Assembly (NCBI GenBank): GCA_964504985.1
Contig: CAZDFU010000005.1
Location: 1 to 46,417 of the forward strand
Length of the DNA stretch: 46,417 nt
Direction: 5' to 3'
From: an uncultured Gammaproteobacteria bacterium
GTDB lineage: Bacteria; Patescibacteriota; Microgenomatia; Daviesbacterales; UBA10151
Part shown: positions 1-46,417 of the stretch, in pieces
Position numbering within the stretch: the first letter of the stretch is position 1
How the letters are laid out: each line of letters opens with the position of its first letter
Translations under genes and position numbers: made by a program
The notes under the pieces: model-generated
Database searches by the model: none
Seen by the model: the letters and a program-made list of their open reading frames with translations, nothing else
What the model was told of the DNA's origin: nothing

Positions 1-654
1 CCCTTCAAGGATAAAAGGAGTTCTGATAAAAGAGGGAGAAGCCCCAAGCAGTCTCATTATTTCAATTTCTCCCCTCTTAATTCTGATCTTAAATCCAATA
101 ATCATAATCACCACCAGCAGGGCAAAAATCATTAAAAACCCAACTGTTGTTAAGCCCACCATCCTGATAACCCAGGTTAAAGATGTTAATGTTTCAACTA
201 CGTCTTCTGGTACAATCACCTCTGATACAACAGGCTCTTTTTTTAAGATCTCAGCAATAGGAGATAAGTCTTCTGGAGTTTGGGTAGAAATTTCAAGCGA
301 TGCTGGCAGGATATTTGCTGTCACCAACTCTAAAAGAGCAGGATCATTTTTATTTTTTTCTCTATAAACTTCTAATGCATCTTCTTTGGAAACATATTCT
401 GTTTTTGTTACCCTGCTTTCCAACTTAAGAGCACCTTCTATAGCCTGGATATCCTGGTTAGTTGTGCCTTCTTTAAAAAAAGCAATAACTTGTGGTTTAC
501 TTTCAAAATACCTTAATGCTGTTTGTGAACCTGCAGCTATCAGGACAAAAGTAAATAATGAGAAAAATGTTAAAAACATTACCATCACAGCAGCGATGGC
601 CTGAAAAGGCGTTCTTCTGATATTTCTTTTAGCGTATTCAAAGGCTCTATTCAT
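1..654 (-). CDS. ftsX: Cell division permease FtsX, 3'-truncated by the window edge
   Basis: Not in the ORF track (no stop in window). My translation from ATG at 654: MNRAFEYAKRNIRRTPFQAIAAVMVMFLTFF...VSKEDALE...LPASLEI...EIEIMRLLGASPLFIRTPFILEG. The EIEIMRLLGA...IRxPFILEG motif is typical of FtsX. Overlaps the ftsE stop by 8 nt. Confidence 0.93.
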   Translation of the reverse strand, partial: MNRAFEYAKRNIRRTPFQAIAAVMVMFLTFFSLFTFVLIAAGSQTALRYFESKPQVIAFFKEGTTNQDIQAIEGALKLESRVTKTEYVSKEDALEVYREKNKNDPALLELVTANILPASLEISTQTPEDLSPIAEILKKEPVVSEVIVPEDVVETLTSLTWVIRMVGLTTVGFLMIFALLVVIMIIGFKIRIKRGEIEIMRLLGASPSFIRTPFILEG

Positions 655-1321
655 ATTTACCCTCTTTTGTATCTTTAGAGATTTTGCCGTTTTTAAGAAC
701 AATTACCCTTCTTTTTAGTGTATTAACTATTTCCTGATTATGGGTAGCCATAATAATAGTAGTCCCCCAGGAATTGATCTCATTTAATAGCTGAATCACT
801 CCCCAGGCAGTTTTTGGATCTAAATCTCCGGTAGGCTCATCTGCCAGAAGTACATCAGGTTTTCCAATAGCAGCTCTGGCTATGGCGGTTCTTTGAGCTT
901 CTCCGCCTGATAATTGTCTGGGGAAAAGGCTCCGTTTGTCCCAAATTTCTACCAATTTCAACATATGCTCTACCATTTTACTGATTTCTGCATTAGATTT
1001 CCCCAAAACTTCCAAGGCCAAAGCTACATTTTCAAAAACAGACCTTTCGTCCAAAAGTTTGAAATCCTGAAATACCACACCTACTTTTCTTCTTAAGTGA
1101 GGAATATCTTTGTCTTTGAGTTTGCTGATATCTTCTTTGCCAACAAAAGCCTTACCTGAAGTAGGCATCAATTCCCGTGTAAGTATTTTTAAAAGTGTAG
1201 ATTTACCAGCGCCTGAGGGGCCAACAATAAACACAAACTCACCTTGTTTTATTTCCAGTGAGATATTGTCTAATGCTGCAGATGAGCCAAATTTTTTGGT
1301 GATATTTTCAAAACTAATCAT
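647..1321 (-). CDS. ftsE: Cell division ABC ATPase FtsE
   Basis: Walker A GPSGAGKST, VVFQDFKLL, LSGGEAQR signature, Walker B LLADEPTG, ATH loop; directly upstream of ftsX. Confidence 0.95.
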   Translation of the reverse strand: MISFENITKKFGSSAALDNISLEIKQGEFVFIVGPSGAGKSTLLKILTRELMPTSGKAFVGKEDISKLKDKDIPHLRRKVGVVFQDFKLLDERSVFENVALALEVLGKSNAEISKMVEHMLKLVEIWDKRSLFPRQLSGGEAQRTAIARAAIGKPDVLLADEPTGDLDPKTAWGVIQLLNEINSWGTTIIMATHNQEIVNTLKRRVIVLKNGKISKDTKEGKYE

Positions 1322-1328
1322 AGCTATC

Positions 1329-1400
1329 AGTCATCAGGCATCAGTTGTCCCGGTCTAACGGGGATAAATCGGGATAGCTGAAGATTGAAAGCTGATGACT
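1329..1400. repeat. Intergenic nested inverted repeat (long hairpin) with degenerate 7-nt repeat units
   Basis: agtcatcag (1329-1337) is the exact reverse complement of ctgatgact (1392-1400). cagttgtcccggt (1342-1354) pairs with atcgggatagctg (1368-1380) if G-T pairs are allowed. The left arm is ctatcag-tcatcag-gcatcag. Confidence 0.7.
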
Positions 1401-1845
1401 ATTTAAGTTCCTCTACTTTGCCTACATCCATTAGCCAGCCTTCTTTTAAAGCTTTTTGGGTTTCACCAAAAACTTTAACTTTTTTACCCTCGTATTTTGA
1501 CAGATCAATTACAGAGGAAGTTAGGGCTACAGGGACAGCACCTTGACGTTCTAGAATATGAGTTCCTTCTGAATATTCGCTGCCCGAAGCCCGCGGTTTA
1601 GTTTTAACTGTGCCTTCAGCAAAGTCACGGAAAGTTCTGGTGTCTGACTGAGCATTTTTTGCAGGCGTGCCTAAGGCAGAGCTAGCTAGCCCTCCATTAC
1701 CACCTTTATTCGAAAGGATAAAACCTGTAACTATGCCTAATATCAGGGAAGCTATAACAACTGTTAAAAGAAGCTTTTTGGCATTAGCAGGTGAGGTAAA
1801 ACTTTTTGTTATTCTATCTGTTGGAAGTGTTTGGGCATTTGACAT
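1399..1845 (-). CDS. Hypothetical single-pass membrane protein with a small beta-rich (OB-fold-like) C-terminal domain
   Basis: 148 aa; one hydrophobic segment (LLLTVVIASLILGIVTGFIL), a Gly/Ala/Ser linker, then a short beta-strand pattern ending GKKVKVFG...LMDVGKVEEL. Co-oriented between prfB and ftsE. Confidence 0.75.
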   Translation of the reverse strand: MSNAQTLPTDRITKSFTSPANAKKLLLTVVIASLILGIVTGFILSNKGGNGGLASSALGTPAKNAQSDTRTFRDFAEGTVKTKPRASGSEYSEGTHILERQGAVPVALTSSVIDLSKYEGKKVKVFGETQKALKEGWLMDVGKVEELK

Positions 1846-1903
1846 AAGGTATTAGTTAATATTAACCATAAATTGAGTAATTTGTCTAGTGGTTGAACTG
1901 TAA

Positions 1904-2983
1904 CTATCCAAGAGACTGCTTATTGATTACCTCAGCTTCTATAAAATTATCCAGTTCCCCATCCAATACTGCATCTGTGTCTGAAGTTTCAATATTGGTT
2001 CTTAAGTCTTTGACCATATGATAAGGATGTAAAACATATGATCTGATCTGAGTACCCCAGGAAGCCTGGGTGGTTGTTTTTAGCCCCTGAGTTTGGACTT
2101 TTTCCTGTTCTTCTTTTAGTGCCCAGAGTTTAGCTCTTAACATTTTTAAAGCATTTTCCCTGTTTTGAAGTTGAGACCGCTCTGTTTGGCAGGTAACTAC
2201 AATACCAGATGGGATATGTTTAAGTCTTACTGCTGTTGAAACTTTATTAACATTTTGTCCTCCTGCCCCACCAGACCTGAAGGCAGAAAACTCCAAATCT
2301 GAATCATTTATTTCAACTTCAGTTGGATTATCAATAACCGGTAAAACTTCAACCAGGGCAAAAGATGTTTGACGCAATTTATCAGCATTAAAAGGTGATT
2401 GTCTGACTAGCCTATGAGTGCCTGCCTCCCCTTTTAAGTGGCCATAAGAAAGCGGGGCATGAATAATCATGGAAACTTCTTTAATCCCAGCTTCTTCCCC
2501 AGGGGATTCATTAGTCAGCTCAAAACTCCAGCCTTTTTTTTCAAAATATCTTTGATACATTCTAACAAGCATTGAAGCCCAGTCCATAGCTTCCACTCCC
2601 CCAGCTCCTGAGTGAACAGAAACAATGGCATCTGAGTTATCATGCGGGCCAGATAAAAAGGTTCTCAGTTCAAATTCTTTTAAAAGCTTTTCAATCTCTT
2701 TAGTTTCTACTTGTAAATCAGCAAGCATTGATTCATCTGTTGCCAGTTCTAAACTATCATTTATTCTTTGCTCCAAGCTTTCCAAAGTTTGAACAGCTTT
2801 TTGTTTATCTGATAAATCCTGAGAGATTTTTCTGGCCTGATCAGTATCATTCCAAAATCCTTCTTTCATGGTTTGAGCCTCAAGTTCCCTGATTTCTATT
2901 CTTAATTTATCCTGATCAATTTGAGCTGAAATTTGTCCAAATCTATCTTTTAGTTCTTTAAGTTTTTTCTGCAATTCTTCCAT
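1904..2983 (-). CDS. prfB: Peptide chain release factor 2, single uninterrupted frame
   Basis: SPF stop-recognition tripeptide (RLVRQSPF), GGQ motif ([11 protein letters not shown]), [20 protein letters not shown]. No internal CTT-TGA frameshift site. Confidence 0.97.
2944..2983. repeat. Direct repeat copy A (functional prfB 5' end)
   Basis: 34/40 identical to 3684-3723, with a perfect 20-bp core tttttctgcaattcttccat (2964-2983 = 3704-3723); offset 740 bp. Confidence 0.9.
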
Positions 2984-2989
2984 AAGTAA

Positions 2990-3018
2990 ATTATAATCTA
3001 CTTGACTACTACATACAA
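2990..3018 (-). promoter_or_regulatory. Sigma70-type promoter for leaderless prfB
   Basis: Minus strand TTGTAT (3018-3013), 17 bp, TATAAT (2995-2990), 6 nt, ATG (2983). Confidence 0.7.
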
Positions 3019-3040
3019 CTTATATACAATGTTTGTATAT
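3002..3040 (+). promoter_or_regulatory. TA operon promoter with overlapping palindromic operator
   Basis: TTGACT (3002-3007), 17 bp, TACAAT (3025-3030). Inverted repeat atatacaa-tgt-ttgtatat (3022-3040) covers the -10 and start codon; an extra half-site atacaa lies at 3013-3018. Confidence 0.75.
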
Positions 3041-3290
3041 GCAAACACAGACATTTAACATAGCTTTACCTAAAGATTTGGTTAAAAAGATAGATCAGGT
3101 AGCTAAAAAGGAATATAAAAACAGAAGTGAATTAATCCGTGAAGCTCTGAGGATTTACTTGCAAAATATGCAAGAATGGGAAGATATTTTTGTGTATGGA
3201 AAGAAAATAGGTAAAAAGATGGGTATTCAGAGTGAGGAAGATGTTAATAAAATAGTTTATGAATTCAGGCACGGTAAAAAGCAGCCTTAA
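3039..3290 (+). CDS. CopG/ribbon-helix-helix antitoxin
   Basis: TFNIALPKDLVKKIDQVAKKEYKNRSELIREALR is a beta-helix-helix RHH pattern. ATG 3039 is preferred over TTG 3033 because it lies downstream of the -10 box. Overlaps the PIN gene. Confidence 0.88.
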   Translation: MQTQTFNIALPKDLVKKIDQVAKKEYKNRSELIREALRIYLQNMQEWEDIFVYGKKIGKKMGIQSEEDVNKIVYEFRHGKKQP

Positions 3291-3693
3291 AGTTGTTTTG
3301 GACACTAATATTTTTATATCAGCATTAGTTTTTGGAGGCAAACCTGAGGAAATTTACAGATTGGTTTTAACAAAAAAACTTACTGCCTATATATCCCCTA
3401 TTATTCTTGCTGAAATAATAGAGATTTTGACTAAAAGATTTAACTTTAACCAAATTAGGTTAAGACAAATTGAAAGAAAAATTAGAAAAAGTTTTATGAT
3501 TGTTAATCCTACAAGAGATATAAACGTAATAAGAGATCCAGATGATGATAGAATCCTAGAGGCAGCAATAGAGGGGAATTGTGATTATATTGTAACAGGA
3601 GACAAAGATCTTCTTGATCTTAAAAAGTATAAAAAAATCAAGATATTAACCTCAGAACAATTTCTGTCTGAAATATCTCCTTTTATATTTTAA
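3259..3693 (+). CDS. PIN-domain (VapC-like, TIGR00305-type) toxin
   Basis: VVLDTNIFISAL, EIIE, RDPDDDRILEAA, DYIVTGDKDLL: the acidic PIN active-site pattern. Start codon uncertain. Confidence 0.9.
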   Translation: MNSGTVKSSLKVVLDTNIFISALVFGGKPEEIYRLVLTKKLTAYISPIILAEIIEILTKRFNFNQIRLRQIERKIRKSFMIVNPTRDINVIRDPDDDRILEAAIEGNCDYIVTGDKDLLDLKKYKKIKILTSEQFLSEISPFIF

Positions 3694-3723
3694 TTCTCTC
3701 AACTTTTTCTGCAATTCTTCCAT
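3652..3723 (-). pseudogene. Orphaned prfB 5' fragment (repeat copy B), 23-codon mini-ORF antisense to the toxin end
   Basis: Translates [23 protein letters not shown], versus prf[17 protein letters not shown]. Confidence 0.7.
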
Positions 3724-3729
3724 GAAGGA

Positions 3730-3758
3730 ATAATATTCTCTTTCTTGTAAAGATACAA
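3730..3758 (-). promoter_or_regulatory. Second prfB-type promoter in front of the orphaned fragment
   Basis: Minus strand TTGTAT (3758-3753), 17 bp, TATTAT (3735-3730), 6 nt, ATG (3723); same geometry and same 740-bp offset as the prfB promoter. Confidence 0.6.
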
Positions 3759-3780
3759 AATATCCAATGTGCAGCTACAA

Positions 3781-3799
3781 TTCCACCTCCGAGGTGGAA
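3781..3799. repeat. Perfect GC-rich palindrome (REP-like)
   Basis: ttccacctc-c-gaggtggaa, 9-bp arms with a 1-nt centre; outer tgtgc (3768-3772) / gcaca (3800-3804). Confidence 0.65.
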
Positions 3800-3847
3800 G
3801 CACAAATCATTTTCCACAGTCTGAATAAAGCAAAGCGAACTTTGAAG

Positions 3848-3877
3848 TTGCAATCGAGCCTATAGTTTTGATATAAT
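3848..3877 (+). promoter_or_regulatory. Promoter for the leaderless 438-aa ORF
   Basis: TTGCAA (3848-3853), 18 bp, TGnTATAAT (3869-3877), 7 nt, ATG 3885. Confidence 0.7.
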
Positions 3878-3884
3878 TTGCTGT

Positions 3885-5201
3885 ATGAATTCACCTGATT
3901 TTGCCTTAGATAAATGGGGATACGCACCAACTGATGTAAATTCTTTAATGAGCAGAGTTTCTTCAGATGACTTAGATTTAAAAGAAGAATTAGAGATTAC
4001 TTTGCAAGCGGGCGGAGGTAAAGCATTTGGTTTAAAGATTTGCGAACTTGTAGCTTCTAATTTCTTCCATTTACCTCATAGAATGATAGTTCCAAAGTGG
4101 GATGTTTTAAAAGATATTAGATTAATAGAGCATAATTTCGGTAGTGTGCTGCGTAGTTCGGCTCCGCTAGAGGATTGGTTGAATAGCGATAGTGGGGTTT
4201 TGCCAAGTTTTACACATGATTTACTTGATATAGCGAAATTTAATTGGTTAAAAAGGGAGAATGCTCTACCTGATGTTCCTTATATAAAACAAGAGCATAG
4301 AGAAGGATTAGGTTTAGTTTTAGATGTAGGCTACTCACATTTAGAAAGGAAAATTTTGATGAGAATCGCAGCTGGTAATGAGCGGTTTCCTGACGGTTTG
4401 CCATCTACTAGACAACATGGTATTTTTACTTCTGCAACTAATGACACAGAAGCAAGTGCAGGAGTATGGGATGCAGAAACAGGTGAACCTGTATTGCCTA
4501 CACGAAATTTTGGACATAGATCTCTTAATAAAGAGAATGCTGTGTATTACAACATACTAGCAAGACCTTTATTAAAAGCCCTAAGAAAAACGGGTATAGA
4601 TTTTGGTGTTCAAATGGAAATAATTGAACATCCAGATCAAGGAAGTGTTTTGAATATAGTTCAAATTCGGCCTACACCAGCAAGGGTTTGCAGACCTATT
4701 TTTGATTCTAAATCTCCATTTCAACAGGAGAAAGAAAAAATAATTGCCAGATCAGCAATTGTAAATGGTGTATTTGATATTACAGGTGAAGTACTCTTTT
4801 TTGGAAATGATGGAATTAAAAATAATTATGAGTCACGAAGATGGGGTAAGGAGCGATTGATGGAAGGTAAGATAGGGATTTATGATGAGACTACAGGTAA
4901 GGATTATGCTTGTAACTTACAATATAGTATGGCTGCAGAAGTTTATTATGGAGGATATTTGGCTGGGTGTGATGCGCAATTAACACCAGTGGCAATACGA
5001 CCCAATACACATCATGGTAGCATGTCAAATCCTCCACATCTTGAGGAGGTTTACCAACTTTTGGATCAAAACTGTGGCATGGTTTCTCTAAGGTCAAGCG
5101 AGATAGATAAGATTCAAGCTTTAGCTAAACAAAGCGATAAACCTCTTAAGCTAAGGATAGTTTCTGATGGTTTAATTGCTCAAGTACGAACTATTAAATA
5201 A
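3885..5201 (+). CDS. Hypothetical protein, divergent PEP-synthase/PPDK N-terminal (ATP-grasp)-like
   Basis: 438 aa. GGKAFGL, VLRSSAPLED and NIVQIRP occur in the order of the PPDK_N motifs GGKxxxL, VRSSAxxED and ilQxRP. Family call by eye only. Confidence 0.5.
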   Translation: MNSPDFALDKWGYAPTDVNSLMSRVSSDDLDLKEELEITLQAGGGKAFGLKICELVASNFFHLPHRMIVPKWDVLKDIRLIEHNFGSVLRSSAPLEDWLNSDSGVLPSFTHDLLDIAKFNWLKRENALPDVPYIKQEHREGLGLVLDVGYSHLERKILMRIAAGNERFPDGLPSTRQHGIFTSATNDTEASAGVWDAETGEPVLPTRNFGHRSLNKENAVYYNILARPLLKALRKTGIDFGVQMEIIEHPDQGSVLNIVQIRPTPARVCRPIFDSKSPFQQEKEKIIARSAIVNGVFDITGEVLFFGNDGIKNNYESRRWGKERLMEGKIGIYDETTGKDYACNLQYSMAAEVYYGGYLAGCDAQLTPVAIRPNTHHGSMSNPPHLEEVYQLLDQNCGMVSLRSSEIDKIQALAKQSDKPLKLRIVSDGLIAQVRTIK

Positions 5202-5208
5202 GTAATTA

Positions 5209-5217
5209 TGGTAGAAT
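5209..5217 (+). promoter_or_regulatory. Extended -10 promoter for leaderless tsaB
   Basis: TGgTAGAAT (5209-5217), 6 nt, ATG 5224. Confidence 0.6.
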
Positions 5218-5223
5218 TTTTCC

Positions 5224-5526
5224 ATGATTTTATATATTGATACTAAAGATCAAAAAGTTATCAGGGTTTCACTTAAAGACAAGGGGGAAGTGGTCTGCAG
5301 TTTAACTGAAGAGAATGAATATGGCTCACAGGTATTGTTGCCACTTATTAAAAAGATACTAGATGCTAGTAAGCTAGATTTTAGTTCTTTGAAAGGTATA
5401 GAAGTAGAAACAGGGCGGGGTTCTTTTACAGGACTAAGAGTTGGAGTATCTGTTGCGAATGCTTTGGGGTATTCATTAGGGATACCAGTAAATGGAAAAA
5501 GCATAGAAACTGAATTAAACTACTAG
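5224..5526 (+). CDS. tsaB: Short TsaB (t6A biosynthesis) family protein
   Basis: ILYIDT start, SQVLLPLIKKIL, GSFTGLRVGVSVANALGYSLGIPV. Only 100 aa, corresponding to the N-terminal half. Confidence 0.85.
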   Translation: MILYIDTKDQKVIRVSLKDKGEVVCSLTEENEYGSQVLLPLIKKILDASKLDFSSLKGIEVETGRGSFTGLRVGVSVANALGYSLGIPVNGKSIETELNY

Positions 5527-5544
5527 GATAAGAAGATAAGAGTA
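5524..5544. repeat. Left inverted-repeat arm of the four-helix-bundle element
   Basis: taggataaga (5524-5533) complements tcttatccta (5948-5957); agataagagt (5534-5543) complements actcttatct (5931-5940). Confidence 0.8.
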
Positions 5545-5545
5545 T

Positions 5546-5932
5546 CTAGTGATGAGTCTGTTTTCGTCGCAGAGTATTAAGCGTAGCAATTAGCATTTTA
5601 ATAGTTTCTTCATTTAAAAGTTGTATTTGTTTTATATCATTAGAAAATTTTGGATAAGTTTCTGCTAATAGTTCAAGCCAATATTCTGTTTCCCTTGCTG
5701 AACCTAGAGCCATCTGAATAAATCTAGGATATTCTTTACCTAGATATTTTCCATATCCTTCAGCTATACACGCTCCTATTGAGAAACTTGATCTTAAAAC
5801 TTGATCAGTTATTATCCAAACAATTCTTTCATTAGGTAGAATTCTTGTTAATTGAATGATTTTTCTACTTACTTCTTTTGATGTTTGCCAAAATTTTAAT
5901 TCTTTATAAGAATTTAAACTTTGACTAATCAC
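5546..5932 (-). CDS. Four helix bundle protein (23S rRNA IVP / TIGR02436-like)
   Basis: SYKELKFWQ...DQVLRSSFSIGACIAEGYG...RFIQMALGSARETEYWL...IKML matches the family pattern. GTG start. Confidence 0.9.
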   Translation of the reverse strand: MISQSLNSYKELKFWQTSKEVSRKIIQLTRILPNERIVWIITDQVLRSSFSIGACIAEGYGKYLGKEYPRFIQMALGSARETEYWLELLAETYPKFSNDIKQIQLLNEETIKMLIATLNTLRRKQTHH

Positions 5933-5957
5933 TCTTATCTTAATTACTCTTATCCTA
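5931..5957. repeat. Right inverted-repeat arm of the four-helix-bundle element
   Basis: actcttatct-taatt-actcttatccta: two tandem units, each complementary to the left arm. Confidence 0.8.
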
Positions 5958-5960
5958 AAA

Positions 5961-5969
5961 TGCTATACT
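5961..5969 (+). promoter_or_regulatory. Extended -10 promoter for the leaderless CAP-rml operon
   Basis: TGcTATACT (5961-5969), 6 nt, ATG 5976. Confidence 0.65.
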
Positions 5970-5975
5970 TTTAAT

Positions 5976-6845
5976 ATGGCTTTTCATAAATGGTTCATAC
6001 CTCACCGTGATACTCATAAAAAAGCACACCTAATATCCTGGGAGGCTTTGCTTATTTATATACTCTTTTTTATCTTTCTTCAGGTTGGATTTTCCATCAT
6101 AAGTTATACCAAGCCTGGAGTTTTAGGAATCTCCTCAAGTGTTGATCAAAAAACTCTTATTGAGCTAACAAATAAAGAAAGAATAGAAAAGGGTTTGCCT
6201 GCTTTGGTAGAAAATGAAGCCTTAAATAAGGCAGCTCAACTGAAGGCAGAAAATATGTTATCAGAAAATTACTGGGCGCATTTTGCCCCCTCAGGCAAAA
6301 CTCCTTGGGATTTTATAATAGGAGCAGGTTATAAATTTACTTTTGCCGGCGAAAATTTAGCCAAAAACTTTTATTCATCAGATGAAGTGGTAAAAGCTTG
6401 GATGGCCTCACCAACTCACCGGGATAATTTATTAAATTCAAAATATAAAGATATAGGGATTGCTGTTTTAGAAGGGGTTTTAAACGGACAGAAAACAACT
6501 TTAGTAGTGCAGGAATTTGGCACAACTCAAATAGGAGTACAAGAGGCTTCCATTGATGTTTCTGGCAAAAAAGTTACAGTTTCCCAGGAAGAATTTGAAA
6601 AACCATTATTTTTAGGAGTAGCTGAAATTAAACCAAATATAAAACCTATGCTTGATCCATATATAGTATTTAAAACAGCAGGATTTAGTATAATTTTAAT
6701 AATTGCAGTTCTTTTAATTATTGATATTTGGGTTTTAAAAAGAAGAGGGGTATTTAGGATCTCTTCACATAATATAGCTCATATGGCTTTACTTTCTTTG
6801 GCAGCAGGTAGTCTATATATGGTCAGTCCAGGAGCAATATTATGA
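5976..6845 (+). CDS. Membrane-anchored CAP/SCP-domain protein
   Basis: LTNKER, LNKAAQLKAENML...YWAH, GENLA, WMASPTHRDNLL...DIGI; N- and C-terminal hydrophobic segments. Confidence 0.92.
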   Translation: MAFHKWFIPHRDTHKKAHLISWEALLIYILFFIFLQVGFSIISYTKPGVLGISSSVDQKTLIELTNKERIEKGLPALVENEALNKAAQLKAENMLSENYWAHFAPSGKTPWDFIIGAGYKFTFAGENLAKNFYSSDEVVKAWMASPTHRDNLLNSKYKDIGIAVLEGVLNGQKTTLVVQEFGTTQIGVQEASIDVSGKKVTVSQEEFEKPLFLGVAEIKPNIKPMLDPYIVFKTAGFSIILIIAVLLIIDIWVLKRRGVFRISSHNIAHMALLSLAAGSLYMVSPGAIL

Positions 6846-7006
6846 TTATTCCTTTAAAAATTTTATCTATTGGTATTTTTATATATTTAATTTGGGCTCT
6901 GTTCCATCATAAAAAAGACAAAAGTTTGACATTGGCTATTTTAGTAGAGTATCTTCTAACTGCAACTTTAGCAATAATTCTTTTGATGGGAGTTTTAATA
7001 CAATGA
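6842..7006 (+). CDS. Small two-helix membrane protein (54 aa, below the ORF-track cutoff)
   Basis: MIIPLKILSIGIFIYLIWALFHHKKDKSLTLAILVEYLLTATLAIILLMGVLIQ*. It fills the gap exactly, with ATGA overlaps at both ends. Confidence 0.8.
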   Translation: MIIPLKILSIGIFIYLIWALFHHKKDKSLTLAILVEYLLTATLAIILLMGVLIQ

Positions 7007-8085
7007 AGGCTGTAATACCAACAGGAGGACGTGGTACCAGAATGCGCCCTTTAACATTTTCTCAAAATAAACATTTTATTCCTGTTGCCAATAAACCCTT
7101 GATCTTTTATCCAATTGAAACAGTGGCTAATGCAGGTATTAAAGAAATTGCCTTAACTTATAATACAGGTGGATTGGAAGAAGTAAAAAATATGCTGGGG
7201 GATGGTTCCAGATGGGGAGTAAAGTTTAGTTATGTATTACAAGAGCAGCCAAAAGGTTTGGCAAATATTTTCCAGGTTTGTGAAGAATTTGTCCGCGGTG
7301 AGCCTTTTGTGATGCATCTGGGTGATAATATTTTTGTTGACGGGATTTCAGATTTAGTTGTTCACTTTGATAAAGAAAAACCAGATGGGTTGGTTGCTAT
7401 GGTTCATCACAAAGAAAACACCAGGCTTGGGGTGCCATATTTTGATGATAATGGCCACTTGGTAAAATATGTGGAAAAGCCTGAGAACCCTCCTCATGAT
7501 TTTGCTATACCTGGGATATATTTTTTCTCCCCCTTGGTTTTTGAATGTTTTAGGGGTAAGGATGCAATTCAACCATCAGCAAGAGGGGAGTATGAGATAT
7601 CAGCCCCGTATCAGTGGTTAATTGATAAAGGAAAAAGAGTGGATGTTTTAGAATACAAAGGAAAATGGTTAGATCCTGGGAAAATTGATGACTGGCTTTA
7701 TGCAAACGAGTATCTTTTGGAAAATAATTTTGAGCAGTTGGTAGAAAGTAAAATAGATGAAAGCTCGTCAGTTGAGGGTAAAATTAAATTAGGTAAAGAT
7801 TCTGAAATTAGGAATTCTAAAATAAAAGGTCCAGTGGTAATTGGTGATAAAGTAATAATTGAAGACTCAGAAATTGGCCCGTTTGTTTCTATAGCAGATG
7901 GGTGTGAAGTTATAAATTCAGAAATAAAAAGATCTATCCTGATGGGAGGCGTCAGGGTTAGCGGGGTCTTGGAGCACCCTATGGAGGATAGTTTAATCGG
8001 CACTGATACAGAAGTTGTAGGCAGTGACGGTAAAGGAGCAGCTACAAAATTGTTTGTTGGGGAAAAGTGCAAAATACAAATATGA
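7003..8085 (+). CDS. rmlA: Glucose-1-phosphate thymidylyltransferase, long form with C-terminal left-handed beta-helix
   Basis: GGRGTRMRPLT...KHFIPVANKPLI, QEQPKGLA, LGDNIF, EKP, SARGEYEI, WLDPG; hexapeptide-like C-terminus; first gene of rmlABCD. Confidence 0.9.
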   Translation: MKAVIPTGGRGTRMRPLTFSQNKHFIPVANKPLIFYPIETVANAGIKEIALTYNTGGLEEVKNMLGDGSRWGVKFSYVLQEQPKGLANIFQVCEEFVRGEPFVMHLGDNIFVDGISDLVVHFDKEKPDGLVAMVHHKENTRLGVPYFDDNGHLVKYVEKPENPPHDFAIPGIYFFSPLVFECFRGKDAIQPSARGEYEISAPYQWLIDKGKRVDVLEYKGKWLDPGKIDDWLYANEYLLENNFEQLVESKIDESSSVEGKIKLGKDSEIRNSKIKGPVVIGDKVIIEDSEIGPFVSIADGCEVINSEIKRSILMGGVRVSGVLEHPMEDSLIGTDTEVVGSDGKGAATKLFVGEKCKIQI

Positions 8086-9089
8086 GATTACTGGTGACTG
8101 GCGGGGCAGGTTTTATAGGTTCAAATTTTATCCATTACTGGATAAAATTTCATCCTGAAGATCAAATTATTAATCTTGATGTTTTAACTTATGCAGGTCA
8201 TATAGAATCCTTAAAAGATTTAGAAGGAAATCTTAATTACCAATTTATAAAAGGAGATATTGCCAACCCTGAGGATGTAAAAAAAGCCATGAGTGGAGTG
8301 GACGTTGTCGTTCATTTTGCAGCTGAATCCCATGTAGACCGTTCAATAATAGATCCATTAGTTTTTGTTAAAACAAATGTTTTGGGGACTGCGGTTTTGT
8401 TACATGAAGCGGTTGAGGTAAAAGTTAAGCGTTTCCATCATGTTTCAACAGATGAAGTATATGGAAGCTTAGGTCTGGATGATTCTTCTTTTACACCTGA
8501 CACTCCATATCACCCAAGAACTCCATATGCTGCTTCAAAAGCAGGAGCAGATCATTTAGTAAGAGCTTTTTTTGAAACATATGGACTGCCAATAACTATT
8601 TCAAACTGTGCTAATAATTTTGGACCATTTCATGACCCTGAAAAATTAATCCCGAGGTTTATTACAAATTTAATAGAGGGTCAAAAAGTGCCCTTAATGG
8701 GTAAAGGAGAAAATATCCGGGAATGGTTATATGTGGATGATCACTCAAAAGGAATAGAAGTTATTTTAGAAAAAGGACAGGTAGGAAAAACTTATTTAAT
8801 TCAAGGGGAGGAAAAAACCAACTTAGAAGTAACAAAAAAGATTTTAGAAGTGTTAAATTTAGATGAATCATATATAGAATATGTGAAAGACAGGCTGGGG
8901 CATGATTTCCGGTATGCCAATGATGGGACTGAGCTTAAAAAATTAGGCTGGGTGGCTGATCATAATTTTGATGAATGGCTGGAAAAAACCATTAATTGGT
9001 TTAAAGAAAATGAGTGGTGGTGGAAACCATTAAAGCAAGGCAGGCCTAATGTTGATAGGAGCGCTCAAAAAGGATATAACAATGGATGA
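8082..9089 (+). CDS. rmlB: dTDP-glucose 4,6-dehydratase
   Basis: TGGAGFIGSNF, HFAAESHVDRSI, STDEVYG, PYAASKA, DRLGHDFRY. ATG 8082 overlaps the rmlA stop. Confidence 0.96.
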   Translation: MRLLVTGGAGFIGSNFIHYWIKFHPEDQIINLDVLTYAGHIESLKDLEGNLNYQFIKGDIANPEDVKKAMSGVDVVVHFAAESHVDRSIIDPLVFVKTNVLGTAVLLHEAVEVKVKRFHHVSTDEVYGSLGLDDSSFTPDTPYHPRTPYAASKAGADHLVRAFFETYGLPITISNCANNFGPFHDPEKLIPRFITNLIEGQKVPLMGKGENIREWLYVDDHSKGIEVILEKGQVGKTYLIQGEEKTNLEVTKKILEVLNLDESYIEYVKDRLGHDFRYANDGTELKKLGWVADHNFDEWLEKTINWFKENEWWWKPLKQGRPNVDRSAQKGYNNG

Positions 9090-9630
9090 ATTTGTAAAAA
9101 AAACTTCAATTGAAGGATTGCTTGTTTTAAAAAGACCAATCCACAAAGACGGAAGGGGCTTTTTTAGAGAAGTCTTTCATCTTGATGAAATTGAAAATAG
9201 TTTAGGCATTGAGTTTAAAGGTGTACAGATGAACCATGCCTACTCCAAACCTAAAGTATTAAGAGGGATCCATGCTGAGAATTGGAACAAAATTATTTAT
9301 CCTCTAAATGGTGAAGTGTTTGTGGCAATAGTTGATATCAGAGCAGACTCCCCTACTTTTGCAAAATTTGAAACTTTTATAATTAATGATGAAAATAGAA
9401 TTGCTCTGTTTCTTTCTAAAGGCTTGGCCAATTCCTATTGTGTGACTGGTAACCGGGCAGTAGATTATACTTATTTAGTTGATGCCTATTATGATGGTAC
9501 AGACCAAAGAGCACTAGCTTGGGATGATCCTGATTTAGCAATTGAGTGGCCGGTAAAAGATCCCCTAATATCTGAAAGAGATAAAAATAATCCAACATTA
9601 AAAGACTTATTTCCTGAAAAGTTTAAATAA
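9082..9630 (+). CDS. rmlC: dTDP-4-dehydrorhamnose 3,5-epimerase
   Basis: DGRGFFRE, VLRGIH, FVAIVDIRADSPTF, WDDPDLAIEWP, SERD; start at ATG 9082. Confidence 0.93.
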   Translation: MDEFVKKTSIEGLLVLKRPIHKDGRGFFREVFHLDEIENSLGIEFKGVQMNHAYSKPKVLRGIHAENWNKIIYPLNGEVFVAIVDIRADSPTFAKFETFIINDENRIALFLSKGLANSYCVTGNRAVDYTYLVDAYYDGTDQRALAWDDPDLAIEWPVKDPLISERDKNNPTLKDLFPEKFK

Positions 9631-10520
9631 TGATTAAGAAAGTTTTAACGTTTGGTGGAGCTGGTTTAGTTGGTGCAAAGTTTATTCAGCTAAATTCACA
9701 GAAATTTGATATTAATGCTCCTATGTCATCTGATGTGGATATTTTAAATAAAACTCAAATATCCCAAATAGTAGAAGAGTTTAATCCTGATTCTATAGTC
9801 AATTTTGCAGCTTTTACAGACGTGGAGGAGGCAGAAAACCAAAAAGATGATAAAGAGGGAATTTGTTTTAGGGTAAATGCCACAGGTGCCAGAAACGTTG
9901 CAGAAGTTGCTAAAGACTTTAATAAGCATTTAGTTTTTATATCTACAGAATATGTATTTGATGGTACAAAAGAGAATGCTCCATATGCTGAGCAAGATTT
10001 ACCAAGCCCTGTTAATTGGTATGGTCAAACTAAACTGGCTGGCGAGCAGGCTGTTTTAGAAATAGGAGGAAGAAGCGTCATTATGAGAATTTCTATGCCT
10101 TTTTCTGCTCAGTATGAATTAAAAAAAGATGTAGCCAGATTTTTTTTGGCACAGCTTAAATCTAACCAGCCGGTTAGGGCGGTGGAAGACCAAAGAATCA
10201 CCCCTACTTTAACAAATGATATATCTGATGCCTTGGTTATACTGTTACAAAATGCCTCAGAAGGGATTTATCATGTTTCATCAAGAGACTCCGTTACACC
10301 TTTAGAGTTTGTAAAAACAATAGCTGAAACATTTAAACTAGATTATTCTTTAATTTCATCTATTGCTTTAGATGAGTTTAATAAAACCAAAAAAGCCAAA
10401 TTGCTGAAGTATTCCTGGTTAAATCCAGCCAAATTTGAAAAAGAGTTTGGTATGGACATACTGCATACAGTAGAAGAAGCCCTGATTAATTTCAAACAGG
10501 AGATTGACCGCTTAGGGTAA
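9630..10520 (+). CDS. rmlD: dTDP-4-dehydrorhamnose reductase
   Basis: GGAGLVG, AAFTDVEEAE, ISTEYVFDG, PVNWYGQTK, DQRITPT. Confidence 0.93.
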   Translation: MIKKVLTFGGAGLVGAKFIQLNSQKFDINAPMSSDVDILNKTQISQIVEEFNPDSIVNFAAFTDVEEAENQKDDKEGICFRVNATGARNVAEVAKDFNKHLVFISTEYVFDGTKENAPYAEQDLPSPVNWYGQTKLAGEQAVLEIGGRSVIMRISMPFSAQYELKKDVARFFLAQLKSNQPVRAVEDQRITPTLTNDISDALVILLQNASEGIYHVSSRDSVTPLEFVKTIAETFKLDYSLISSIALDEFNKTKKAKLLKYSWLNPAKFEKEFGMDILHTVEEALINFKQEIDRLG

Positions 10521-10532
10521 ATCGTATATATT
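10504..10532 (+). promoter_or_regulatory. Internal promoter for leaderless gmd
   Basis: TTGACC (10504-10509), 17 bp, TATATT (10527-10532), 7 nt, ATG 10540. Confidence 0.6.
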
Positions 10533-10539
10533 AGTTCAA

Positions 10540-11553
10540 ATGGCAAACAAAAGAGCATTCATAACAGGAATATCAGGACAGGATGGTTCTTATTTAGCGG
10601 AATTATTGTTAGACAAAGGTTACGAAGTTGGAGGGTTAATCAGAAGAAATGCTACTTTGGAATTGGGTAATATCAGTGAAATTAGGGATGATCTGAAAAT
10701 CTACTATGGAGATTTACACTCGCCTGAGTCTATTGCATTGGCGCTATATGATTTTAAACCTGATGAGGTATATAATCTAGCTGCTTTATCTTCTCCTTTT
10801 GGTTCATTTCATGACAAACTCGGCTCAATTATGATAACAGGAGTAGGAGCTCTGCATGTTTTTGAAAGAGCTAGAGAGATAGTGCCAAAAGCCAAAATTT
10901 ATCAGGCTTCCACATCTGAAATGTTTGGCGCTCCCAAGCAGGTGCCCCAAAATGAAGAAACCCCCTTTTCTCCGGCCAATCCTTATGCAGCTGCCAAAGA
11001 ATATGCTCACCGTATTGCAATGGTTGCAAGGAAAGATCAAAAAAATCCACAGTTTATAACTTGCGGTATATTGTTTAATCATGAAAGTCCAAGAAGAGGG
11101 ATAAATTTTGTAACCCGCAAAATTACTGTAGCCGTTGCATGTATTAAAAATGGCCGTAGGGAAAATATCCCTTTAAATGAAGTTGGCGATCCAATTGTAC
11201 AAAATGGTAAGGTTAAGTTAGGTGATTTAAACGCAAAAAGGGATTGGGGGTATGCGCCTGATTATGTGGAAGCAATGTGGATGATGTTACAGCAAGATAG
11301 TCCTGATGATTTTGTAATAGGGACAGGCGAGGTCCATACCGTAGAAGAGTTTGCCAGAGAAGCGTTTGCAGTTGTTAATTTGGATTATAAAGATTACATA
11401 GAAACAGACCCAAGATTTGTTCCTCCTGTTCCAACAGGGCCACTTTGTGGAGATGCCTCAAAAGCTGAGAAAATATTAGGTTGGAAGCCAAAGACAAAAT
11501 TTAAGGAATTAGTTAAGATAATGGTTCACGCTGATCTTGCTAAATATAGCTAA
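10540..11553 (+). CDS. gmd: GDP-mannose 4,6-dehydratase family protein (divergent)
   Basis: ITGISGQDGSYLAELLL, QASTSEMFG, PYAAAK, GILFNHESPRRG, FVTRKIT, RDWGYAPDYV. Confidence 0.85.
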   Translation: MANKRAFITGISGQDGSYLAELLLDKGYEVGGLIRRNATLELGNISEIRDDLKIYYGDLHSPESIALALYDFKPDEVYNLAALSSPFGSFHDKLGSIMITGVGALHVFERAREIVPKAKIYQASTSEMFGAPKQVPQNEETPFSPANPYAAAKEYAHRIAMVARKDQKNPQFITCGILFNHESPRRGINFVTRKITVAVACIKNGRRENIPLNEVGDPIVQNGKVKLGDLNAKRDWGYAPDYVEAMWMMLQQDSPDDFVIGTGEVHTVEEFAREAFAVVNLDYKDYIETDPRFVPPVPTGPLCGDASKAEKILGWKPKTKFKELVKIMVHADLAKYS

Positions 11554-11602
11554 CTTGTTTCTTGTAAAAGTTTCCCCTTTTGACATACAATCGAACAATA
11601 CT

Positions 11603-12790
11603 ATGAAACGGGTGGTTGTTGTTCTTCCAACTTATAATGAAAAAGATAACTTAGAAAAAACCGTAAGAAGTGTTTTTGAACAGCAGAAATCCTTGCCAAG
11701 CCATGAGATTAATATTGTAATCACTGATGATATCAGAAGCTCAGATGGTACAGATAAAGTGGCTCAGGTATTAGCCAAGGGAAATAAAAAAGTGCACTTT
11801 TTAAAGGTCCAACCTGGCTTGGGGGTAGGGTTAATTGAGGGACATAGGTATTCCTTAAAACATCTTCAACCAGATATCCTGGCTCAACTTGATGCTGATG
11901 GACAGGTTGGAGCAGATGTATTAGTTAGGTTAGTAAATACAATAGAGGAAGGGTATGATTTGGCCATTGGATCAAGGTTTGTGTCAGGGGGGAAAAACCA
12001 ACTTTCTTTTTCAAGGAGGCTTTTTAGTGCCGGAGCATCATATATTTGCCGTATGATTATGGGGCCTCATGATATCGCTGAGTTTACAAACTCAGCCAGG
12101 GCTTTTACACCAGAGCTTTTTAAAAGAATTAATTTAAATAGATTGCCTTGGAGGGAAAAAACATTTATAGTCCAGCCCGCATTTTTAAACGAGGCAATAT
12201 TGGCTCATGCAAAATATAAGGAAGTTCCGCTAACTTTCAAAAATAGACTTGAAGGGTATTCAAAGAACAAAGTTTTTAATTATACATATGATGTTATTAC
12301 TTATTGTATTGATGCCAGACTGAGAAAATTTGGTTTAAATATACCATTTTTTGTTCTGACAAGAAGGGCAAAGACAATTGTAAAATTTGGACTGGTGGGA
12401 TTTATTGGCACTTTAGTAGACTTTCTTTTTTATAAAATCTTTATTAATGCATTAGGTGTTCCACCAGCTACTTCAAAGGGAATTTCAACTGAGATTGCCA
12501 TAATGAATAACTTTTTTTTAAATAATTTTTGGACATTTAAATACCGTAAAACTAAAACTAATATTTGGCAAAAGCTGGGAATTTTCAACCTGGTCAGTTT
12601 AGGAGGATTAGTCATAGGTGTTTTGATTGTTAAGTTTCTGCATTCAACTTATGGTGATGGATTTGTGGATTTAGGATTTAGGAAATTGGCTTATAATAAC
12701 TTTTACTTTTTTGCAACAATCCCTCCTGTTATGATTTGGAACTTTATAATAAACCATCTTATTACTTGGCGTAATCAAGAAGAATCCTAA
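11603..12790 (+). CDS. GT2 polyprenol-phosphate glycosyltransferase (DPM-synthase-like) fused to a GtrA-like flippase
   Basis: VVLPTYNEKDN, DADGQ, AIGSRF, EVPLTF; C-terminal KFGLVGFIGTLVDF...NFFLNNFWTFK...WNFIINHLITW is a GtrA pattern. Likely start ATG 11603. Confidence 0.88.
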   Translation: MKRVVVVLPTYNEKDNLEKTVRSVFEQQKSLPSHEINIVITDDIRSSDGTDKVAQVLAKGNKKVHFLKVQPGLGVGLIEGHRYSLKHLQPDILAQLDADGQVGADVLVRLVNTIEEGYDLAIGSRFVSGGKNQLSFSRRLFSAGASYICRMIMGPHDIAEFTNSARAFTPELFKRINLNRLPWREKTFIVQPAFLNEAILAHAKYKEVPLTFKNRLEGYSKNKVFNYTYDVITYCIDARLRKFGLNIPFFVLTRRAKTIVKFGLVGFIGTLVDFLFYKIFINALGVPPATSKGISTEIAIMNNFFLNNFWTFKYRKTKTNIWQKLGIFNLVSLGGLVIGVLIVKFLHSTYGDGFVDLGFRKLAYNNFYFFATIPPVMIWNFIINHLITWRNQEES

Positions 12791-12793
12791 GAC

Positions 12794-14161
12794 ATGAGAA
12801 GAAAGCTGGAGTTAATTTTTCTTCTCACCTTAATTTTAACGGCAATTTTTTTCAGAGCATATAATTTGGAAAAAAGGCTTCCATTTGCTTGGGATCAGGA
12901 ACGGGATGCTGAGATGGCTTGGCAGATTATCAAGACAGGGAAGCCTACGCTAATTGGCCCGCGGGTTATAAGCGATGACGCGTTTTACCTGGGCCCTTTA
13001 TGGTACTATTTAATTACTCCTTTTTATTTTCTTTTTGGAATGGACCCAATTGCAGCCGGTGTGTTGATGATTTTACTGGGAGTTTTAACCAGCTTAACAG
13101 TTTATTTTGTTACAAAACATCTATTAGGTATCAGAGAGGCTATTACAGTAAGCCTAATTTGGGTCAGTTTGGGTGACATTGTTGCCTGGAATCCAGTATT
13201 AATACCTTTTGCTACTGCATTGTTGTTATTCTTTCTTGTCAAAATTGTTGATGGAGAATATAAATTTATCCCGTTTTCTCTGCTTTTGATAGGTCTTGCT
13301 ATGCAATTGCACTTTCAGGCAGTATTTTTTTTAATACCATTTATTTTGGCAATATTTTTTTGTATTAAAAAATTTAACAAATTTCCATTCAAAAGTTTAT
13401 CAATAGGAACAGCTCTTTTTCTGTTAACTTTTTTGCCAATAATAATTTTTGACCTCAGGCATGAATTCTTAAATGCTAAAGGAGTACTAAAATTATTTTT
13501 TAACTCAAATGAAAATTCTAATCCTCATTTCATTTCCAGGTTTGTTCTATTATGGGAGAAATTTTTACAAACATGTGTGTTCTTTATCCCCAGAATTTAT
13601 GAGATAAACACTAAGCTCATAGTAGGGTCTATTGTGTTTTTATTTTCAGTAAGAGGAATATTAGTAAGCAAACTGTCTGACCAAAAGAAGAATTTAATAT
13701 TGTCTATAATACTTTTCCCCCCGCTTCTTTACCCGCTTTATAAAGGTGAAATTTCAGAATATTATTTCAGCTTGGTATCAGTTCCTCTGCTGATAGGGTT
13801 TTCTAATGGTTTGTTTAAGATAAGGTTATTTAACCTAAACTATTTCCTAATTTTTTCTATTATGCTCTGGGTGTTTATTGGCAGATTAAGTTTAATTTTA
13901 ACTAAAGAAGATAACCAAAGTTTGTATTATAAAAAGGAGGCAGTGAAATATATTGTTAACCAAAAAATTGACCCAATTTTTAATGTTTCCTATTCTGTTC
14001 CCCTAAATTCAGATGTAGGTTTTAAATATCTTTTCAGGTTTTATGGAAGAGAGCCTCAAAATATTCCAGCAGGACATCTTTGGACAATAGTGATACCTCC
14101 AGATGGTGAGAATGTACCTCCTTTGGTTTCATCCGGCGGGGTAGGGGTTATTAGAAGGTAG
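12794..14161 (+). CDS. GT-C fold (ArnT/PMT-like) membrane glycosyltransferase
   Basis: Polytopic; WDQERDA in the first loop, YLGPLWYYL, WNP, QLH. Confidence 0.75.
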   Translation: MRRKLELIFLLTLILTAIFFRAYNLEKRLPFAWDQERDAEMAWQIIKTGKPTLIGPRVISDDAFYLGPLWYYLITPFYFLFGMDPIAAGVLMILLGVLTSLTVYFVTKHLLGIREAITVSLIWVSLGDIVAWNPVLIPFATALLLFFLVKIVDGEYKFIPFSLLLIGLAMQLHFQAVFFLIPFILAIFFCIKKFNKFPFKSLSIGTALFLLTFLPIIIFDLRHEFLNAKGVLKLFFNSNENSNPHFISRFVLLWEKFLQTCVFFIPRIYEINTKLIVGSIVFLFSVRGILVSKLSDQKKNLILSIILFPPLLYPLYKGEISEYYFSLVSVPLLIGFSNGLFKIRLFNLNYFLIFSIMLWVFIGRLSLILTKEDNQSLYYKKEAVKYIVNQKIDPIFNVSYSVPLNSDVGFKYLFRFYGREPQNIPAGHLWTIVIPPDGENVPPLVSSGGVGVIRR

Positions 14162-14163
14162 AG

Positions 14164-15318
14164 TTAGTTAAAAAGGTAAGTATTTGGAATTGGAGCAACG
14201 TTTGTAAGGATGAAGTTTTGTGAATATAAATAAATTGCAATAAATATTATTGGTAAGATTATTTTAAACTCTTTACTGGTAAGTACCCTTTCAAATGCAA
14301 TCAGTATTAAAGGGGTTACAGGTAATATATACCTTGAGATGTCCCGGTGTGCTATCAATGTAGATGCAAAAAGGTAAGTTAGAACAAAAAAGGATAAAGT
14401 ATACAACCTTTTCTTCCATAGGATTATTCCTCCCAAAAACCCAAGAGTGAAAATATAAATTAAGTCTTCAAGCCAAATATCACCAACCCAAAACTGTGCT
14501 TTGTTAAAGACTTGAAAAGGAGGGAGGGTTAAGTGGATATTATCCCCGCTATGAAAATATGCAAAAAAATCCTGGTATGTTATTGAATACCAGAAAAAAA
14601 TCAACAAAAGAGTTAAGGGTATGGTTAGTAAAGGAAGGTATGCGCTTATAGCTTTGGAAATAGGGATTTGTTTGGTGATAATTCTCCAAAACAAATAAGC
14701 AGATAAGGCAACAAAAAGTAAAATCCCGGGAGGTCTGGTAAGTTGGGCAAATATTCCTGCAAAGGCAACATAAATTAAGTTCAAACTGTTCCCTGATTGC
14801 TCAAATTTCATAAAAAAATATATGGCAGTCAAGATAAATAGTATGAATGTTGGTTCAGAGGAGCCGACACTGTGAACAATGAGCCATCTGGCTGGTAAGA
14901 TTAGGAATATCAGGCTTAAAAAAAGAGGACTGTTGGTTAATTTAAAGTTTTTAACCAAAAGGTAAAAGACCCAGGTTGCTAATATAGTAGATAATAAGGA
15001 AACAAACAACATTGATTTCAAGTAACCCAGAAGCGGGGCAAAAAAATAAATTAGTATAGAATACCCGGGAAAATGGGAAGCAAAGTAACTAGCTGGCAGG
15101 CTTTGGGGTAGAAGGGAAATAAGTTGAGAGTTATAGAATGTTTTGGCTATAATAATATACTCCAATCCATCAAAGTTCCTATAAATTAGGGGAAATCCTT
15201 CTTTGAAGGATAGCCCCCAAAAGTTAGGCAGTGCTAACAGGTGCGGGAGCCAGACAGCTAGAGTAATGACAATGACAAAGACGCTTATTAACGATAGATC
15301 CTTAAGGTTTCTGTTCAC
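14164..15318 (-). CDS. GT-C fold mannosyltransferase-like (PIG-V type) membrane protein
   Basis: Polytopic; FDGLEYIIIA, HFPGY, SEPTF, TRPPG, RYILP. GTG start. Confidence 0.72.
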   Translation of the reverse strand: MNRNLKDLSLISVFVIVITLAVWLPHLLALPNFWGLSFKEGFPLIYRNFDGLEYIIIAKTFYNSQLISLLPQSLPASYFASHFPGYSILIYFFAPLLGYLKSMLFVSLLSTILATWVFYLLVKNFKLTNSPLFLSLIFLILPARWLIVHSVGSSEPTFILFILTAIYFFMKFEQSGNSLNLIYVAFAGIFAQLTRPPGILLFVALSAYLFWRIITKQIPISKAISAYLPLLTIPLTLLLIFFWYSITYQDFFAYFHSGDNIHLTLPPFQVFNKAQFWVGDIWLEDLIYIFTLGFLGGIILWKKRLYTLSFFVLTYLFASTLIAHRDISRYILPVTPLILIAFERVLTSKEFKIILPIIFIAIYLYSQNFILTNVAPIPNTYLFN

Positions 15319-15325
15319 AAATTTA

Positions 15326-15343
15326 ATTATATAACAGTATAAT
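15326..15343. promoter_or_regulatory. Back-to-back -10 boxes for two divergent leaderless genes
   Basis: Plus strand TATAAT (15338-15343), 6 nt, ATG 15350. Minus strand TATAAT (15331-15326), 7 nt, GTG 15318. Confidence 0.65.
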
Positions 15344-15349
15344 AATACA

Positions 15350-17530
15350 ATGACTAAGAATTTGTCAGTCTTTTTTCCTTGTTTTAATGAAGAAGGCAGT
15401 ATAGAAATAACTGTAAACAGGGCAGCTAAAGTTTTAGGGGAGTTAAAAATAAATTACGAGATAATCATAGTAAATGATGGTTCCTCAGATAAAACAGCCA
15501 AGGCAGCAGATAAATTAATTAAACAAAATTCCAAAGTCAGGGTTATTCACCACAAAAAAAATTTAGGGTATGGTGAAGCATTAAAGTCAGGGTTTTATAA
15601 CTCCCGCTATGATGTAATTGTGTATGCGGATGGTGACGGACAATTTGATTTTTCAGAGATTACCAAATTTTTGGAAAAAATAGAGGAAGATGATTTAATA
15701 ATTGGTTACCGTATCAAAAGGAAAGACCCTTTTTTTAGAATATTATTTAAGCAAGGCTGGAAAATATCTCTTTGGATAATGTTTGGATTAACCCTTAAAG
15801 ATGTAGACTGCGGATTTAAAATGGTCAGGAAAAAAGTTTTGGAAAATATCCCTCACCTGCAGTCTCAAAGAGGCGCGATGATTAATGCAGAGCTTGCTAT
15901 AAAAGCAAAAAAATTTGGATTTAAAACAGGAGAGGTGGGTGTTAATCATTATCCCAGGTTGTCTGGTAAGCCAACAGGAGCAAATATAAAAGTAATCCTG
16001 GCTTCCTACCTGGATCTTTTAAAACTTTGGTGGAGATTAAAAGACAGTAAGATTCTATTCTTAAGTTTAGCAGCTATAATTTTAATGGCTTTTTTCCTGA
16101 GGACTTATAGATTATCAGAATACATGACTTTTTTGGGGGATGAAGGCCGTGATGCGATTATTATAAAAAAATTCTTAACAGAAGGTAATATGCCCTTTAT
16201 TGGTCCGCCCACATCTGTTGGGAATGTTTACCTTGGTCCCCTTTACTACTACATGATAACTATCCCCATGGCTATTTTTTGGTTGAATCCTGTAGCAGCT
16301 GCAGGGATGAATACTTTGATTGGAGTGGCAACAATAACCCTGATTTATTATTTAGGCAAAATCTGGTTTGGCAGGGTACCTGCTTTAATTGCAGCTTTTC
16401 TGTATACTATCTCGCCTGTTACAATTATTTATTCACGTTCATCCTGGAATCCAAATCCAACACCTTTTTTTTCTTTGATTGGAATATGGGCTTGTTATAA
16501 AGCATACCAGAGTAAAAACTTCCTCTGGTATGCTTTGGTAGGATTATCAGCATCTGCTGCATTACAAATGCATTATTTAGCTTTGCTTTTAATTCCAACA
16601 TTTATTCTAATCTGGTTTTATCAATTAAGGAGCAATCAAAATAAAAATGTGAAATTGGGGAGTGCAGGGGGTATTGTTACTTTTTTTGTGATGATGTTTC
16701 CTTTAATACTGTTTGAGTTTAAACATAATTTCTTAAACCTTAATGCCTTAAAAGATCTTTTGTTTGGAAGCAGTGCTGTTGGCTTTAACTTTTTGGAAGT
16801 ATTAGCAAGACTTCCTGATATTTATTTCAATAAAATGATTGGACGCTATTTTAACGGTGAAGTTTGGGTATTTAGTGTAATTTTAGGGTTATTAATACTT
16901 ATTCCGGTTATTAAGCTCATAAGAGATAAACTTGCTCAAAGAAGAATTGATTGGCCTCTATTTTCAATTACAGTCTGGCTGCTAATTGGTATTGTAGGGC
17001 TGTCATTTTATCAGGGAAGCATTTATGATCATTACTTTGGATTTATGAATCCGGCACCGTATTTACTTTTAGCAGCTTCATTTAATTTAATTTCCTCCCT
17101 TTTGGGTAAAAAATCTTTTAGAGTTATAAGTTGGATAGCAGTTGGTTTATTGTTAATTATTTTGACTTTTGTAAATTTTCAAAAAAACCCTTTGCAAAAC
17201 CCGCCAAATAATTTATTAAAAAGAACTCAGGATATAGCAAAATTCATTATTGATAAGACAGAGAATAAACCTTTTAATTTTGCATTACTGGCTGAGAATA
17301 ATTATGATGATGCTTACAAATTCTATCTTGATTTATACAACCATAAGCCGGAAGAGTTGCCGTTTAATAAAACTGATCAGTTGTTTGTGGTTTGTGAAGA
17401 CCAAGATTGTGATCCAATTTACAGCTCAAAACATGAGATTGCAGCATTTGGATGGGTGATAGTAGAGAAAAAGTGGAATGTTGAAGGCTTGAGGGTATTT
17501 AAATTGGTGCATAATCCCAAACAGCAATGA
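15350..17530 (+). CDS. Bifunctional GT2 (polyprenol-P-sugar synthase-like) plus GT-C glycosyltransferase fusion
   Basis: N-terminal FPCFNEE, NDGS, DGDGQF, DVDCGFK; C-terminal polytopic domain with FLGDEGRDA, YLGPLYYY, SWNPN, QMH. Confidence 0.85.
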   Translation: MTKNLSVFFPCFNEEGSIEITVNRAAKVLGELKINYEIIIVNDGSSDKTAKAADKLIKQNSKVRVIHHKKNLGYGEALKSGFYNSRYDVIVYADGDGQFDFSEITKFLEKIEEDDLIIGYRIKRKDPFFRILFKQGWKISLWIMFGLTLKDVDCGFKMVRKKVLENIPHLQSQRGAMINAELAIKAKKFGFKTGEVGVNHYPRLSGKPTGANIKVILASYLDLLKLWWRLKDSKILFLSLAAIILMAFFLRTYRLSEYMTFLGDEGRDAIIIKKFLTEGNMPFIGPPTSVGNVYLGPLYYYMITIPMAIFWLNPVAAAGMNTLIGVATITLIYYLGKIWFGRVPALIAAFLYTISPVTIIYSRSSWNPNPTPFFSLIGIWACYKAYQSKNFLWYALVGLSASAALQMHYLALLLIPTFILIWFYQLRSNQNKNVKLGSAGGIVTFFVMMFPLILFEFKHNFLNLNALKDLLFGSSAVGFNFLEVLARLPDIYFNKMIGRYFNGEVWVFSVILGLLILIPVIKLIRDKLAQRRIDWPLFSITVWLLIGIVGLSFYQGSIYDHYFGFMNPAPYLLLAASFNLISSLLGKKSFRVISWIAVGLLLIILTFVNFQKNPLQNPPNNLLKRTQDIAKFIIDKTENKPFNFALLAENNYDDAYKFYLDLYNHKPEELPFNKTDQLFVVCEDQDCDPIYSSKHEIAAFGWVIVEKKWNVEGLRVFKLVHNPKQQ

Positions 17531-18264
17531 AGAAATTATCTGTAGTTATACCGGCATATAATGAGGCTAGGAATTTAAAAAAAGGAGTCCTGCAGGAGGT
17601 AAGTAATTTCTTAAAGACTACGGGGTTAAACTATGAAGTGATAATTGTGGATGATGGATCAATAGATGATACAAAACAGATAATTGAAAACTTCATTATA
17701 AAAAACCCTTTATTTAAATTAATTAAAGTATCCCATGGCGGAAAAGCTAATGCTGTTATGACAGGATTATTAAAAGCACAGGGTGAAATAATTCTTTTTA
17801 CTGATATGGATCAGGCAACCCCAATAAATCAGCTGGAAAAATTTATCCCGCTTTTTGAGGATGGTTTTGATATTGTCATTGGTTCAAGAGCTGGAAGAAA
17901 AGGCGCGCCCATAATTAGAAAATTATCTGCCTGGGGATTTTCAGTTTTAAGAGGTATTATTTTAGGGCTTCCTTTTGCAGATACTCAATGTGGTTTTAAG
18001 GCTTTTACTAAAAAGGTTGTTGAAAGGATCATTCCTAAAATAAAGAATGAGTGGGGAGTAGTTCATTTTAAAGGCGGGGCAGTTAATGCAGGGTTTGATG
18101 TGGAACTACTTTATCTAGCTAAAAAATATGGTTTTAAAATAGCAGAGGTTTCTGTTGAGTGGAGTTATGTTGACACTGAAAGAGTACAGGTTGTTAAAGA
18201 TGCAGCAGCTGCCATCTATGATATGTTTAGAATCAGAATAAATGATTTAAAAAGAAAGTATTAG
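17527..18264 (+). CDS. GT2 dolichyl/polyprenol-phosphate glycosyltransferase (Alg5/DPM-like)
   Basis: VVIPAYNEA, DDGS, HGGKANAV, FTDMDQATP, IGSR, DTQCGFK, FDVELL. Confidence 0.88.
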   Translation: MKKLSVVIPAYNEARNLKKGVLQEVSNFLKTTGLNYEVIIVDDGSIDDTKQIIENFIIKNPLFKLIKVSHGGKANAVMTGLLKAQGEIILFTDMDQATPINQLEKFIPLFEDGFDIVIGSRAGRKGAPIIRKLSAWGFSVLRGIILGLPFADTQCGFKAFTKKVVERIIPKIKNEWGVVHFKGGAVNAGFDVELLYLAKKYGFKIAEVSVEWSYVDTERVQVVKDAAAAIYDMFRIRINDLKRKY

Positions 18265-18282
18265 TATGCTAGAATTATGGAT

Positions 18283-18816
18283 ATGAGTGATAGTCAGGAT
18301 AATTGTACCAAGTGCGGTTCTGTTTTGTCTGAGATAATAGAAACGCCAACAGGAAAGAAGTTACAGCGGTGTTCTCAGGGATCTTGGAATAAAGAGACCA
18401 GGCAAACTGAAGGCTGCGACTATGTTAAATGGCTTATGGTAGAACCTGTAACTTTAGATGAAAAATGTCCAAAGTGTGATAATGTTTTAGTTTTACAAAT
18501 TACCAGGTTTGGCAAAAAGATGAAAAAATGCTCAACAGGGGGTTGGGATAAGGAAGCCAAAAAAGCTACAGGTTGTGATTATGTTGAATGGATTTCCGGA
18601 ACTAAGGAACCTTTGGATATAGATTGTCCGCAGTGCAGTGAAAAATTAGTTCTTTTTACCACATCTTCCGGTAAAAAGATGGAAAAATGTTCTACCTCTG
18701 GTTGGGATGCAACATTGAGACAGGCAACAGGGTGTACTTATATCAGGTGGCTTAAGCCAGGTGAAGTTCCAGCTTCTTCAAATGCCGGAGAAGAATTTCT
18801 TCCCCCAGAAAGTTAA
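18283..18816 (+). CDS. Stand-alone protein with three C4 zinc-ribbon repeats (topoisomerase I C-terminal type)
   Basis: Three approx. 50-aa repeats CxxC...GKK...CS...W...GCxYxxW. ATG 18283 is preferred because TGcTAGAAT (18267-18275) lies 7 nt upstream of it. Confidence 0.8.
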   Translation: MSDSQDNCTKCGSVLSEIIETPTGKKLQRCSQGSWNKETRQTEGCDYVKWLMVEPVTLDEKCPKCDNVLVLQITRFGKKMKKCSTGGWDKEAKKATGCDYVEWISGTKEPLDIDCPQCSEKLVLFTTSSGKKMEKCSTSGWDATLRQATGCTYIRWLKPGEVPASSNAGEEFLPPES

Positions 18817-18838
18817 TTTTTTGGTAAGTATTCACCTT

Positions 18839-18930
18839 TTCCCAGTACTTTGTCATTCCGAGCCTGACGAGGAATCTCAAGATTAATCTAGAGATCCTTC
18901 ACTACGTTCAGGATGACAGTTTACTGGGAA
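18839..18930. repeat. Intergenic long palindromic (REP/RPE-like) stem-loop
   Basis: ttcccagta (18839-18847) / tactgggaa (18922-18930); tgtcattc / ggatgaca; inner ggaatctc / gagatcc; central palindrome agattaatct. Confidence 0.75.
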
Positions 18931-18956
18931 ACTCTAAATAGATACATTTTTTGGGC

Positions 18957-18986
18957 TTGCCCCGCTGAGTTAACCTAAAGTACAAT
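18957..18986 (+). promoter_or_regulatory. Promoter for the long glycosylation operon (leaderless first gene)
   Basis: TTGCCC (18957-18962), 18 bp, TACAAT (18981-18986), 6 nt, GTG 18993. Confidence 0.55.
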
Positions 18987-18992
18987 AAGATA

Positions 18993-20498
18993 GTGAGCTT
19001 TATCCGTCAACATAAACTGGAATTAATTGTTCTTCTTGGTTTGATAATAGCCTATTTTTTATTAAGGCTTCCTAATTTAACACTGCAGCCAATTTTTGCT
19101 GATGAGGCTATATATATCCGGTGGGCTCAGGTGATGAAGTCTGAACCTACTCTTAGGTTTTTGCCTCAAACAGACGGGAAAACCCCGCTTTTTATGTGGG
19201 TGATGATTCCTCTTTTTAAAGTCTTCTCCGATCCTCTTTTAGCAGGAAGGTTTTTGTCTGTAGCTTCAGGTTTTTTCACTCTGCTTGGGGTATTTTTCCT
19301 GGCAAGGAAAGTTTTTAATTCAAAAGCAGCTTTATGGGCGGTACTTATTTATGTTGTTACTCCGTATACTGTTTTTTTTGACAGGATGGCTTTAGTTGAC
19401 TCAATGTTATCTGCCTTTACTATATGGATAATCTATTTTGCCAATTGGGCTGCCCGGTCTGTTAGGTTGGATATTGGTATGTTTTTAGGTTATCTTTTAG
19501 GGGGAGCGTTACTTATTAAGACTCCCGCGATGATAAATTTTTTACTGATTCCCTTCTCTATACTCAGTTTTAAAAGAGATAAGAATAAAAAACATTTTCT
19601 ATTAAGATTATTTTTAGTTTGGGCGGTAGCGATTAGTATTGGATTTGCTATGTATAACCTCCTAAGGCTTGGACCGCAATTTCAAATGCTTTCAAGCAGG
19701 AATCAAGATTATGTGTTTTCACCGGTTGAACTTATAGGCAGACCGCTTGATCCTTTTATACCTCATTTAAAAGACATGGCAGACTGGTTTCCTAAGCTTT
19801 TCACACCAACTGTTTTAGCAGCAGTTGCATTAGGGGTTTACTTTAGCTTTAGAAACTTAAGAGGGCAAGCTTTAACGGTTTTCCTTTGGGCGGTAATCCC
19901 AATGCTTGTTTCCATGACGTTTTTGAGAACTTTTACTGCCAGATATTTACTTACCTCCGTTGCACCACTATTAATCTTTGCAGGGTTTGGGGTATATAAG
20001 CTGTCACAAATTATTAAGGTGGGAAATATATCGCAAATATTAAAAAATTCAGTAATCCTTTTTATCCTGGTGCTTCCTGCCCTATATTTTAATTATCAGT
20101 TGTTAACTTCCCCTCCTCCTAACTTTTTACCAAAAGCGGAAAGAATAGGATATTTTGAGGATTGGACAGCGGGGTATGGCCTTTCAGAGATAGCGGATTA
20201 TTTAAAGGAAGAAGGGAAGAAAGGTAAAGTTATTGTAGCAACTGAAGGGTCTTTTGGGACTTTGCCTGATGGTTTGTATATCTATTTAGATAAAGCTGGT
20301 ATTGCAGTTGTGGGAGGCAGCGCCACAATATCTGCTGAGATTAGAAGTGCTGCAAAGGAGAATGTAGCCTATTTTGTTGGCAATAAAAAAGGACAGCGCA
20401 GCTTGCATAATGTGGAATTAATTAAACAATTCCCAAAAGTGAAACCTCTTAATGGATCAGAAGCAGATGCCACTGTTTTATATAAAGTTTTACCATAA
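18993..20498 (+). CDS. GT-C fold (ArnT/PMT-like) glycosyltransferase
   Basis: IFADEAIY, DGKTPLFMW, GRFLSV, RMALVDS, ARY; polytopic with a soluble C-terminal tail. Confidence 0.78.
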   Translation: MSFIRQHKLELIVLLGLIIAYFLLRLPNLTLQPIFADEAIYIRWAQVMKSEPTLRFLPQTDGKTPLFMWVMIPLFKVFSDPLLAGRFLSVASGFFTLLGVFFLARKVFNSKAALWAVLIYVVTPYTVFFDRMALVDSMLSAFTIWIIYFANWAARSVRLDIGMFLGYLLGGALLIKTPAMINFLLIPFSILSFKRDKNKKHFLLRLFLVWAVAISIGFAMYNLLRLGPQFQMLSSRNQDYVFSPVELIGRPLDPFIPHLKDMADWFPKLFTPTVLAAVALGVYFSFRNLRGQALTVFLWAVIPMLVSMTFLRTFTARYLLTSVAPLLIFAGFGVYKLSQIIKVGNISQILKNSVILFILVLPALYFNYQLLTSPPPNFLPKAERIGYFEDWTAGYGLSEIADYLKEEGKKGKVIVATEGSFGTLPDGLYIYLDKAGIAVVGGSATISAEIRSAAKENVAYFVGNKKGQRSLHNVELIKQFPKVKPLNGSEADATVLYKVLP

Positions 20499-20504
20499 TT
20501 CAAA

Positions 20505-22244
20505 ATGCTTAAATTTTTTACAACCAGATCCCAAAGATTTTGGATTATAACCTGTTTAATATTTGTTATCCCAACCTTTTATCAAATAATAAGGCCCGGC
20601 TTTTTCTTTATGCAGGATGATCTGCAAGCCTTTAGAGTCCATCAAATGTTTACCTGTTTTAAGGATTTTCAGATTCCCTGCAGATGGGTACCTGATATGG
20701 GCTATCAATATGGTTATCCTCAGTTTCTTTTTTACCCTCCCAGCGTTTATTATGCGGGCGCTTTGATTCACGTTTTTGGTATAGCTATTATTGATTCTGT
20801 AAAAATCTTATTCATTCTTGGTTTAATTCTGACCACTGTTTTTATGTTCATTTTTTTAAGGGCTTTTTTTGAGGGAGAAACAAATGAGAAAGGTTTCACC
20901 AAAGTTATGCTCCCCTCGTTTGTAGGGGCAATGCTTTATACTTATGCTCCGTATAAAGCATTGGAAGTTTATGTTAGAGGTGCTTTAAGTGAATTTTGGA
21001 GTTTGGTATTTTTCCCTCTAATTTTTTGGGCAATTTATCAGTTAATTACCAAACAAAGACTGAAGTATTTGATTTTTCTTTCTCTTTCTACCGGCGGCCT
21101 AATGTTAACACATAATTTAATGACGCTAATATTTGCGCCACTTGCTATTTTTTGGGCTCTTTTGCTGATTTTTTTAAAAAGGGCTAAAAGGGTAGTCCCC
21201 ATGATAATAATTTCAGGGTTACTTGGAATAGGGCTTGCCTCATTTTTCACTCTGCCCGTTATTTTTGAAGGGAAATATGTTCATCTTGAAAGCCTGCAAG
21301 GAGGATACTTTGATTACAGAAGACATTTTGTTTCACTTTACAGATTATTTATATCAAATCATTGGGGGTATGGTTCATCAGGGATTGACCAGGATAATGA
21401 TTTAACAGTTTCAACAGGTCAAATGCAATCAATAGTTGGATTGATTGGTTTTGTGTTGGCTATCCTTTTTTTAAAGAAGCAAAAAAACTTAGCTATAATT
21501 GCCATTATATTTACGGTTATTGAGCTGGGTATACTATTTTTAATTCATCAAAAGTCTTCTTTTATTTGGGAAAAAATCCCTATCCTCTGGTGGCTTCAAT
21601 TTCCCTGGAGATTTCTAACAGATAGCATTTTTCTTCTGTCTTTTTTGGGGGCTGTAGCTGTTTATTTTATGGGTTTTGCCAATAAAAAAATTGGAATAAC
21701 ATTTTCCTTAATAATTTTAGTTTCAATTTTTGCGCTTCATAGCCAATTTTTTAAACCCCGGGACTGGCAGGAAATTTCAGATGCAGATAAATTTTCAGGC
21801 AGGTTATGGGAGAAACAGTTAACTATAAGTATTTTTGATTATTTGCCTATTTTTGCTAAACTTCCTCCAAATCATAAAGCTCCTGATCTTCCTGAGATTT
21901 TGGAGGGGGAGGCAGATTTTACAAGCTATAAAAAGGGGAGTAATTATCAAATAGGAGAGGTTGAGGTAAAAAAGGAATCTGCCATCAGATTACCCTTATT
22001 TGATTTCCCCGGGATGAAGGTAAAGGTAAATGATAGTATTATTCCTCACAGAAACAATGATTGCAGAGGTGAAGAGTATTGTTTTGGTCTTATAACCTTT
22101 AAACTTTCTCCGGGCCAGTATAAATTTATTGCGCAGTTAGAAGATACCCCTATTAGAACAATAGGTAATATAATTAGTTTAACTTCTATGTTGATTCTTT
22201 TTGGGTTATTGCTTAAGCAAAGGAATGACAAAAGTATTAAATAA
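20505..22244 (+). CDS. GT-C membrane protein, PTPS-related/YfhO-like family, tandem copy 1
   Basis: QDDLQ, CRWVPDMGYQYGYP, YVRGALSE, THN, QFPWRFL, DYLP, YfhO-like beta-rich C-terminal domain and final TM. Confidence 0.75.
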   Translation: MLKFFTTRSQRFWIITCLIFVIPTFYQIIRPGFFFMQDDLQAFRVHQMFTCFKDFQIPCRWVPDMGYQYGYPQFLFYPPSVYYAGALIHVFGIAIIDSVKILFILGLILTTVFMFIFLRAFFEGETNEKGFTKVMLPSFVGAMLYTYAPYKALEVYVRGALSEFWSLVFFPLIFWAIYQLITKQRLKYLIFLSLSTGGLMLTHNLMTLIFAPLAIFWALLLIFLKRAKRVVPMIIISGLLGIGLASFFTLPVIFEGKYVHLESLQGGYFDYRRHFVSLYRLFISNHWGYGSSGIDQDNDLTVSTGQMQSIVGLIGFVLAILFLKKQKNLAIIAIIFTVIELGILFLIHQKSSFIWEKIPILWWLQFPWRFLTDSIFLLSFLGAVAVYFMGFANKKIGITFSLIILVSIFALHSQFFKPRDWQEISDADKFSGRLWEKQLTISIFDYLPIFAKLPPNHKAPDLPEILEGEADFTSYKKGSNYQIGEVEVKKESAIRLPLFDFPGMKVKVNDSIIPHRNNDCRGEEYCFGLITFKLSPGQYKFIAQLEDTPIRTIGNIISLTSMLILFGLLLKQRNDKSIK

Positions 22245-23892
22245 GTATAAATTTTCCCCTTGGATACTTCTTTTTGGGCTAATTATTTGGCCTCTTTTTT
22301 TGCCGGGGTATTTTTCTCATCATGATGATTTACAAGTGATGAGGGTTGTTGAAATGAGGAAATGCCTTCTGGATCTGCAAATTCCCTGCAGATGGGTGCC
22401 TGATATGGGCTATGGCAACGGATACCCTTTATTTAATTACTACAGTGTATTTCCTTATTATATAGGGGCATTAATTAGCTTTGTGATAGGCTATATTGCA
22501 GCTGCTAAGGTGCTTTTTGCCCTGCCCTTAATTTTGGGGGCTTTTTCTATGTATATTTTAGCCAAAGAGATGTTTGGCAAAAGTACAGCCTTCTTAGCAG
22601 CAGCGCTTTTTTCCTTTGCCCCCTACAGGGCTTTGGATGTATATGTGAGGGGAGCAGTTGCAGAGAGTTTTGCCATGGCGGTTATTCCTTTAGCATTTTA
22701 TTTTTCCCTAAAATTAACACAGCAAAAAAATATTAAATACTTAATAGGTTTATCCCTATCTTTAGCAGTCTTTCTGCTCAGTCATAATATAATGACTCTA
22801 ATATTTTTCCCGCTTCTTTTAATATTTATTTGTTTTTTATCGGTAAAAGAGAAAGGGAAAAATATTCCGTTAATTATTTTAGGTGTAATTTTGGGGGTAG
22901 GCCTTTCTGCTTTCTTTATTTTTCCAGCATATTTAGAGAAGAACTTAGTTCAAATAGATAACCTGATTAGGCTGGATTTAAATTTTAGAGCTCACTTTGT
23001 AAACTTAAATCAACTCTTTTTTAACCGCTTTTGGGGTTATGGAGCTTCATCTCCTGGTACAAACGATACCATATCTTTTCAGGTTGGTTGGCCGCACTGG
23101 TGGATAGCGGGAGCATCTTTTATTCTAGCAATATTTAACATAGTCCGTAAAAGGAGATTTCTGGATTTTCTGGCTTTAGGATTAACTTTTATTTTCACCT
23201 TTTCTATTTTTATGACGCATGTTAAATCTGCTTTTATTTGGGAGCAGATAGAAATCTTAAAGTTTACCCAGTTCCCCTGGCGCTTTTTAGCATTAACGGT
23301 TTTTTCAGGTAGTTTATTGGGGGCATATTTTATATATTGCTTTGAAGAAAGGTATAAAAAAAATATCACTTCTGCCTTAATAATCTTAATAATCCTTCTT
23401 AATTGGGGTTATTTCAGACCGGAGAAATTTTATTTCGGCATGAATGATCAACAAAAGTTATCAGGTGCGCTTTGGGAAGAGCAACAAAAAGCTGCGATTT
23501 TGGACTATTTGCCTCAGACTGCTATTGAACCAAAAGAGGCAGCTTCGAATATAGTACAGGTTGTATCTGGAAAAGCTGCCATAGAGAATTTTGAAAATAG
23601 GTCAAACAGATGGCAATTTAGGGCAAAAGTGGAAAGCACTAATACCACAATTGAAGTACCTGTATTTGATTTTCCAAAATGGGAAGTTCGGGTAAATAAC
23701 AAAAAAGTAAATCACTCAAATAAAAATTACCTTGGGAGAATAAATATCAACCTTGAAAAAGAAGGGGAATATATTGTATCAGGTAAATTTAAAGACACAA
23801 TAATCCGGCGGGTTTCAAATCTTATCTCGCTATTTTCCCTGTTATTTCTGTTTTGGATTGCTTATGGAAAACTTAAAAAACATTTTAGTTAA
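22225..23892 (+). CDS. GT-C membrane protein, PTPS-related/YfhO-like family, tandem copy 2
   Basis: HDDLQ, CRWVPDMGYGNGYPLF, YVRGAVAE, SHN, QFPWRFL, DYLP. Likely start ATG 22225. Confidence 0.75.
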   Translation: MTKVLNKYKFSPWILLFGLIIWPLFLPGYFSHHDDLQVMRVVEMRKCLLDLQIPCRWVPDMGYGNGYPLFNYYSVFPYYIGALISFVIGYIAAAKVLFALPLILGAFSMYILAKEMFGKSTAFLAAALFSFAPYRALDVYVRGAVAESFAMAVIPLAFYFSLKLTQQKNIKYLIGLSLSLAVFLLSHNIMTLIFFPLLLIFICFLSVKEKGKNIPLIILGVILGVGLSAFFIFPAYLEKNLVQIDNLIRLDLNFRAHFVNLNQLFFNRFWGYGASSPGTNDTISFQVGWPHWWIAGASFILAIFNIVRKRRFLDFLALGLTFIFTFSIFMTHVKSAFIWEQIEILKFTQFPWRFLALTVFSGSLLGAYFIYCFEERYKKNITSALIILIILLNWGYFRPEKFYFGMNDQQKLSGALWEEQQKAAILDYLPQTAIEPKEAASNIVQVVSGKAAIENFENRSNRWQFRAKVESTNTTIEVPVFDFPKWEVRVNNKKVNHSNKNYLGRININLEKEGEYIVSGKFKDTIIRRVSNLISLFSLLFLFWIAYGKLKKHFS

Positions 23893-25540
23893 ATATTATT
23901 GGATTTGGGTAATTGCTTTACTAATTCCAGCCAGTTGGGCTTTGTTTATCCCAGGTTACTTTGGAGCTTCTGATGATATACATATAGCATGGCTATTTGA
24001 ATTTCATAAAACCATATTTGCAGGAAAGTTTCCACCCAGGTTTGTGCCTGATCTGAGCTTTGGTTTTGGTTACCCTCTTTTTAACTTTGTATTTCCTCTG
24101 CCATTTTATATCGCTGAAATTTTTCACCTTTTAGGATTAAGCCTGGTTGATAGCATTAAGGCTCTATTTTTTATTACCATCCCTTTATCTTTTTTGTTTA
24201 TGTATCTTTTGCTTAGGCAATTTAGCTCAAAGATTATAAGTTTAACAGGGGCTGTTTTATATATTTACACACCTTACAGAGCAGTAGATTTGTATATCCG
24301 GGGAGCAATAGGGGAGATAGTAAGTTTTATGTTTTTACCGTTAATTTTACTTTCAATTGTGAAACTTAAGAGTCCAGGTATAAAGTGGGTAGGCATAGGG
24401 GCTATTGCCATGGCTTCCCTAGTGTTGTCGCACAATATAACTTCTTATATGTTTTTGCCCTTTGCCGGTTTGTTCTTTTTGCTTCAATTTTTTTTCACTA
24501 AAGAAAAAAGAGCATATTTTAGTAAATCAATTTTGATGGTTTTTTTGGGTTTACTTTTAAGCATATATTTTTGGCTGCCAGCTGTGATGGAGAGTGGACT
24601 AATGAAGTACGACACTGTTTTTAATTTTGTTGATCATTATCCTACTATTTTGCAGCTTGTCACTCCTTATTGGGGATATGGAGGGTCTGTGGCTGGTCCA
24701 GGAGATGGGATGTCCTTCTTTTTAGGCATAACCAATTTATTGTTACTATCTATAGGTTTGGTATTGGCCATAATTTATTGGGCTAAGATTAACAAAGAGA
24801 TAAAGATGCTTATAGTATGGGTTTTGGTCTGCTTAGGCTCTGCTTTTTTCCTAATGAATTACCGTTCTATATTCTTATGGGATAATCTGCCTCTTCTACC
24901 CTATTTCCAATTTCCATGGAGATTTTTGATATTAACAACTTTTTCTATACCTCTTTTGGTTGTACTTATTGAGAATCTCAGGTACAAGGAAATTATTGCC
25001 ATAGGTATTATTTTTCTTACCCTGGTAACCAGTTACAGTTTTTTTTGGCCCCAGGATTTTCTTGGGAGAGAAGATAATTATTATTTAAACCGTTATATCC
25101 CTGTACCTTTAGCGAGTAAAGAGTATTTGGAAACACAAGAGGAGTACTTGAGATTGCCTCGAAATACCCAAATCCGGCCCGATAAAAATTATCCTTTAGT
25201 CTCAATTAAAAATGGAGAGATAGAAAGGGTGGACAGGTTAAATGATTTAGATGCTTTTTTTAAAATACGCTCAGAAGCCGGGGCTACCCTCAATTACAAT
25301 AAATATTTCTTTCCAGGCTGGGTTGCTAAAATAGATGGCAGGCGCATTGAAATAAAACCAGGGGAACCATTTGGGCAAATCACTGTGGATGTACCTTCAG
25401 GTAATCATACGATTAAAATAGCGTTTGAAGAGACAAATTTTAAGAAATTCTTAAATGCTATCTCTTTGGGCAGTTTTTTAGTATCATTATGGATGTGCTT
25501 TACAAGAAAACCATTACCCAAAATTTTCACTTTTTCATAG
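23864..25540 (+). CDS. GT-C membrane protein, PTPS-related/YfhO-like family, tandem copy 3
   Basis: SDDIH, RFVPDLSFGFGYPLF, YIRGAIGE, SHN, QFPWRFL, EYL, YFFPGW. Likely start ATG 23864. Confidence 0.75.
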   Translation: MENLKNILVKYYWIWVIALLIPASWALFIPGYFGASDDIHIAWLFEFHKTIFAGKFPPRFVPDLSFGFGYPLFNFVFPLPFYIAEIFHLLGLSLVDSIKALFFITIPLSFLFMYLLLRQFSSKIISLTGAVLYIYTPYRAVDLYIRGAIGEIVSFMFLPLILLSIVKLKSPGIKWVGIGAIAMASLVLSHNITSYMFLPFAGLFFLLQFFFTKEKRAYFSKSILMVFLGLLLSIYFWLPAVMESGLMKYDTVFNFVDHYPTILQLVTPYWGYGGSVAGPGDGMSFFLGITNLLLLSIGLVLAIIYWAKINKEIKMLIVWVLVCLGSAFFLMNYRSIFLWDNLPLLPYFQFPWRFLILTTFSIPLLVVLIENLRYKEIIAIGIIFLTLVTSYSFFWPQDFLGREDNYYLNRYIPVPLASKEYLETQEEYLRLPRNTQIRPDKNYPLVSIKNGEIERVDRLNDLDAFFKIRSEAGATLNYNKYFFPGWVAKIDGRRIEIKPGEPFGQITVDVPSGNHTIKIAFEETNFKKFLNAISLGSFLVSLWMCFTRKPLPKIFTFS

Positions 25541-26652
25541 GTTTAATATTACTTCTAGGCCTTTTTTGGATATTTTTGTCAATGCCGTCTTTTGTTGAAC
25601 AAAATGCTTCAATTTTAAGGCTTAGGGAAATGAATGAATGCTTTAAAGACGGACAAATCCCCTGCCGTTGGGTACCAGATTTGCAAGAAATGTATGGTTA
25701 CCCTCTTTTTAATTTCCACGCTCCCCTTCCCTATTACTTTGGAGAATTATTTTTTCTTTTAACAGGCAATATTATACTGTCAGTAAAAATAATCTATGTT
25801 ATTTCTATAATAGGATCGTATATTTTTGTGTATTTGTTGACATCTAAACTTTGGGGCAAATTAGGCGGAAGATTATCTGCCTTCCTTTATAGTTTTATTG
25901 TTTTTGCTTTAAGTTTTTACCTTAAAAAAGGAATAGTAGGAATGTGGACATTAATGCTTCTGGCAGCAACCTTTTATTTTGTAAATAGATTAAAGGAGAG
26001 GATTAATCTGAAAAATCTTCTCCTTTTTGCAGTATTTGCAGCATTTCTTCTGACCTCTTATGATTTTTCCATCTCAGTTTTTTTACCTGTAGTTTTAATA
26101 TTTATAGCACTCTTATTTTTAAGAGACATGCAGATTAAATTTTTGTGGTTTAGTTTGATGGGGTTATTGCTGGGGTTTTTGCTTTCATCTTTTTATCTTT
26201 GGCCAATGATTTTTGAAAGGAACTTAATTTCTGGAAATTACTTGCCTATTTATGCAAAAGAGGTTCCTTTTAAGAGGGGTGAGGGGTATGAGATATTAAC
26301 CGGAGACAGTAAAATTACAGACTTTAATCAGGGCTCAAATTGGGTAAGTTTTAAAACAGAGACAAACAGTTACACAGTAATCCGCCTGCATAAATACTAT
26401 TTCCCTGAGTGGAGAATATTTGTTGACGGGAAAGAGACTAAGGTGGAATATAAAGATAACAGCATGGGACTCATGACTCTAATCTTGGGGAAGGGAAACC
26501 ATACAATTTATTCGAAACTTTACGATACTCCTATCCGGTTACTTTCTAATTTAATGACTTTGCTCGGCATTGGTATTAGCGTAATTTTATTTTTGATCTC
26601 TTTTACCAGAGTACGTAAATGGCTTTTATACTATAAAAAGGGAATAAGCTAG
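25489..26652 (+). CDS. Degenerate PTPS-related/YfhO-like GT-C paralog, tandem copy 4 (internal deletion)
   Basis: Keeps CRWVPDL...YGYPLF and the C-terminal YYFPEW domain; lacks DD, YxRGAxxE, HN and QFPWRFL; 387 aa versus about 560-580. Confidence 0.7.
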   Translation: MDVLYKKTITQNFHFFIGLILLLGLFWIFLSMPSFVEQNASILRLREMNECFKDGQIPCRWVPDLQEMYGYPLFNFHAPLPYYFGELFFLLTGNIILSVKIIYVISIIGSYIFVYLLTSKLWGKLGGRLSAFLYSFIVFALSFYLKKGIVGMWTLMLLAATFYFVNRLKERINLKNLLLFAVFAAFLLTSYDFSISVFLPVVLIFIALLFLRDMQIKFLWFSLMGLLLGFLLSSFYLWPMIFERNLISGNYLPIYAKEVPFKRGEGYEILTGDSKITDFNQGSNWVSFKTETNSYTVIRLHKYYFPEWRIFVDGKETKVEYKDNSMGLMTLILGKGNHTIYSKLYDTPIRLLSNLMTLLGIGISVILFLISFTRVRKWLLYYKKGIS

Positions 26653-26654
26653 AA

Positions 26655-28142
26655 ATGGAAACTGTTGAGCAAATAGATCCAACTGATTCTTTAACAGTTG
26701 AGGATGTACAGAAAAAAGTTGTGAAGGGTGCAGCAATTCTTACCGGCAGAACAGTTTTAATGCAAATAGTATCTTTTACTTCAACAGCTCTTTTAACTGT
26801 TTTTTTAACACCGGCAAACTTTGGGGTATTTTTCCTTGTCTCAGCAATAAAAAATTTTTTGGGATACTTTGGAGATATAGGTTTTGCAGCTTCTCTAATC
26901 CAGAAGAAAGAAAGTTTAACAAGAGATGAACTAAAGACAGTATTCACTGTACAACAGTTTCTGGTGCTTACTTTAATAATACTGGTTTTTTTACTGACAC
27001 CACTAATTAAAAGCATCTTTGGCTTAGAGGGTGATGCAGTTTATCTTTTATGGGCTGTTTCTTTTTCGCTTTTTCTTTCCTCTTTAAAAACAATACCCAC
27101 AGTATTACTGGAAAGAAGGCTTGATTTTAATAAATGGGTAATCCCTCAAATTATTGAAACTCTAGCCTTTAACCTAACAGCCGTTTTTCTTGCTTACAAG
27201 GGGATGGGTATTACAAGTTTTACTGTAGCAGTTTTACTAAGCGGGGTATTAGGACTTGTTGCAGCCTATATAGTACAACCGTGGCTGCCGGGAATCTCAT
27301 TTTCCATGTCTTCCTTCAAATCAATTATGAAATTTGGAATTCCTTATCAGGTCAATACCCTCCTAGCAATGGTTAAAGATGATGGTATGACTCTTTTTTT
27401 GGGAGGGATATTGGGGACCAGCGGGATAGGTCTTCTAGGTTGGGCTCAAAAATGGGCTTATGCTCCATTAAGGTTTTTTATGGATCAGGTGATTAAGGTG
27501 ACATTCCCTGCGTTTTCAAGGTTGCAGGATAAAAAGGAGGAATTATCCGTCATAGTTTCCAAATCTATTTTTTTTATTACTTTCCTTGTTCTTCCTTCTT
27601 TAGTTTTTTTGAATTTGTCAGCACCAACCCTTGTTGAAATTATCCCAAAGTATAAGAAATGGGAAGGGGCATTGTTTGCTTTGTATTTATTAACAATAAC
27701 CTCTGCTTTAGCAGCTGTAACTACGCCTCTCACAAATGCCCTAAATGCAATTGGGAAAATATCCGTCACATTTAAACTTATGATTATGTGGACAGTTTTA
27801 ACCTGGGTTTTAGTTCCATACCTTGCGTTAAAGTATGGTTTAAATGGCGCAGCCTTAGGATTTAGTTTAGTAGGAACCACCTCTCTTTTAGCGCTCTATA
27901 TTGTGTCAAAATATATTAAAGTAAATTTTTTAAAGAATGTTGGGAAGCCTTTACTTGCGTCGGTATTGATGGCAGGAGTATTAATTTTTGTAAAACTCCA
28001 AATTGACACGTCGCTTTTACAAGTTATTGTTATGGCAATAGCAGGTTTTATTTCATACATATTGTTTATGATGATATTAGAACCGAAGATTTTAAAATTG
28101 GTGAAAAAGCTTTTTACCTTAAAAAAGGATAGGAAAAAATAA
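26655..28142 (+). CDS. wzx: Wzx/PST-family oligosaccharide flippase (WzxC-like)
   Basis: VVKGAAIL...LTPANFGVF...DIGFAASLIQKKE, VTFPAFSRLQD; polytopic, 495 aa. Confidence 0.88.
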   Translation: METVEQIDPTDSLTVEDVQKKVVKGAAILTGRTVLMQIVSFTSTALLTVFLTPANFGVFFLVSAIKNFLGYFGDIGFAASLIQKKESLTRDELKTVFTVQQFLVLTLIILVFLLTPLIKSIFGLEGDAVYLLWAVSFSLFLSSLKTIPTVLLERRLDFNKWVIPQIIETLAFNLTAVFLAYKGMGITSFTVAVLLSGVLGLVAAYIVQPWLPGISFSMSSFKSIMKFGIPYQVNTLLAMVKDDGMTLFLGGILGTSGIGLLGWAQKWAYAPLRFFMDQVIKVTFPAFSRLQDKKEELSVIVSKSIFFITFLVLPSLVFLNLSAPTLVEIIPKYKKWEGALFALYLLTITSALAAVTTPLTNALNAIGKISVTFKLMIMWTVLTWVLVPYLALKYGLNGAALGFSLVGTTSLLALYIVSKYIKVNFLKNVGKPLLASVLMAGVLIFVKLQIDTSLLQVIVMAIAGFISYILFMMILEPKILKLVKKLFTLKKDRKK

Positions 28143-31100
28143 TGAAATTTATTGTAAAAATTATTCTATTGTCTTTTCTTTTATTTTTACCAAAAGAAGT
28201 AATTGCCCAGGATTCTTTTGTATCAATTGTAAACCCGGTAAGGGGTAATGATTTTTGGGAAGACAAATCCCAGAGTGTGTTGACTGCTGTAACAGGACAA
28301 AAGGAAATTATTGATAAATATAAGTTTTCTGCAACTTGGTTGGTTAGATTTGATGCATTATCAGACCAATCCGTTATTTCTGCTATAAATTCTTCCAGTG
28401 ATGAAAAAGGGTTGTTTTTGGAGATAACCCCCTCTTGGGCAAAAGAAGCAGCTGTTAACTACAGAAAATCCAACAGCTGGCATAATGCAGGAAGCGCTTT
28501 TTTAACAGGTTACGAAAGGGATGAACGGTTAAAGCTCATTGATAAGGCTTTTGAGAAATTTAAAGAAACATTCGGGTTCTTCCCCAAATCAGTGGGAGCC
28601 TGGTGGATTGACGTCTTCTCTTTAAAATATATGGAAGAAAAGTACGAAATTACTTCAGCTCTAATAGTTGCAGATCAATATACCACAGATAATTACCAAA
28701 TTTGGGGCCAATATTTTGGTACTCCTTATTACCCGTCAAAAACTAATGCATTACACCCAGCACAAAGTTTGGAAAATAAGATACCATTGGTAATGGTCCA
28801 ATGGGCAATAAGAGACCCGGTTAATTCTTACGGGAAAGGCGTTGAAGAAAGTACCTATTCGCTGCAGGCAAATGACTATATAGATTTTCATAACCTAGAT
28901 ACTAAATATTTTTCTAAACTTATTGACGTATATACTAAACAACCTTTAAATAAGTTTTCCCACCTGGTTGTTGGTTTAGAAAACTCTTATTCCTGGCAGA
29001 AATATTTAAATGAATATGAAAATCAAATCAAGGTGCTTTCTGATAAGAAAAAGTCCGGTCAAATTTCAATCGTGAAAATGGAGGAGTTTGCATCATGGTA
29101 CAAATCTAAATTCCCAAATCTTTCACCGGAACAAATAATAATTGCAGATGATCCTTTAGGTTCTTACAAAAAAGTAGTTTGGTTTATGAATCCATACTTT
29201 AGGGCAGGGTGGTTTTTAAACAGGGATGGCAGTTTATTTAGGGATATCCGGCAATACATAGAAGGATCAGAAGAGCTATGTTTCAAAGAAAGATGTGATA
29301 GCGTAAATTTTGCTACCTCTGCAACAAGGGTGTTGGACGAAGTGAGCTTTGGACACAAATGGATAATAGACCAGGGAAAAATAACTGACTTTAATGTTAT
29401 CAGAAAAGGTCAAAAGTATGCCATTACTTATAAAAATGAAGCAGGGAAATTAAGAACAATAGAGTTTTTACCAAGAGATATAGGGATTGACGGGAAAGTC
29501 TCATCTATTGATGGTGCTATTTTAGATGCCACAGCTAAAGAAGTAGAGCAAAAAAAGATTAGCTTGCAAATTAAAAAGGGTGCTTTTGAATGGTCTTTTG
29601 CCAATGTTTTCCTGAAGACAGTTTTATTTACCCTTTTTTTAGTGACCGCTTGTATTATTCCTGGATTCCTACTTATTAATAAGGTATTTAAAAATGAAAA
29701 AGTAGTTTCCCCTGGTAAAAAATCAATTTATCAAATTATCTTCCTATCAACAGTTTTAGGTTTGGTTGAATTAACTCTTGTTTTTTATATGCTAAGCCTT
29801 TTAAAAATGAGGTTTTTAATTTACCCTTATCTATTGATAAATATCTTAATCTTCTCAAAATTATACATTTTATATTTTAAAAAGATTAAGATTCCAAAAA
29901 TTAAAAGTTGGGTAGATTTGCTAAATTTAACAATAATTACTGCGGGAACAGTTTTCCAGGTAATTCCAACTTTTAAAAATGGTTTAGTATACCCTTTTGG
30001 TATGGGTTTTTGGGGACCTAATACCCATGATGGAGTTTGGCATATAAGTTTAATAAATCAGCTAATAAAAGCAGTTCCTCCTGAAAACCCAATATTTTCT
30101 CAAAACACATTAAAAAACTATCATTTCTTCTACGATCTTTTAGTAGCAGCAACAAATTATTTGGTAAAAGTACCGGTAATAGATCTAGTATTTAGGTTTT
30201 ACCCTGTTTTATTTTCTTTGGCTTTAGGTATAGGGAGTTATTATCTTATCCATAACCTATTTGAGGAGAGATTGGGAAGTTTAAAAACTAAAATAGCATC
30301 TTTTTTTAGTTTATATCTTGTTTTTTTTGCAGGTAGTTTTGGTTGGGTAGTCTCAGTAATAAAATACGGAGTCTTTGCAGGAGAATCAGCTTTCTGGGCA
30401 AATCAGTCAATCTCTTTTAATTTAAATCCTCCCTTTGCAATATCTCTAATAATTATTATTGCTTTAATGCAGATTCTATTTACTTTTAACGGCAAAAAGT
30501 TTTCTTTTATTGGTATTAAAGATAACATATTAGCAATTTCTCAAGTTGCAATATTAGCAGGCAGCTTGACCGGATTTAAATCATATGGGGCAGTATTAGT
30601 GCTGGCTTCACTCTTTTTGGTTGGAATAGCTAAAAGAAGGATTGATTATTTATTCACCTTTGCTGGAGCCTTAATTATTACCTCTTTTGTATTTTTTTCA
30701 AATTTTCAGACAAATACTAAATTAATAGTATTTTCACCATTTTGGCTTATACATTCGATGATTGATTCACCTGATAGGGTAGGGTGGTTAAGATTAACTT
30801 TGGCAAGAACAGCGGGAGTGGAAAAGCAAATTTGGTGGAAATTTTTTACAGCAGAGGCGGTAAGCATTGTCATATTTATAGTTGGTAACCTTGGATTAAG
30901 AGTATTCAGCTTACTAACTCTTCTAAGAAGTAAATTAATAATTAGAAATATTAACTATCTTTTTCTATTTATTTTTTCCGTTCTTTCTATTGTTATCCCA
31001 ATACTCTTTATTCAATCAGGAAATCCCTGGAATACTATACAATTTATTTATTACAGCCTTTATGTAACAGCAGTAATTTCAGGTATAGTCTTTTCCTCTA

Positions 31101-31651
31101 TAATTTCTAATCTCCCTAAATTTTTGGCAGTAATTATTATTTTCCTCTTCTTAATACTAGCTCCTATTAATTCATTTGTGACAGCAAGCTACTACACAAA
31201 TTATCTCCCCCATGCCTGGGTTGATAAAAAAGAGTTGGAAGCATTAGAGTTTCTTTCAAAGCAGCCAGATGGCGTTGTTTTAACCTATCCGTATGACGAT
31301 AAACTTAAAAAGAGGATTGAAGAACCTTGGCCCCTTTTTGTATATGATAGTACTGCTTATGTATCTGCCTTATCAGATAAGGTTGTCTTTGTGGAGGATG
31401 AAGGACAAAACCAAATTCTTTTAACAGATTATAAAAAAAGAATTGTTGCTACAAAAGACTTCTTTAGTGATGCTGGTTCTAATTTATCTGATGAGCAGGG
31501 AATAGAGAGTGCTAAAAACTTCTTAAAGAAAAATAACATAAAATATATATATCTTATTAATGAATTTTCAAGGAGTATTGATGAAGACAGGTTGAAACTT
31601 GAGAAAATTTTCCAAAATCAGGAAATCACGGTTTATGAAACCAAAATTTAG
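28142..31651 (+). CDS. Fusion of a secreted glycoside hydrolase/deacetylase-like barrel domain and a GT-C-like polytopic domain
   Basis: Signal peptide (..KEVIA/QD). The soluble approx. 480-aa region has ATWLV and ERLKLID..FEKFKETFGFFPKSVG. The membrane half is homologous to the next gene (HDGVWH, YHF, FRFYP). Confidence 0.65.
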   Translation: MKFIVKIILLSFLLFLPKEVIAQDSFVSIVNPVRGNDFWEDKSQSVLTAVTGQKEIIDKYKFSATWLVRFDALSDQSVISAINSSSDEKGLFLEITPSWAKEAAVNYRKSNSWHNAGSAFLTGYERDERLKLIDKAFEKFKETFGFFPKSVGAWWIDVFSLKYMEEKYEITSALIVADQYTTDNYQIWGQYFGTPYYPSKTNALHPAQSLENKIPLVMVQWAIRDPVNSYGKGVEESTYSLQANDYIDFHNLDTKYFSKLIDVYTKQPLNKFSHLVVGLENSYSWQKYLNEYENQIKVLSDKKKSGQISIVKMEEFASWYKSKFPNLSPEQIIIADDPLGSYKKVVWFMNPYFRAGWFLNRDGSLFRDIRQYIEGSEELCFKERCDSVNFATSATRVLDEVSFGHKWIIDQGKITDFNVIRKGQKYAITYKNEAGKLRTIEFLPRDIGIDGKVSSIDGAILDATAKEVEQKKISLQIKKGAFEWSFANVFLKTVLFTLFLVTACIIPGFLLINKVFKNEKVVSPGKKSIYQIIFLSTVLGLVELTLVFYMLSLLKMRFLIYPYLLINILIFSKLYILYFKKIKIPKIKSWVDLLNLTIITAGTVFQVIPTFKNGLVYPFGMGFWGPNTHDGVWHISLINQLIKAVPPENPIFSQNTLKNYHFFYDLLVAATNYLVKVPVIDLVFRFYPVLFSLALGIGSYYLIHNLFEERLGSLKTKIASFFSLYLVFFAGSFGWVVSVIKYGVFAGESAFWANQSISFNLNPPFAISLIIIIALMQILFTFNGKKFSFIGIKDNILAISQVAILAGSLTGFKSYGAVLVLASLFLVGIAKRRIDYLFTFAGALIITSFVFFSNFQTNTKLIVFSPFWLIHSMIDSPDRVGWLRLTLARTAGVEKQIWWKFFTAEAVSIVIFIVGNLGLRVFSLLTLLRSKLIIRNINYLFLFIFSVLSIVIPILFIQSGNPWNTIQFIYYSLYVTAVISGIVFSSIISNLPKFLAVIIIFLFLILAPINSFVTASYYTNYLPHAWVDKKELEALEFLSKQPDGVVLTYPYDDKLKKRIEEPWPLFVYDSTAYVSALSDKVVFVEDEGQNQILLTDYKKRIVATKDFFSDAGSNLSDEQGIESAKNFLKKNNIKYIYLINEFSRSIDEDRLKLEKIFQNQEITVYETKI

Positions 31652-31654
31652 AAT

Positions 31655-33688
31655 ATGTTAATTTTTCAAACTTTAATATTAGGATTAATCTTTATAATTT
31701 TGTTTTTCCTGTTGTTTTTCCCGGCAGGTTATTGGCTTATACAAAAAATAGACAAAACACTGGAAGACCAAGAATCAATAGCACTATCGTTGTGTTTAAG
31801 CGTTGTATTATTTGTAATTTCAGCAATTGTATTTGGGATATTAAACTTAAGATTTTTAGTTTTACCTATATTGTTAATCCTAAACACAGGAGCAATTTTT
31901 ATCTACAAAGAAAAGATATTTAAGAGCTGGAAGATTTTTTTACATGATAAAATCCTTTTGGGAATATTGATTTTGGGAATTATTTTTCAGGGGTTTATAA
32001 ATTTTCCAAGCGGTTTTCAGTATAATGATGGTTTGTATTTTTGGAGTTCGCAGGGGCATGATGGACTTTGGCATGTTGCTTCTATGGAGGCCATAAAACA
32101 GTCCATCCCTCCTCAAAACCCCGGTTTTTCAAATGAGGTGATTTATAACTACCACTATTTGGCTGATGTTTTAATGGGGGAGTTTGCCCGTATTTTTCCA
32201 TTTTTTTCGTCACTCGATCTTTACTTTAGGTTTTTCCCGGTTATTTTCTCATTTCTTATCGGAATTAGTATATTTGCCTTTATTACCAGATGGCAGAGCA
32301 ATAAAGATCATTCTGTAAATAAAAAAATAGGTTATCTTGGTTTATTTTTTAGCTATTTTGTTGGTAGTTTTGGCTATATAGTAAGTTACCTGCATGGGGG
32401 AAGTATATTTGCAGGAGAGACGACATTTTGGGCAGCCCAACAAAATACTATAATAGGTAATCCACCGCATGCTGTTTCCCATTTTTTACTCCCGGCTTTT
32501 TTTCTTTCTTTTTTAATATATATTCAAAAGAGGAATTTTAGGTGGGCTATTATATCTTTCATTATTGGGTCAATGCTGGCTGGATTTAAAGTTTCAGGTG
32601 GTTTTGTAATGTTAATGGGACTGGGTGCTGCAGCCCTTGTTGATTTAATCATTAACCGCAAATTTATTACTTTAATTCTATTTTTAGCTTTAGGATTATC
32701 AAACTTCCTAACCTTTAGGGCGATGACTTCTTCTCAGGCAGCCTCTTTTTTGATGTTCCTTCCCTGGTGGTTTGTTAGAACTATGGTTGTTGTTAAACTT
32801 GATTGGATTGATTTGGAACTGAGGAGACAGTTTTACCTGTCATTGGGAACCTGGAATGCAAAGTTGAGAGTACTTCAATTTGAAACGACTGCCCTTGCTA
32901 TTTTTATAGTTGGAAATTTAGGAATGAGGATTTTAGGTCTTTTAGAAATTATAAGGAAAATAATTACAAGCCGGGGAAAAATCTTTATCCAACCCTTTGA
33001 GATTATGATTTTAGTAAGTATGCTAACTGGTCTTATTGTACCTTTGTTTTTTGTCCAAAAAGGGCTTATATATAACAATATCCAGTTCATGCAGTATTTT
33101 ATGCTGATATTTGGTTTCTATGGTGCGATCTCAACATACCGGCTGCTAAGTATTATAAAAATTAATCTGGTAAAGCTTTTTATATTTATTGTTATTGCAA
33201 TCTTCTCTCTGCCCACAGTAATTGGAAATTTAGTTGAATTTTATGGTCCAAATACAAGCCCGCTTGCAAAGATAACAAATAGCGAATTAGACGCCTTAAG
33301 TTATCTAAAAAATAACTCTAAGACAGAAGATGTTATATTAAACATGCCTTTTAATAAAGATCTTCAAAGTAAATTTACTCAACCTAGACCAATTTATGCA
33401 TGGTACGATACATCATATATATCAGCCTTAACTGGCAGGGTTTCCTATCTTTCCTCTGAACATGTTACTCTTTTATTCTACCCTGCAACAGATCAAAGAA
33501 TAGAAAATAAAAAGAAATTTTTTGAACAATCTGATTTTTCCTGGAACAAAGAATTTCTACAAAAAGAAAAAATTGGCTTCATCTATATTGCAAAATCTGA
33601 ATTTGATAAACCATTGGATGTAGAGAAAAATAGGATCAATGTTTTTTTTGAAAATAATGATGTAATAATATATAAGGTGAGGAAATGA
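31655..33688 (+). CDS. GT-C-like polytopic membrane glycosyltransferase (HDGxWH subfamily)
   Basis: GHDGLWH, PPQNP, YHY, YFRFFP, NPP, GFKVSGG, FIVGNLGMR, NNIQF; paralog of the 1169-aa C-terminal half. Confidence 0.65.
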   Translation: MLIFQTLILGLIFIILFFLLFFPAGYWLIQKIDKTLEDQESIALSLCLSVVLFVISAIVFGILNLRFLVLPILLILNTGAIFIYKEKIFKSWKIFLHDKILLGILILGIIFQGFINFPSGFQYNDGLYFWSSQGHDGLWHVASMEAIKQSIPPQNPGFSNEVIYNYHYLADVLMGEFARIFPFFSSLDLYFRFFPVIFSFLIGISIFAFITRWQSNKDHSVNKKIGYLGLFFSYFVGSFGYIVSYLHGGSIFAGETTFWAAQQNTIIGNPPHAVSHFLLPAFFLSFLIYIQKRNFRWAIISFIIGSMLAGFKVSGGFVMLMGLGAAALVDLIINRKFITLILFLALGLSNFLTFRAMTSSQAASFLMFLPWWFVRTMVVVKLDWIDLELRRQFYLSLGTWNAKLRVLQFETTALAIFIVGNLGMRILGLLEIIRKIITSRGKIFIQPFEIMILVSMLTGLIVPLFFVQKGLIYNNIQFMQYFMLIFGFYGAISTYRLLSIIKINLVKLFIFIVIAIFSLPTVIGNLVEFYGPNTSPLAKITNSELDALSYLKNNSKTEDVILNMPFNKDLQSKFTQPRPIYAWYDTSYISALTGRVSYLSSEHVTLLFYPATDQRIENKKKFFEQSDFSWNKEFLQKEKIGFIYIAKSEFDKPLDVEKNRINVFFENNDVIIYKVRK

Positions 33689-35424
33689 TCCATAAAATAA
33701 TTGTTGGTAATTGGCAGCTTATCCTAATACTTTTACTGGCTTTAGTTCTGAGAGTTTGGCAGCTGGATAGAGTCCCTGTTTCTTTATTTGGAGATGAAGT
33801 TGATATTGGCTATCATGCAAACTCACTGTATAAAACCGGCAAAGACTATACAGGCCATATTTTGCCTCTGCATCTTCAGTCTCTGGCTGATTATAAATCG
33901 CCTTTATATGGTTATCTAATAATTCCAACAATAGCAATTTTTAACATATCTCCTCTTGGTGTGCGTCTTCCTGCTGCCATATTTGGCGTAGCAGGCATCT
34001 TACTATTTTATTTACTTTTGAACCAGATTTTTAAAAAGAAAGGGTTAGCACTTTTATCTGCTTTTTTACTAACTATTTCTCCTTGGCATTTTCACTATTC
34101 CAGGTGGGGATTTGAAGGTACTTTAATGTTAGTCTTATTTATGGCAGGATTACATTTTTTTCTAAGAGCATTAGATGAGGGAAAATGGTTAATTTTGTCT
34201 GTAATTTTTTTTGCATTAACACCACTGTCTTATCATTCAGCAAAAATTTTTCTCCCTATAACCTTTTTAATTCTTGGAATAATTTACAGGAATAGTATAA
34301 GAAGAATATCAAGGAAGTATTTAACTATTTCGGTAATTGCCTTTCTGGTAATAATTATTCCGTTTGCTTTTAGCACCCTATTTGGAGGCGGGACTAACAG
34401 ATTCTTATCAACCTCCATTTTTAATAGTAAAACAGCTTCTTCTGAAATAGGTTTTGATAGGCTCCGGGATGCAAGAATGCGCGACGCTGAATCTTTATTT
34501 GGAGATGAAGGTAATATTATAGACAGGTTGTTTCACAACAGGGCTATTTACTTTACATCAAATATTATAAATAACTACTTAGGGGCTTTTTCAACAAATT
34601 TTTTATTTATAAGGGGGGATCCTCAGCCTACTCATAATGTCATAGGTCATGGTGAATTCTATAAAATTGAGGCAGTATTTATATTACTAGGTTTAATCTT
34701 TTTAATTTTAAGGGTGGAGAATATAAGGTTAAAATTAGTTATTATATTTTGGATTTTAGCTGCTCCTTTGCCATCAATACTAACAAACGACGGAAGCTCT
34801 CATGCTTCACGGCTTCTCTTTTTACTTCTGCCTTTGATAATTCTCATAGCTTTAGGGATCTATAATTCATATTATTTTATAAGCCAAAAATATAGAAAAA
34901 TATTCGTGGTTACTTTATCATTGGTTTATTTCTTAAGCTTCATTTTTTATCAGCATAACTATTGGGTTCATTTTCCATGGGATTCCCAAAGATGGTGGCA
35001 TAGCGGGTTTAAAGATGCAATAGAGTCTGTAGTGGCAGAAAGCTCCAAATATGATAAAGTTATAATAAGTGCAGCAGAAGAGCCCCCTATGATTTTTTTC
35101 TTGGTTTGGTCATATTTTTCTCCATCTGAATTGCAAAAAAATTATCCTTTAAAAAAAGAAAAATTAGAACACTTTGGTATGGTTTCCAGATTAGGGAAAT
35201 ATTATTTTCCTCCCATAGGGATGGATAAACATTTGTATGAATTGGGATCCATATTACCGCCAAATTCCCTCTACCTTACCCCATTTAAAGAAATTGAACT
35301 TGATTTAATCAAAGAGCCCGCAAGGGTTCCGTCTGATTTGATTTTAGTTAAGGTAATCAAGCATCCTTCTGGGGAACCGGCATTTTATTTATTGGCTAAA
35401 AATGAAAACAAGAAAACAAATTAG
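33685..35424 (+). CDS. GT-C fold (ArnT/PMT-like) glycosyltransferase
   Basis: LRVWQL, LFGDEVDIGY, DYKSPLY, VRLP, ISPWHFHYSR, HASR. Confidence 0.8.
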   Translation: MIHKIIVGNWQLILILLLALVLRVWQLDRVPVSLFGDEVDIGYHANSLYKTGKDYTGHILPLHLQSLADYKSPLYGYLIIPTIAIFNISPLGVRLPAAIFGVAGILLFYLLLNQIFKKKGLALLSAFLLTISPWHFHYSRWGFEGTLMLVLFMAGLHFFLRALDEGKWLILSVIFFALTPLSYHSAKIFLPITFLILGIIYRNSIRRISRKYLTISVIAFLVIIIPFAFSTLFGGGTNRFLSTSIFNSKTASSEIGFDRLRDARMRDAESLFGDEGNIIDRLFHNRAIYFTSNIINNYLGAFSTNFLFIRGDPQPTHNVIGHGEFYKIEAVFILLGLIFLILRVENIRLKLVIIFWILAAPLPSILTNDGSSHASRLLFLLLPLIILIALGIYNSYYFISQKYRKIFVVTLSLVYFLSFIFYQHNYWVHFPWDSQRWWHSGFKDAIESVVAESSKYDKVIISAAEEPPMIFFLVWSYFSPSELQKNYPLKKEKLEHFGMVSRLGKYYFPPIGMDKHLYELGSILPPNSLYLTPFKEIELDLIKEPARVPSDLILVKVIKHPSGEPAFYLLAKNENKKTN

Positions 35425-36559
35425 CATTTTTGCTGCTATATTATTAGTTCATTTCTTTTTTTTGATATTTATTCAAAATAATCTATTCCCTATTCATTTT
35501 GACCCTAAAAAATTATTTGTTTTAGACTTAATTGGTAAAACTTTTATTATTCCCCAATGGTTATTTTATATATTAGAATTAGGAAACCTAATTCTGCTTT
35601 GGATAATAAGCAAAAGAATTTTTGGTAACTACTCTTTGATACTTCCCTTAATTTATGCTATTTCTCCATGGGGCAGCTATTTGGCAGCGGCAGGGTCTTT
35701 TTATATTTATCTTCTTTTTCTTGTACTTTTGGGTTTATATGGCTTTATTTTGCTTAAATCAAAAAAATTTATGGGATCAATTTTAGTTAGTGGAACAATA
35801 ATATTATTAGGGTATAGTTCTATATCTTTTTTATTTCTTATCCCAATTATTTTTATCCTTCCGGTTTTTAAATTAATTAGTTTCAAAGATTTAAAGTATT
35901 CCCTAATAATTATTTCTATTTTAATTTTACCTCTCCTTTTTCTAATACAAAAAAATAATATAGGTTTTAGGAATATCCTAAATAATGAGACTAAAATATT
36001 CTCTGATCCCGGCTTATTGAATATGATAAATAGCTATCAAGGGGCAGCTAGGCAAGAGAACTTAGGCGGTTTGGCTAAAATAAGCGAGAATAAATATTTA
36101 TTTTCTTTAGAAAACTTGATATTAAAATATACTAAACAACTTGTTCCTTCAAATTTTTTTACATCCCAGGAAAAGCTGCTAAACTTTTCTTTTACCCCTC
36201 CAATTTTTCTTGGTTTTTTAATCCCGTTTGTTTACGGTTTTTATCATTTATTAAAATTTCCCCAAATAAAATTAATACTTTTATCAACTTTACTTGTAAC
36301 TCCATCTGTTTTGTCCAGGTATGCAGTTGATTTAAACCGTTTAATTATTTTCTCTCCGGTAGTAATGATAATTATTTCATATGGATTAATAGGGTTAATT
36401 AAACAAAAAAAAAGAATTATAAAACTCTTTCTCTATATAAGTATTTTTTTTGTAGCCTTTCAGTTAATTGTTGTATTAAATGATATCCAAATCAGGGAAA
36501 AAGACAGGTTTACAAAATATTATGAGCTTGAAAGGAATTTTGAAGTAGGCAAGCAATGA
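35402..36559 (+). CDS. Degenerate ArnT-like GT-C paralog lacking the DE-containing first loop
   Basis: Shares ISPW and mid-protein similarity with its neighbours; no DE/KxP/RLP loop; 385 aa; overlaps both flanking genes. Confidence 0.55.
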   Translation: MKTRKQISIFAAILLVHFFFLIFIQNNLFPIHFDPKKLFVLDLIGKTFIIPQWLFYILELGNLILLWIISKRIFGNYSLILPLIYAISPWGSYLAAAGSFYIYLLFLVLLGLYGFILLKSKKFMGSILVSGTIILLGYSSISFLFLIPIIFILPVFKLISFKDLKYSLIIISILILPLLFLIQKNNIGFRNILNNETKIFSDPGLLNMINSYQGAARQENLGGLAKISENKYLFSLENLILKYTKQLVPSNFFTSQEKLLNFSFTPPIFLGFLIPFVYGFYHLLKFPQIKLILLSTLLVTPSVLSRYAVDLNRLIIFSPVVMIIISYGLIGLIKQKKRIIKLFLYISIFFVAFQLIVVLNDIQIREKDRFTKYYELERNFEVGKQ

Positions 36560-38190
36560 ATAAAAAATTACTGATTTTTTTAGTCCTAATTATCATTACT
36601 CTTTTGGGAGGCTTTTTAAGATTTTATAAAAATACTGAAAATCCTCCCAGTTTAAATGGGGATGAGGTGTCTATGGCATATGATGCTTTTTCGATACTGC
36701 AAACAGGAAGGGATCAGTATGGTAAGTTTATGCCCATAACTTTTAAATCAGTTGGTGATTATAAAAATCCTGTCCCCATATATCTGATGACAATCCCTAT
36801 CAAATTATTTGGTTTAAATGAGTTTGGCGTTAGATTCCAGAATGCTTTTTTTGGAACATTGATGATACCTCTTTTCTTCTTTTTTTTGAATAAAACAATA
36901 AAGAATAGAGTAATTACTCTGCTGGGCAGCTTTTTTCTTGCTGTTTCTTCCTGGCATATATTTTATTCAAGGGTTGAATATGAAACTTTAATAGCCTCTT
37001 TTTTTATTCTTTTAGGCATTTGGTTTTTTATTAAAATGCTTGACGGAGGAAAAGTTTGGGCAATGCTCTCTGCATTTTTTATGATGCTTACTATGTATAC
37101 TGCCCCAGCACCGCGTTTGTTTATACCTGTTTTTATACTTGTATTGTTAATCTTTTATCTTCCAAAGTTTAAAGTTAATAAAAATAATTTTTTGTTCTTT
37201 ATTTTAAGTTGTGTAATTTTAGGATTACCCCTTCTGTATGCAACATTATTTTTGGGAGCTGGGACTAGACTGTCAATGGTTCTTATTTCAAATGACATAG
37301 AGTTTCAAAGATATGTGTTACTTGAATATTTCCGGCCTTTGCTTGATCTGCCATTACTTCTTTTTTTCTGGATAAAAAGATATCTAAATTACCTGCAGCC
37401 TGAATTCTTATTTATTAACGGCCTAAATATAACTGCTCCTAATACTTTTGGACTGGGACTGTTTTATATATTTGAATTACCGTTATTTATAGTGGGGATT
37501 ATTGAACTGATAAAACGCAAAATTCCATATAAAGAAATTTTTATCATTTGGTTGTTAACAGGTATTATGCCAGATTCCATAACTAACAATCAGCTTCATG
37601 CTGGCAGGCTTTTACATATTGCTCCGGTATTAATGCTCATTCTCAGCTTAGGGGCCGTGCAGTCTTTTAAATGGCTTTTAGGTTTATCTAAAACTTATAT
37701 AAGGGTCTTATTATCAGGTGGATATATTATATTTGTGGTAATAGTTTTGATTCACGCTTTTTTAACCTTCTGGGTGCACTTTCCCAGGGCTAAGGGTGAA
37801 TCTATTGATGAGGGGTTAAAACAGGCAGCTTTATATATCCGGGACCATCAGGATGAATATAATGAAATAATCTTTGATCCAAGACGGGGCATTGAGGGGC
37901 CTTATCTTGTCAGCAACCCTTATCTTTATGTGCTTTTTTATACACAATATGATCCAAAAATTTATCAAACTGAAGCAAAAATATATAGTAAAGACAGTAA
38001 ATATTTCTATAAATTTAACAAATATACATTTAGAGAAATTGATTGGGGCGAGGATCAAAATAAAAAGAAAGTTTTGCTTATTGGCAGTCCCTGGAGTTTT
38101 TCCTCAGGTCTAAGAGAAGAGGATATCTTAGAGAAAATCTATATGTCTAACGGATATTTGGCATATTATATAGTTTCCCCCAAACCTTGA
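36556..38190 (+). CDS. GT-C fold (ArnT/PMT-like) glycosyltransferase
   Basis: FLRFY, LNGDEVSMAY, DYKNPVPIY, VRF, SSWHIFYSR, HAGR. Confidence 0.8.
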   Translation: MNKKLLIFLVLIIITLLGGFLRFYKNTENPPSLNGDEVSMAYDAFSILQTGRDQYGKFMPITFKSVGDYKNPVPIYLMTIPIKLFGLNEFGVRFQNAFFGTLMIPLFFFFLNKTIKNRVITLLGSFFLAVSSWHIFYSRVEYETLIASFFILLGIWFFIKMLDGGKVWAMLSAFFMMLTMYTAPAPRLFIPVFILVLLIFYLPKFKVNKNNFLFFILSCVILGLPLLYATLFLGAGTRLSMVLISNDIEFQRYVLLEYFRPLLDLPLLLFFWIKRYLNYLQPEFLFINGLNITAPNTFGLGLFYIFELPLFIVGIIELIKRKIPYKEIFIIWLLTGIMPDSITNNQLHAGRLLHIAPVLMLILSLGAVQSFKWLLGLSKTYIRVLLSGGYIIFVVIVLIHAFLTFWVHFPRAKGESIDEGLKQAALYIRDHQDEYNEIIFDPRRGIEGPYLVSNPYLYVLFYTQYDPKIYQTEAKIYSKDSKYFYKFNKYTFREIDWGEDQNKKKVLLIGSPWSFSSGLREEDILEKIYMSNGYLAYYIVSPKP

Positions 38191-38229
38191 CATTTTACTT
38201 AAATGTTTGAAGTTGATAATATCTAAACT

Positions 38230-39120
38230 ATGCCTCAAAAAATATCGGTGGTGATTAATACCTTAAATGAAGAAAAGAATATTTCTAGAGCCTTAAAGAG
38301 CGTAAAATGGGCAGATGAAATTGTGGTATGTGATATGCACTCTGCTGATAATACAGTGAAAATCGCCAAAGAGCATAATGCTAAAGTGGTTTATTATAAA
38401 AATACCCACTATGTTGAGCCTGCCAGAAATTATGCTATTTCAAAGACAAGTAACGATTGGATTCTGCTGCTGGATGCAGATGAAGAAATAAGTCTTTCCT
38501 TGGCAGAGAAAATCAAAGAAATAAAAGAGGGGAATGTGTCTTCTGAATATGTAGAAATCCCCAGAAAGAATATTATTTTTAATAAGTGGATGAAGGCTTC
38601 AATGTGGTGGCCTGATTATCAGATAAGATTGTTTAGAAAAGGCAGCGTTGTCTGGCAAGACGCAATTCATAGCAAGCCAACTACTAAAGGTTTAGGCTTA
38701 AAACTTCCTTCAGAAGAAGAATTGGCAATTATTCATCACAACTATCAAACAGTTTCTCAGTTTATTGAGAGAATGAACAGATACACAACAATTGAGGCGG
38801 AGTATCTAATTAAAGAAGGGTATAGTTTTAGATGGAATGACCTTTTGGAAAAACCATTAAATGAGTTTTTATCGAGATTTTTTGCAAACAAGGGGTATCT
38901 TGACGGATTGCACGGTCTGAGCCTGTCTCTTTTGCAAGCATTTTCTTTTCTGCTGGCTTACCTTAAGGTTTGGGAAAAGGTAAATTTTAAAGAAGCAGAT
39001 ATTGATTTAGCTGAGCTTGAAGAGGAAAAAAATAAAAATGGAACAGTTATCAATTATTGGTTTAGACAGCATAAGGGGGAAAATCCTTTTAGAAAGTTTA
39101 TTAAAGTATTTAGCAAATAA
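38230..39120 (+). CDS. GT2 glycosyltransferase (WaaE/KdtX-like beta-glycosyltransferase type)
   Basis: SVVINTLNEE, VVCDMHSAD, ARNYA, LLDADE, WPDYQIRLF, IHS, IIHHN, DGLHG. Confidence 0.88.
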   Translation: MPQKISVVINTLNEEKNISRALKSVKWADEIVVCDMHSADNTVKIAKEHNAKVVYYKNTHYVEPARNYAISKTSNDWILLLDADEEISLSLAEKIKEIKEGNVSSEYVEIPRKNIIFNKWMKASMWWPDYQIRLFRKGSVVWQDAIHSKPTTKGLGLKLPSEEELAIIHHNYQTVSQFIERMNRYTTIEAEYLIKEGYSFRWNDLLEKPLNEFLSRFFANKGYLDGLHGLSLSLLQAFSFLLAYLKVWEKVNFKEADIDLAELEEEKNKNGTVINYWFRQHKGENPFRKFIKVFSK

Positions 39121-39123
39121 CTT

Positions 39124-39930
39124 ATGTTAAGTGTAATAGTTCTTACGAAAAATGAGCAAGAAAGAATTGAGGCTTGTTTAGAATCAGTGAAGTGGGCCAA
39201 TGAAATAATAATTTCTGACAATGGCTCAGTAGATAATACAGTAGATATTGCAAAAAAATATACTGATAAAATTTTTAAAGTTAATTTTGACAATTTTGCA
39301 GATTGGCGTAATCATGCTATAGAAAAAGCAACAGGTGAGTGGGTGCTTTTTATTGATCCAGATGAGAGGGTTTTAAAACCATTAAAAAATGAGATAGAAG
39401 TTATGGTTACCTTTTCTGATTTTTCAGCTTATGCGCTTTCACGGAAGAATATCATCTTTGGCAGTAAAGTAAAATACGGCTCTTTTTGGCCTGATTGGGT
39501 AATTAGACTTCTTAAAAAAAGTGATTTTGAAGGTTGGGTAGGTAAAGTTCATGAATACCCTAAGTTTAAAGGAGGTTTAGGTTATAGCAAAAATTCTCTG
39601 CTGCATTTAACTCACAGGGATTTAGACCAGATTGTGTTAAAAAGTCTTGAATGGTCAAAAATAGATGCCAAATTAAGATTTGAGGCTAATCATCCAAAGA
39701 TGAGCGGACTCCGTTTTTTGAGGATTTTTCTAACTGAAATATTTAACCAGGGAATTTTAAGAAGGGGATTTTTTAACGGGTCAATAGGTATTATGGATTC
39801 ACTGCTGCAGGCGTTTAGTATGTATATGAGCTATGTAAGGCTTTGGGAAATGCAGCAACCAAAGCACCTAAAAGAGGTTTATAGGGAAATTGATAAAAAT
39901 TTGATAAAAAATGGATTTCTTGACGAATGA
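39124..39930 (+). CDS. GT2 glycosyltransferase (paralog of the previous gene)
   Basis: SVIVLTKNE, ISDNGSVD, RNHA, FIDPDE, WPDWVIRL, VHE, LLHLTH. Confidence 0.88.
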   Translation: MLSVIVLTKNEQERIEACLESVKWANEIIISDNGSVDNTVDIAKKYTDKIFKVNFDNFADWRNHAIEKATGEWVLFIDPDERVLKPLKNEIEVMVTFSDFSAYALSRKNIIFGSKVKYGSFWPDWVIRLLKKSDFEGWVGKVHEYPKFKGGLGYSKNSLLHLTHRDLDQIVLKSLEWSKIDAKLRFEANHPKMSGLRFLRIFLTEIFNQGILRRGFFNGSIGIMDSLLQAFSMYMSYVRLWEMQQPKHLKEVYREIDKNLIKNGFLDE

Positions 39931-40997
39931 AAATTGCCATTTATAGTCCTTATTTAGATACTGCTGGCGGGGGAGAAAAGTATGTTTTGACCATCGCTGA
40001 GATTTTATCTAAAAACCACCAGGTTTATCTATTATTGGACTCCCATTTAAAAAAAATTGGCATTGAAGATATCAAGAGAAAAATTATAAATCTTCACAAT
40101 CTTGATTTATCTAAAGTGGATTTTCTAGAAGCTCCGTTTGGAAAAGGCAACTCTTTTTTTAAAAGGCTTTTTTACTTACGGCGTTTTGACGTATTATTCT
40201 TTTTAACGGATGGAAGTATTTGTTACCCCACAGCTAAAAAGAATATACTGCATATACAATCGCCTTTAATAGGCGAGCCCGCTAACGGATTCTGGGGTAA
40301 AACAAAGTTAAGGGCATGGGATCTGATAATCTATAACTCCAAATTTACCCAAGATAATTCCCGGAAAAATTGGCCTATTAAATCACAAGTAATTTATCCG
40401 CCAATTGAAGTAGAGAAAATAAAGCCCTTAAAAAAGAAAAATTATATTTTATCTGTAGGAAGATTTTTTGGATATTTAAAGGATAAAAAACACGGGCTAT
40501 TAATTAAAACATTTAAAAGTCTTTACGGGAATAAAAAGACAGATGGTTGGAGTCTTCATTTAGCCGGGTCTGCAAGCGATGGAGATAAAGAGTATCTTCT
40601 GGAACTTAGAGAGTTAGCAAAGGGATTGCCTGTAAAGTTTTACCCAAACTTAAGTTATGATAATCTAATCAGATTATACGGAGAATCCAGCATCTATTGG
40701 CATGCCTCAGGATTTGGGGAAAGTGAACCGGTAAAAATGGAGCATTTTGGGATAGCTGCAGTTGAAGCCATGGCAGGGGGTTGTATTCCGGTTGTAATTA
40801 AGAAAGGCGGATTAATTGAGATAGTTGAGGATGGAAAGTCTGGTTTTCTCTGGGAGACTAAAGAGGATTTGATGGATTTTTCTATAAATTTAATAACAGA
40901 TGAAAAATTAAGAAGGGAAATCAGCAGAGAAGCTATAAAAAGGTCAGAAATTTTTAATAAAAGGATATTTGAACAAGCTATACTTAAATTAATCTGA
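39927..40997 (+). CDS. GT4 glycosyltransferase (GT-B fold)
   Basis: GGGEKY, NSKFT, IYPP, SVGRF...KKH, EHFGIAAVEAMAGG (EX7E). Confidence 0.92.
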   Translation: MKIAIYSPYLDTAGGGEKYVLTIAEILSKNHQVYLLLDSHLKKIGIEDIKRKIINLHNLDLSKVDFLEAPFGKGNSFFKRLFYLRRFDVLFFLTDGSICYPTAKKNILHIQSPLIGEPANGFWGKTKLRAWDLIIYNSKFTQDNSRKNWPIKSQVIYPPIEVEKIKPLKKKNYILSVGRFFGYLKDKKHGLLIKTFKSLYGNKKTDGWSLHLAGSASDGDKEYLLELRELAKGLPVKFYPNLSYDNLIRLYGESSIYWHASGFGESEPVKMEHFGIAAVEAMAGGCIPVVIKKGGLIEIVEDGKSGFLWETKEDLMDFSINLITDEKLRREISREAIKRSEIFNKRIFEQAILKLI

Positions 40998-40998
40998 A

Positions 40999-42501
40999 GT
41001 GAATATTAACAAGCTAAAAAAATATTTTAGGTCAAAAACTTTCCGTATACTGATTTTTTTGGCAGTTTTTTGTTTTACTTTTATCTTAAGGTCTCATAAC
41101 TATGAAAAAACACCAGGCGCTCTTCACTTAGATGAGATGTTGTATGCCTGGTCAGGGTTATATTTGATAGAAACAGGGACACCTGTTTCTTGGTCAACTC
41201 TGGATTATCCTAAAAGAGCAGAAGTTTTTAAGGGAATAATAAACTATAAAGGCGGACAACCAGAAACAAGTGTAATTTTATATAAACCATGGTTGGATGA
41301 ACCCCCTCTTTTTTCTTTGATAGTTGGATATTTTGCCCATATTTATAACGCAGACAGAGAAGACTTTATTCCATCTTCTTACATTAGAATGCCTGCCGTG
41401 ATATTTGCTGCATTGACATCAATCCTAATCTTTTTAATCACAAGATCCTTAAGCGGGTTTTGGACAGGGCTTCTTGCAATGACTATATATGGAACTGTTC
41501 CAATCTTCGTTTTTGCTTCCCGCGTTGCTTTGCCTGAAAATTTAATAGCCTTGCTTTTTGTTTTAATGGCCTATTTATTAATAAAATTCCAACAGCAGCC
41601 CAAGTTTAGGTATATATTGCCAATCCCTTTTATGGTTGGGATAGCAGGTTTATCAAAACCAACAGGTTTTTTCCTGATATTTATAGCTATATATATAACA
41701 TTTAAAAAATTATATGAAACAGCGGGAGTAAGGAAGGCAATAAAAAAGGCAGCATATCTAATTTTAGCAACAACCCCCTTTATTGGGTTGTTTATTCTCT
41801 ATGGACTCTATTATGATCCTGAAATCTTTTGGAGGATAACTTCTGTTCAGTCTTTTAGGCCGGTAGGTTTTAAGAATTTAGCTTGGTTTTTTGTATCCCC
41901 TTCATATGGAACACAGATTCTTGTGGATGGATGGTATATTTTTTGCCTTTTGGCAGCAGCGTATTTCTTAGTGGTTCCAAAAGAGGGTTTAAAAAAGATG
42001 ATAAGTTTGTTTTTTGTTTTTTGGGTTGGCGTTATAATGATAAGCGGAGGAGAGGGTGATCTTTTAGCATGGTACCGTTTCCCCGCATTCCCCTTTTTAG
42101 CAATACTGGGTGCATGGGGGTTGCAGCTGCTGGTTCAAAAATCAAATCTTTATACATCCTTTTTAGCAGTGGGCCTGCTTTTATCCGGCAGGTCTTTATT
42201 GGTAAATGCCTTTAGGCCAAATATTGCCCCGCTTAATTTTAGAATAATCTTGTCAATGCTGTTTTTGCCTTCTATCCTAGGATCTATTTTTGATAGTCTG
42301 TGGCTGCACAAGTTAACAAAAACGGTAATTGTTGGCGTTATGTTGGTTGGGATATACTTAAATATTGTTTATATTTATAATGAGTTTGAACTTGCATGTG
42401 AGAGTATATCTTGTCCTCTAGTTCCATCTACATTTTTGTCAGAGTTGCATTTTCCCCTGCTATGGAGATTTTTTGTTTTGGGAGTTCCAGCATATAAATA
42501 A
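40999..42501 (+). CDS. GT-C fold (ArnT-like) glycosyltransferase
   Basis: LDEMLY, DEPPLF, RMP, SR..PEN, SKPTG, YRF; polytopic; GTG start. Confidence 0.75.
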   Translation: MNINKLKKYFRSKTFRILIFLAVFCFTFILRSHNYEKTPGALHLDEMLYAWSGLYLIETGTPVSWSTLDYPKRAEVFKGIINYKGGQPETSVILYKPWLDEPPLFSLIVGYFAHIYNADREDFIPSSYIRMPAVIFAALTSILIFLITRSLSGFWTGLLAMTIYGTVPIFVFASRVALPENLIALLFVLMAYLLIKFQQQPKFRYILPIPFMVGIAGLSKPTGFFLIFIAIYITFKKLYETAGVRKAIKKAAYLILATTPFIGLFILYGLYYDPEIFWRITSVQSFRPVGFKNLAWFFVSPSYGTQILVDGWYIFCLLAAAYFLVVPKEGLKKMISLFFVFWVGVIMISGGEGDLLAWYRFPAFPFLAILGAWGLQLLVQKSNLYTSFLAVGLLLSGRSLLVNAFRPNIAPLNFRIILSMLFLPSILGSIFDSLWLHKLTKTVIVGVMLVGIYLNIVYIYNEFELACESISCPLVPSTFLSELHFPLLWRFFVLGVPAYK

Positions 42502-43238
42502 TGAAAAGTTTAAAAGTATTAATTGTTATGCCTGCATATAATGCGGAAAAGACTGTAGTTGATACTTTTAGTGAAATCCCCTCAGAATACCGCCAAAATA
42601 TAATACTTGTTGATGATCAAAGTAAGGATAAAACAGTTGAAGTTGCAAAGGAACTGGGGATCAAAGTTTTTACCCATACTAACAATTTAGGATACGGAGG
42701 AAATCAAAAAACATGCTATATAGAAGCATTAAAATCAAATGTTGATATTGTAATCATGTTACACCCGGATTATCAATATGATGCAACATTAATTGGGGAG
42801 CTTATTAGACCAATAATACAGAATAGATTTGATTTTATGTTCGGCTCAAGAATTCAAACAAAAGAGCACGCCCTTAAAGGGGGGATGCCTAAACTTAAGT
42901 ATTATGTTAACCGTGTGACATGTTTGATTGAAAATATACTGCTAGGGGTAAATTTTACAGAACATTTTTCAGGTTTTAGGGCATATTCTGTAAAAGTACT
43001 CCAAACCGTGCCTTTTCAAAAATTTTCTAATGATTTTGTTTTTGACCAACAAATGGTAATTTCTTCATTAAGTTTTGGGTTTAGGATAGGTGAAATAGCC
43101 ATACCCACCAGGTATCATGATAAGGCTTCATCCATACAATTTATAAAAGGGGTAAAATTTATTTTGCAAACTTTTTGGACAATATTATTATTCCGGTCGC
43201 ATAAACTAGGATTTATAAAAAGTAAACTTTTTAGATAA
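42501..43238 (+). CDS. GT2 DPM-synthase-like glycosyltransferase
   Basis: VMPAYNAEK, VDDQS, NLGYGGNQK, HPDYQY, FGSR, SGFRAY, FDQQ, EIAIPTRY. Confidence 0.88.
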   Translation: MKSLKVLIVMPAYNAEKTVVDTFSEIPSEYRQNIILVDDQSKDKTVEVAKELGIKVFTHTNNLGYGGNQKTCYIEALKSNVDIVIMLHPDYQYDATLIGELIRPIIQNRFDFMFGSRIQTKEHALKGGMPKLKYYVNRVTCLIENILLGVNFTEHFSGFRAYSVKVLQTVPFQKFSNDFVFDQQMVISSLSFGFRIGEIAIPTRYHDKASSIQFIKGVKFILQTFWTILLFRSHKLGFIKSKLFR

Positions 43239-44879
43239 TCTCTTAAAATTAATAAATGAAGATAATAATATTATAAAGCCGGTTAAGGTTAAAATTTTAG
43301 ATACACGGGTTATTAATGTATCTTCAAATCTGATGATTATGTTGTGACGGCCTTTAGGAACATTAAAACTGATTAAACCATTTTTATCAACTTTAAGCTG
43401 ATTGAGTTCGTTGTCTATATATAGACTTTGCCCTGGGAAATAAAATTGTCCAGCAGACACAGAAGCTTCTTTTTTTGAATTAATAGTAAATGACAAAAAG
43501 TTAGTTGCCTGTTTTTTATCAGAAAAAGTTATACCCTCTCCGTAAGCCTCATTCCATACTTTTCCTAATAACTTATCGTTTGCTCCTATTGGAAGATACT
43601 CATTAAAGGTATTAGTTGTTACCTCTGTTTCCAGGTTCAAGTATGTCTCAATAGGGAAATCAGTGTATTGATTTACATTTAGATGGTTCCTGTTGGTATA
43701 TAAAGCTACAAGTATTAAAAATATAAGAATCAAAATTTTAAGTTTCTTGCTAAAATGAACAAGTATTAAACCTGCACAAATTGAGGCAATAAGAAGCGCA
43801 GGTAATAATAACCTAAAGGGAAAATCAACTGTGACAATATTTACTAATACCTCCCATACAGTTGTTGAGTAATCTAAGGTCAAAAAAATACTGACAGCTA
43901 AGCCTGATAATAAAAAAACGCCTAAAGCATGGTTCTTTTTTGACAAACGCCTAAAAATGATTAGTAAAACTAAGATGATAACTGAAATCCATTGTGAAAC
44001 ACCTAGTTGAAATGAAACCTCTCCGTTCTTCGCATTATTTACAATAGGACTATAGCCCCATTTGGAATAAACAAGTTGGTTTAGGTCAATAAAGTTTCTT
44101 TTGTAGAGTTCTTTTAAACCGGTTTGACCGTTAACTCTAGTAAAGCGGTTGTAGTAAGCTGCAGGTAATAGATAAAAGGATGCTAATAAGACCCCTAGTA
44201 ATACCCCTAAGGTGATATTTTTTAAATAAATCATTCTTTTTTCAGCATATATAAATTCCCAGAGGAAAAGGGTAAAAATAAGGGGAAATAGGAAAATAAG
44301 ATGCATAATATGCGAAAGAATTATGCCCAAGATCCCTAGGGATAGAATTATTATGCCAAATCTTGAACGCTCTCTTATTAAGTGAATGCCTAATAGAACA
44401 AGGGGAACGAAGGTGAATATGAAAGCAATCCCCATCGAGGCGCTGACAAAGATGATAAGAAAATGGTAAGGTACCCAAAGATACAATATTGAAGATAATA
44501 GTGCTGATAATTTATCTTTAAGCAGGCTTCTGGCAAAAAAATACATGCTAATGCCTGATCCTAAGTATGACAGAAAGAATAATGCTTTTATGGTTTCTGA
44601 AAAATTTAATCCTAATTTCATAAGCGCTACTCCAATAATCCAAGGAAAGTGGTAAGAGAAGAATAATAGGGGATAACCAAAATTGTGTGCAAGTTGACCT
44701 ATCCAATAAGGTGGTATCTGACCATCATTTACAGCCAGATGATAGTAATAAAGCCTGACAACTTGATGCCAGATATCATGGGCAGTGAATAATCCTGGAT
44801 GCAACAATGCCTTCATTCCCAAAATGGAAAATGTTAGGATAATAATTAAGAAAATTAAATCTTTGGGAATTTTCCTCAT
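43206..44879 (-). CDS. GT-C membrane protein, PTPS-related/YfhO-like family, dispersed inverted copy 5
   Basis: HDIWH, FGYPL, SH, DFPFRL, EYLP, YFPG, YfhO-like C-terminus. Confidence 0.75.
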   Translation of the reverse strand: MRKIPKDLIFLIIILTFSILGMKALLHPGLFTAHDIWHQVVRLYYYHLAVNDGQIPPYWIGQLAHNFGYPLLFFSYHFPWIIGVALMKLGLNFSETIKALFFLSYLGSGISMYFFARSLLKDKLSALLSSILYLWVPYHFLIIFVSASMGIAFIFTFVPLVLLGIHLIRERSRFGIIILSLGILGIILSHIMHLIFLFPLIFTLFLWEFIYAEKRMIYLKNITLGVLLGVLLASFYLLPAAYYNRFTRVNGQTGLKELYKRNFIDLNQLVYSKWGYSPIVNNAKNGEVSFQLGVSQWISVIILVLLIIFRRLSKKNHALGVFLLSGLAVSIFLTLDYSTTVWEVLVNIVTVDFPFRLLLPALLIASICAGLILVHFSKKLKILILIFLILVALYTNRNHLNVNQYTDFPIETYLNLETEVTTNTFNEYLPIGANDKLLGKVWNEAYGEGITFSDKKQATNFLSFTINSKKEASVSAGQFYFPGQSLYIDNELNQLKVDKNGLISFNVPKGRHNIIIRFEDTLITRVSKILTLTGFIILLSSFINFKRLSKKFTFYKS

Positions 44880-44937
44880 CTATTGTTAATAATATAGCTT
44901 TTCTAATGCTAAATTGCTAACATTAATTTGTAATTAA

Positions 44938-46417
44938 ATGAGAAAATTAACATACTTTTTACTGGTTATTGTTATACTGCTTGGTTTTTTCTTAAGGTTT
45001 AACAAGGTTACCGAGATCCCCCCTTCATTAAATTGGGATGAAATCTCAATTTCTTATAATGCATATTCTGTTTTAAAAACAGGGAAAGATGAGTGGGGAA
45101 AATTTCTTCCAATTCATTTCAAATCATACGGAGAATATAAACTCCCTGCTCAAGTTTACTTATCTATTCCGGCCATCTCAATATTTGGATTAAATGAGTT
45201 TGGAGTTAGAATTACTCCTGTAATTTATGGAACTTTGACGGTTATCGTGATGTTTTTTTTAGGAAGGGCACTTTTCCAAAGTAATCTAGCAGGGCTAGCA
45301 TCATCATTTCTTACAGCTGTATCAGTTTGGCATATCCAGTTAACTAGAGCCTCCTTTGAGTCCTCGTTGGCAACTTTTTGGATAGTATCAGGAGTTTGGT
45401 TTTTAGTTAAAGGGTTTAAAGATCAAAAGTGGTTTATTATCTCAATGATACCGTTTGCTCTTTCAGTTTTTACTTATAATTCAGCGCGGATATTTGCACC
45501 AATCTTTCTGCTTGTAGTACTTATTATTTATAGAAAACATCTTGCAAAGTATAAAAAAATAGTTTTATGGTCATTTCTCGTTTTTATAATTTTATTGATC
45601 CCATTAGCACCGTTTATATTAAGCGGAGAAAGAAGTTCTAGGTATAAATTGGTAAGCATTACAGATGACCCGGGTTTAATTTTAAGAATAAATGAAAATA
45701 GAGGATTATCAAAACTGCCTGCGCCATTACCACGCTTAATTCACAATAAAGTTACCTATGTAAGTTATTATTTTGCCAGAAATTACTCTGCTCACTTTTC
45801 TCCAAATTTTCTATTTATTTCTGGCGCACCTCATAAGCAGCACCATGTTCAAAATATGGGGCAATTATATTATTTTCAACTGCCTTTGTTTATAGCTGGT
45901 CTTATTGGTTTATTTTTCTTAAAACATAAATTTAAAGGGATTCTTTTATCTTGGGTTCTTCTTGCGTATATTCCGGTCTCTGTTACAAACGATAGTATTC
46001 CTCATGCTCTAAGGACCCTTATTGCAATGCCATTTTATCAACTTGTTTCAGCATTAGGATTTATTGTTTCAATTAATTGGCTCAAAAGATTACCAAAAAT
46101 TACGGTTATTATTTTAGCGGTAGGGTTTTTCATTTTAATGGTTTTCAATTTTAATTCTTATGTAAAAAATTATTATGACATTTATCCAAAGACTTATTCA
46201 AAAGACTGGCAATATGGATATAAACAAGTGGTAGGCTATATTAATAAGAATAAGGATAAATATGACCAGATTGTTTTTTCAAGACATTATGGTGAGCCGC
46301 ATATGTTTACTCTTTTCTATTTAAACTATGAACCTGCAAAATATCAGAATGATCCAACTTTAGTTAGATTTGAAACTTATGATTGGGTAAGAGTTTTGAA
46401 ATTTGATAAATATTATT
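44938..46417 (+). CDS. GT-C fold (ArnT/PMT-like) glycosyltransferase, 3'-truncated by the window edge
   Basis: Not in the ORF track. My translation: MRKLTYFLLVIVILLGFFLRFNKVTEIPPSLNWDEISISYNAYSVLKTGKDEWG...EYKLP...; the same frame reads ...DWVRVLKFDKYY at the window end. Confidence 0.85.
   Translation, partial: MRKLTYFLLVIVILLGFFLRFNKVTEIPPSLNWDEISISYNAYSVLKTGKDEWGKFLPIHFKSYGEYKLPAQVYLSIPAISIFGLNEFGVRITPVIYGTLTVIVMFFLGRALFQSNLAGLASSFLTAVSVWHIQLTRASFESSLATFWIVSGVWFLVKGFKDQKWFIISMIPFALSVFTYNSARIFAPIFLLVVLIIYRKHLAKYKKIVLWSFLVFIILLIPLAPFILSGERSSRYKLVSITDDPGLILRINENRGLSKLPAPLPRLIHNKVTYVSYYFARNYSAHFSPNFLFISGAPHKQHHVQNMGQLYYFQLPLFIAGLIGLFFLKHKFKGILLSWVLLAYIPVSVTNDSIPHALRTLIAMPFYQLVSALGFIVSINWLKRLPKITVIILAVGFFILMVFNFNSYVKNYYDIYPKTYSKDWQYGYKQVVGYINKNKDKYDQIVFSRHYGEPHMFTLFYLNYEPAKYQNDPTLVRFETYDWVRVLKFDKYY

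Follow-up and report, generated by a model that had tools for sequence, protein, structure and literature searches.

In a contig of Candidatus Daviesbacteria (CPR), the start of prfB, the gene encoding release factor 2, is found twice, and a toxin-antitoxin pair stands between the two copies. How did the pair come to lie at the 5' end of an essential housekeeping gene, and does the arrangement represent a new kind of mobile element? A sequence-only reading of this DNA had proposed a minimal cassette class that targets prfB and uses a prfB fragment as its attachment site. The window, as we call the whole stretch of 46,417 nt that was analyzed, carries on its minus strand a single intact prfB ORF of 359 aa (1904..2983), a functional gene recognized from the ORF list and its Pfam PCRF and RF-1 domains. 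Over its full length it is closest to the prfB of locus L081 (79% nucleotide identity), and a sliding identity comparison gave no mosaic signal; import of part of prfB from a donor of the L029/L107 type was considered and rejected, as the gene is L081-like throughout. An exact look-up of the RF2 and PIN proteins of the window in public assemblies returned no record.

In Daviesbacteria, prfB and tsaB are divergent and apparently leaderless, and their ancestral gap of 36 nt has to hold the promoters of both genes. Synteny comparison of 39 Daviesbacteria species/loci showed tsaB-prfB spacers of 36 to 5349 nt, their cargo in relatives comprising toxin-antitoxin and other accessory genes, including AbiEii, HicAB, and MNT/HEPN. 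This spacer is a gene-insertion hotspot. Its second conserved flank in the window is a tsaB-like gene of 100 aa (5224..5526, plus strand) with its own TGGTAGAAT promoter, assigned by the Pfam TsaD family, a tsaB 5' profile, and the synteny in the 39 Daviesbacteria loci. Before it lies the gene for a 438-aa hypothetical protein (3885..5201, plus strand), an older accessory insertion common to L081 and L082; the protein has 29 homologs among 5.8 billion proteins, and neither a Pfam family nor a PDB relative was found for it. The promoter of this gene (TTGCAA-18-TATAAT, 3848-3877, plus strand, from a promoter scan) is located inside a spacer (3811..3884, plus strand) that aligned, up to CAGACTG, with the spacer between prfB and the 438-aa gene of L081. 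The GC content of the toxin-antitoxin module is 29-31%, compared with 36-40% in its flanks, and an Rfam scan of positions 2800-4000 gave no match to an RNA family. Recombinase and transposase families were absent from all ORFs of at least 100 aa in the window, as the sequence-only reading had stated for recombinases, and none were found in those parts of the hotspot cargo that were sampled in relatives.

The longest direct repeat family in the window pairs positions 2944-2999 with 3684-3739 (56 nt, 79% identity, exactly 740 nt from start to start). The first member, copy A (2944..2999, minus strand), is the working start of prfB, and the second, copy B (3668..3739, minus strand), is an orphaned one; their ATGs read as CAT on the plus strand at 2981-2983 and 3721-3723, respectively. 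Over the first 40 nt from the ATG the copies are identical at 34 positions and share a perfect 20-nt core, ATGGAAGAATTGCAGAAAAA. The score of this coding part (+1 to +40) was reached by none of 5000 shuffles, and a profile of Daviesbacteria prfB 5' ends matched copy B with an E value of 2.8e-6, so that repeat search, alignment, shuffles, and profile agree on the duplication first proposed from the sequence. The differences within the first 12 codons are, as had been noted, synonymous (AAA/AAG, CTT/TTG, and CTA/TTA) except for one change of K to R (AAA/AGA). The extent of the repeat had been put at about 13 codons, which proved too short: codons 13-14 differ non-synonymously (GAT/TAT and AGA/AAA), and copy B reaches about codon 19, with a 2-nt deletion, and ends in CTGAAAT. 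Copy A runs on into the intact 359-aa ORF, and copy B is truncated, giving an ORF of only 23 aa. The three non-synonymous changes of copy B (K9R, D13Y, and R14K) and its deletion fit decay after the event, and they fit an older duplication in place as well. Copy A, copy B, and L081 are about equidistant over 40-60 nt (6-8 differences each), so the polarity of the event rests on the upstream element described below and not on the coding repeat.

Both copies carry the motif TTGTAT-17-TATAAT/TATTAT-6-ATG, which had been read as a shared promoter. The motif is indeed present twice, but the TTGTAT beside copy A is a putative operator half-site of the antitoxin promoter, kept in 67 of 67 metagenomic toxin-antitoxin loci. 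Identity between the copies falls from 34/40 in the coding part to ~69% from -1 to -17 and fades at about -17, the point where copy A meets the -35 box of the module; past it the similarity is not significant (p ~0.03-0.07, shuffle test). Nor is the -10 box a peculiarity of this locus, since TATAAT stands 6-9 nt ahead of the ATG in 40 of the 42 Daviesbacteria prfB genes examined. In copy A this box (2990-2995, minus strand) is 6 nt upstream of the ATG, and transcription of prfB from copy A is probably leaderless; copy B has a weakened -10 box, TATTAT (3730-3735, minus strand). The three prfB promoters that stand flush against a module have no TG-extended -10 box. A link between that extension and the absence of a module was dropped as a weak signal because 20 other promoters have no TG either.

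The ORF list and Pfam confirmed that the only content between the copies is an RHH antitoxin and a PIN_3 toxin. The promoter and operator of the module (3001..3038, plus strand), located by a promoter scan, comprise a -35 box TTGACT (3002-3007), a -10 box TACAAT (3025-3030), and repeated ATACAA/TTGTAT half-sites overlapping both boxes, a palindromic operator as predicted from its sequence. This region is conserved in all 67 metagenomic toxin-antitoxin loci, and its profile matched the copy A side (E = 1.2e-9) but not the copy B side. Its -35 box and the prfB -10 box are 5-6 nt apart, and on the left the nucleotide homology shared with L155 and L156 stops at 3000-3002. The CopG-type RHH antitoxin (83 aa; 3039..3290, plus strand; Pfam RHH_1, E = 9.7e-10, 38.5 bits against a cutoff of 20.5) was read from ATG 3039, the mechanical ORF list beginning at TTG 3033; the start MQTQTF is conserved among module loci, and the protein is 72% identical to the antitoxin of L029. 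The PIN_3 toxin (144 aa; 3259..3693, plus strand; E = 1e-23, 84.8 bits against a cutoff of 27) comes second in the same orientation with an overlap of 32 nt, and its acidic residues D15, E52, D95/D96, D115, and D117 are conserved with L029. By its sequence, the module is an ordinary type II toxin-antitoxin pair, RHH plus PIN_3, with a putatively self-regulated promoter. As a side observation, the prfB promoter adjoins the predicted antitoxin operator, and the relic promoter points antisense into the toxin, whose tail is borrowed. It is a remote possibility that the TTGTAT half-site, 17-18 nt from the prfB -10 box, would put RF2 expression under antitoxin control.

The sequence-only reading had placed the insertion of the pair at the 5' end of prfB, bringing a replacement start and -10 box, and had proposed a comparison of relatives for empty and filled sites. 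The insertion is borne out by this comparison. The nearest ones found, L081 (RF2 83% identical) and L082, have the order prfB, a 67-69-nt spacer, the 438-aa gene, and tsaB, and the toxin-antitoxin pair is absent. L081 was also considered as a product of precise excision between copies A and B; this was rejected, as it is without the copy B hairpin and has a canonical CTGTTATAAT promoter. Upstream of copy B lies a native prfB upstream element (3755..3810, minus strand), made up of a GC-rich hairpin, TTCCACCTCCGAGGTGGAA (3781-3799; -15.3 kcal/mol), and then, reading in the direction of prfB, TGTAGCTGCACATTGGATATT. L038 and L008, two loci without the toxin-antitoxin pair, have upstream of prfB an element homologous to the hairpin together with TGTAGCTGCAC..GGATATT, at a level reached by none of 3000 shuffles; the match ends ~30 nt short of the copy B -10 box. 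Because copy B carries the native upstream element of prfB, it is the displaced original start. The hairpin belongs to a dispersed family and could in principle have inserted independently upstream of copy B; within the 46-kb window only this one copy was found. The DNA upstream of copy B was also considered as a decayed module promoter, a reading under which the module would have been duplicated in tandem; this was rejected, since the module-promoter profile did not match there, the pairwise similarity was marginal, and the DNA has homology to the native hairpin.

The other boundary of the insert is of a different nature. A three-way alignment showed that the window follows the 3' end of the L161 toxin up to CTGAAAT(A) and then continues as the antisense of prfB, as seen in copy A. 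The seven bases CTGAAAT (3668..3674) are common to the toxin 3' end, in both L161 and the window, and to the antisense of prfB codons 18-20, and they form a microhomology where toxin-derived DNA meets the displaced start of prfB. A match of seven AT-rich bases can arise by chance. The toxin stop (TAA, 3691-3693) falls inside copy B, as had been reported, and the last codons of the toxin (about SPFIF plus the stop) come from the antisense of the prfB relic. Toxins of the family end 2-5 aa past an FL motif, and the tail of the window toxin is 6 codons longer than that of L161.

If a prfB fragment were a working part of the module, it would be expected to travel with it. Around 80 homologous RHH-PIN loci (67 metagenomic ones and L151-L162) were inspected, in varied contexts, and the unit conserved in all of them is confined to the stretch between its own -35 box and the toxin stop, the sequence past the stop being unrelated from locus to locus. 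No prfB 5' relic was present at any module locus scanned with the prfB 5' profile, a scan that covered, of L151-L162, the loci L159-L162. The closest relatives of the window module adjoin Lon, a radical-SAM gene, LexA, or tsaB, again with no prfB relic. A cassette class of the kind proposed therefore finds no counterpart among the profiled loci, and the same holds for the idea that other RHH/PIN pairs would be flanked by prfB 5' duplications: in L029 and L107 a module stands flush with the -10 box of prfB, at the 5-nt distance seen in the window, and there is no duplication. The flush modules of the window, L029, and L107 are not each other's closest relatives. L161 has a module of the window's own clade that abuts tsaB, in a locus that ends inside the antitoxin. 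The module tree, a neighbour-joining tree with no support values, was used only for the identity gap (71-77% versus 56-61%). Allele swapping between L086 and L120 was also considered and set aside, the flanks having diverged as much as the module (75% nucleotide identity throughout).

We consider it probable that donor DNA entered the start of prfB by one-sided homologous plus illegitimate recombination. The resident order would have been prfB, its -10 box, the hairpin element, the 438-aa gene, and tsaB. A related lineage in which a module already stood flush against prfB would then have contributed DNA by recombination. One side would be the product of homologous exchange in the conserved opening codons of prfB; at the other, CTGAAAT would have served for an illegitimate joint between the toxin 3' end and about codon 19 of the resident prfB. 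Campbell-type integration of a circularized fragment would be an equivalent route, and a circle with a crossover is no better supported than linear one-sided recombination. As an outcome, the start and -10 box now serving the working prfB would lie directly beside the -35 box of the module, and the old start, promoter, and hairpin would be left downstream of the toxin as a decaying relic that supplies the toxin's last codons and stop.

The locus has what is expected of homology-facilitated illegitimate recombination, namely a homologous anchor (34/40, with the 20-nt core) and a boundary at a microhomology (CTGAAAT). Recipient-like loci exist in L081 and L082 and donor-like ones in L029 and L107 (flush with prfB) and in L161 (same clade, flush with tsaB), but in no locus of a relative is a module of the window's clade seen joined to prfB, and a donor lineage with that clade flush against prfB was not found among the loci examined. 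We infer such a donor from these partial counterparts. As no mosaic boundary was detected in prfB, the imported segment would be short or the donor unsampled. Scars of this type, with other cargo and other end points, recur in L032, L096, and L010, as detailed below. The feature looks like a recombination scar in an insertion hotspot and not a new kind of mobile element.

A duplication in place is a less likely origin, one that we regard as unlikely overall. The prfB promoter and first codons would have been duplicated in tandem by slippage or unequal exchange and the module would have come later, or else a larger segment, reaching from the prfB 5' end to the toxin, would have been duplicated in tandem and the second module deleted afterwards. 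Such an origin does not need a donor with a prfB fragment. The decay-like state of copy B (its three substitutions, its 2-nt deletion, and TATTAT for TATAAT) would suit it, and where two promoters share a spacer of 36 nt, a doubled promoter would let an insert land safely. However, L029 and L107 show an identical 5-nt junction between module and prfB -10 box, which suggests that it arrived pre-formed, and the microhomology fuses the toxin frame to the relic, as expected of a single joining event. The variant with a second module further predicts a module-type promoter upstream of copy B; none was detected, and the native hairpin is found there.

Less probable still is a cassette-capture process acting in trans, through a recombinase or a hairpin-recognising Y1 enzyme encoded elsewhere, that duplicates the promoter and first codons of the essential gene it enters; we hold this to be improbable. 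Its footprints may be four independent duplications, a hairpin family restricted to the hotspot, and the 5-nt spacing of non-sister modules. Besides the window, 5' duplications with different cargo were found in three other lineages (L032, L096, and L010), so that the same outcome recurs on both hotspot flanks. In L096 an RHH-PIN module is flanked by repeats of the tsaB start 729 nt apart. The end points are prfB codon ~19 in the window, prfB codon 5 in L032, tsaB codon 8 in L096, and tsaB codon 19 in L010; as they differ, and fall in both prfB and tsaB, there is no fixed core. In a comparison with REP/RAYT systems, the hairpin elements of L008, L038, and L120 have a GTAGCT head and that of the window GCAGCT, and no Y1 transposase for the hairpin was found in the window ORFs searched (at least 100 aa).

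The cassette originally proposed, with an attachment site made of a prfB fragment, a 740-bp circle, and a site-specific recombinase acting in trans at the 20-nt core, would be a new class and appears quite improbable. It predicts definite junctions, with an empty allele that passes from prfB codon 8 to GAAGGAATAATATT and a 740-bp circle reading ...TCTCAAC-core-AAGTAAATTATAAT. The perfect 20-nt core within a 34/40 repeat would suit such a cassette, as would the flush position at prfB, with an identical 5-nt gap, in three lineages with non-sister modules, the mirror case of L096, and the concentration of hairpin elements in the hotspot. Against it stand the 0 prfB fragments at other module loci scanned with the prfB 5' profile, the end of conservation in other modules at the -35 box and the toxin stop, the missing duplication in L029 and L107, and the four duplications ending at different codons of two genes with no common core. 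The distal junction, moreover, is a microhomology in the last codons of the toxin and not a repeat boundary, and no recombinase was found in the window ORFs of at least 100 aa or in the hotspot cargo inspected. The 20 nt of the core are identical in L081 too, so the core may reflect a constraint on the mRNA 5' end. An assembly artefact, in which an assembler loop or a join of strain variants at the shared 20-mer brought together two copies from different molecules, is highly improbable. The contig is metagenome-assembled and an identical 20-nt core could link paths in a small-k de Bruijn graph, but differences between the copies flank the core on either side, so reads of ordinary length would cross it and tell them apart. 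Whatever the path, some molecule must contain the toxin/relic junction; the adjacency of prfB and module is seen independently in L029 and L107, and three further assemblies, each from another project, have duplications of analogous structure.

The preferred account, one-sided homologous plus illegitimate recombination, can be compared with known systems. The module differs in nothing essential from VapBC-like type II modules (RHH/CopG plus PIN_3), with which it shares the antitoxin-first overlap, scores above the Pfam thresholds, the PIN acidic residues, a predicted palindromic operator embedded in the promoter, and a patchy, context-independent distribution. What is peculiar to the window is the position flush against the prfB -10 box and a toxin tail and stop drawn from an antisense prfB relic. 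Many chromosomal integron cassettes are toxin-antitoxin pairs, and they resemble this locus in that small cargo piles up at one promoter-adjacent site with hairpins between units. In the window, however, intI is absent, the sequence past the toxin stop, where an attC would be expected, is unrelated from locus to locus, the cargo is not promoterless but has its own promoter, and orientation is not uniform in the hotspot; the hairpin of the window is homologous to native prfB upstream DNA and is missing from most module copies.

A second point of comparison is the SXT/R391 family, ~100-kb elements that encode a tyrosine integrase of their own and use a fixed attP/attB core. Hochhut and Waldor are said to have found in 1999 that the element restores the 5' end and promoter of its target, leaving the gene functional, and that a short direct repeat flanks the insert. 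The window likewise has a replacement 5' end and promoter with the target gene intact, but its insert is 0.7 kb with no recombinase, a fixed core is lacking, one end is a microhomology, and homologous modules elsewhere carry no target fragment. Foreign DNA in the 5' end of a release-factor gene is known from SXT/R391 (PMC2791158). The closest parallel in mechanism is given by orphan gene arrays, for which modules anchored by homology and joined illegitimately have been proposed (PMC5361080); an orphan piece of the resident gene is displaced beside the incoming module (PMC5361080; PMC3240628). Orphan immunity genes, orphan Rhs/CDI ends, and T6SS effector-immunity arrays are alike in the homology anchor, the illegitimate far end, and the displaced orphan. 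These arrays displace the 3' end of a toxin gene, whereas in the window it is the 5' end and promoter of an essential housekeeping gene that are displaced.

The locus does not establish a new class of mobile element. It indicates that a streamlined CPR genome can gain accessory genes between packed essential genes and lose neither, the incoming DNA bringing a new prfB start and -10 box while the old relic still marks the event. With empty-site relatives, a donor-like relative, and a microhomology junction resolved to the base, it would illustrate cleanly how, in an uncultured lineage in nature, homologous recombination on one side can be combined with illegitimate joining on the other, and the hotspot of toxin-antitoxin and other accessory genes between prfB and tsaB could serve to trace gene flow among Daviesbacteria.

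The prfB gene of the window (1904-2983, minus strand) is one 359-aa ORF in which PCRF and RF-1 domains are recognized; as this frame is uninterrupted, the RF2 gene has no programmed +1 frameshift site of the type often seen in other bacteria. A stretch of 56 nt at its start, upstream -10 region included (copy A, 2944-2999), is repeated with 79% identity at 3684-3739 (copy B), exactly 740 nt away. From the ATG, 34 of 40 nt match around a perfect core of 20 nt (a score equaled by 0 of 5000 shuffles), and a profile of 43 Daviesbacteria prfB starts recognized copy B with E = 2.8e-6. The only genes between the copies encode an overlapping RHH antitoxin and PIN_3 toxin, the stop of the latter (3691-3693) falling within copy B. 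Spacing, shuffles, profile match, and gene content all bear out the observation of the sequence-only reading that the prfB start is duplicated around this pair. An assembly artefact is unlikely to lie behind it: sequence differences between the copies flank the core on either side, and independent assemblies contain analogous structures. In the copy B relic (3683-3735, minus strand) TATTAT persists as a plausible -10 box, together with an ATG; the 23-codon ORF of the relic runs antisense into the toxin 3' end, and the relic could yield an antisense transcript.

Judged by its RF2 relatives, the window is a contig of Candidatus Daviesbacteria (Microgenomates, CPR). The gene order conserved in 39 species of this group is tsaB, then the divergent prfB, a 148-aa gene, and ftsE. 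The prfB and tsaB start codons come as close as 36-38 nt in the most compact genomes, where two back-to-back -10 boxes lie 6-7 nt from their respective ATGs. A TATAAT is found 6-9 nt before the ATG in 40 of 42 prfB genes (with a TG extension in 17 of the 40), and from the -10-to-ATG spacing we infer that prfB and tsaB are both leaderless. Spacer length ranges from 36 to 5349 nt, with cargo such as an AbiEii toxin, an asparaginase-like protein, DUF3891, an M10 peptidase, and membrane proteins; this spacer is an accessory-gene hotspot. The 5.1-kb spacer of one locus (L120:3559-8768) is a small toxin-antitoxin island holding an RHH-PIN module and other cargo, plus two more gene pairs which, on their ORF translations alone, resemble toxin-antitoxin pairs (HicA/HicB-like and nucleotidyltransferase/HEPN-like).

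In the window, the hotspot includes a gene (3885-5201) for a 438-aa protein whose family is very rare (5.8 billion proteins contained 29 homologs, 680-755 aa long in some cases); no Pfam family and no PDB relative were found for the protein, and another member lies beside an AbiEii gene (L083). The 23S rRNA intervening-sequence protein family is represented by a low-GC (27-29%) gene (5546-5932, minus strand), after which comes a ~36-kb cluster (7003-43238) encoding rhamnose-pathway enzymes, glycosyltransferases, and PMT_2-type enzymes. A glycosylation and polysaccharide cluster makes up the remainder of the window.

The closest RF2 relative found (L081, 83% amino acid identity over the 240 residues covered by its contig) and a second locus, L082, have the same neighbors without the module, with prfB separated by a spacer of 67-69 nt from the 438-aa gene, which tsaB follows. 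The spacer of L081 can be aligned with window 3811-3884 as far as CAGACTG, a motif that in L081 immediately precedes the prfB -10 box. In the window, a stable hairpin (3781-3799, -15.3 kcal/mol) and then TGTAGCTGCACATTGGATATT stand between CAGACTG and copy B. Together these ~50 nt are homologous (0 of 3000 shuffles) to the prfB upstream element of L038 and L008, two loci without the module, where the element has the same orientation to prfB. The region upstream of copy A is the module promoter (profile E = 1.2e-9), 5 nt from the prfB -10 box, a gap identical in L029 and L107, and similarity between the copies is high solely from about -17 to +40, being not significant further upstream. Because of the native-type hairpin, the module promoter, and this confined similarity, copy B and its upstream element are best read as the displaced resident prfB start. 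The empty relatives and the native element thus uphold the earlier suggestion that the insert came with the start and -10 box now used by prfB.

The hairpin has GC-rich relatives of the form TTCCACC..GGTGGAA or TTCCCAC..GTGGGAA, frequently flanked by GTAGCTA; members of this family also occur in L006, L007, L008, L020, L032, and L037 (positions 5154-5928), L107:5677-5695, and L125:3432-3448. In 13-kb Daviesbacteria loci they are almost confined to the kilobase upstream of prfB, and at several module loci one lies just past the toxin. REP-like elements are one possible identity for them, terminators lacking a U tract another. A palindrome of the same family within the tsaB frame (L081:2330-2368 and L008:5633-5651, around codon 49) is apparently an in-frame insertion; the L081 contig terminates inside it.

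A metagenome scan with the antitoxin as query returned 67 loci, and a protein search with the toxin plus context look-ups added L151-L162. At every module locus the conserved DNA starts at the module's own -35 box, the conserved pattern on the strand opposite the antitoxin gene (prfB-sense) being ATG-ATACAnnnATTGTATATAnnTTGTATnTnnnGTCAAG, and stops at the toxin stop, beyond which the DNA is unrelated between loci; at the nucleotide level the window is homologous to L155 and L156 from 3000/3002 to 3663/3665. Therefore the TTGTAT of copy A, previously taken for a prfB -35 box, is an antitoxin operator half-site. At flush modules (window 2984-3040; L029:5951-6000; L107:4945-4994) this half-site is 17-18 nt from the prfB -10 box, here without TG extension, so antitoxin binding could affect RF2 transcription. 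The majority of module loci are far from prfB. The closest relatives of the window module (71-77% identity, both proteins) adjoin Lon, a radical-SAM gene, LexA, or tsaB, and the prfB-adjacent modules of L029, L096, L107, and L120 share only 56-61% identity with it. The module is a regular member of the RHH-PIN type II family.

The toxin/copy B junction was resolved with L161, whose module belongs to the same clade as that of the window (85% identity for the antitoxin, 68% for the toxin) and whose toxin ends ...FLSEIK-stop, directly abutting tsaB. In a three-way alignment the window tracks L161 through ...TTTCT(G/A)TCTGAAATA and then, from CTGAAAT on, matches prfB read in antisense from codon 19 back to codon 1, apart from a 2-nt deletion. 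All three sequences contain CTGAAAT (3668-3674), which is the signature of an illegitimate join at microhomology. As the toxin is joined to the relic there, its tail is six codons longer than that of L161 and its stop codon is read from relic DNA.

The same architecture was found three further times in the hotspot. In L032 (4747-4794 and 5966-6015) the prfB duplication ends at codon 5 (24/26 identical) around 1.2 kb of other cargo; the old start, with its -10 box decayed to CATAAT, and the whole ancestral 33-nt spacer are still beside tsaB, and the working prfB lies 1.2 kb off behind unrelated cargo and a hairpin (5468-5487). L096 (4899-4938 and 5644-5668) is the mirror image of the window case: direct repeats of the tsaB promoter and start, ending at codon 8 (22/25 identical, 729 nt apart), flank an RHH-PIN module; the relic (promoter TGGTAAAAT plus 8 codons) precedes the antitoxin, and the real tsaB overlaps the toxin stop. 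In L010 (1629-3443) a 492-aa membrane protein is preceded by the tsaB promoter and first 19 codons (MILCIDTKDKKLISVSLKK), joined to it in frame; behind it lies a complete second tsaB with a promoter of its own. The prfB 5' profile, run over the window and 150 loci, gave just two extra matches, copy B and the L032 relic, and no prfB fragment occurs at any other scanned module (L159-L162 included, L151-L158 outside the scan). The end points of the duplications all differ and two genes are involved, which speaks against a fixed attachment core and favors repeated illegitimate events with the conserved flanks as anchors.

The simplest history would be a one-sided recombination. A donor fragment from a relative, with the module already flush against prfB, would pair with the resident prfB 5' end, its other end joining at CTGAAAT inside the resident gene, thereby duplicating codons 1 to about 19 and the -10 box and retaining the resident downstream genes. 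A circularised fragment and a single crossover, as first envisaged, would give the same, indistinguishable product. No mosaic boundary was detected in prfB, no Rfam family matched across 2800-4000, and a family scan of window ORFs of at least 100 aa found no recombinase or transposase, in line with the sequence-only reading. Selection probably explains the survival of such scars, since an insertion between two overlapping promoters would be tolerated only with the promoter region duplicated. The proposed history matches homology-facilitated illegitimate recombination, a process described in transformable bacteria and put forward for orphan gene arrays (PMC5361080; PMC3240628).

Displacement scars of this kind are the closest mechanistic parallel to the window case. 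SXT/R391 elements are defined by an integrase and a fixed core, both of which the insert lacks. In the original paper of Hochhut and Waldor (1999), SXT/R391 reportedly restores the 5' end of its target gene. These elements insert into the 5' end of another release-factor gene, prfC (PMC2791158). A dedicated capture mechanism operating at the prfB-tsaB hotspot seems improbable. The duplication is real and neatly resolved; what is unusual about the window case is its place, the process being an ordinary one.

What the first reader, a model, noticed from the sequence alone, without database searches (positions are those of the whole stretch)
11603..46417. 35-kb locus with about 16 GT-C enzymes: an ER-like lipid-donor glycan assembly line
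Seen: GT-C-like genes or domains at 12794, 14164, 15350(C), 18993, 20505, 22225, 23864, 25489, 28142(C), 31655, 33685, 35402, 36556, 40999, 43206 and 44938, in at least four subfamilies. They come with four polyprenol-P-sugar synthase-like GT2 domains, only three conventional cytoplasmic GTs, GtrA and Wzx. From 18993 to 43238 no gap exceeds 39 nt. Established: GT-C enzymes use lipid-phosphate sugars outside the cytoplasm (ArnT, PMT, PIG-V, mycobacterial arabinosyl/mannosyltransferases), whereas ordinary O-antigen or capsule loci are dominated by cytoplasmic GTs. Inference: a small Wzx-flipped core is elaborated stepwise outside the membrane, or many surface proteins/pili are glycosylated. This is a large investment for a presumably reduced epibiont genome and, to my knowledge, an uncharacterised pathway. 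The locus continues past the window.
Basis: partly seen in the sequence, partly recalled or inferred. Interest (0 to 1): 0.72.

Follow-up and report, generated by a model that had tools for sequence, protein, structure and literature searches.

The report
Giant membrane glycosyltransferase cluster, Microgenomates bacterium
A tiny-genome groundwater bacterium (Daviesbacteria-like, Candidate Phyla Radiation) packs 16 membrane-embedded sugar-transferring enzymes plus the enzymes that load sugars onto lipid carriers into one 35-kb operon-like cluster that its relatives also keep, so it very probably builds or decorates its surface glycan mostly outside the cell membrane.

Summary
All 16 listed ORFs or domains are polytopic membrane proteins with GT-C evidence. 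Eight pass Pfam PMT_2 or PTPS_related thresholds. Six are tied in by sub-threshold hits, paralogy or profile comparison. The two with no sequence-level hit (28142 C-terminal part, 31655) are GT-C by structure: an AF2 model of 31655 (pLDDT 87.8) has 18 top PDB matches that are all GT-C enzymes.

The accessory genes are as described: four ArnC/DPMS-like GT2 domains, three ordinary GTs and one MOP/Wzx flippase. "GtrA" exists only as a domain fused to a GT2. The 39-nt maximum gap is correct.

Caveats: 25489 and 35402 lack the acidic loop-1 motif and may be inactive, and 14164c is the weakest call.

The host is a Microgenomates/Daviesbacteria CPR bacterium. The cluster is syntenic in dozens of relatives, with orthologues at 50-79% identity against 25-36% between paralogues. 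In relatives it runs at least 10 kb further.

The closest known systems are the multi-component extracytoplasmic glycosylation systems (Gtr, CsbB/YfhO, Gac, lactococcal Wps) and the mycobacterial GT-C battery. The acceptor, glycopolymer or protein, is unresolved.

Verdict: a real, conserved, unusually large variant of a known kind, containing one GT-C family with no existing model.

The parts
7003..8085 (+). RmlA (long form), glucose-1-phosphate thymidylyltransferase
   Evidence: NCBIfam TIGR01208, 351 bits, above the 320 cut-off; Pfam NTP_transferase
8067..9089 (+). RmlB, dTDP-glucose 4,6-dehydratase
   Evidence: NCBIfam TIGR01181, 428 bits, above the 365 cut-off
9049..9630 (+). RmlC, dTDP-4-dehydrorhamnose 3,5-epimerase
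   Evidence: Pfam dTDP_sugar_isom, 150 bits
9630..10520 (+). RmlD, dTDP-4-dehydrorhamnose reductase
   Evidence: Pfam RmlD_sub_bind, 216 bits
10540..11553 (+). GDP-mannose 4,6-dehydratase-like SDR enzyme
   Evidence: Pfam GDP_Man_Dehyd, 331 bits; NCBIfam gmd, 318 bits, below the 415 cut-off
11537..12790 (+). GT2 polyprenyl-phosphate sugar synthase-like domain fused to a GtrA/DPMS-type 4-TM domain
   Evidence: Pfam Glycos_transf_2 (residues 28-162) and GtrA_DPMS_TM (283-411, 75.5 bits); best NCBIfam hits PgfS, ArnC, AglJ, PpgS
12794..14161 (+). GT-C (PMT_2), group C; WDQERD motif after TM1
   Evidence: Pfam PMT_2, 28 bits, above GA; 24% identical to 15350C, E 2e-28; motif
14164..15318 (-). Probable GT-C, about 380-aa family, invariant Asp50 after TM1; the weakest of the 16 calls
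   Evidence: PMT_2, 22.5 bits, below GA
15350..17530 (+). Fusion protein: cytoplasmic GT2 (ArnC/PgfS-like, residues 1-225) plus GT-C (PMT_2, from TM1 at about 230; GDEGRD motif)
   Evidence: Pfam GT2, 103.7 bits, and PMT_2, 46.9 bits; NCBIfam; motif
17527..18264 (+). Soluble GT2, polyprenyl-phosphate sugar synthase-like
   Evidence: Pfam GT2, 105.6 bits; best NCBIfam hits PgfS, ArnC, Dol-P-hexose transferase
18277..18816 (+). 179-aa protein made of three Top1-type zinc-ribbon repeats; role in the locus unknown; not seen in related loci
   Evidence: Pfam sub-threshold zinc-ribbon hits; sequence; absent matches
18993..20498 (+). GT-C (PMT_2), singleton; ADE motif
   Evidence: Pfam PMT_2, 52.5 bits; motif
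20505..22244 (+). GT-C group A (PTPS_related/YfhO-like); QDD motif
   Evidence: PTPS_related, 22.3 bits, below GA; 36% identical to 22201, E 1e-103
22201..23892 (+). GT-C group A; HDD motif
   Evidence: PTPS_related, 58.2 bits; PMT_2, 24.8 bits
23858..25540 (+). GT-C group A; SDD motif; no Pfam hit of its own
   Evidence: 29% identical to 22201, E 7e-65; motif
25489..26652 (+). Shortened group A paralogue (387 aa against about 570) with DD replaced by QN; probably catalytically inactive
   Evidence: PMT_2, 30.8 bits; alignment with orthologues
26655..28142 (+). MOP/Wzx-family flippase
   Evidence: Pfam Polysacc_synt_3, 168.8 bits; NCBIfam MOP flippase, 143 bits
28142..31651 (+). 1169-aa protein: signal anchor, extracytoplasmic DUF3863/NodB-like (glycoside hydrolase/deacetylase fold) domain (about residues 24-470), then a family E GT-C core (about 485-1169; HDGVWH motif)
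   Evidence: AF2 model of the N-domain, pLDDT 90.7; Foldseek 3lm3, E 4e-16, then CE4 deacetylases and ArnD; profile hit to 3lm3; C-terminal part 28.5% identical to 31655
31655..33688 (+). Family E GT-C (no Pfam or NCBIfam model); invariant HDG motif (D136)
   Evidence: AF2 pLDDT 87.8; Foldseek top 18 hits all GT-C; conservation
33685..35424 (+). GT-C group B (PMT_2/PMT); GDE motif
   Evidence: PMT_2, 50 bits; motif
35402..36559 (+). 385-aa group-B-related membrane protein lacking the canonical loop-1 acidic motif; conserved as its own family
   Evidence: hhalign 97%, E 6e-11, against group B, starting at residue 57; no invariant N-terminal acidic residue
36556..38190 (+). GT-C group B; GDE motif
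   Evidence: PMT and PMT_2 about 20 bits, below GA; 35% identical to 44938, E 1e-86
38230..39120 (+). Ordinary cytoplasmic GT2
   Evidence: Pfam GT2, 70.6 bits; NCBIfam best hits SunS/mftF-like
39124..39930 (+). Ordinary cytoplasmic GT2, paralogue of 38230
   Evidence: Pfam; 33% identical to 38230
39927..40997 (+). Cytoplasmic GT4 (GT-B fold)
   Evidence: Pfam Glycos_transf_1, 93.3 bits
40999..42501 (+). GT-C (PMT_2 and PMT, both above GA); LDE motif
   Evidence: PMT_2, 52.9 bits; PMT, 30.2 bits
42501..43238 (+). Soluble GT2, polyprenyl-phosphate sugar synthase-like
   Evidence: Pfam GT2, 72 bits; best NCBIfam hits AglJ, PpgS, Dol-P-hexose transferase
43206..44879 (-). GT-C group A-like (PTPS_related/YfhO); AHD motif
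   Evidence: Sub-GA PTPS_related, 24.1 bits, and YfhO; 26-28% identical to group A, E 1e-33 to 1e-38
44938..46417 (+). GT-C group B, cut by the end of the window; WDE motif
   Evidence: PMT_2, 41.2 bits; PMT, 32 bits

Best explanation
This is a conserved surface-glycan locus of a Microgenomates (Daviesbacteria-like) CPR bacterium. It works as an enlarged multi-component extracytoplasmic glycosylation system.

Proposed sequence of steps:
1. Nucleotide sugars are made next door. RmlABCD gives dTDP-L-rhamnose, and a Gmd-like enzyme gives a GDP-6-deoxyhexose.
2. Four ArnC/DPMS-like GT2 domains load single sugars onto polyprenyl phosphate at the inner face of the membrane.
3. One lipid-linked sugar is probably extended by the GT2-GT2-GT4 trio to a short lipid-linked oligosaccharide.
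4. The MOP/Wzx flippase, and possibly the GtrA-like domain of 11537, move the lipid-linked sugars across the membrane.
5. About 14 catalytically competent GT-C enzymes of at least four old subfamilies each add a sugar or oligosaccharide to a growing acceptor outside the membrane.
6. The two family E GT-Cs next to the flippase are the best candidates for handling the flipped oligosaccharide, by polymerising it or ligating it, as lactococcal WpsI/WpsJ do. One of them carries a NodB/DUF3863-like glycan-processing domain.

The most likely acceptor is a rhamnose-containing wall or membrane glycopolymer rather than proteins.

Shown here: the fold and family assignments, gene order, conservation, and the catalytic motifs. 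Inferred: donor identity, flipping, order of action, and acceptor.
For: - GT-C identity of all 16.
- An acidic motif directly after TM1 in 12 GT-Cs. Family E (31655 and the 28142 C-terminal part) has a conserved HDG(L/V)WH motif instead; it lies after several N-terminal helices and is only a candidate catalytic motif.
- GT2 domains 11537N, 15350N, 17527 and 42501 form one BLAST group. Their best matches are polyprenyl-phosphate sugar synthases (ArnC, PgfS, AglJ, Dol-P-hexose transferase, PpgS). 38230 and 39124 form a separate group.
- 15350 fuses such a GT2 to a GT-C with coherent topology: the GT2 is on the inside, and the DE motif comes after TM1.
- A complete Rml pathway lies directly upstream on the same strand.
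- The order Wzx - 28142 - 31655 is kept in nearly all related loci.
- The N-domain of 28142 has a glycoside hydrolase/deacetylase fold (3lm3, E 4e-16; CE4 deacetylases; ArnD), which fits a glycan or lipid-sugar substrate.
- Orthologues are 50-79% identical and syntenic, while paralogues are 25-36% identical. The copies are therefore old and individually retained, which fits distinct linkages.
- No phosphoglycosyltransferase, Wzy or Wzz is in the window. This matches the lactococcal Wps logic of a monophosphate-linked primer made by a GT2, a Wzx-family flippase, and a GT-C polymerase and GT-C ligase (PMC9574508).
- Three-component systems with several GT-Cs have been noted before (PMC11127046).
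Against: - No biochemical or expression data exist.
- All GT2 matches to polyprenyl-phosphate sugar synthase models are far below the equivalog cut-offs (45-80 bits against 300-530), so donor synthesis is inferred.
- 17527 and 42501 have no TM segment.
- No LCP-type ligase, ABC exporter, or identifiable acceptor gene is in the window.
- 40999 and 44938 pass the Pfam PMT gathering score, and the best structural neighbours of family E are protein-modifying enzymes (STT3, DPY19, AglB, PglB). Protein acceptors therefore remain possible.
- Two of the 16 lack the catalytic motif.
- The NodB-like domain lacks invariant His residues, so it is not a canonical CE4 deacetylase.
- An initiating transferase could sit elsewhere in the genome.
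Confidence: 0.6

Rival explanations
1. This is protein glycosylation machinery. The GT-Cs are PMT-, STT3- or DPY19-like enzymes. They O-, N- or C-glycosylate surface proteins (S-layer, pili, adhesins) and extend those glycans outside the membrane. Family E acts as an oligosaccharyltransferase for the Wzx-flipped oligosaccharide.
For: Pfam PMT (PF02366) is passed by 40999 and 44938 and nearly passed by 33685. The top Foldseek hits of 31655 are STT3, DPY19, AglB and PglB. The best NCBIfam hits of the GT2s include PgfS and AglJ, which belong to protein glycosylation systems.
Against: Family E has no WWDYG-type motif. Its only conserved WW is 'PWWF' in a loop before the last TM helices. It has no Pfam STT3 hit. 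TM-scores are only 0.42-0.48, and AftA, which acts on a polysaccharide, fits with the lowest rmsd. No candidate acceptor protein is encoded in the locus. The NodB/DUF3863-like domain and the adjacent rml genes fit a polysaccharide better.
Confidence: 0.25
2. The locus is a variation toolbox. Most GT-Cs are alternative decorators of one backbone, like the serotype-converting Gtr enzymes. They would be kept to vary the surface antigen or phage and host receptor, and they would not act in series.
For: GT-C number per 22-kb locus varies from 4 to 13 among relatives. Group B occurs in tandem runs of 3 to 6 copies. One paralogue (25489) is shortened and has lost its DD motif in the window's clade.
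Against: Most copies have one-to-one syntenic orthologues at 50-79% identity across Daviesbacteria. The group A trio is still 48-54% identical in a Woesebacteria locus. That indicates long-term retention of each copy, not rapid turnover. No phase-variation repeats or invertible elements were seen, although I did not search for them systematically.
Confidence: 0.12
3. Many of these proteins are not transferases. They would be GT-C-fold derivatives with other roles, such as lipid-linked sugar flipping (Agl23-like), scaffolding or transport, so the real number of enzymes is much smaller.
For: 35402 and 25489 lack the loop-1 acidic motif. 36556 weakly matches the Agl23 'flippase activity-associated' model at 40.5 bits against a cut-off of 126. 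Many assignments rest on weak similarity.
Against: Twelve proteins keep the loop-1 acidic motif in the expected position and the two family E members keep their own conserved HDG motif. Eight pass curated Pfam GT-C thresholds.
Confidence: 0.05

Closest known systems
Three- and four-component extracytoplasmic glycosylation systems: GtrA/GtrB/Gtr* of Shigella and Salmonella; CsbB/GtcA/YfhO for lipoteichoic acid; GacI/J/K/L of group A Streptococcus; Csd systems of Lactococcus (PMC9574508; PMC11127046)
   Same: Both have a GT2 polyprenyl-phosphate sugar synthase, a GtrA- or Wzx-family flippase, and a GT-C that transfers the sugar outside the membrane. rml genes lie adjacent, as in rhamnose cell-wall polysaccharide loci. 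The envelope context is monoderm.
   Different: Known systems have one GT-C per synthase and add side-chain decorations to a backbone made in the cytoplasm. This locus has 16 GT-C-like proteins for four synthase domains and only three cytoplasmic GTs. It has no rhamnan ABC exporter in the window, the GtrA-like part is fused to a synthase, and one synthase is fused to a GT-C.
Lactococcus lactis Wps pathway (WpsA/B primer, WpsC-F, Wzx-family WpsG, GT-C polymerase WpsI, GT-C ligase WpsJ) (PMC9574508)
   Same: Both combine cytoplasmic GTs, a Wzx-family flippase and GT-C enzymes acting on a lipid-linked oligosaccharide, with no classical phosphoglycosyltransferase or Wzy. In this window the equivalents are the 38230-39124-39927 trio, 26655, and 28142/31655.
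   Different: No sequence similarity to WpsI or WpsJ was tested or shown. No WpsH/Wzz-like co-polymerase was found. Family E is a separate family with no model, and one member carries a DUF3863/NodB-like domain.
Mycobacterial and corynebacterial envelope GT-C battery (EmbA-C, AftA-D, PimE, MptA-C) using decaprenyl-P-arabinose and polyprenyl-P-mannose
   Same: Many GT-Cs build a large glycan stepwise outside the membrane from lipid-monophosphate sugars. AftA is among the best structural matches of family E (TM 0.48-0.52).
   Different: The mycobacterial genes are spread over a 4-Mb genome and belong to other GT-C families (GT53, GT85, GT87, GT89). Here the genes sit in one tight cluster in a roughly 1-Mb genome, and there is no DPA pathway (no DprE or UbiA genes in the window).
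ER-lumenal ALG, PMT and PIG mannosyl- and glucosyltransferases using Dol-P-Man and Dol-P-Glc
   Same: The logic is the same: DPMS-type synthases, flipping, and serial GT-C transfers on the far side of the membrane. 11537 has the archaeal/eukaryote-like DPMS architecture of a GT2 plus a GtrA/DPMS TM domain.
   Different: This is an analogy only. There are no ALG-family Pfam hits in the window. PIG-V-, PIG-U- and PIG-M-like hits occur only in relatives downstream of the window.
ArnC/ArnD/ArnT lipid A modification pathway
   Same: Both have an ArnC-like GT2 (the best or second-best NCBIfam hit), a NodB-fold enzyme (ArnD is a Foldseek hit of the 28142 N-domain, E 3e-6), and a PMT_2-type GT-C.
   Different: The NodB-like domain here is extracytoplasmic, fused to the GT-C, and lacks conserved His ligands. 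There are no ArnA/ArnB genes and no lipid A in a monoderm CPR cell.

Membership tests
GT-C glycosyltransferase superfamily (all 16 candidates) | Polytopic membrane protein with about 8-13 TM helices | tested here: met
   7-16 Kyte-Doolittle segments in each candidate
GT-C glycosyltransferase superfamily (all 16 candidates) | Sequence or structural similarity to established GT-C families | tested here: met
   8 pass Pfam GA. 4 have sub-GA GT-C hits plus paralogy. 23858 is linked by paralogy and 35402 by hhalign (97%). 31655 is linked by AF2 and Foldseek, and 28142C by 28.5% identity to 31655. 14164c is weak, at about 70% hhalign probability.
GT-C glycosyltransferase superfamily (all 16 candidates) | Conserved acidic residue(s) in the first extracytoplasmic loop, after TM1 | tested here: inconclusive
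   Met in 12 of 16 (DE, DD, HD or D-G motifs right after TM1; D50 is invariant in the 14164c family). The two family E members keep an invariant HDG motif, but it lies after several extra N-terminal helices and is only a candidate equivalent. Not met in 25489 (QN) or in the 35402 family, which has no conserved N-terminal acidic residue.
GT-C glycosyltransferase superfamily (all 16 candidates) | Uses polyprenyl-phosphate-linked sugar donors | not testable with these tools
   Needs biochemistry
Three-component extracytoplasmic glycosylation system | GT2 that makes a polyprenyl-phosphate monosaccharide | tested here: inconclusive
   Four GT2 domains have best hits to ArnC, PgfS, AglJ, DPMS-type and PpgS models, but at 45-80 bits against cut-offs of 300-530.
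Three-component extracytoplasmic glycosylation system | Small GtrA-family flippase | tested here: inconclusive
   The GtrA_DPMS_TM domain (75.5 bits) is present only as the C-terminal part of 11537. There is no free-standing GtrA gene.
Three-component extracytoplasmic glycosylation system | GT-C transferase encoded with the synthase | tested here: met
   in 15350 the two are even fused in one polypeptide.
Wzx/Wzy-dependent polysaccharide pathway | Wzx (MOP) flippase | tested here: met
   26655: Polysacc_synt_3, 168.8 bits
Wzx/Wzy-dependent polysaccharide pathway | Initiating phosphoglycosyltransferase, Wzy polymerase and Wzz in the locus | tested here: not met
   No Bac_transf, MraY-like, Wzy_C or Wzz Pfam hit in any window ORF. 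The rest of the genome was not available.
STT3/PglB/AglB oligosaccharyltransferases (for family E: 28142C, 31655) | Overall fold similarity | tested here: met
   Top Foldseek hits, E 2e-7, TM 0.40-0.47
STT3/PglB/AglB oligosaccharyltransferases (for family E: 28142C, 31655) | WWDYG motif in the C-terminal extracytoplasmic domain, and a match to the STT3 sequence model | tested here: not met
   Only 'PWWF' at 370-373, and no WWD. No Pfam STT3 hit in 36 family members.
CE4/NodB polysaccharide deacetylases (for the 28142 N-domain) | NodB-type barrel fold | tested here: met
   Foldseek 3lm3, E 4e-16, TMt 0.67; CE4 enzymes at E 5e-7 to 1e-3
CE4/NodB polysaccharide deacetylases (for the 28142 N-domain) | Conserved Asp-His-His metal site | tested here: not met
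   No invariant or near-invariant His among 36 homologues. The domain is closer to DUF3863 (PF12979), whose function is unknown.

The most novel reading that the evidence does not exclude
Microgenomates may build their main surface glycan almost entirely outside the cytoplasmic membrane, through a dedicated assembly line of about 20 GT-C enzymes. That would be a bacterial counterpart of ER-lumenal or mycobacterial glycan synthesis. It would include a GT-C family with no existing model (family E), whose NodB/DUF3863-fused member acts as polymerase or ligase for a Wzx-flipped lipid-monophosphate oligosaccharide. The resulting glycan would be the key interface of these ultra-small cells with hosts and phages.
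Probability: 0.3. Interest if true: 0.75.

Novelty: new variant of a known kind. Interest (0 to 1): 0.6.

Why it matters
CPR bacteria have genomes of about 1 Mb and are thought to live attached to other cells, so their surface is central to their biology, yet its chemistry is unknown. This locus spends about 35 kb in the window, and probably 45 kb or more in total, on lipid-donor glycosyltransferases. Relatives have kept each copy since before Daviesbacteria species diverged. That points to a complex surface glycan under selection.

The locus gives concrete targets: four candidate lipid-sugar synthases, a synthase::GT-C fusion, and a GT-C family with no current model. It extends the three-component glycosylation paradigm from side-chain decoration toward possible whole-glycan assembly. 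It also improves annotation of hundreds of "hypothetical" Microgenomates membrane proteins.

Tried and rejected
- Sequence searches of 31655, 35402, 33685 and 40999 against PDB chains found nothing. The A1 profile against PDB gave only noise.
- hhalign of family E against the other window GT-C groups showed no link. Only structure prediction resolved family E.
- The exact-sequence look-up of the window's own 31655 product found no contig.
- Literature searches for GT-C, PMT or glycosyltransferase clusters in CPR, Patescibacteria, Microgenomates or Daviesbacteria found no description of such a locus. The library is partial, so this does not prove that none exists.
- The promoter and terminator scan of 11-20 kb showed no enrichment over shuffles. 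Operon structure therefore rests only on spacing and strand.
- Rfam and tRNA scans of the window were empty.
- Rejected: family E as an STT3-type oligosaccharyltransferase (no WWDYG, no STT3 model hit).
- Rejected: the 28142 N-domain as a canonical CE4 deacetylase (no conserved His).
- Rejected: a classical Wzx/Wzy O-antigen-type locus (no PGT, Wzy or Wzz in the window).
- Rejected: 25489 and 35402 as assembly artefacts or pseudogene fragments. Both are conserved as intact ORFs in several species.
- The "uncultured Gammaproteobacteria" titles of many matching MAG records were disregarded as placeholder labels. Their loci are syntenic with Daviesbacteria loci.

Full report

The window is about 34% GC. 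From 11.5 kb to its end it carries 24 ORFs, 22 of them on the + strand. Between 18993 and 43238 genes overlap or are separated by at most 39 nt, the largest gap being 38190 to 38230. The only larger gap in the locus is 176 nt, before 18993.

**2. Are they GT-C?**

- Pfam gives PMT_2 at or above the gathering score for 12794, 15350 (residues 297-446), 18993, 25489, 33685, 40999 and 44938, and PTPS_related for 22201.
- 40999 and 44938 also pass the PMT model.
- 20505, 36556, 43206c and 14164c have only sub-threshold GT-C hits.
- 23858, 28142, 31655 and 35402 have no Pfam or NCBIfam hit at all.

All-against-all BLASTP sorts the proteins into groups:

| Group | Members | Identity within group |
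|---|---|---|
| A | 20505, 22201, 23858, 43206c, and the short 25489 | 26-36% |
| B | 33685, 36556, 44938 | 28-35% |
| C | 12794, 15350 C-terminal part | 24% |
| E | 28142 residues 533-1168, 31655 | 28.5%, E 6e-68 |
| Singletons | 18993, 40999, 14164c, 35402 | - |

This rescues 23858, 20505, 36556 and 43206c by paralogy.

For 35402, a 40-sequence family alignment (A2) matches group B by hhalign with 97% probability and E 6e-11 over 300 columns. Four of its 40 members hit PMT_2.

For 14164c, an exhaustive representative search found 302 related clusters.
- The family has an invariant Asp50 in an N-x-D-G-P-x-Y motif just after TM1.
- Its members hit only GT-C Pfam families, and only weakly: PMT_2 in 5 of 40, GT87 in 2 of 40, plus DUF2079 and Mannosyl_trans4.
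- hhalign gives about 70% probability to groups A and B and to 40999, against 0.2% to the Wzx control.
- I call it a probable GT-C, the weakest of the set.

Family E could not be linked to anything by sequence. There was no hit in Pfam or NCBIfam, in PDB sequences, in Pfam scans of 36 homologues, or by hhalign to the other window groups. An AlphaFold2 model of 31655 built on a 36-sequence alignment is confident (pLDDT 87.8, pTM 0.90). Its 18 best Foldseek matches in the PDB are all GT-C enzymes: STT3 in OST complexes (E 2e-7), the C-mannosyltransferase DPY19, AglB, PglB, AftA (TM 0.48/0.52, the lowest rmsd) and ArnT. After those, probability collapses.

**3. Catalytic competence**

The acidic motif expected in the first outer loop right after TM1 is present in 12 proteins:

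| ORF | Motif after TM1 |
|---|---|
| 12794 | WDQERD |
| 15350C | GDEGRD |
| 18993 | ADE |
| 33685 | GDE |
| 36556 | GDE |
| 44938 | WDE |
| 40999 | LDE |
| 20505 | QDD |
| 22201 | HDD |
| 23858 | SDD |
| 43206c | AHD |
| 14164c | FDG |

Family E has an invariant HDG(L/V)WH instead (D136 in 31655). It lies after several extra N-terminal helices, so it is a candidate catalytic motif, not a canonical loop-1 motif.

Two proteins lack any such motif.
- 25489 is 387 aa with QN in place of DD. Its orthologues in more distant loci are about 570 aa and keep HHDD. The shortened, degenerate form is shared by the window's nearest relatives.
- The 35402 family aligns to group B only from residue 57 onward (equivalent to residue 99 of 33685). 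It has no conserved acidic residue in its N-terminal part.

Both are intact, conserved ORFs, so they may be retained pseudo-enzymes or accessory subunits.

**4. Accessory genes**

Directly upstream on the same strand lies a complete dTDP-L-rhamnose pathway: RmlA long form and RmlB, both above NCBIfam cut-offs, plus RmlC and RmlD. A GDP-mannose-4,6-dehydratase-like gene follows.

Four GT2 domains (11537 N-terminal part, 15350 N-terminal part, 17527, 42501) form one BLAST group. Their best NCBIfam matches are polyprenyl-phosphate sugar synthases: ArnC, PgfS, AglJ, dolichyl-phosphate hexose transferase and PpgS. All are far below the equivalog cut-offs. 38230 and 39124 form a separate GT2 pair with generic hits, and 39927 is a GT4. 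26655 is a MOP/Wzx flippase.

The "GtrA" is the C-terminal four-helix domain of 11537 (PF04138, 75.5 bits). From general knowledge, a GT2 followed by a GtrA/DPMS TM domain is the architecture of archaeal-type dolichyl-phosphate mannose synthase. There is no free-standing GtrA.

15350 is a fusion of such a synthase with a GT-C. The topology is coherent: the GT2 is inside, TM1 follows, and the DE motif lies outside.

No phosphoglycosyltransferase, Wzy, Wzz, LCP ligase or glycan ABC exporter is encoded in the window.

**5. The 1169-aa protein 28142**

Its first 23 residues are a signal anchor. Residues of about 24-470 have no Pfam hit, but many homologues carry PF12979 (DUF3863). A profile of the domain hits PDB 3lm3 at E 1.7e-5.

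An AF2 model (pLDDT 90.7) matches 3lm3, annotated "putative glycoside hydrolase/deacetylase", at E 4e-16 and TM 0.67. It then matches CE4 peptidoglycan and polysaccharide deacetylases and ArnD. No His is conserved, so it is not a canonical metal-dependent CE4 enzyme.

An extracytoplasmic glycan-processing-type domain fused to a GT-C, next to the flippase, argues mildly for a glycan or lipid-sugar substrate.

**6. Organism and conservation**

The closest homologues of 31655 (79% identity) and 35402 (68%) are genes G01um10147_68 and _66 of "Microgenomates group bacterium Gr01-1014_7". Next come many Candidatus Daviesbacteria MAGs. The window therefore comes from a CPR bacterium of the Microgenomates, close to Daviesbacteria.

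Gene order is the same in that genome and in a JGI groundwater contig. A scan of one genome per GTDB species with the family E profile found 35 loci. Most are titled Daviesbacteria, Microgenomates, Woesebacteria or Patescibacteria, or carry the placeholder title "uncultured Gammaproteobacteria". Single records are titled Clostridia and Omnitrophota.

Searching the ORFs of those loci with the window proteins shows 4-13 GT-C-like ORFs per 22 kb. The recurring order is: group A (two or three copies) - short A - Wzx - 28142 - 31655 - group B copies (with 35402) - GT2 - GT2 - GT4 - more PMT_2.

Orthologues are 50-79% identical and one-to-one. Window paralogues are 25-36% identical. The group A trio is still recognisable at 48-54% in a Woesebacteria locus. 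The duplications are therefore old and each copy has been kept, which argues for non-redundant functions. Group B copy number does vary between 3 and 6 tandem copies.

**7. Beyond the window**

A metagenome scan with 44938 gave 79 loci. In eight relatives, the homologue of 44938 is followed by these genes:
- two more group B GT-Cs
- a GT2 and a GT4
- a PIG-V-like GT-C (PF04188, 57.5 bits)
- a second MOP flippase
- another ArnC-like GT2 and another GT4
- an epimerase/dehydratase

Some relatives also carry a 378-aa PIG-U/PIG-M/GT87-like membrane protein after the GT4. The locus thus probably continues for at least 10 kb, with about 19-20 GT-C-like genes in total.

**8. Mechanism**

The best-supported reading is a greatly expanded multi-component extracytoplasmic glycosylation system.
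1. Nucleotide sugars are made by the adjacent Rml and Gmd-like enzymes.
2. Polyprenyl-phosphate sugars are made by the four ArnC/DPMS-like GT2 domains.
3. These are flipped across the membrane.
4. The sugars are transferred outside by the GT-Cs.

The GT2-GT2-GT4 trio, the MOP flippase and the two family E GT-Cs next to it mirror the lactococcal Wps logic. There, a GT2-made C55-P-GlcNAc primer is extended by cytoplasmic GTs, flipped by the Wzx-family WpsG, polymerised by the GT-C WpsI, and ligated to rhamnan by the GT-C WpsJ (PMC9574508). That logic also explains why no classical initiating transferase or Wzy is present here.

Shown here: the fold and family assignments, motifs, synteny and conservation. 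Inferred: donors, flipping, order of action and the acceptor.

I favour a rhamnose-containing glycopolymer as the acceptor, because of the rml genes, the NodB/DUF3863-like domain, and the absence of an acceptor protein gene. Protein glycosylation remains a serious rival, because PMT-model hits exist and STT3 and DPY19 are the top structural neighbours.

**9. Comparison with known systems, and novelty**

All components belong to known kinds. Several features differ from described systems:
- the ratio of parts: 16 or more GT-Cs to four synthase domains and three cytoplasmic GTs
- the tight single cluster in a genome of about 1 Mb
- its conservation across a CPR class
- the synthase::GT-C fusion
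- a GT-C family with no existing model, one member of which carries a DUF3863/NodB-like domain

Kelly et al. note only that "more elaborate systems containing multiple ... GT-Cs" exist and warrant investigation (PMC11127046). My literature searches found no description of this CPR locus. The library is partial.

I rate it a new variant of a known kind, with interest 0.6.

Noticed in passing
window 25489-26652 (+); L001/L004, L003, L006, L007 against L010, L011, L013, L014, L021, L025: The group A paralogue 25489 is shortened (387 aa against about 570), and its DD motif is replaced by QN. The same shortening, with ED, QE or YE in place of DD, is shared by the closest relatives. More distant Daviesbacteria keep a full-length HHDD version. 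It is either a retained pseudo-enzyme or slow gene decay.
   Followed up: partly
window 35402-36559 (+): A conserved family of about 386-aa proteins, related to group B GT-Cs but lacking TM1/loop 1 with its DE motif. It always sits between two group B genes and overlaps the upstream gene by 23 nt. It may be a non-catalytic partner subunit.
   Followed up: partly
window 15350-17530 (+); representatives P0417, P0427, P0457, P0485, P0491: A polyprenyl-phosphate sugar synthase-like GT2 is fused in one polypeptide to a GT-C, with coherent topology. Several 670-750-aa representatives of the 14164c family also carry their GT-C-like part at the C-terminus, which suggests similar fusions elsewhere.
   Followed up: partly
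window 18277-18816 (+): A 179-aa soluble protein made of three repeats of about 55 aa, each with a Top1-type CxxC...C zinc ribbon and a GW(D/N)K...GCDY(V/I)xW motif. It is wedged between a GT2 and the first GT-C of the long operon, and it is not found in the related loci examined.
   Followed up: no
proteins P0265-P0299: A widespread Daviesbacteria/Woesebacteria family of about 670 aa: signal anchor, DUF3863-like domain, two TM helices, and a small C-terminal domain. The C-terminal domain resembles that of family E, but the GT-C membrane core is absent.
   Followed up: partly
L052:2791-3924, 16605-17786, 17714-19081; L042:3112-3624: Downstream of the window's last gene, relatives encode a PIG-V-like GT-C, a PIG-U/PIG-M/GT87-like membrane protein and a second MOP flippase. 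One locus also has a DUF5667 protein next to an unannotated 431-aa polytopic protein.
   Followed up: partly
window 5224-5526 (+) and 5546-5932 (-): A 100-aa ORF matches only the N-terminal part of the TsaD/TsaB (Kae1/YeaZ) fold. Immediately after it, on the opposite strand, lies a gene for a '23S rRNA intervening sequence protein' (PF05635). This may be a truncated gene next to an inserted element.
   Followed up: no
window 5976-6845 (+): A CAP (cysteine-rich secretory protein) domain protein with an N-terminal and two C-terminal hydrophobic segments, just upstream of the sugar-nucleotide genes.
   Followed up: no
window 3259-3693 (+), 3885-5201 (+), 1904-2983 (-), 647-1321 (-): The upstream neighbours are a PIN-domain protein, a 438-aa ORF with no family match, a peptide chain release factor, and an ABC ATPase. 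None of these has an obvious link to the glycan locus.
   Followed up: no
L005, L006, L008-L010, L012, L013, L018, L025, L026, L028, L033, L035: Many MAG records titled 'uncultured Gammaproteobacteria bacterium' carry loci syntenic with the Daviesbacteria cluster. The titles look like placeholder or wrong taxonomy labels.
   Followed up: no
window 15314-15343 (+) and 15368-15339 (-): The 31-nt gap between the divergent genes 14164c and 15350 holds back-to-back sigma-70-like matches (11/12 and 10/12). Such matches are not enriched in the region overall.
   Followed up: no
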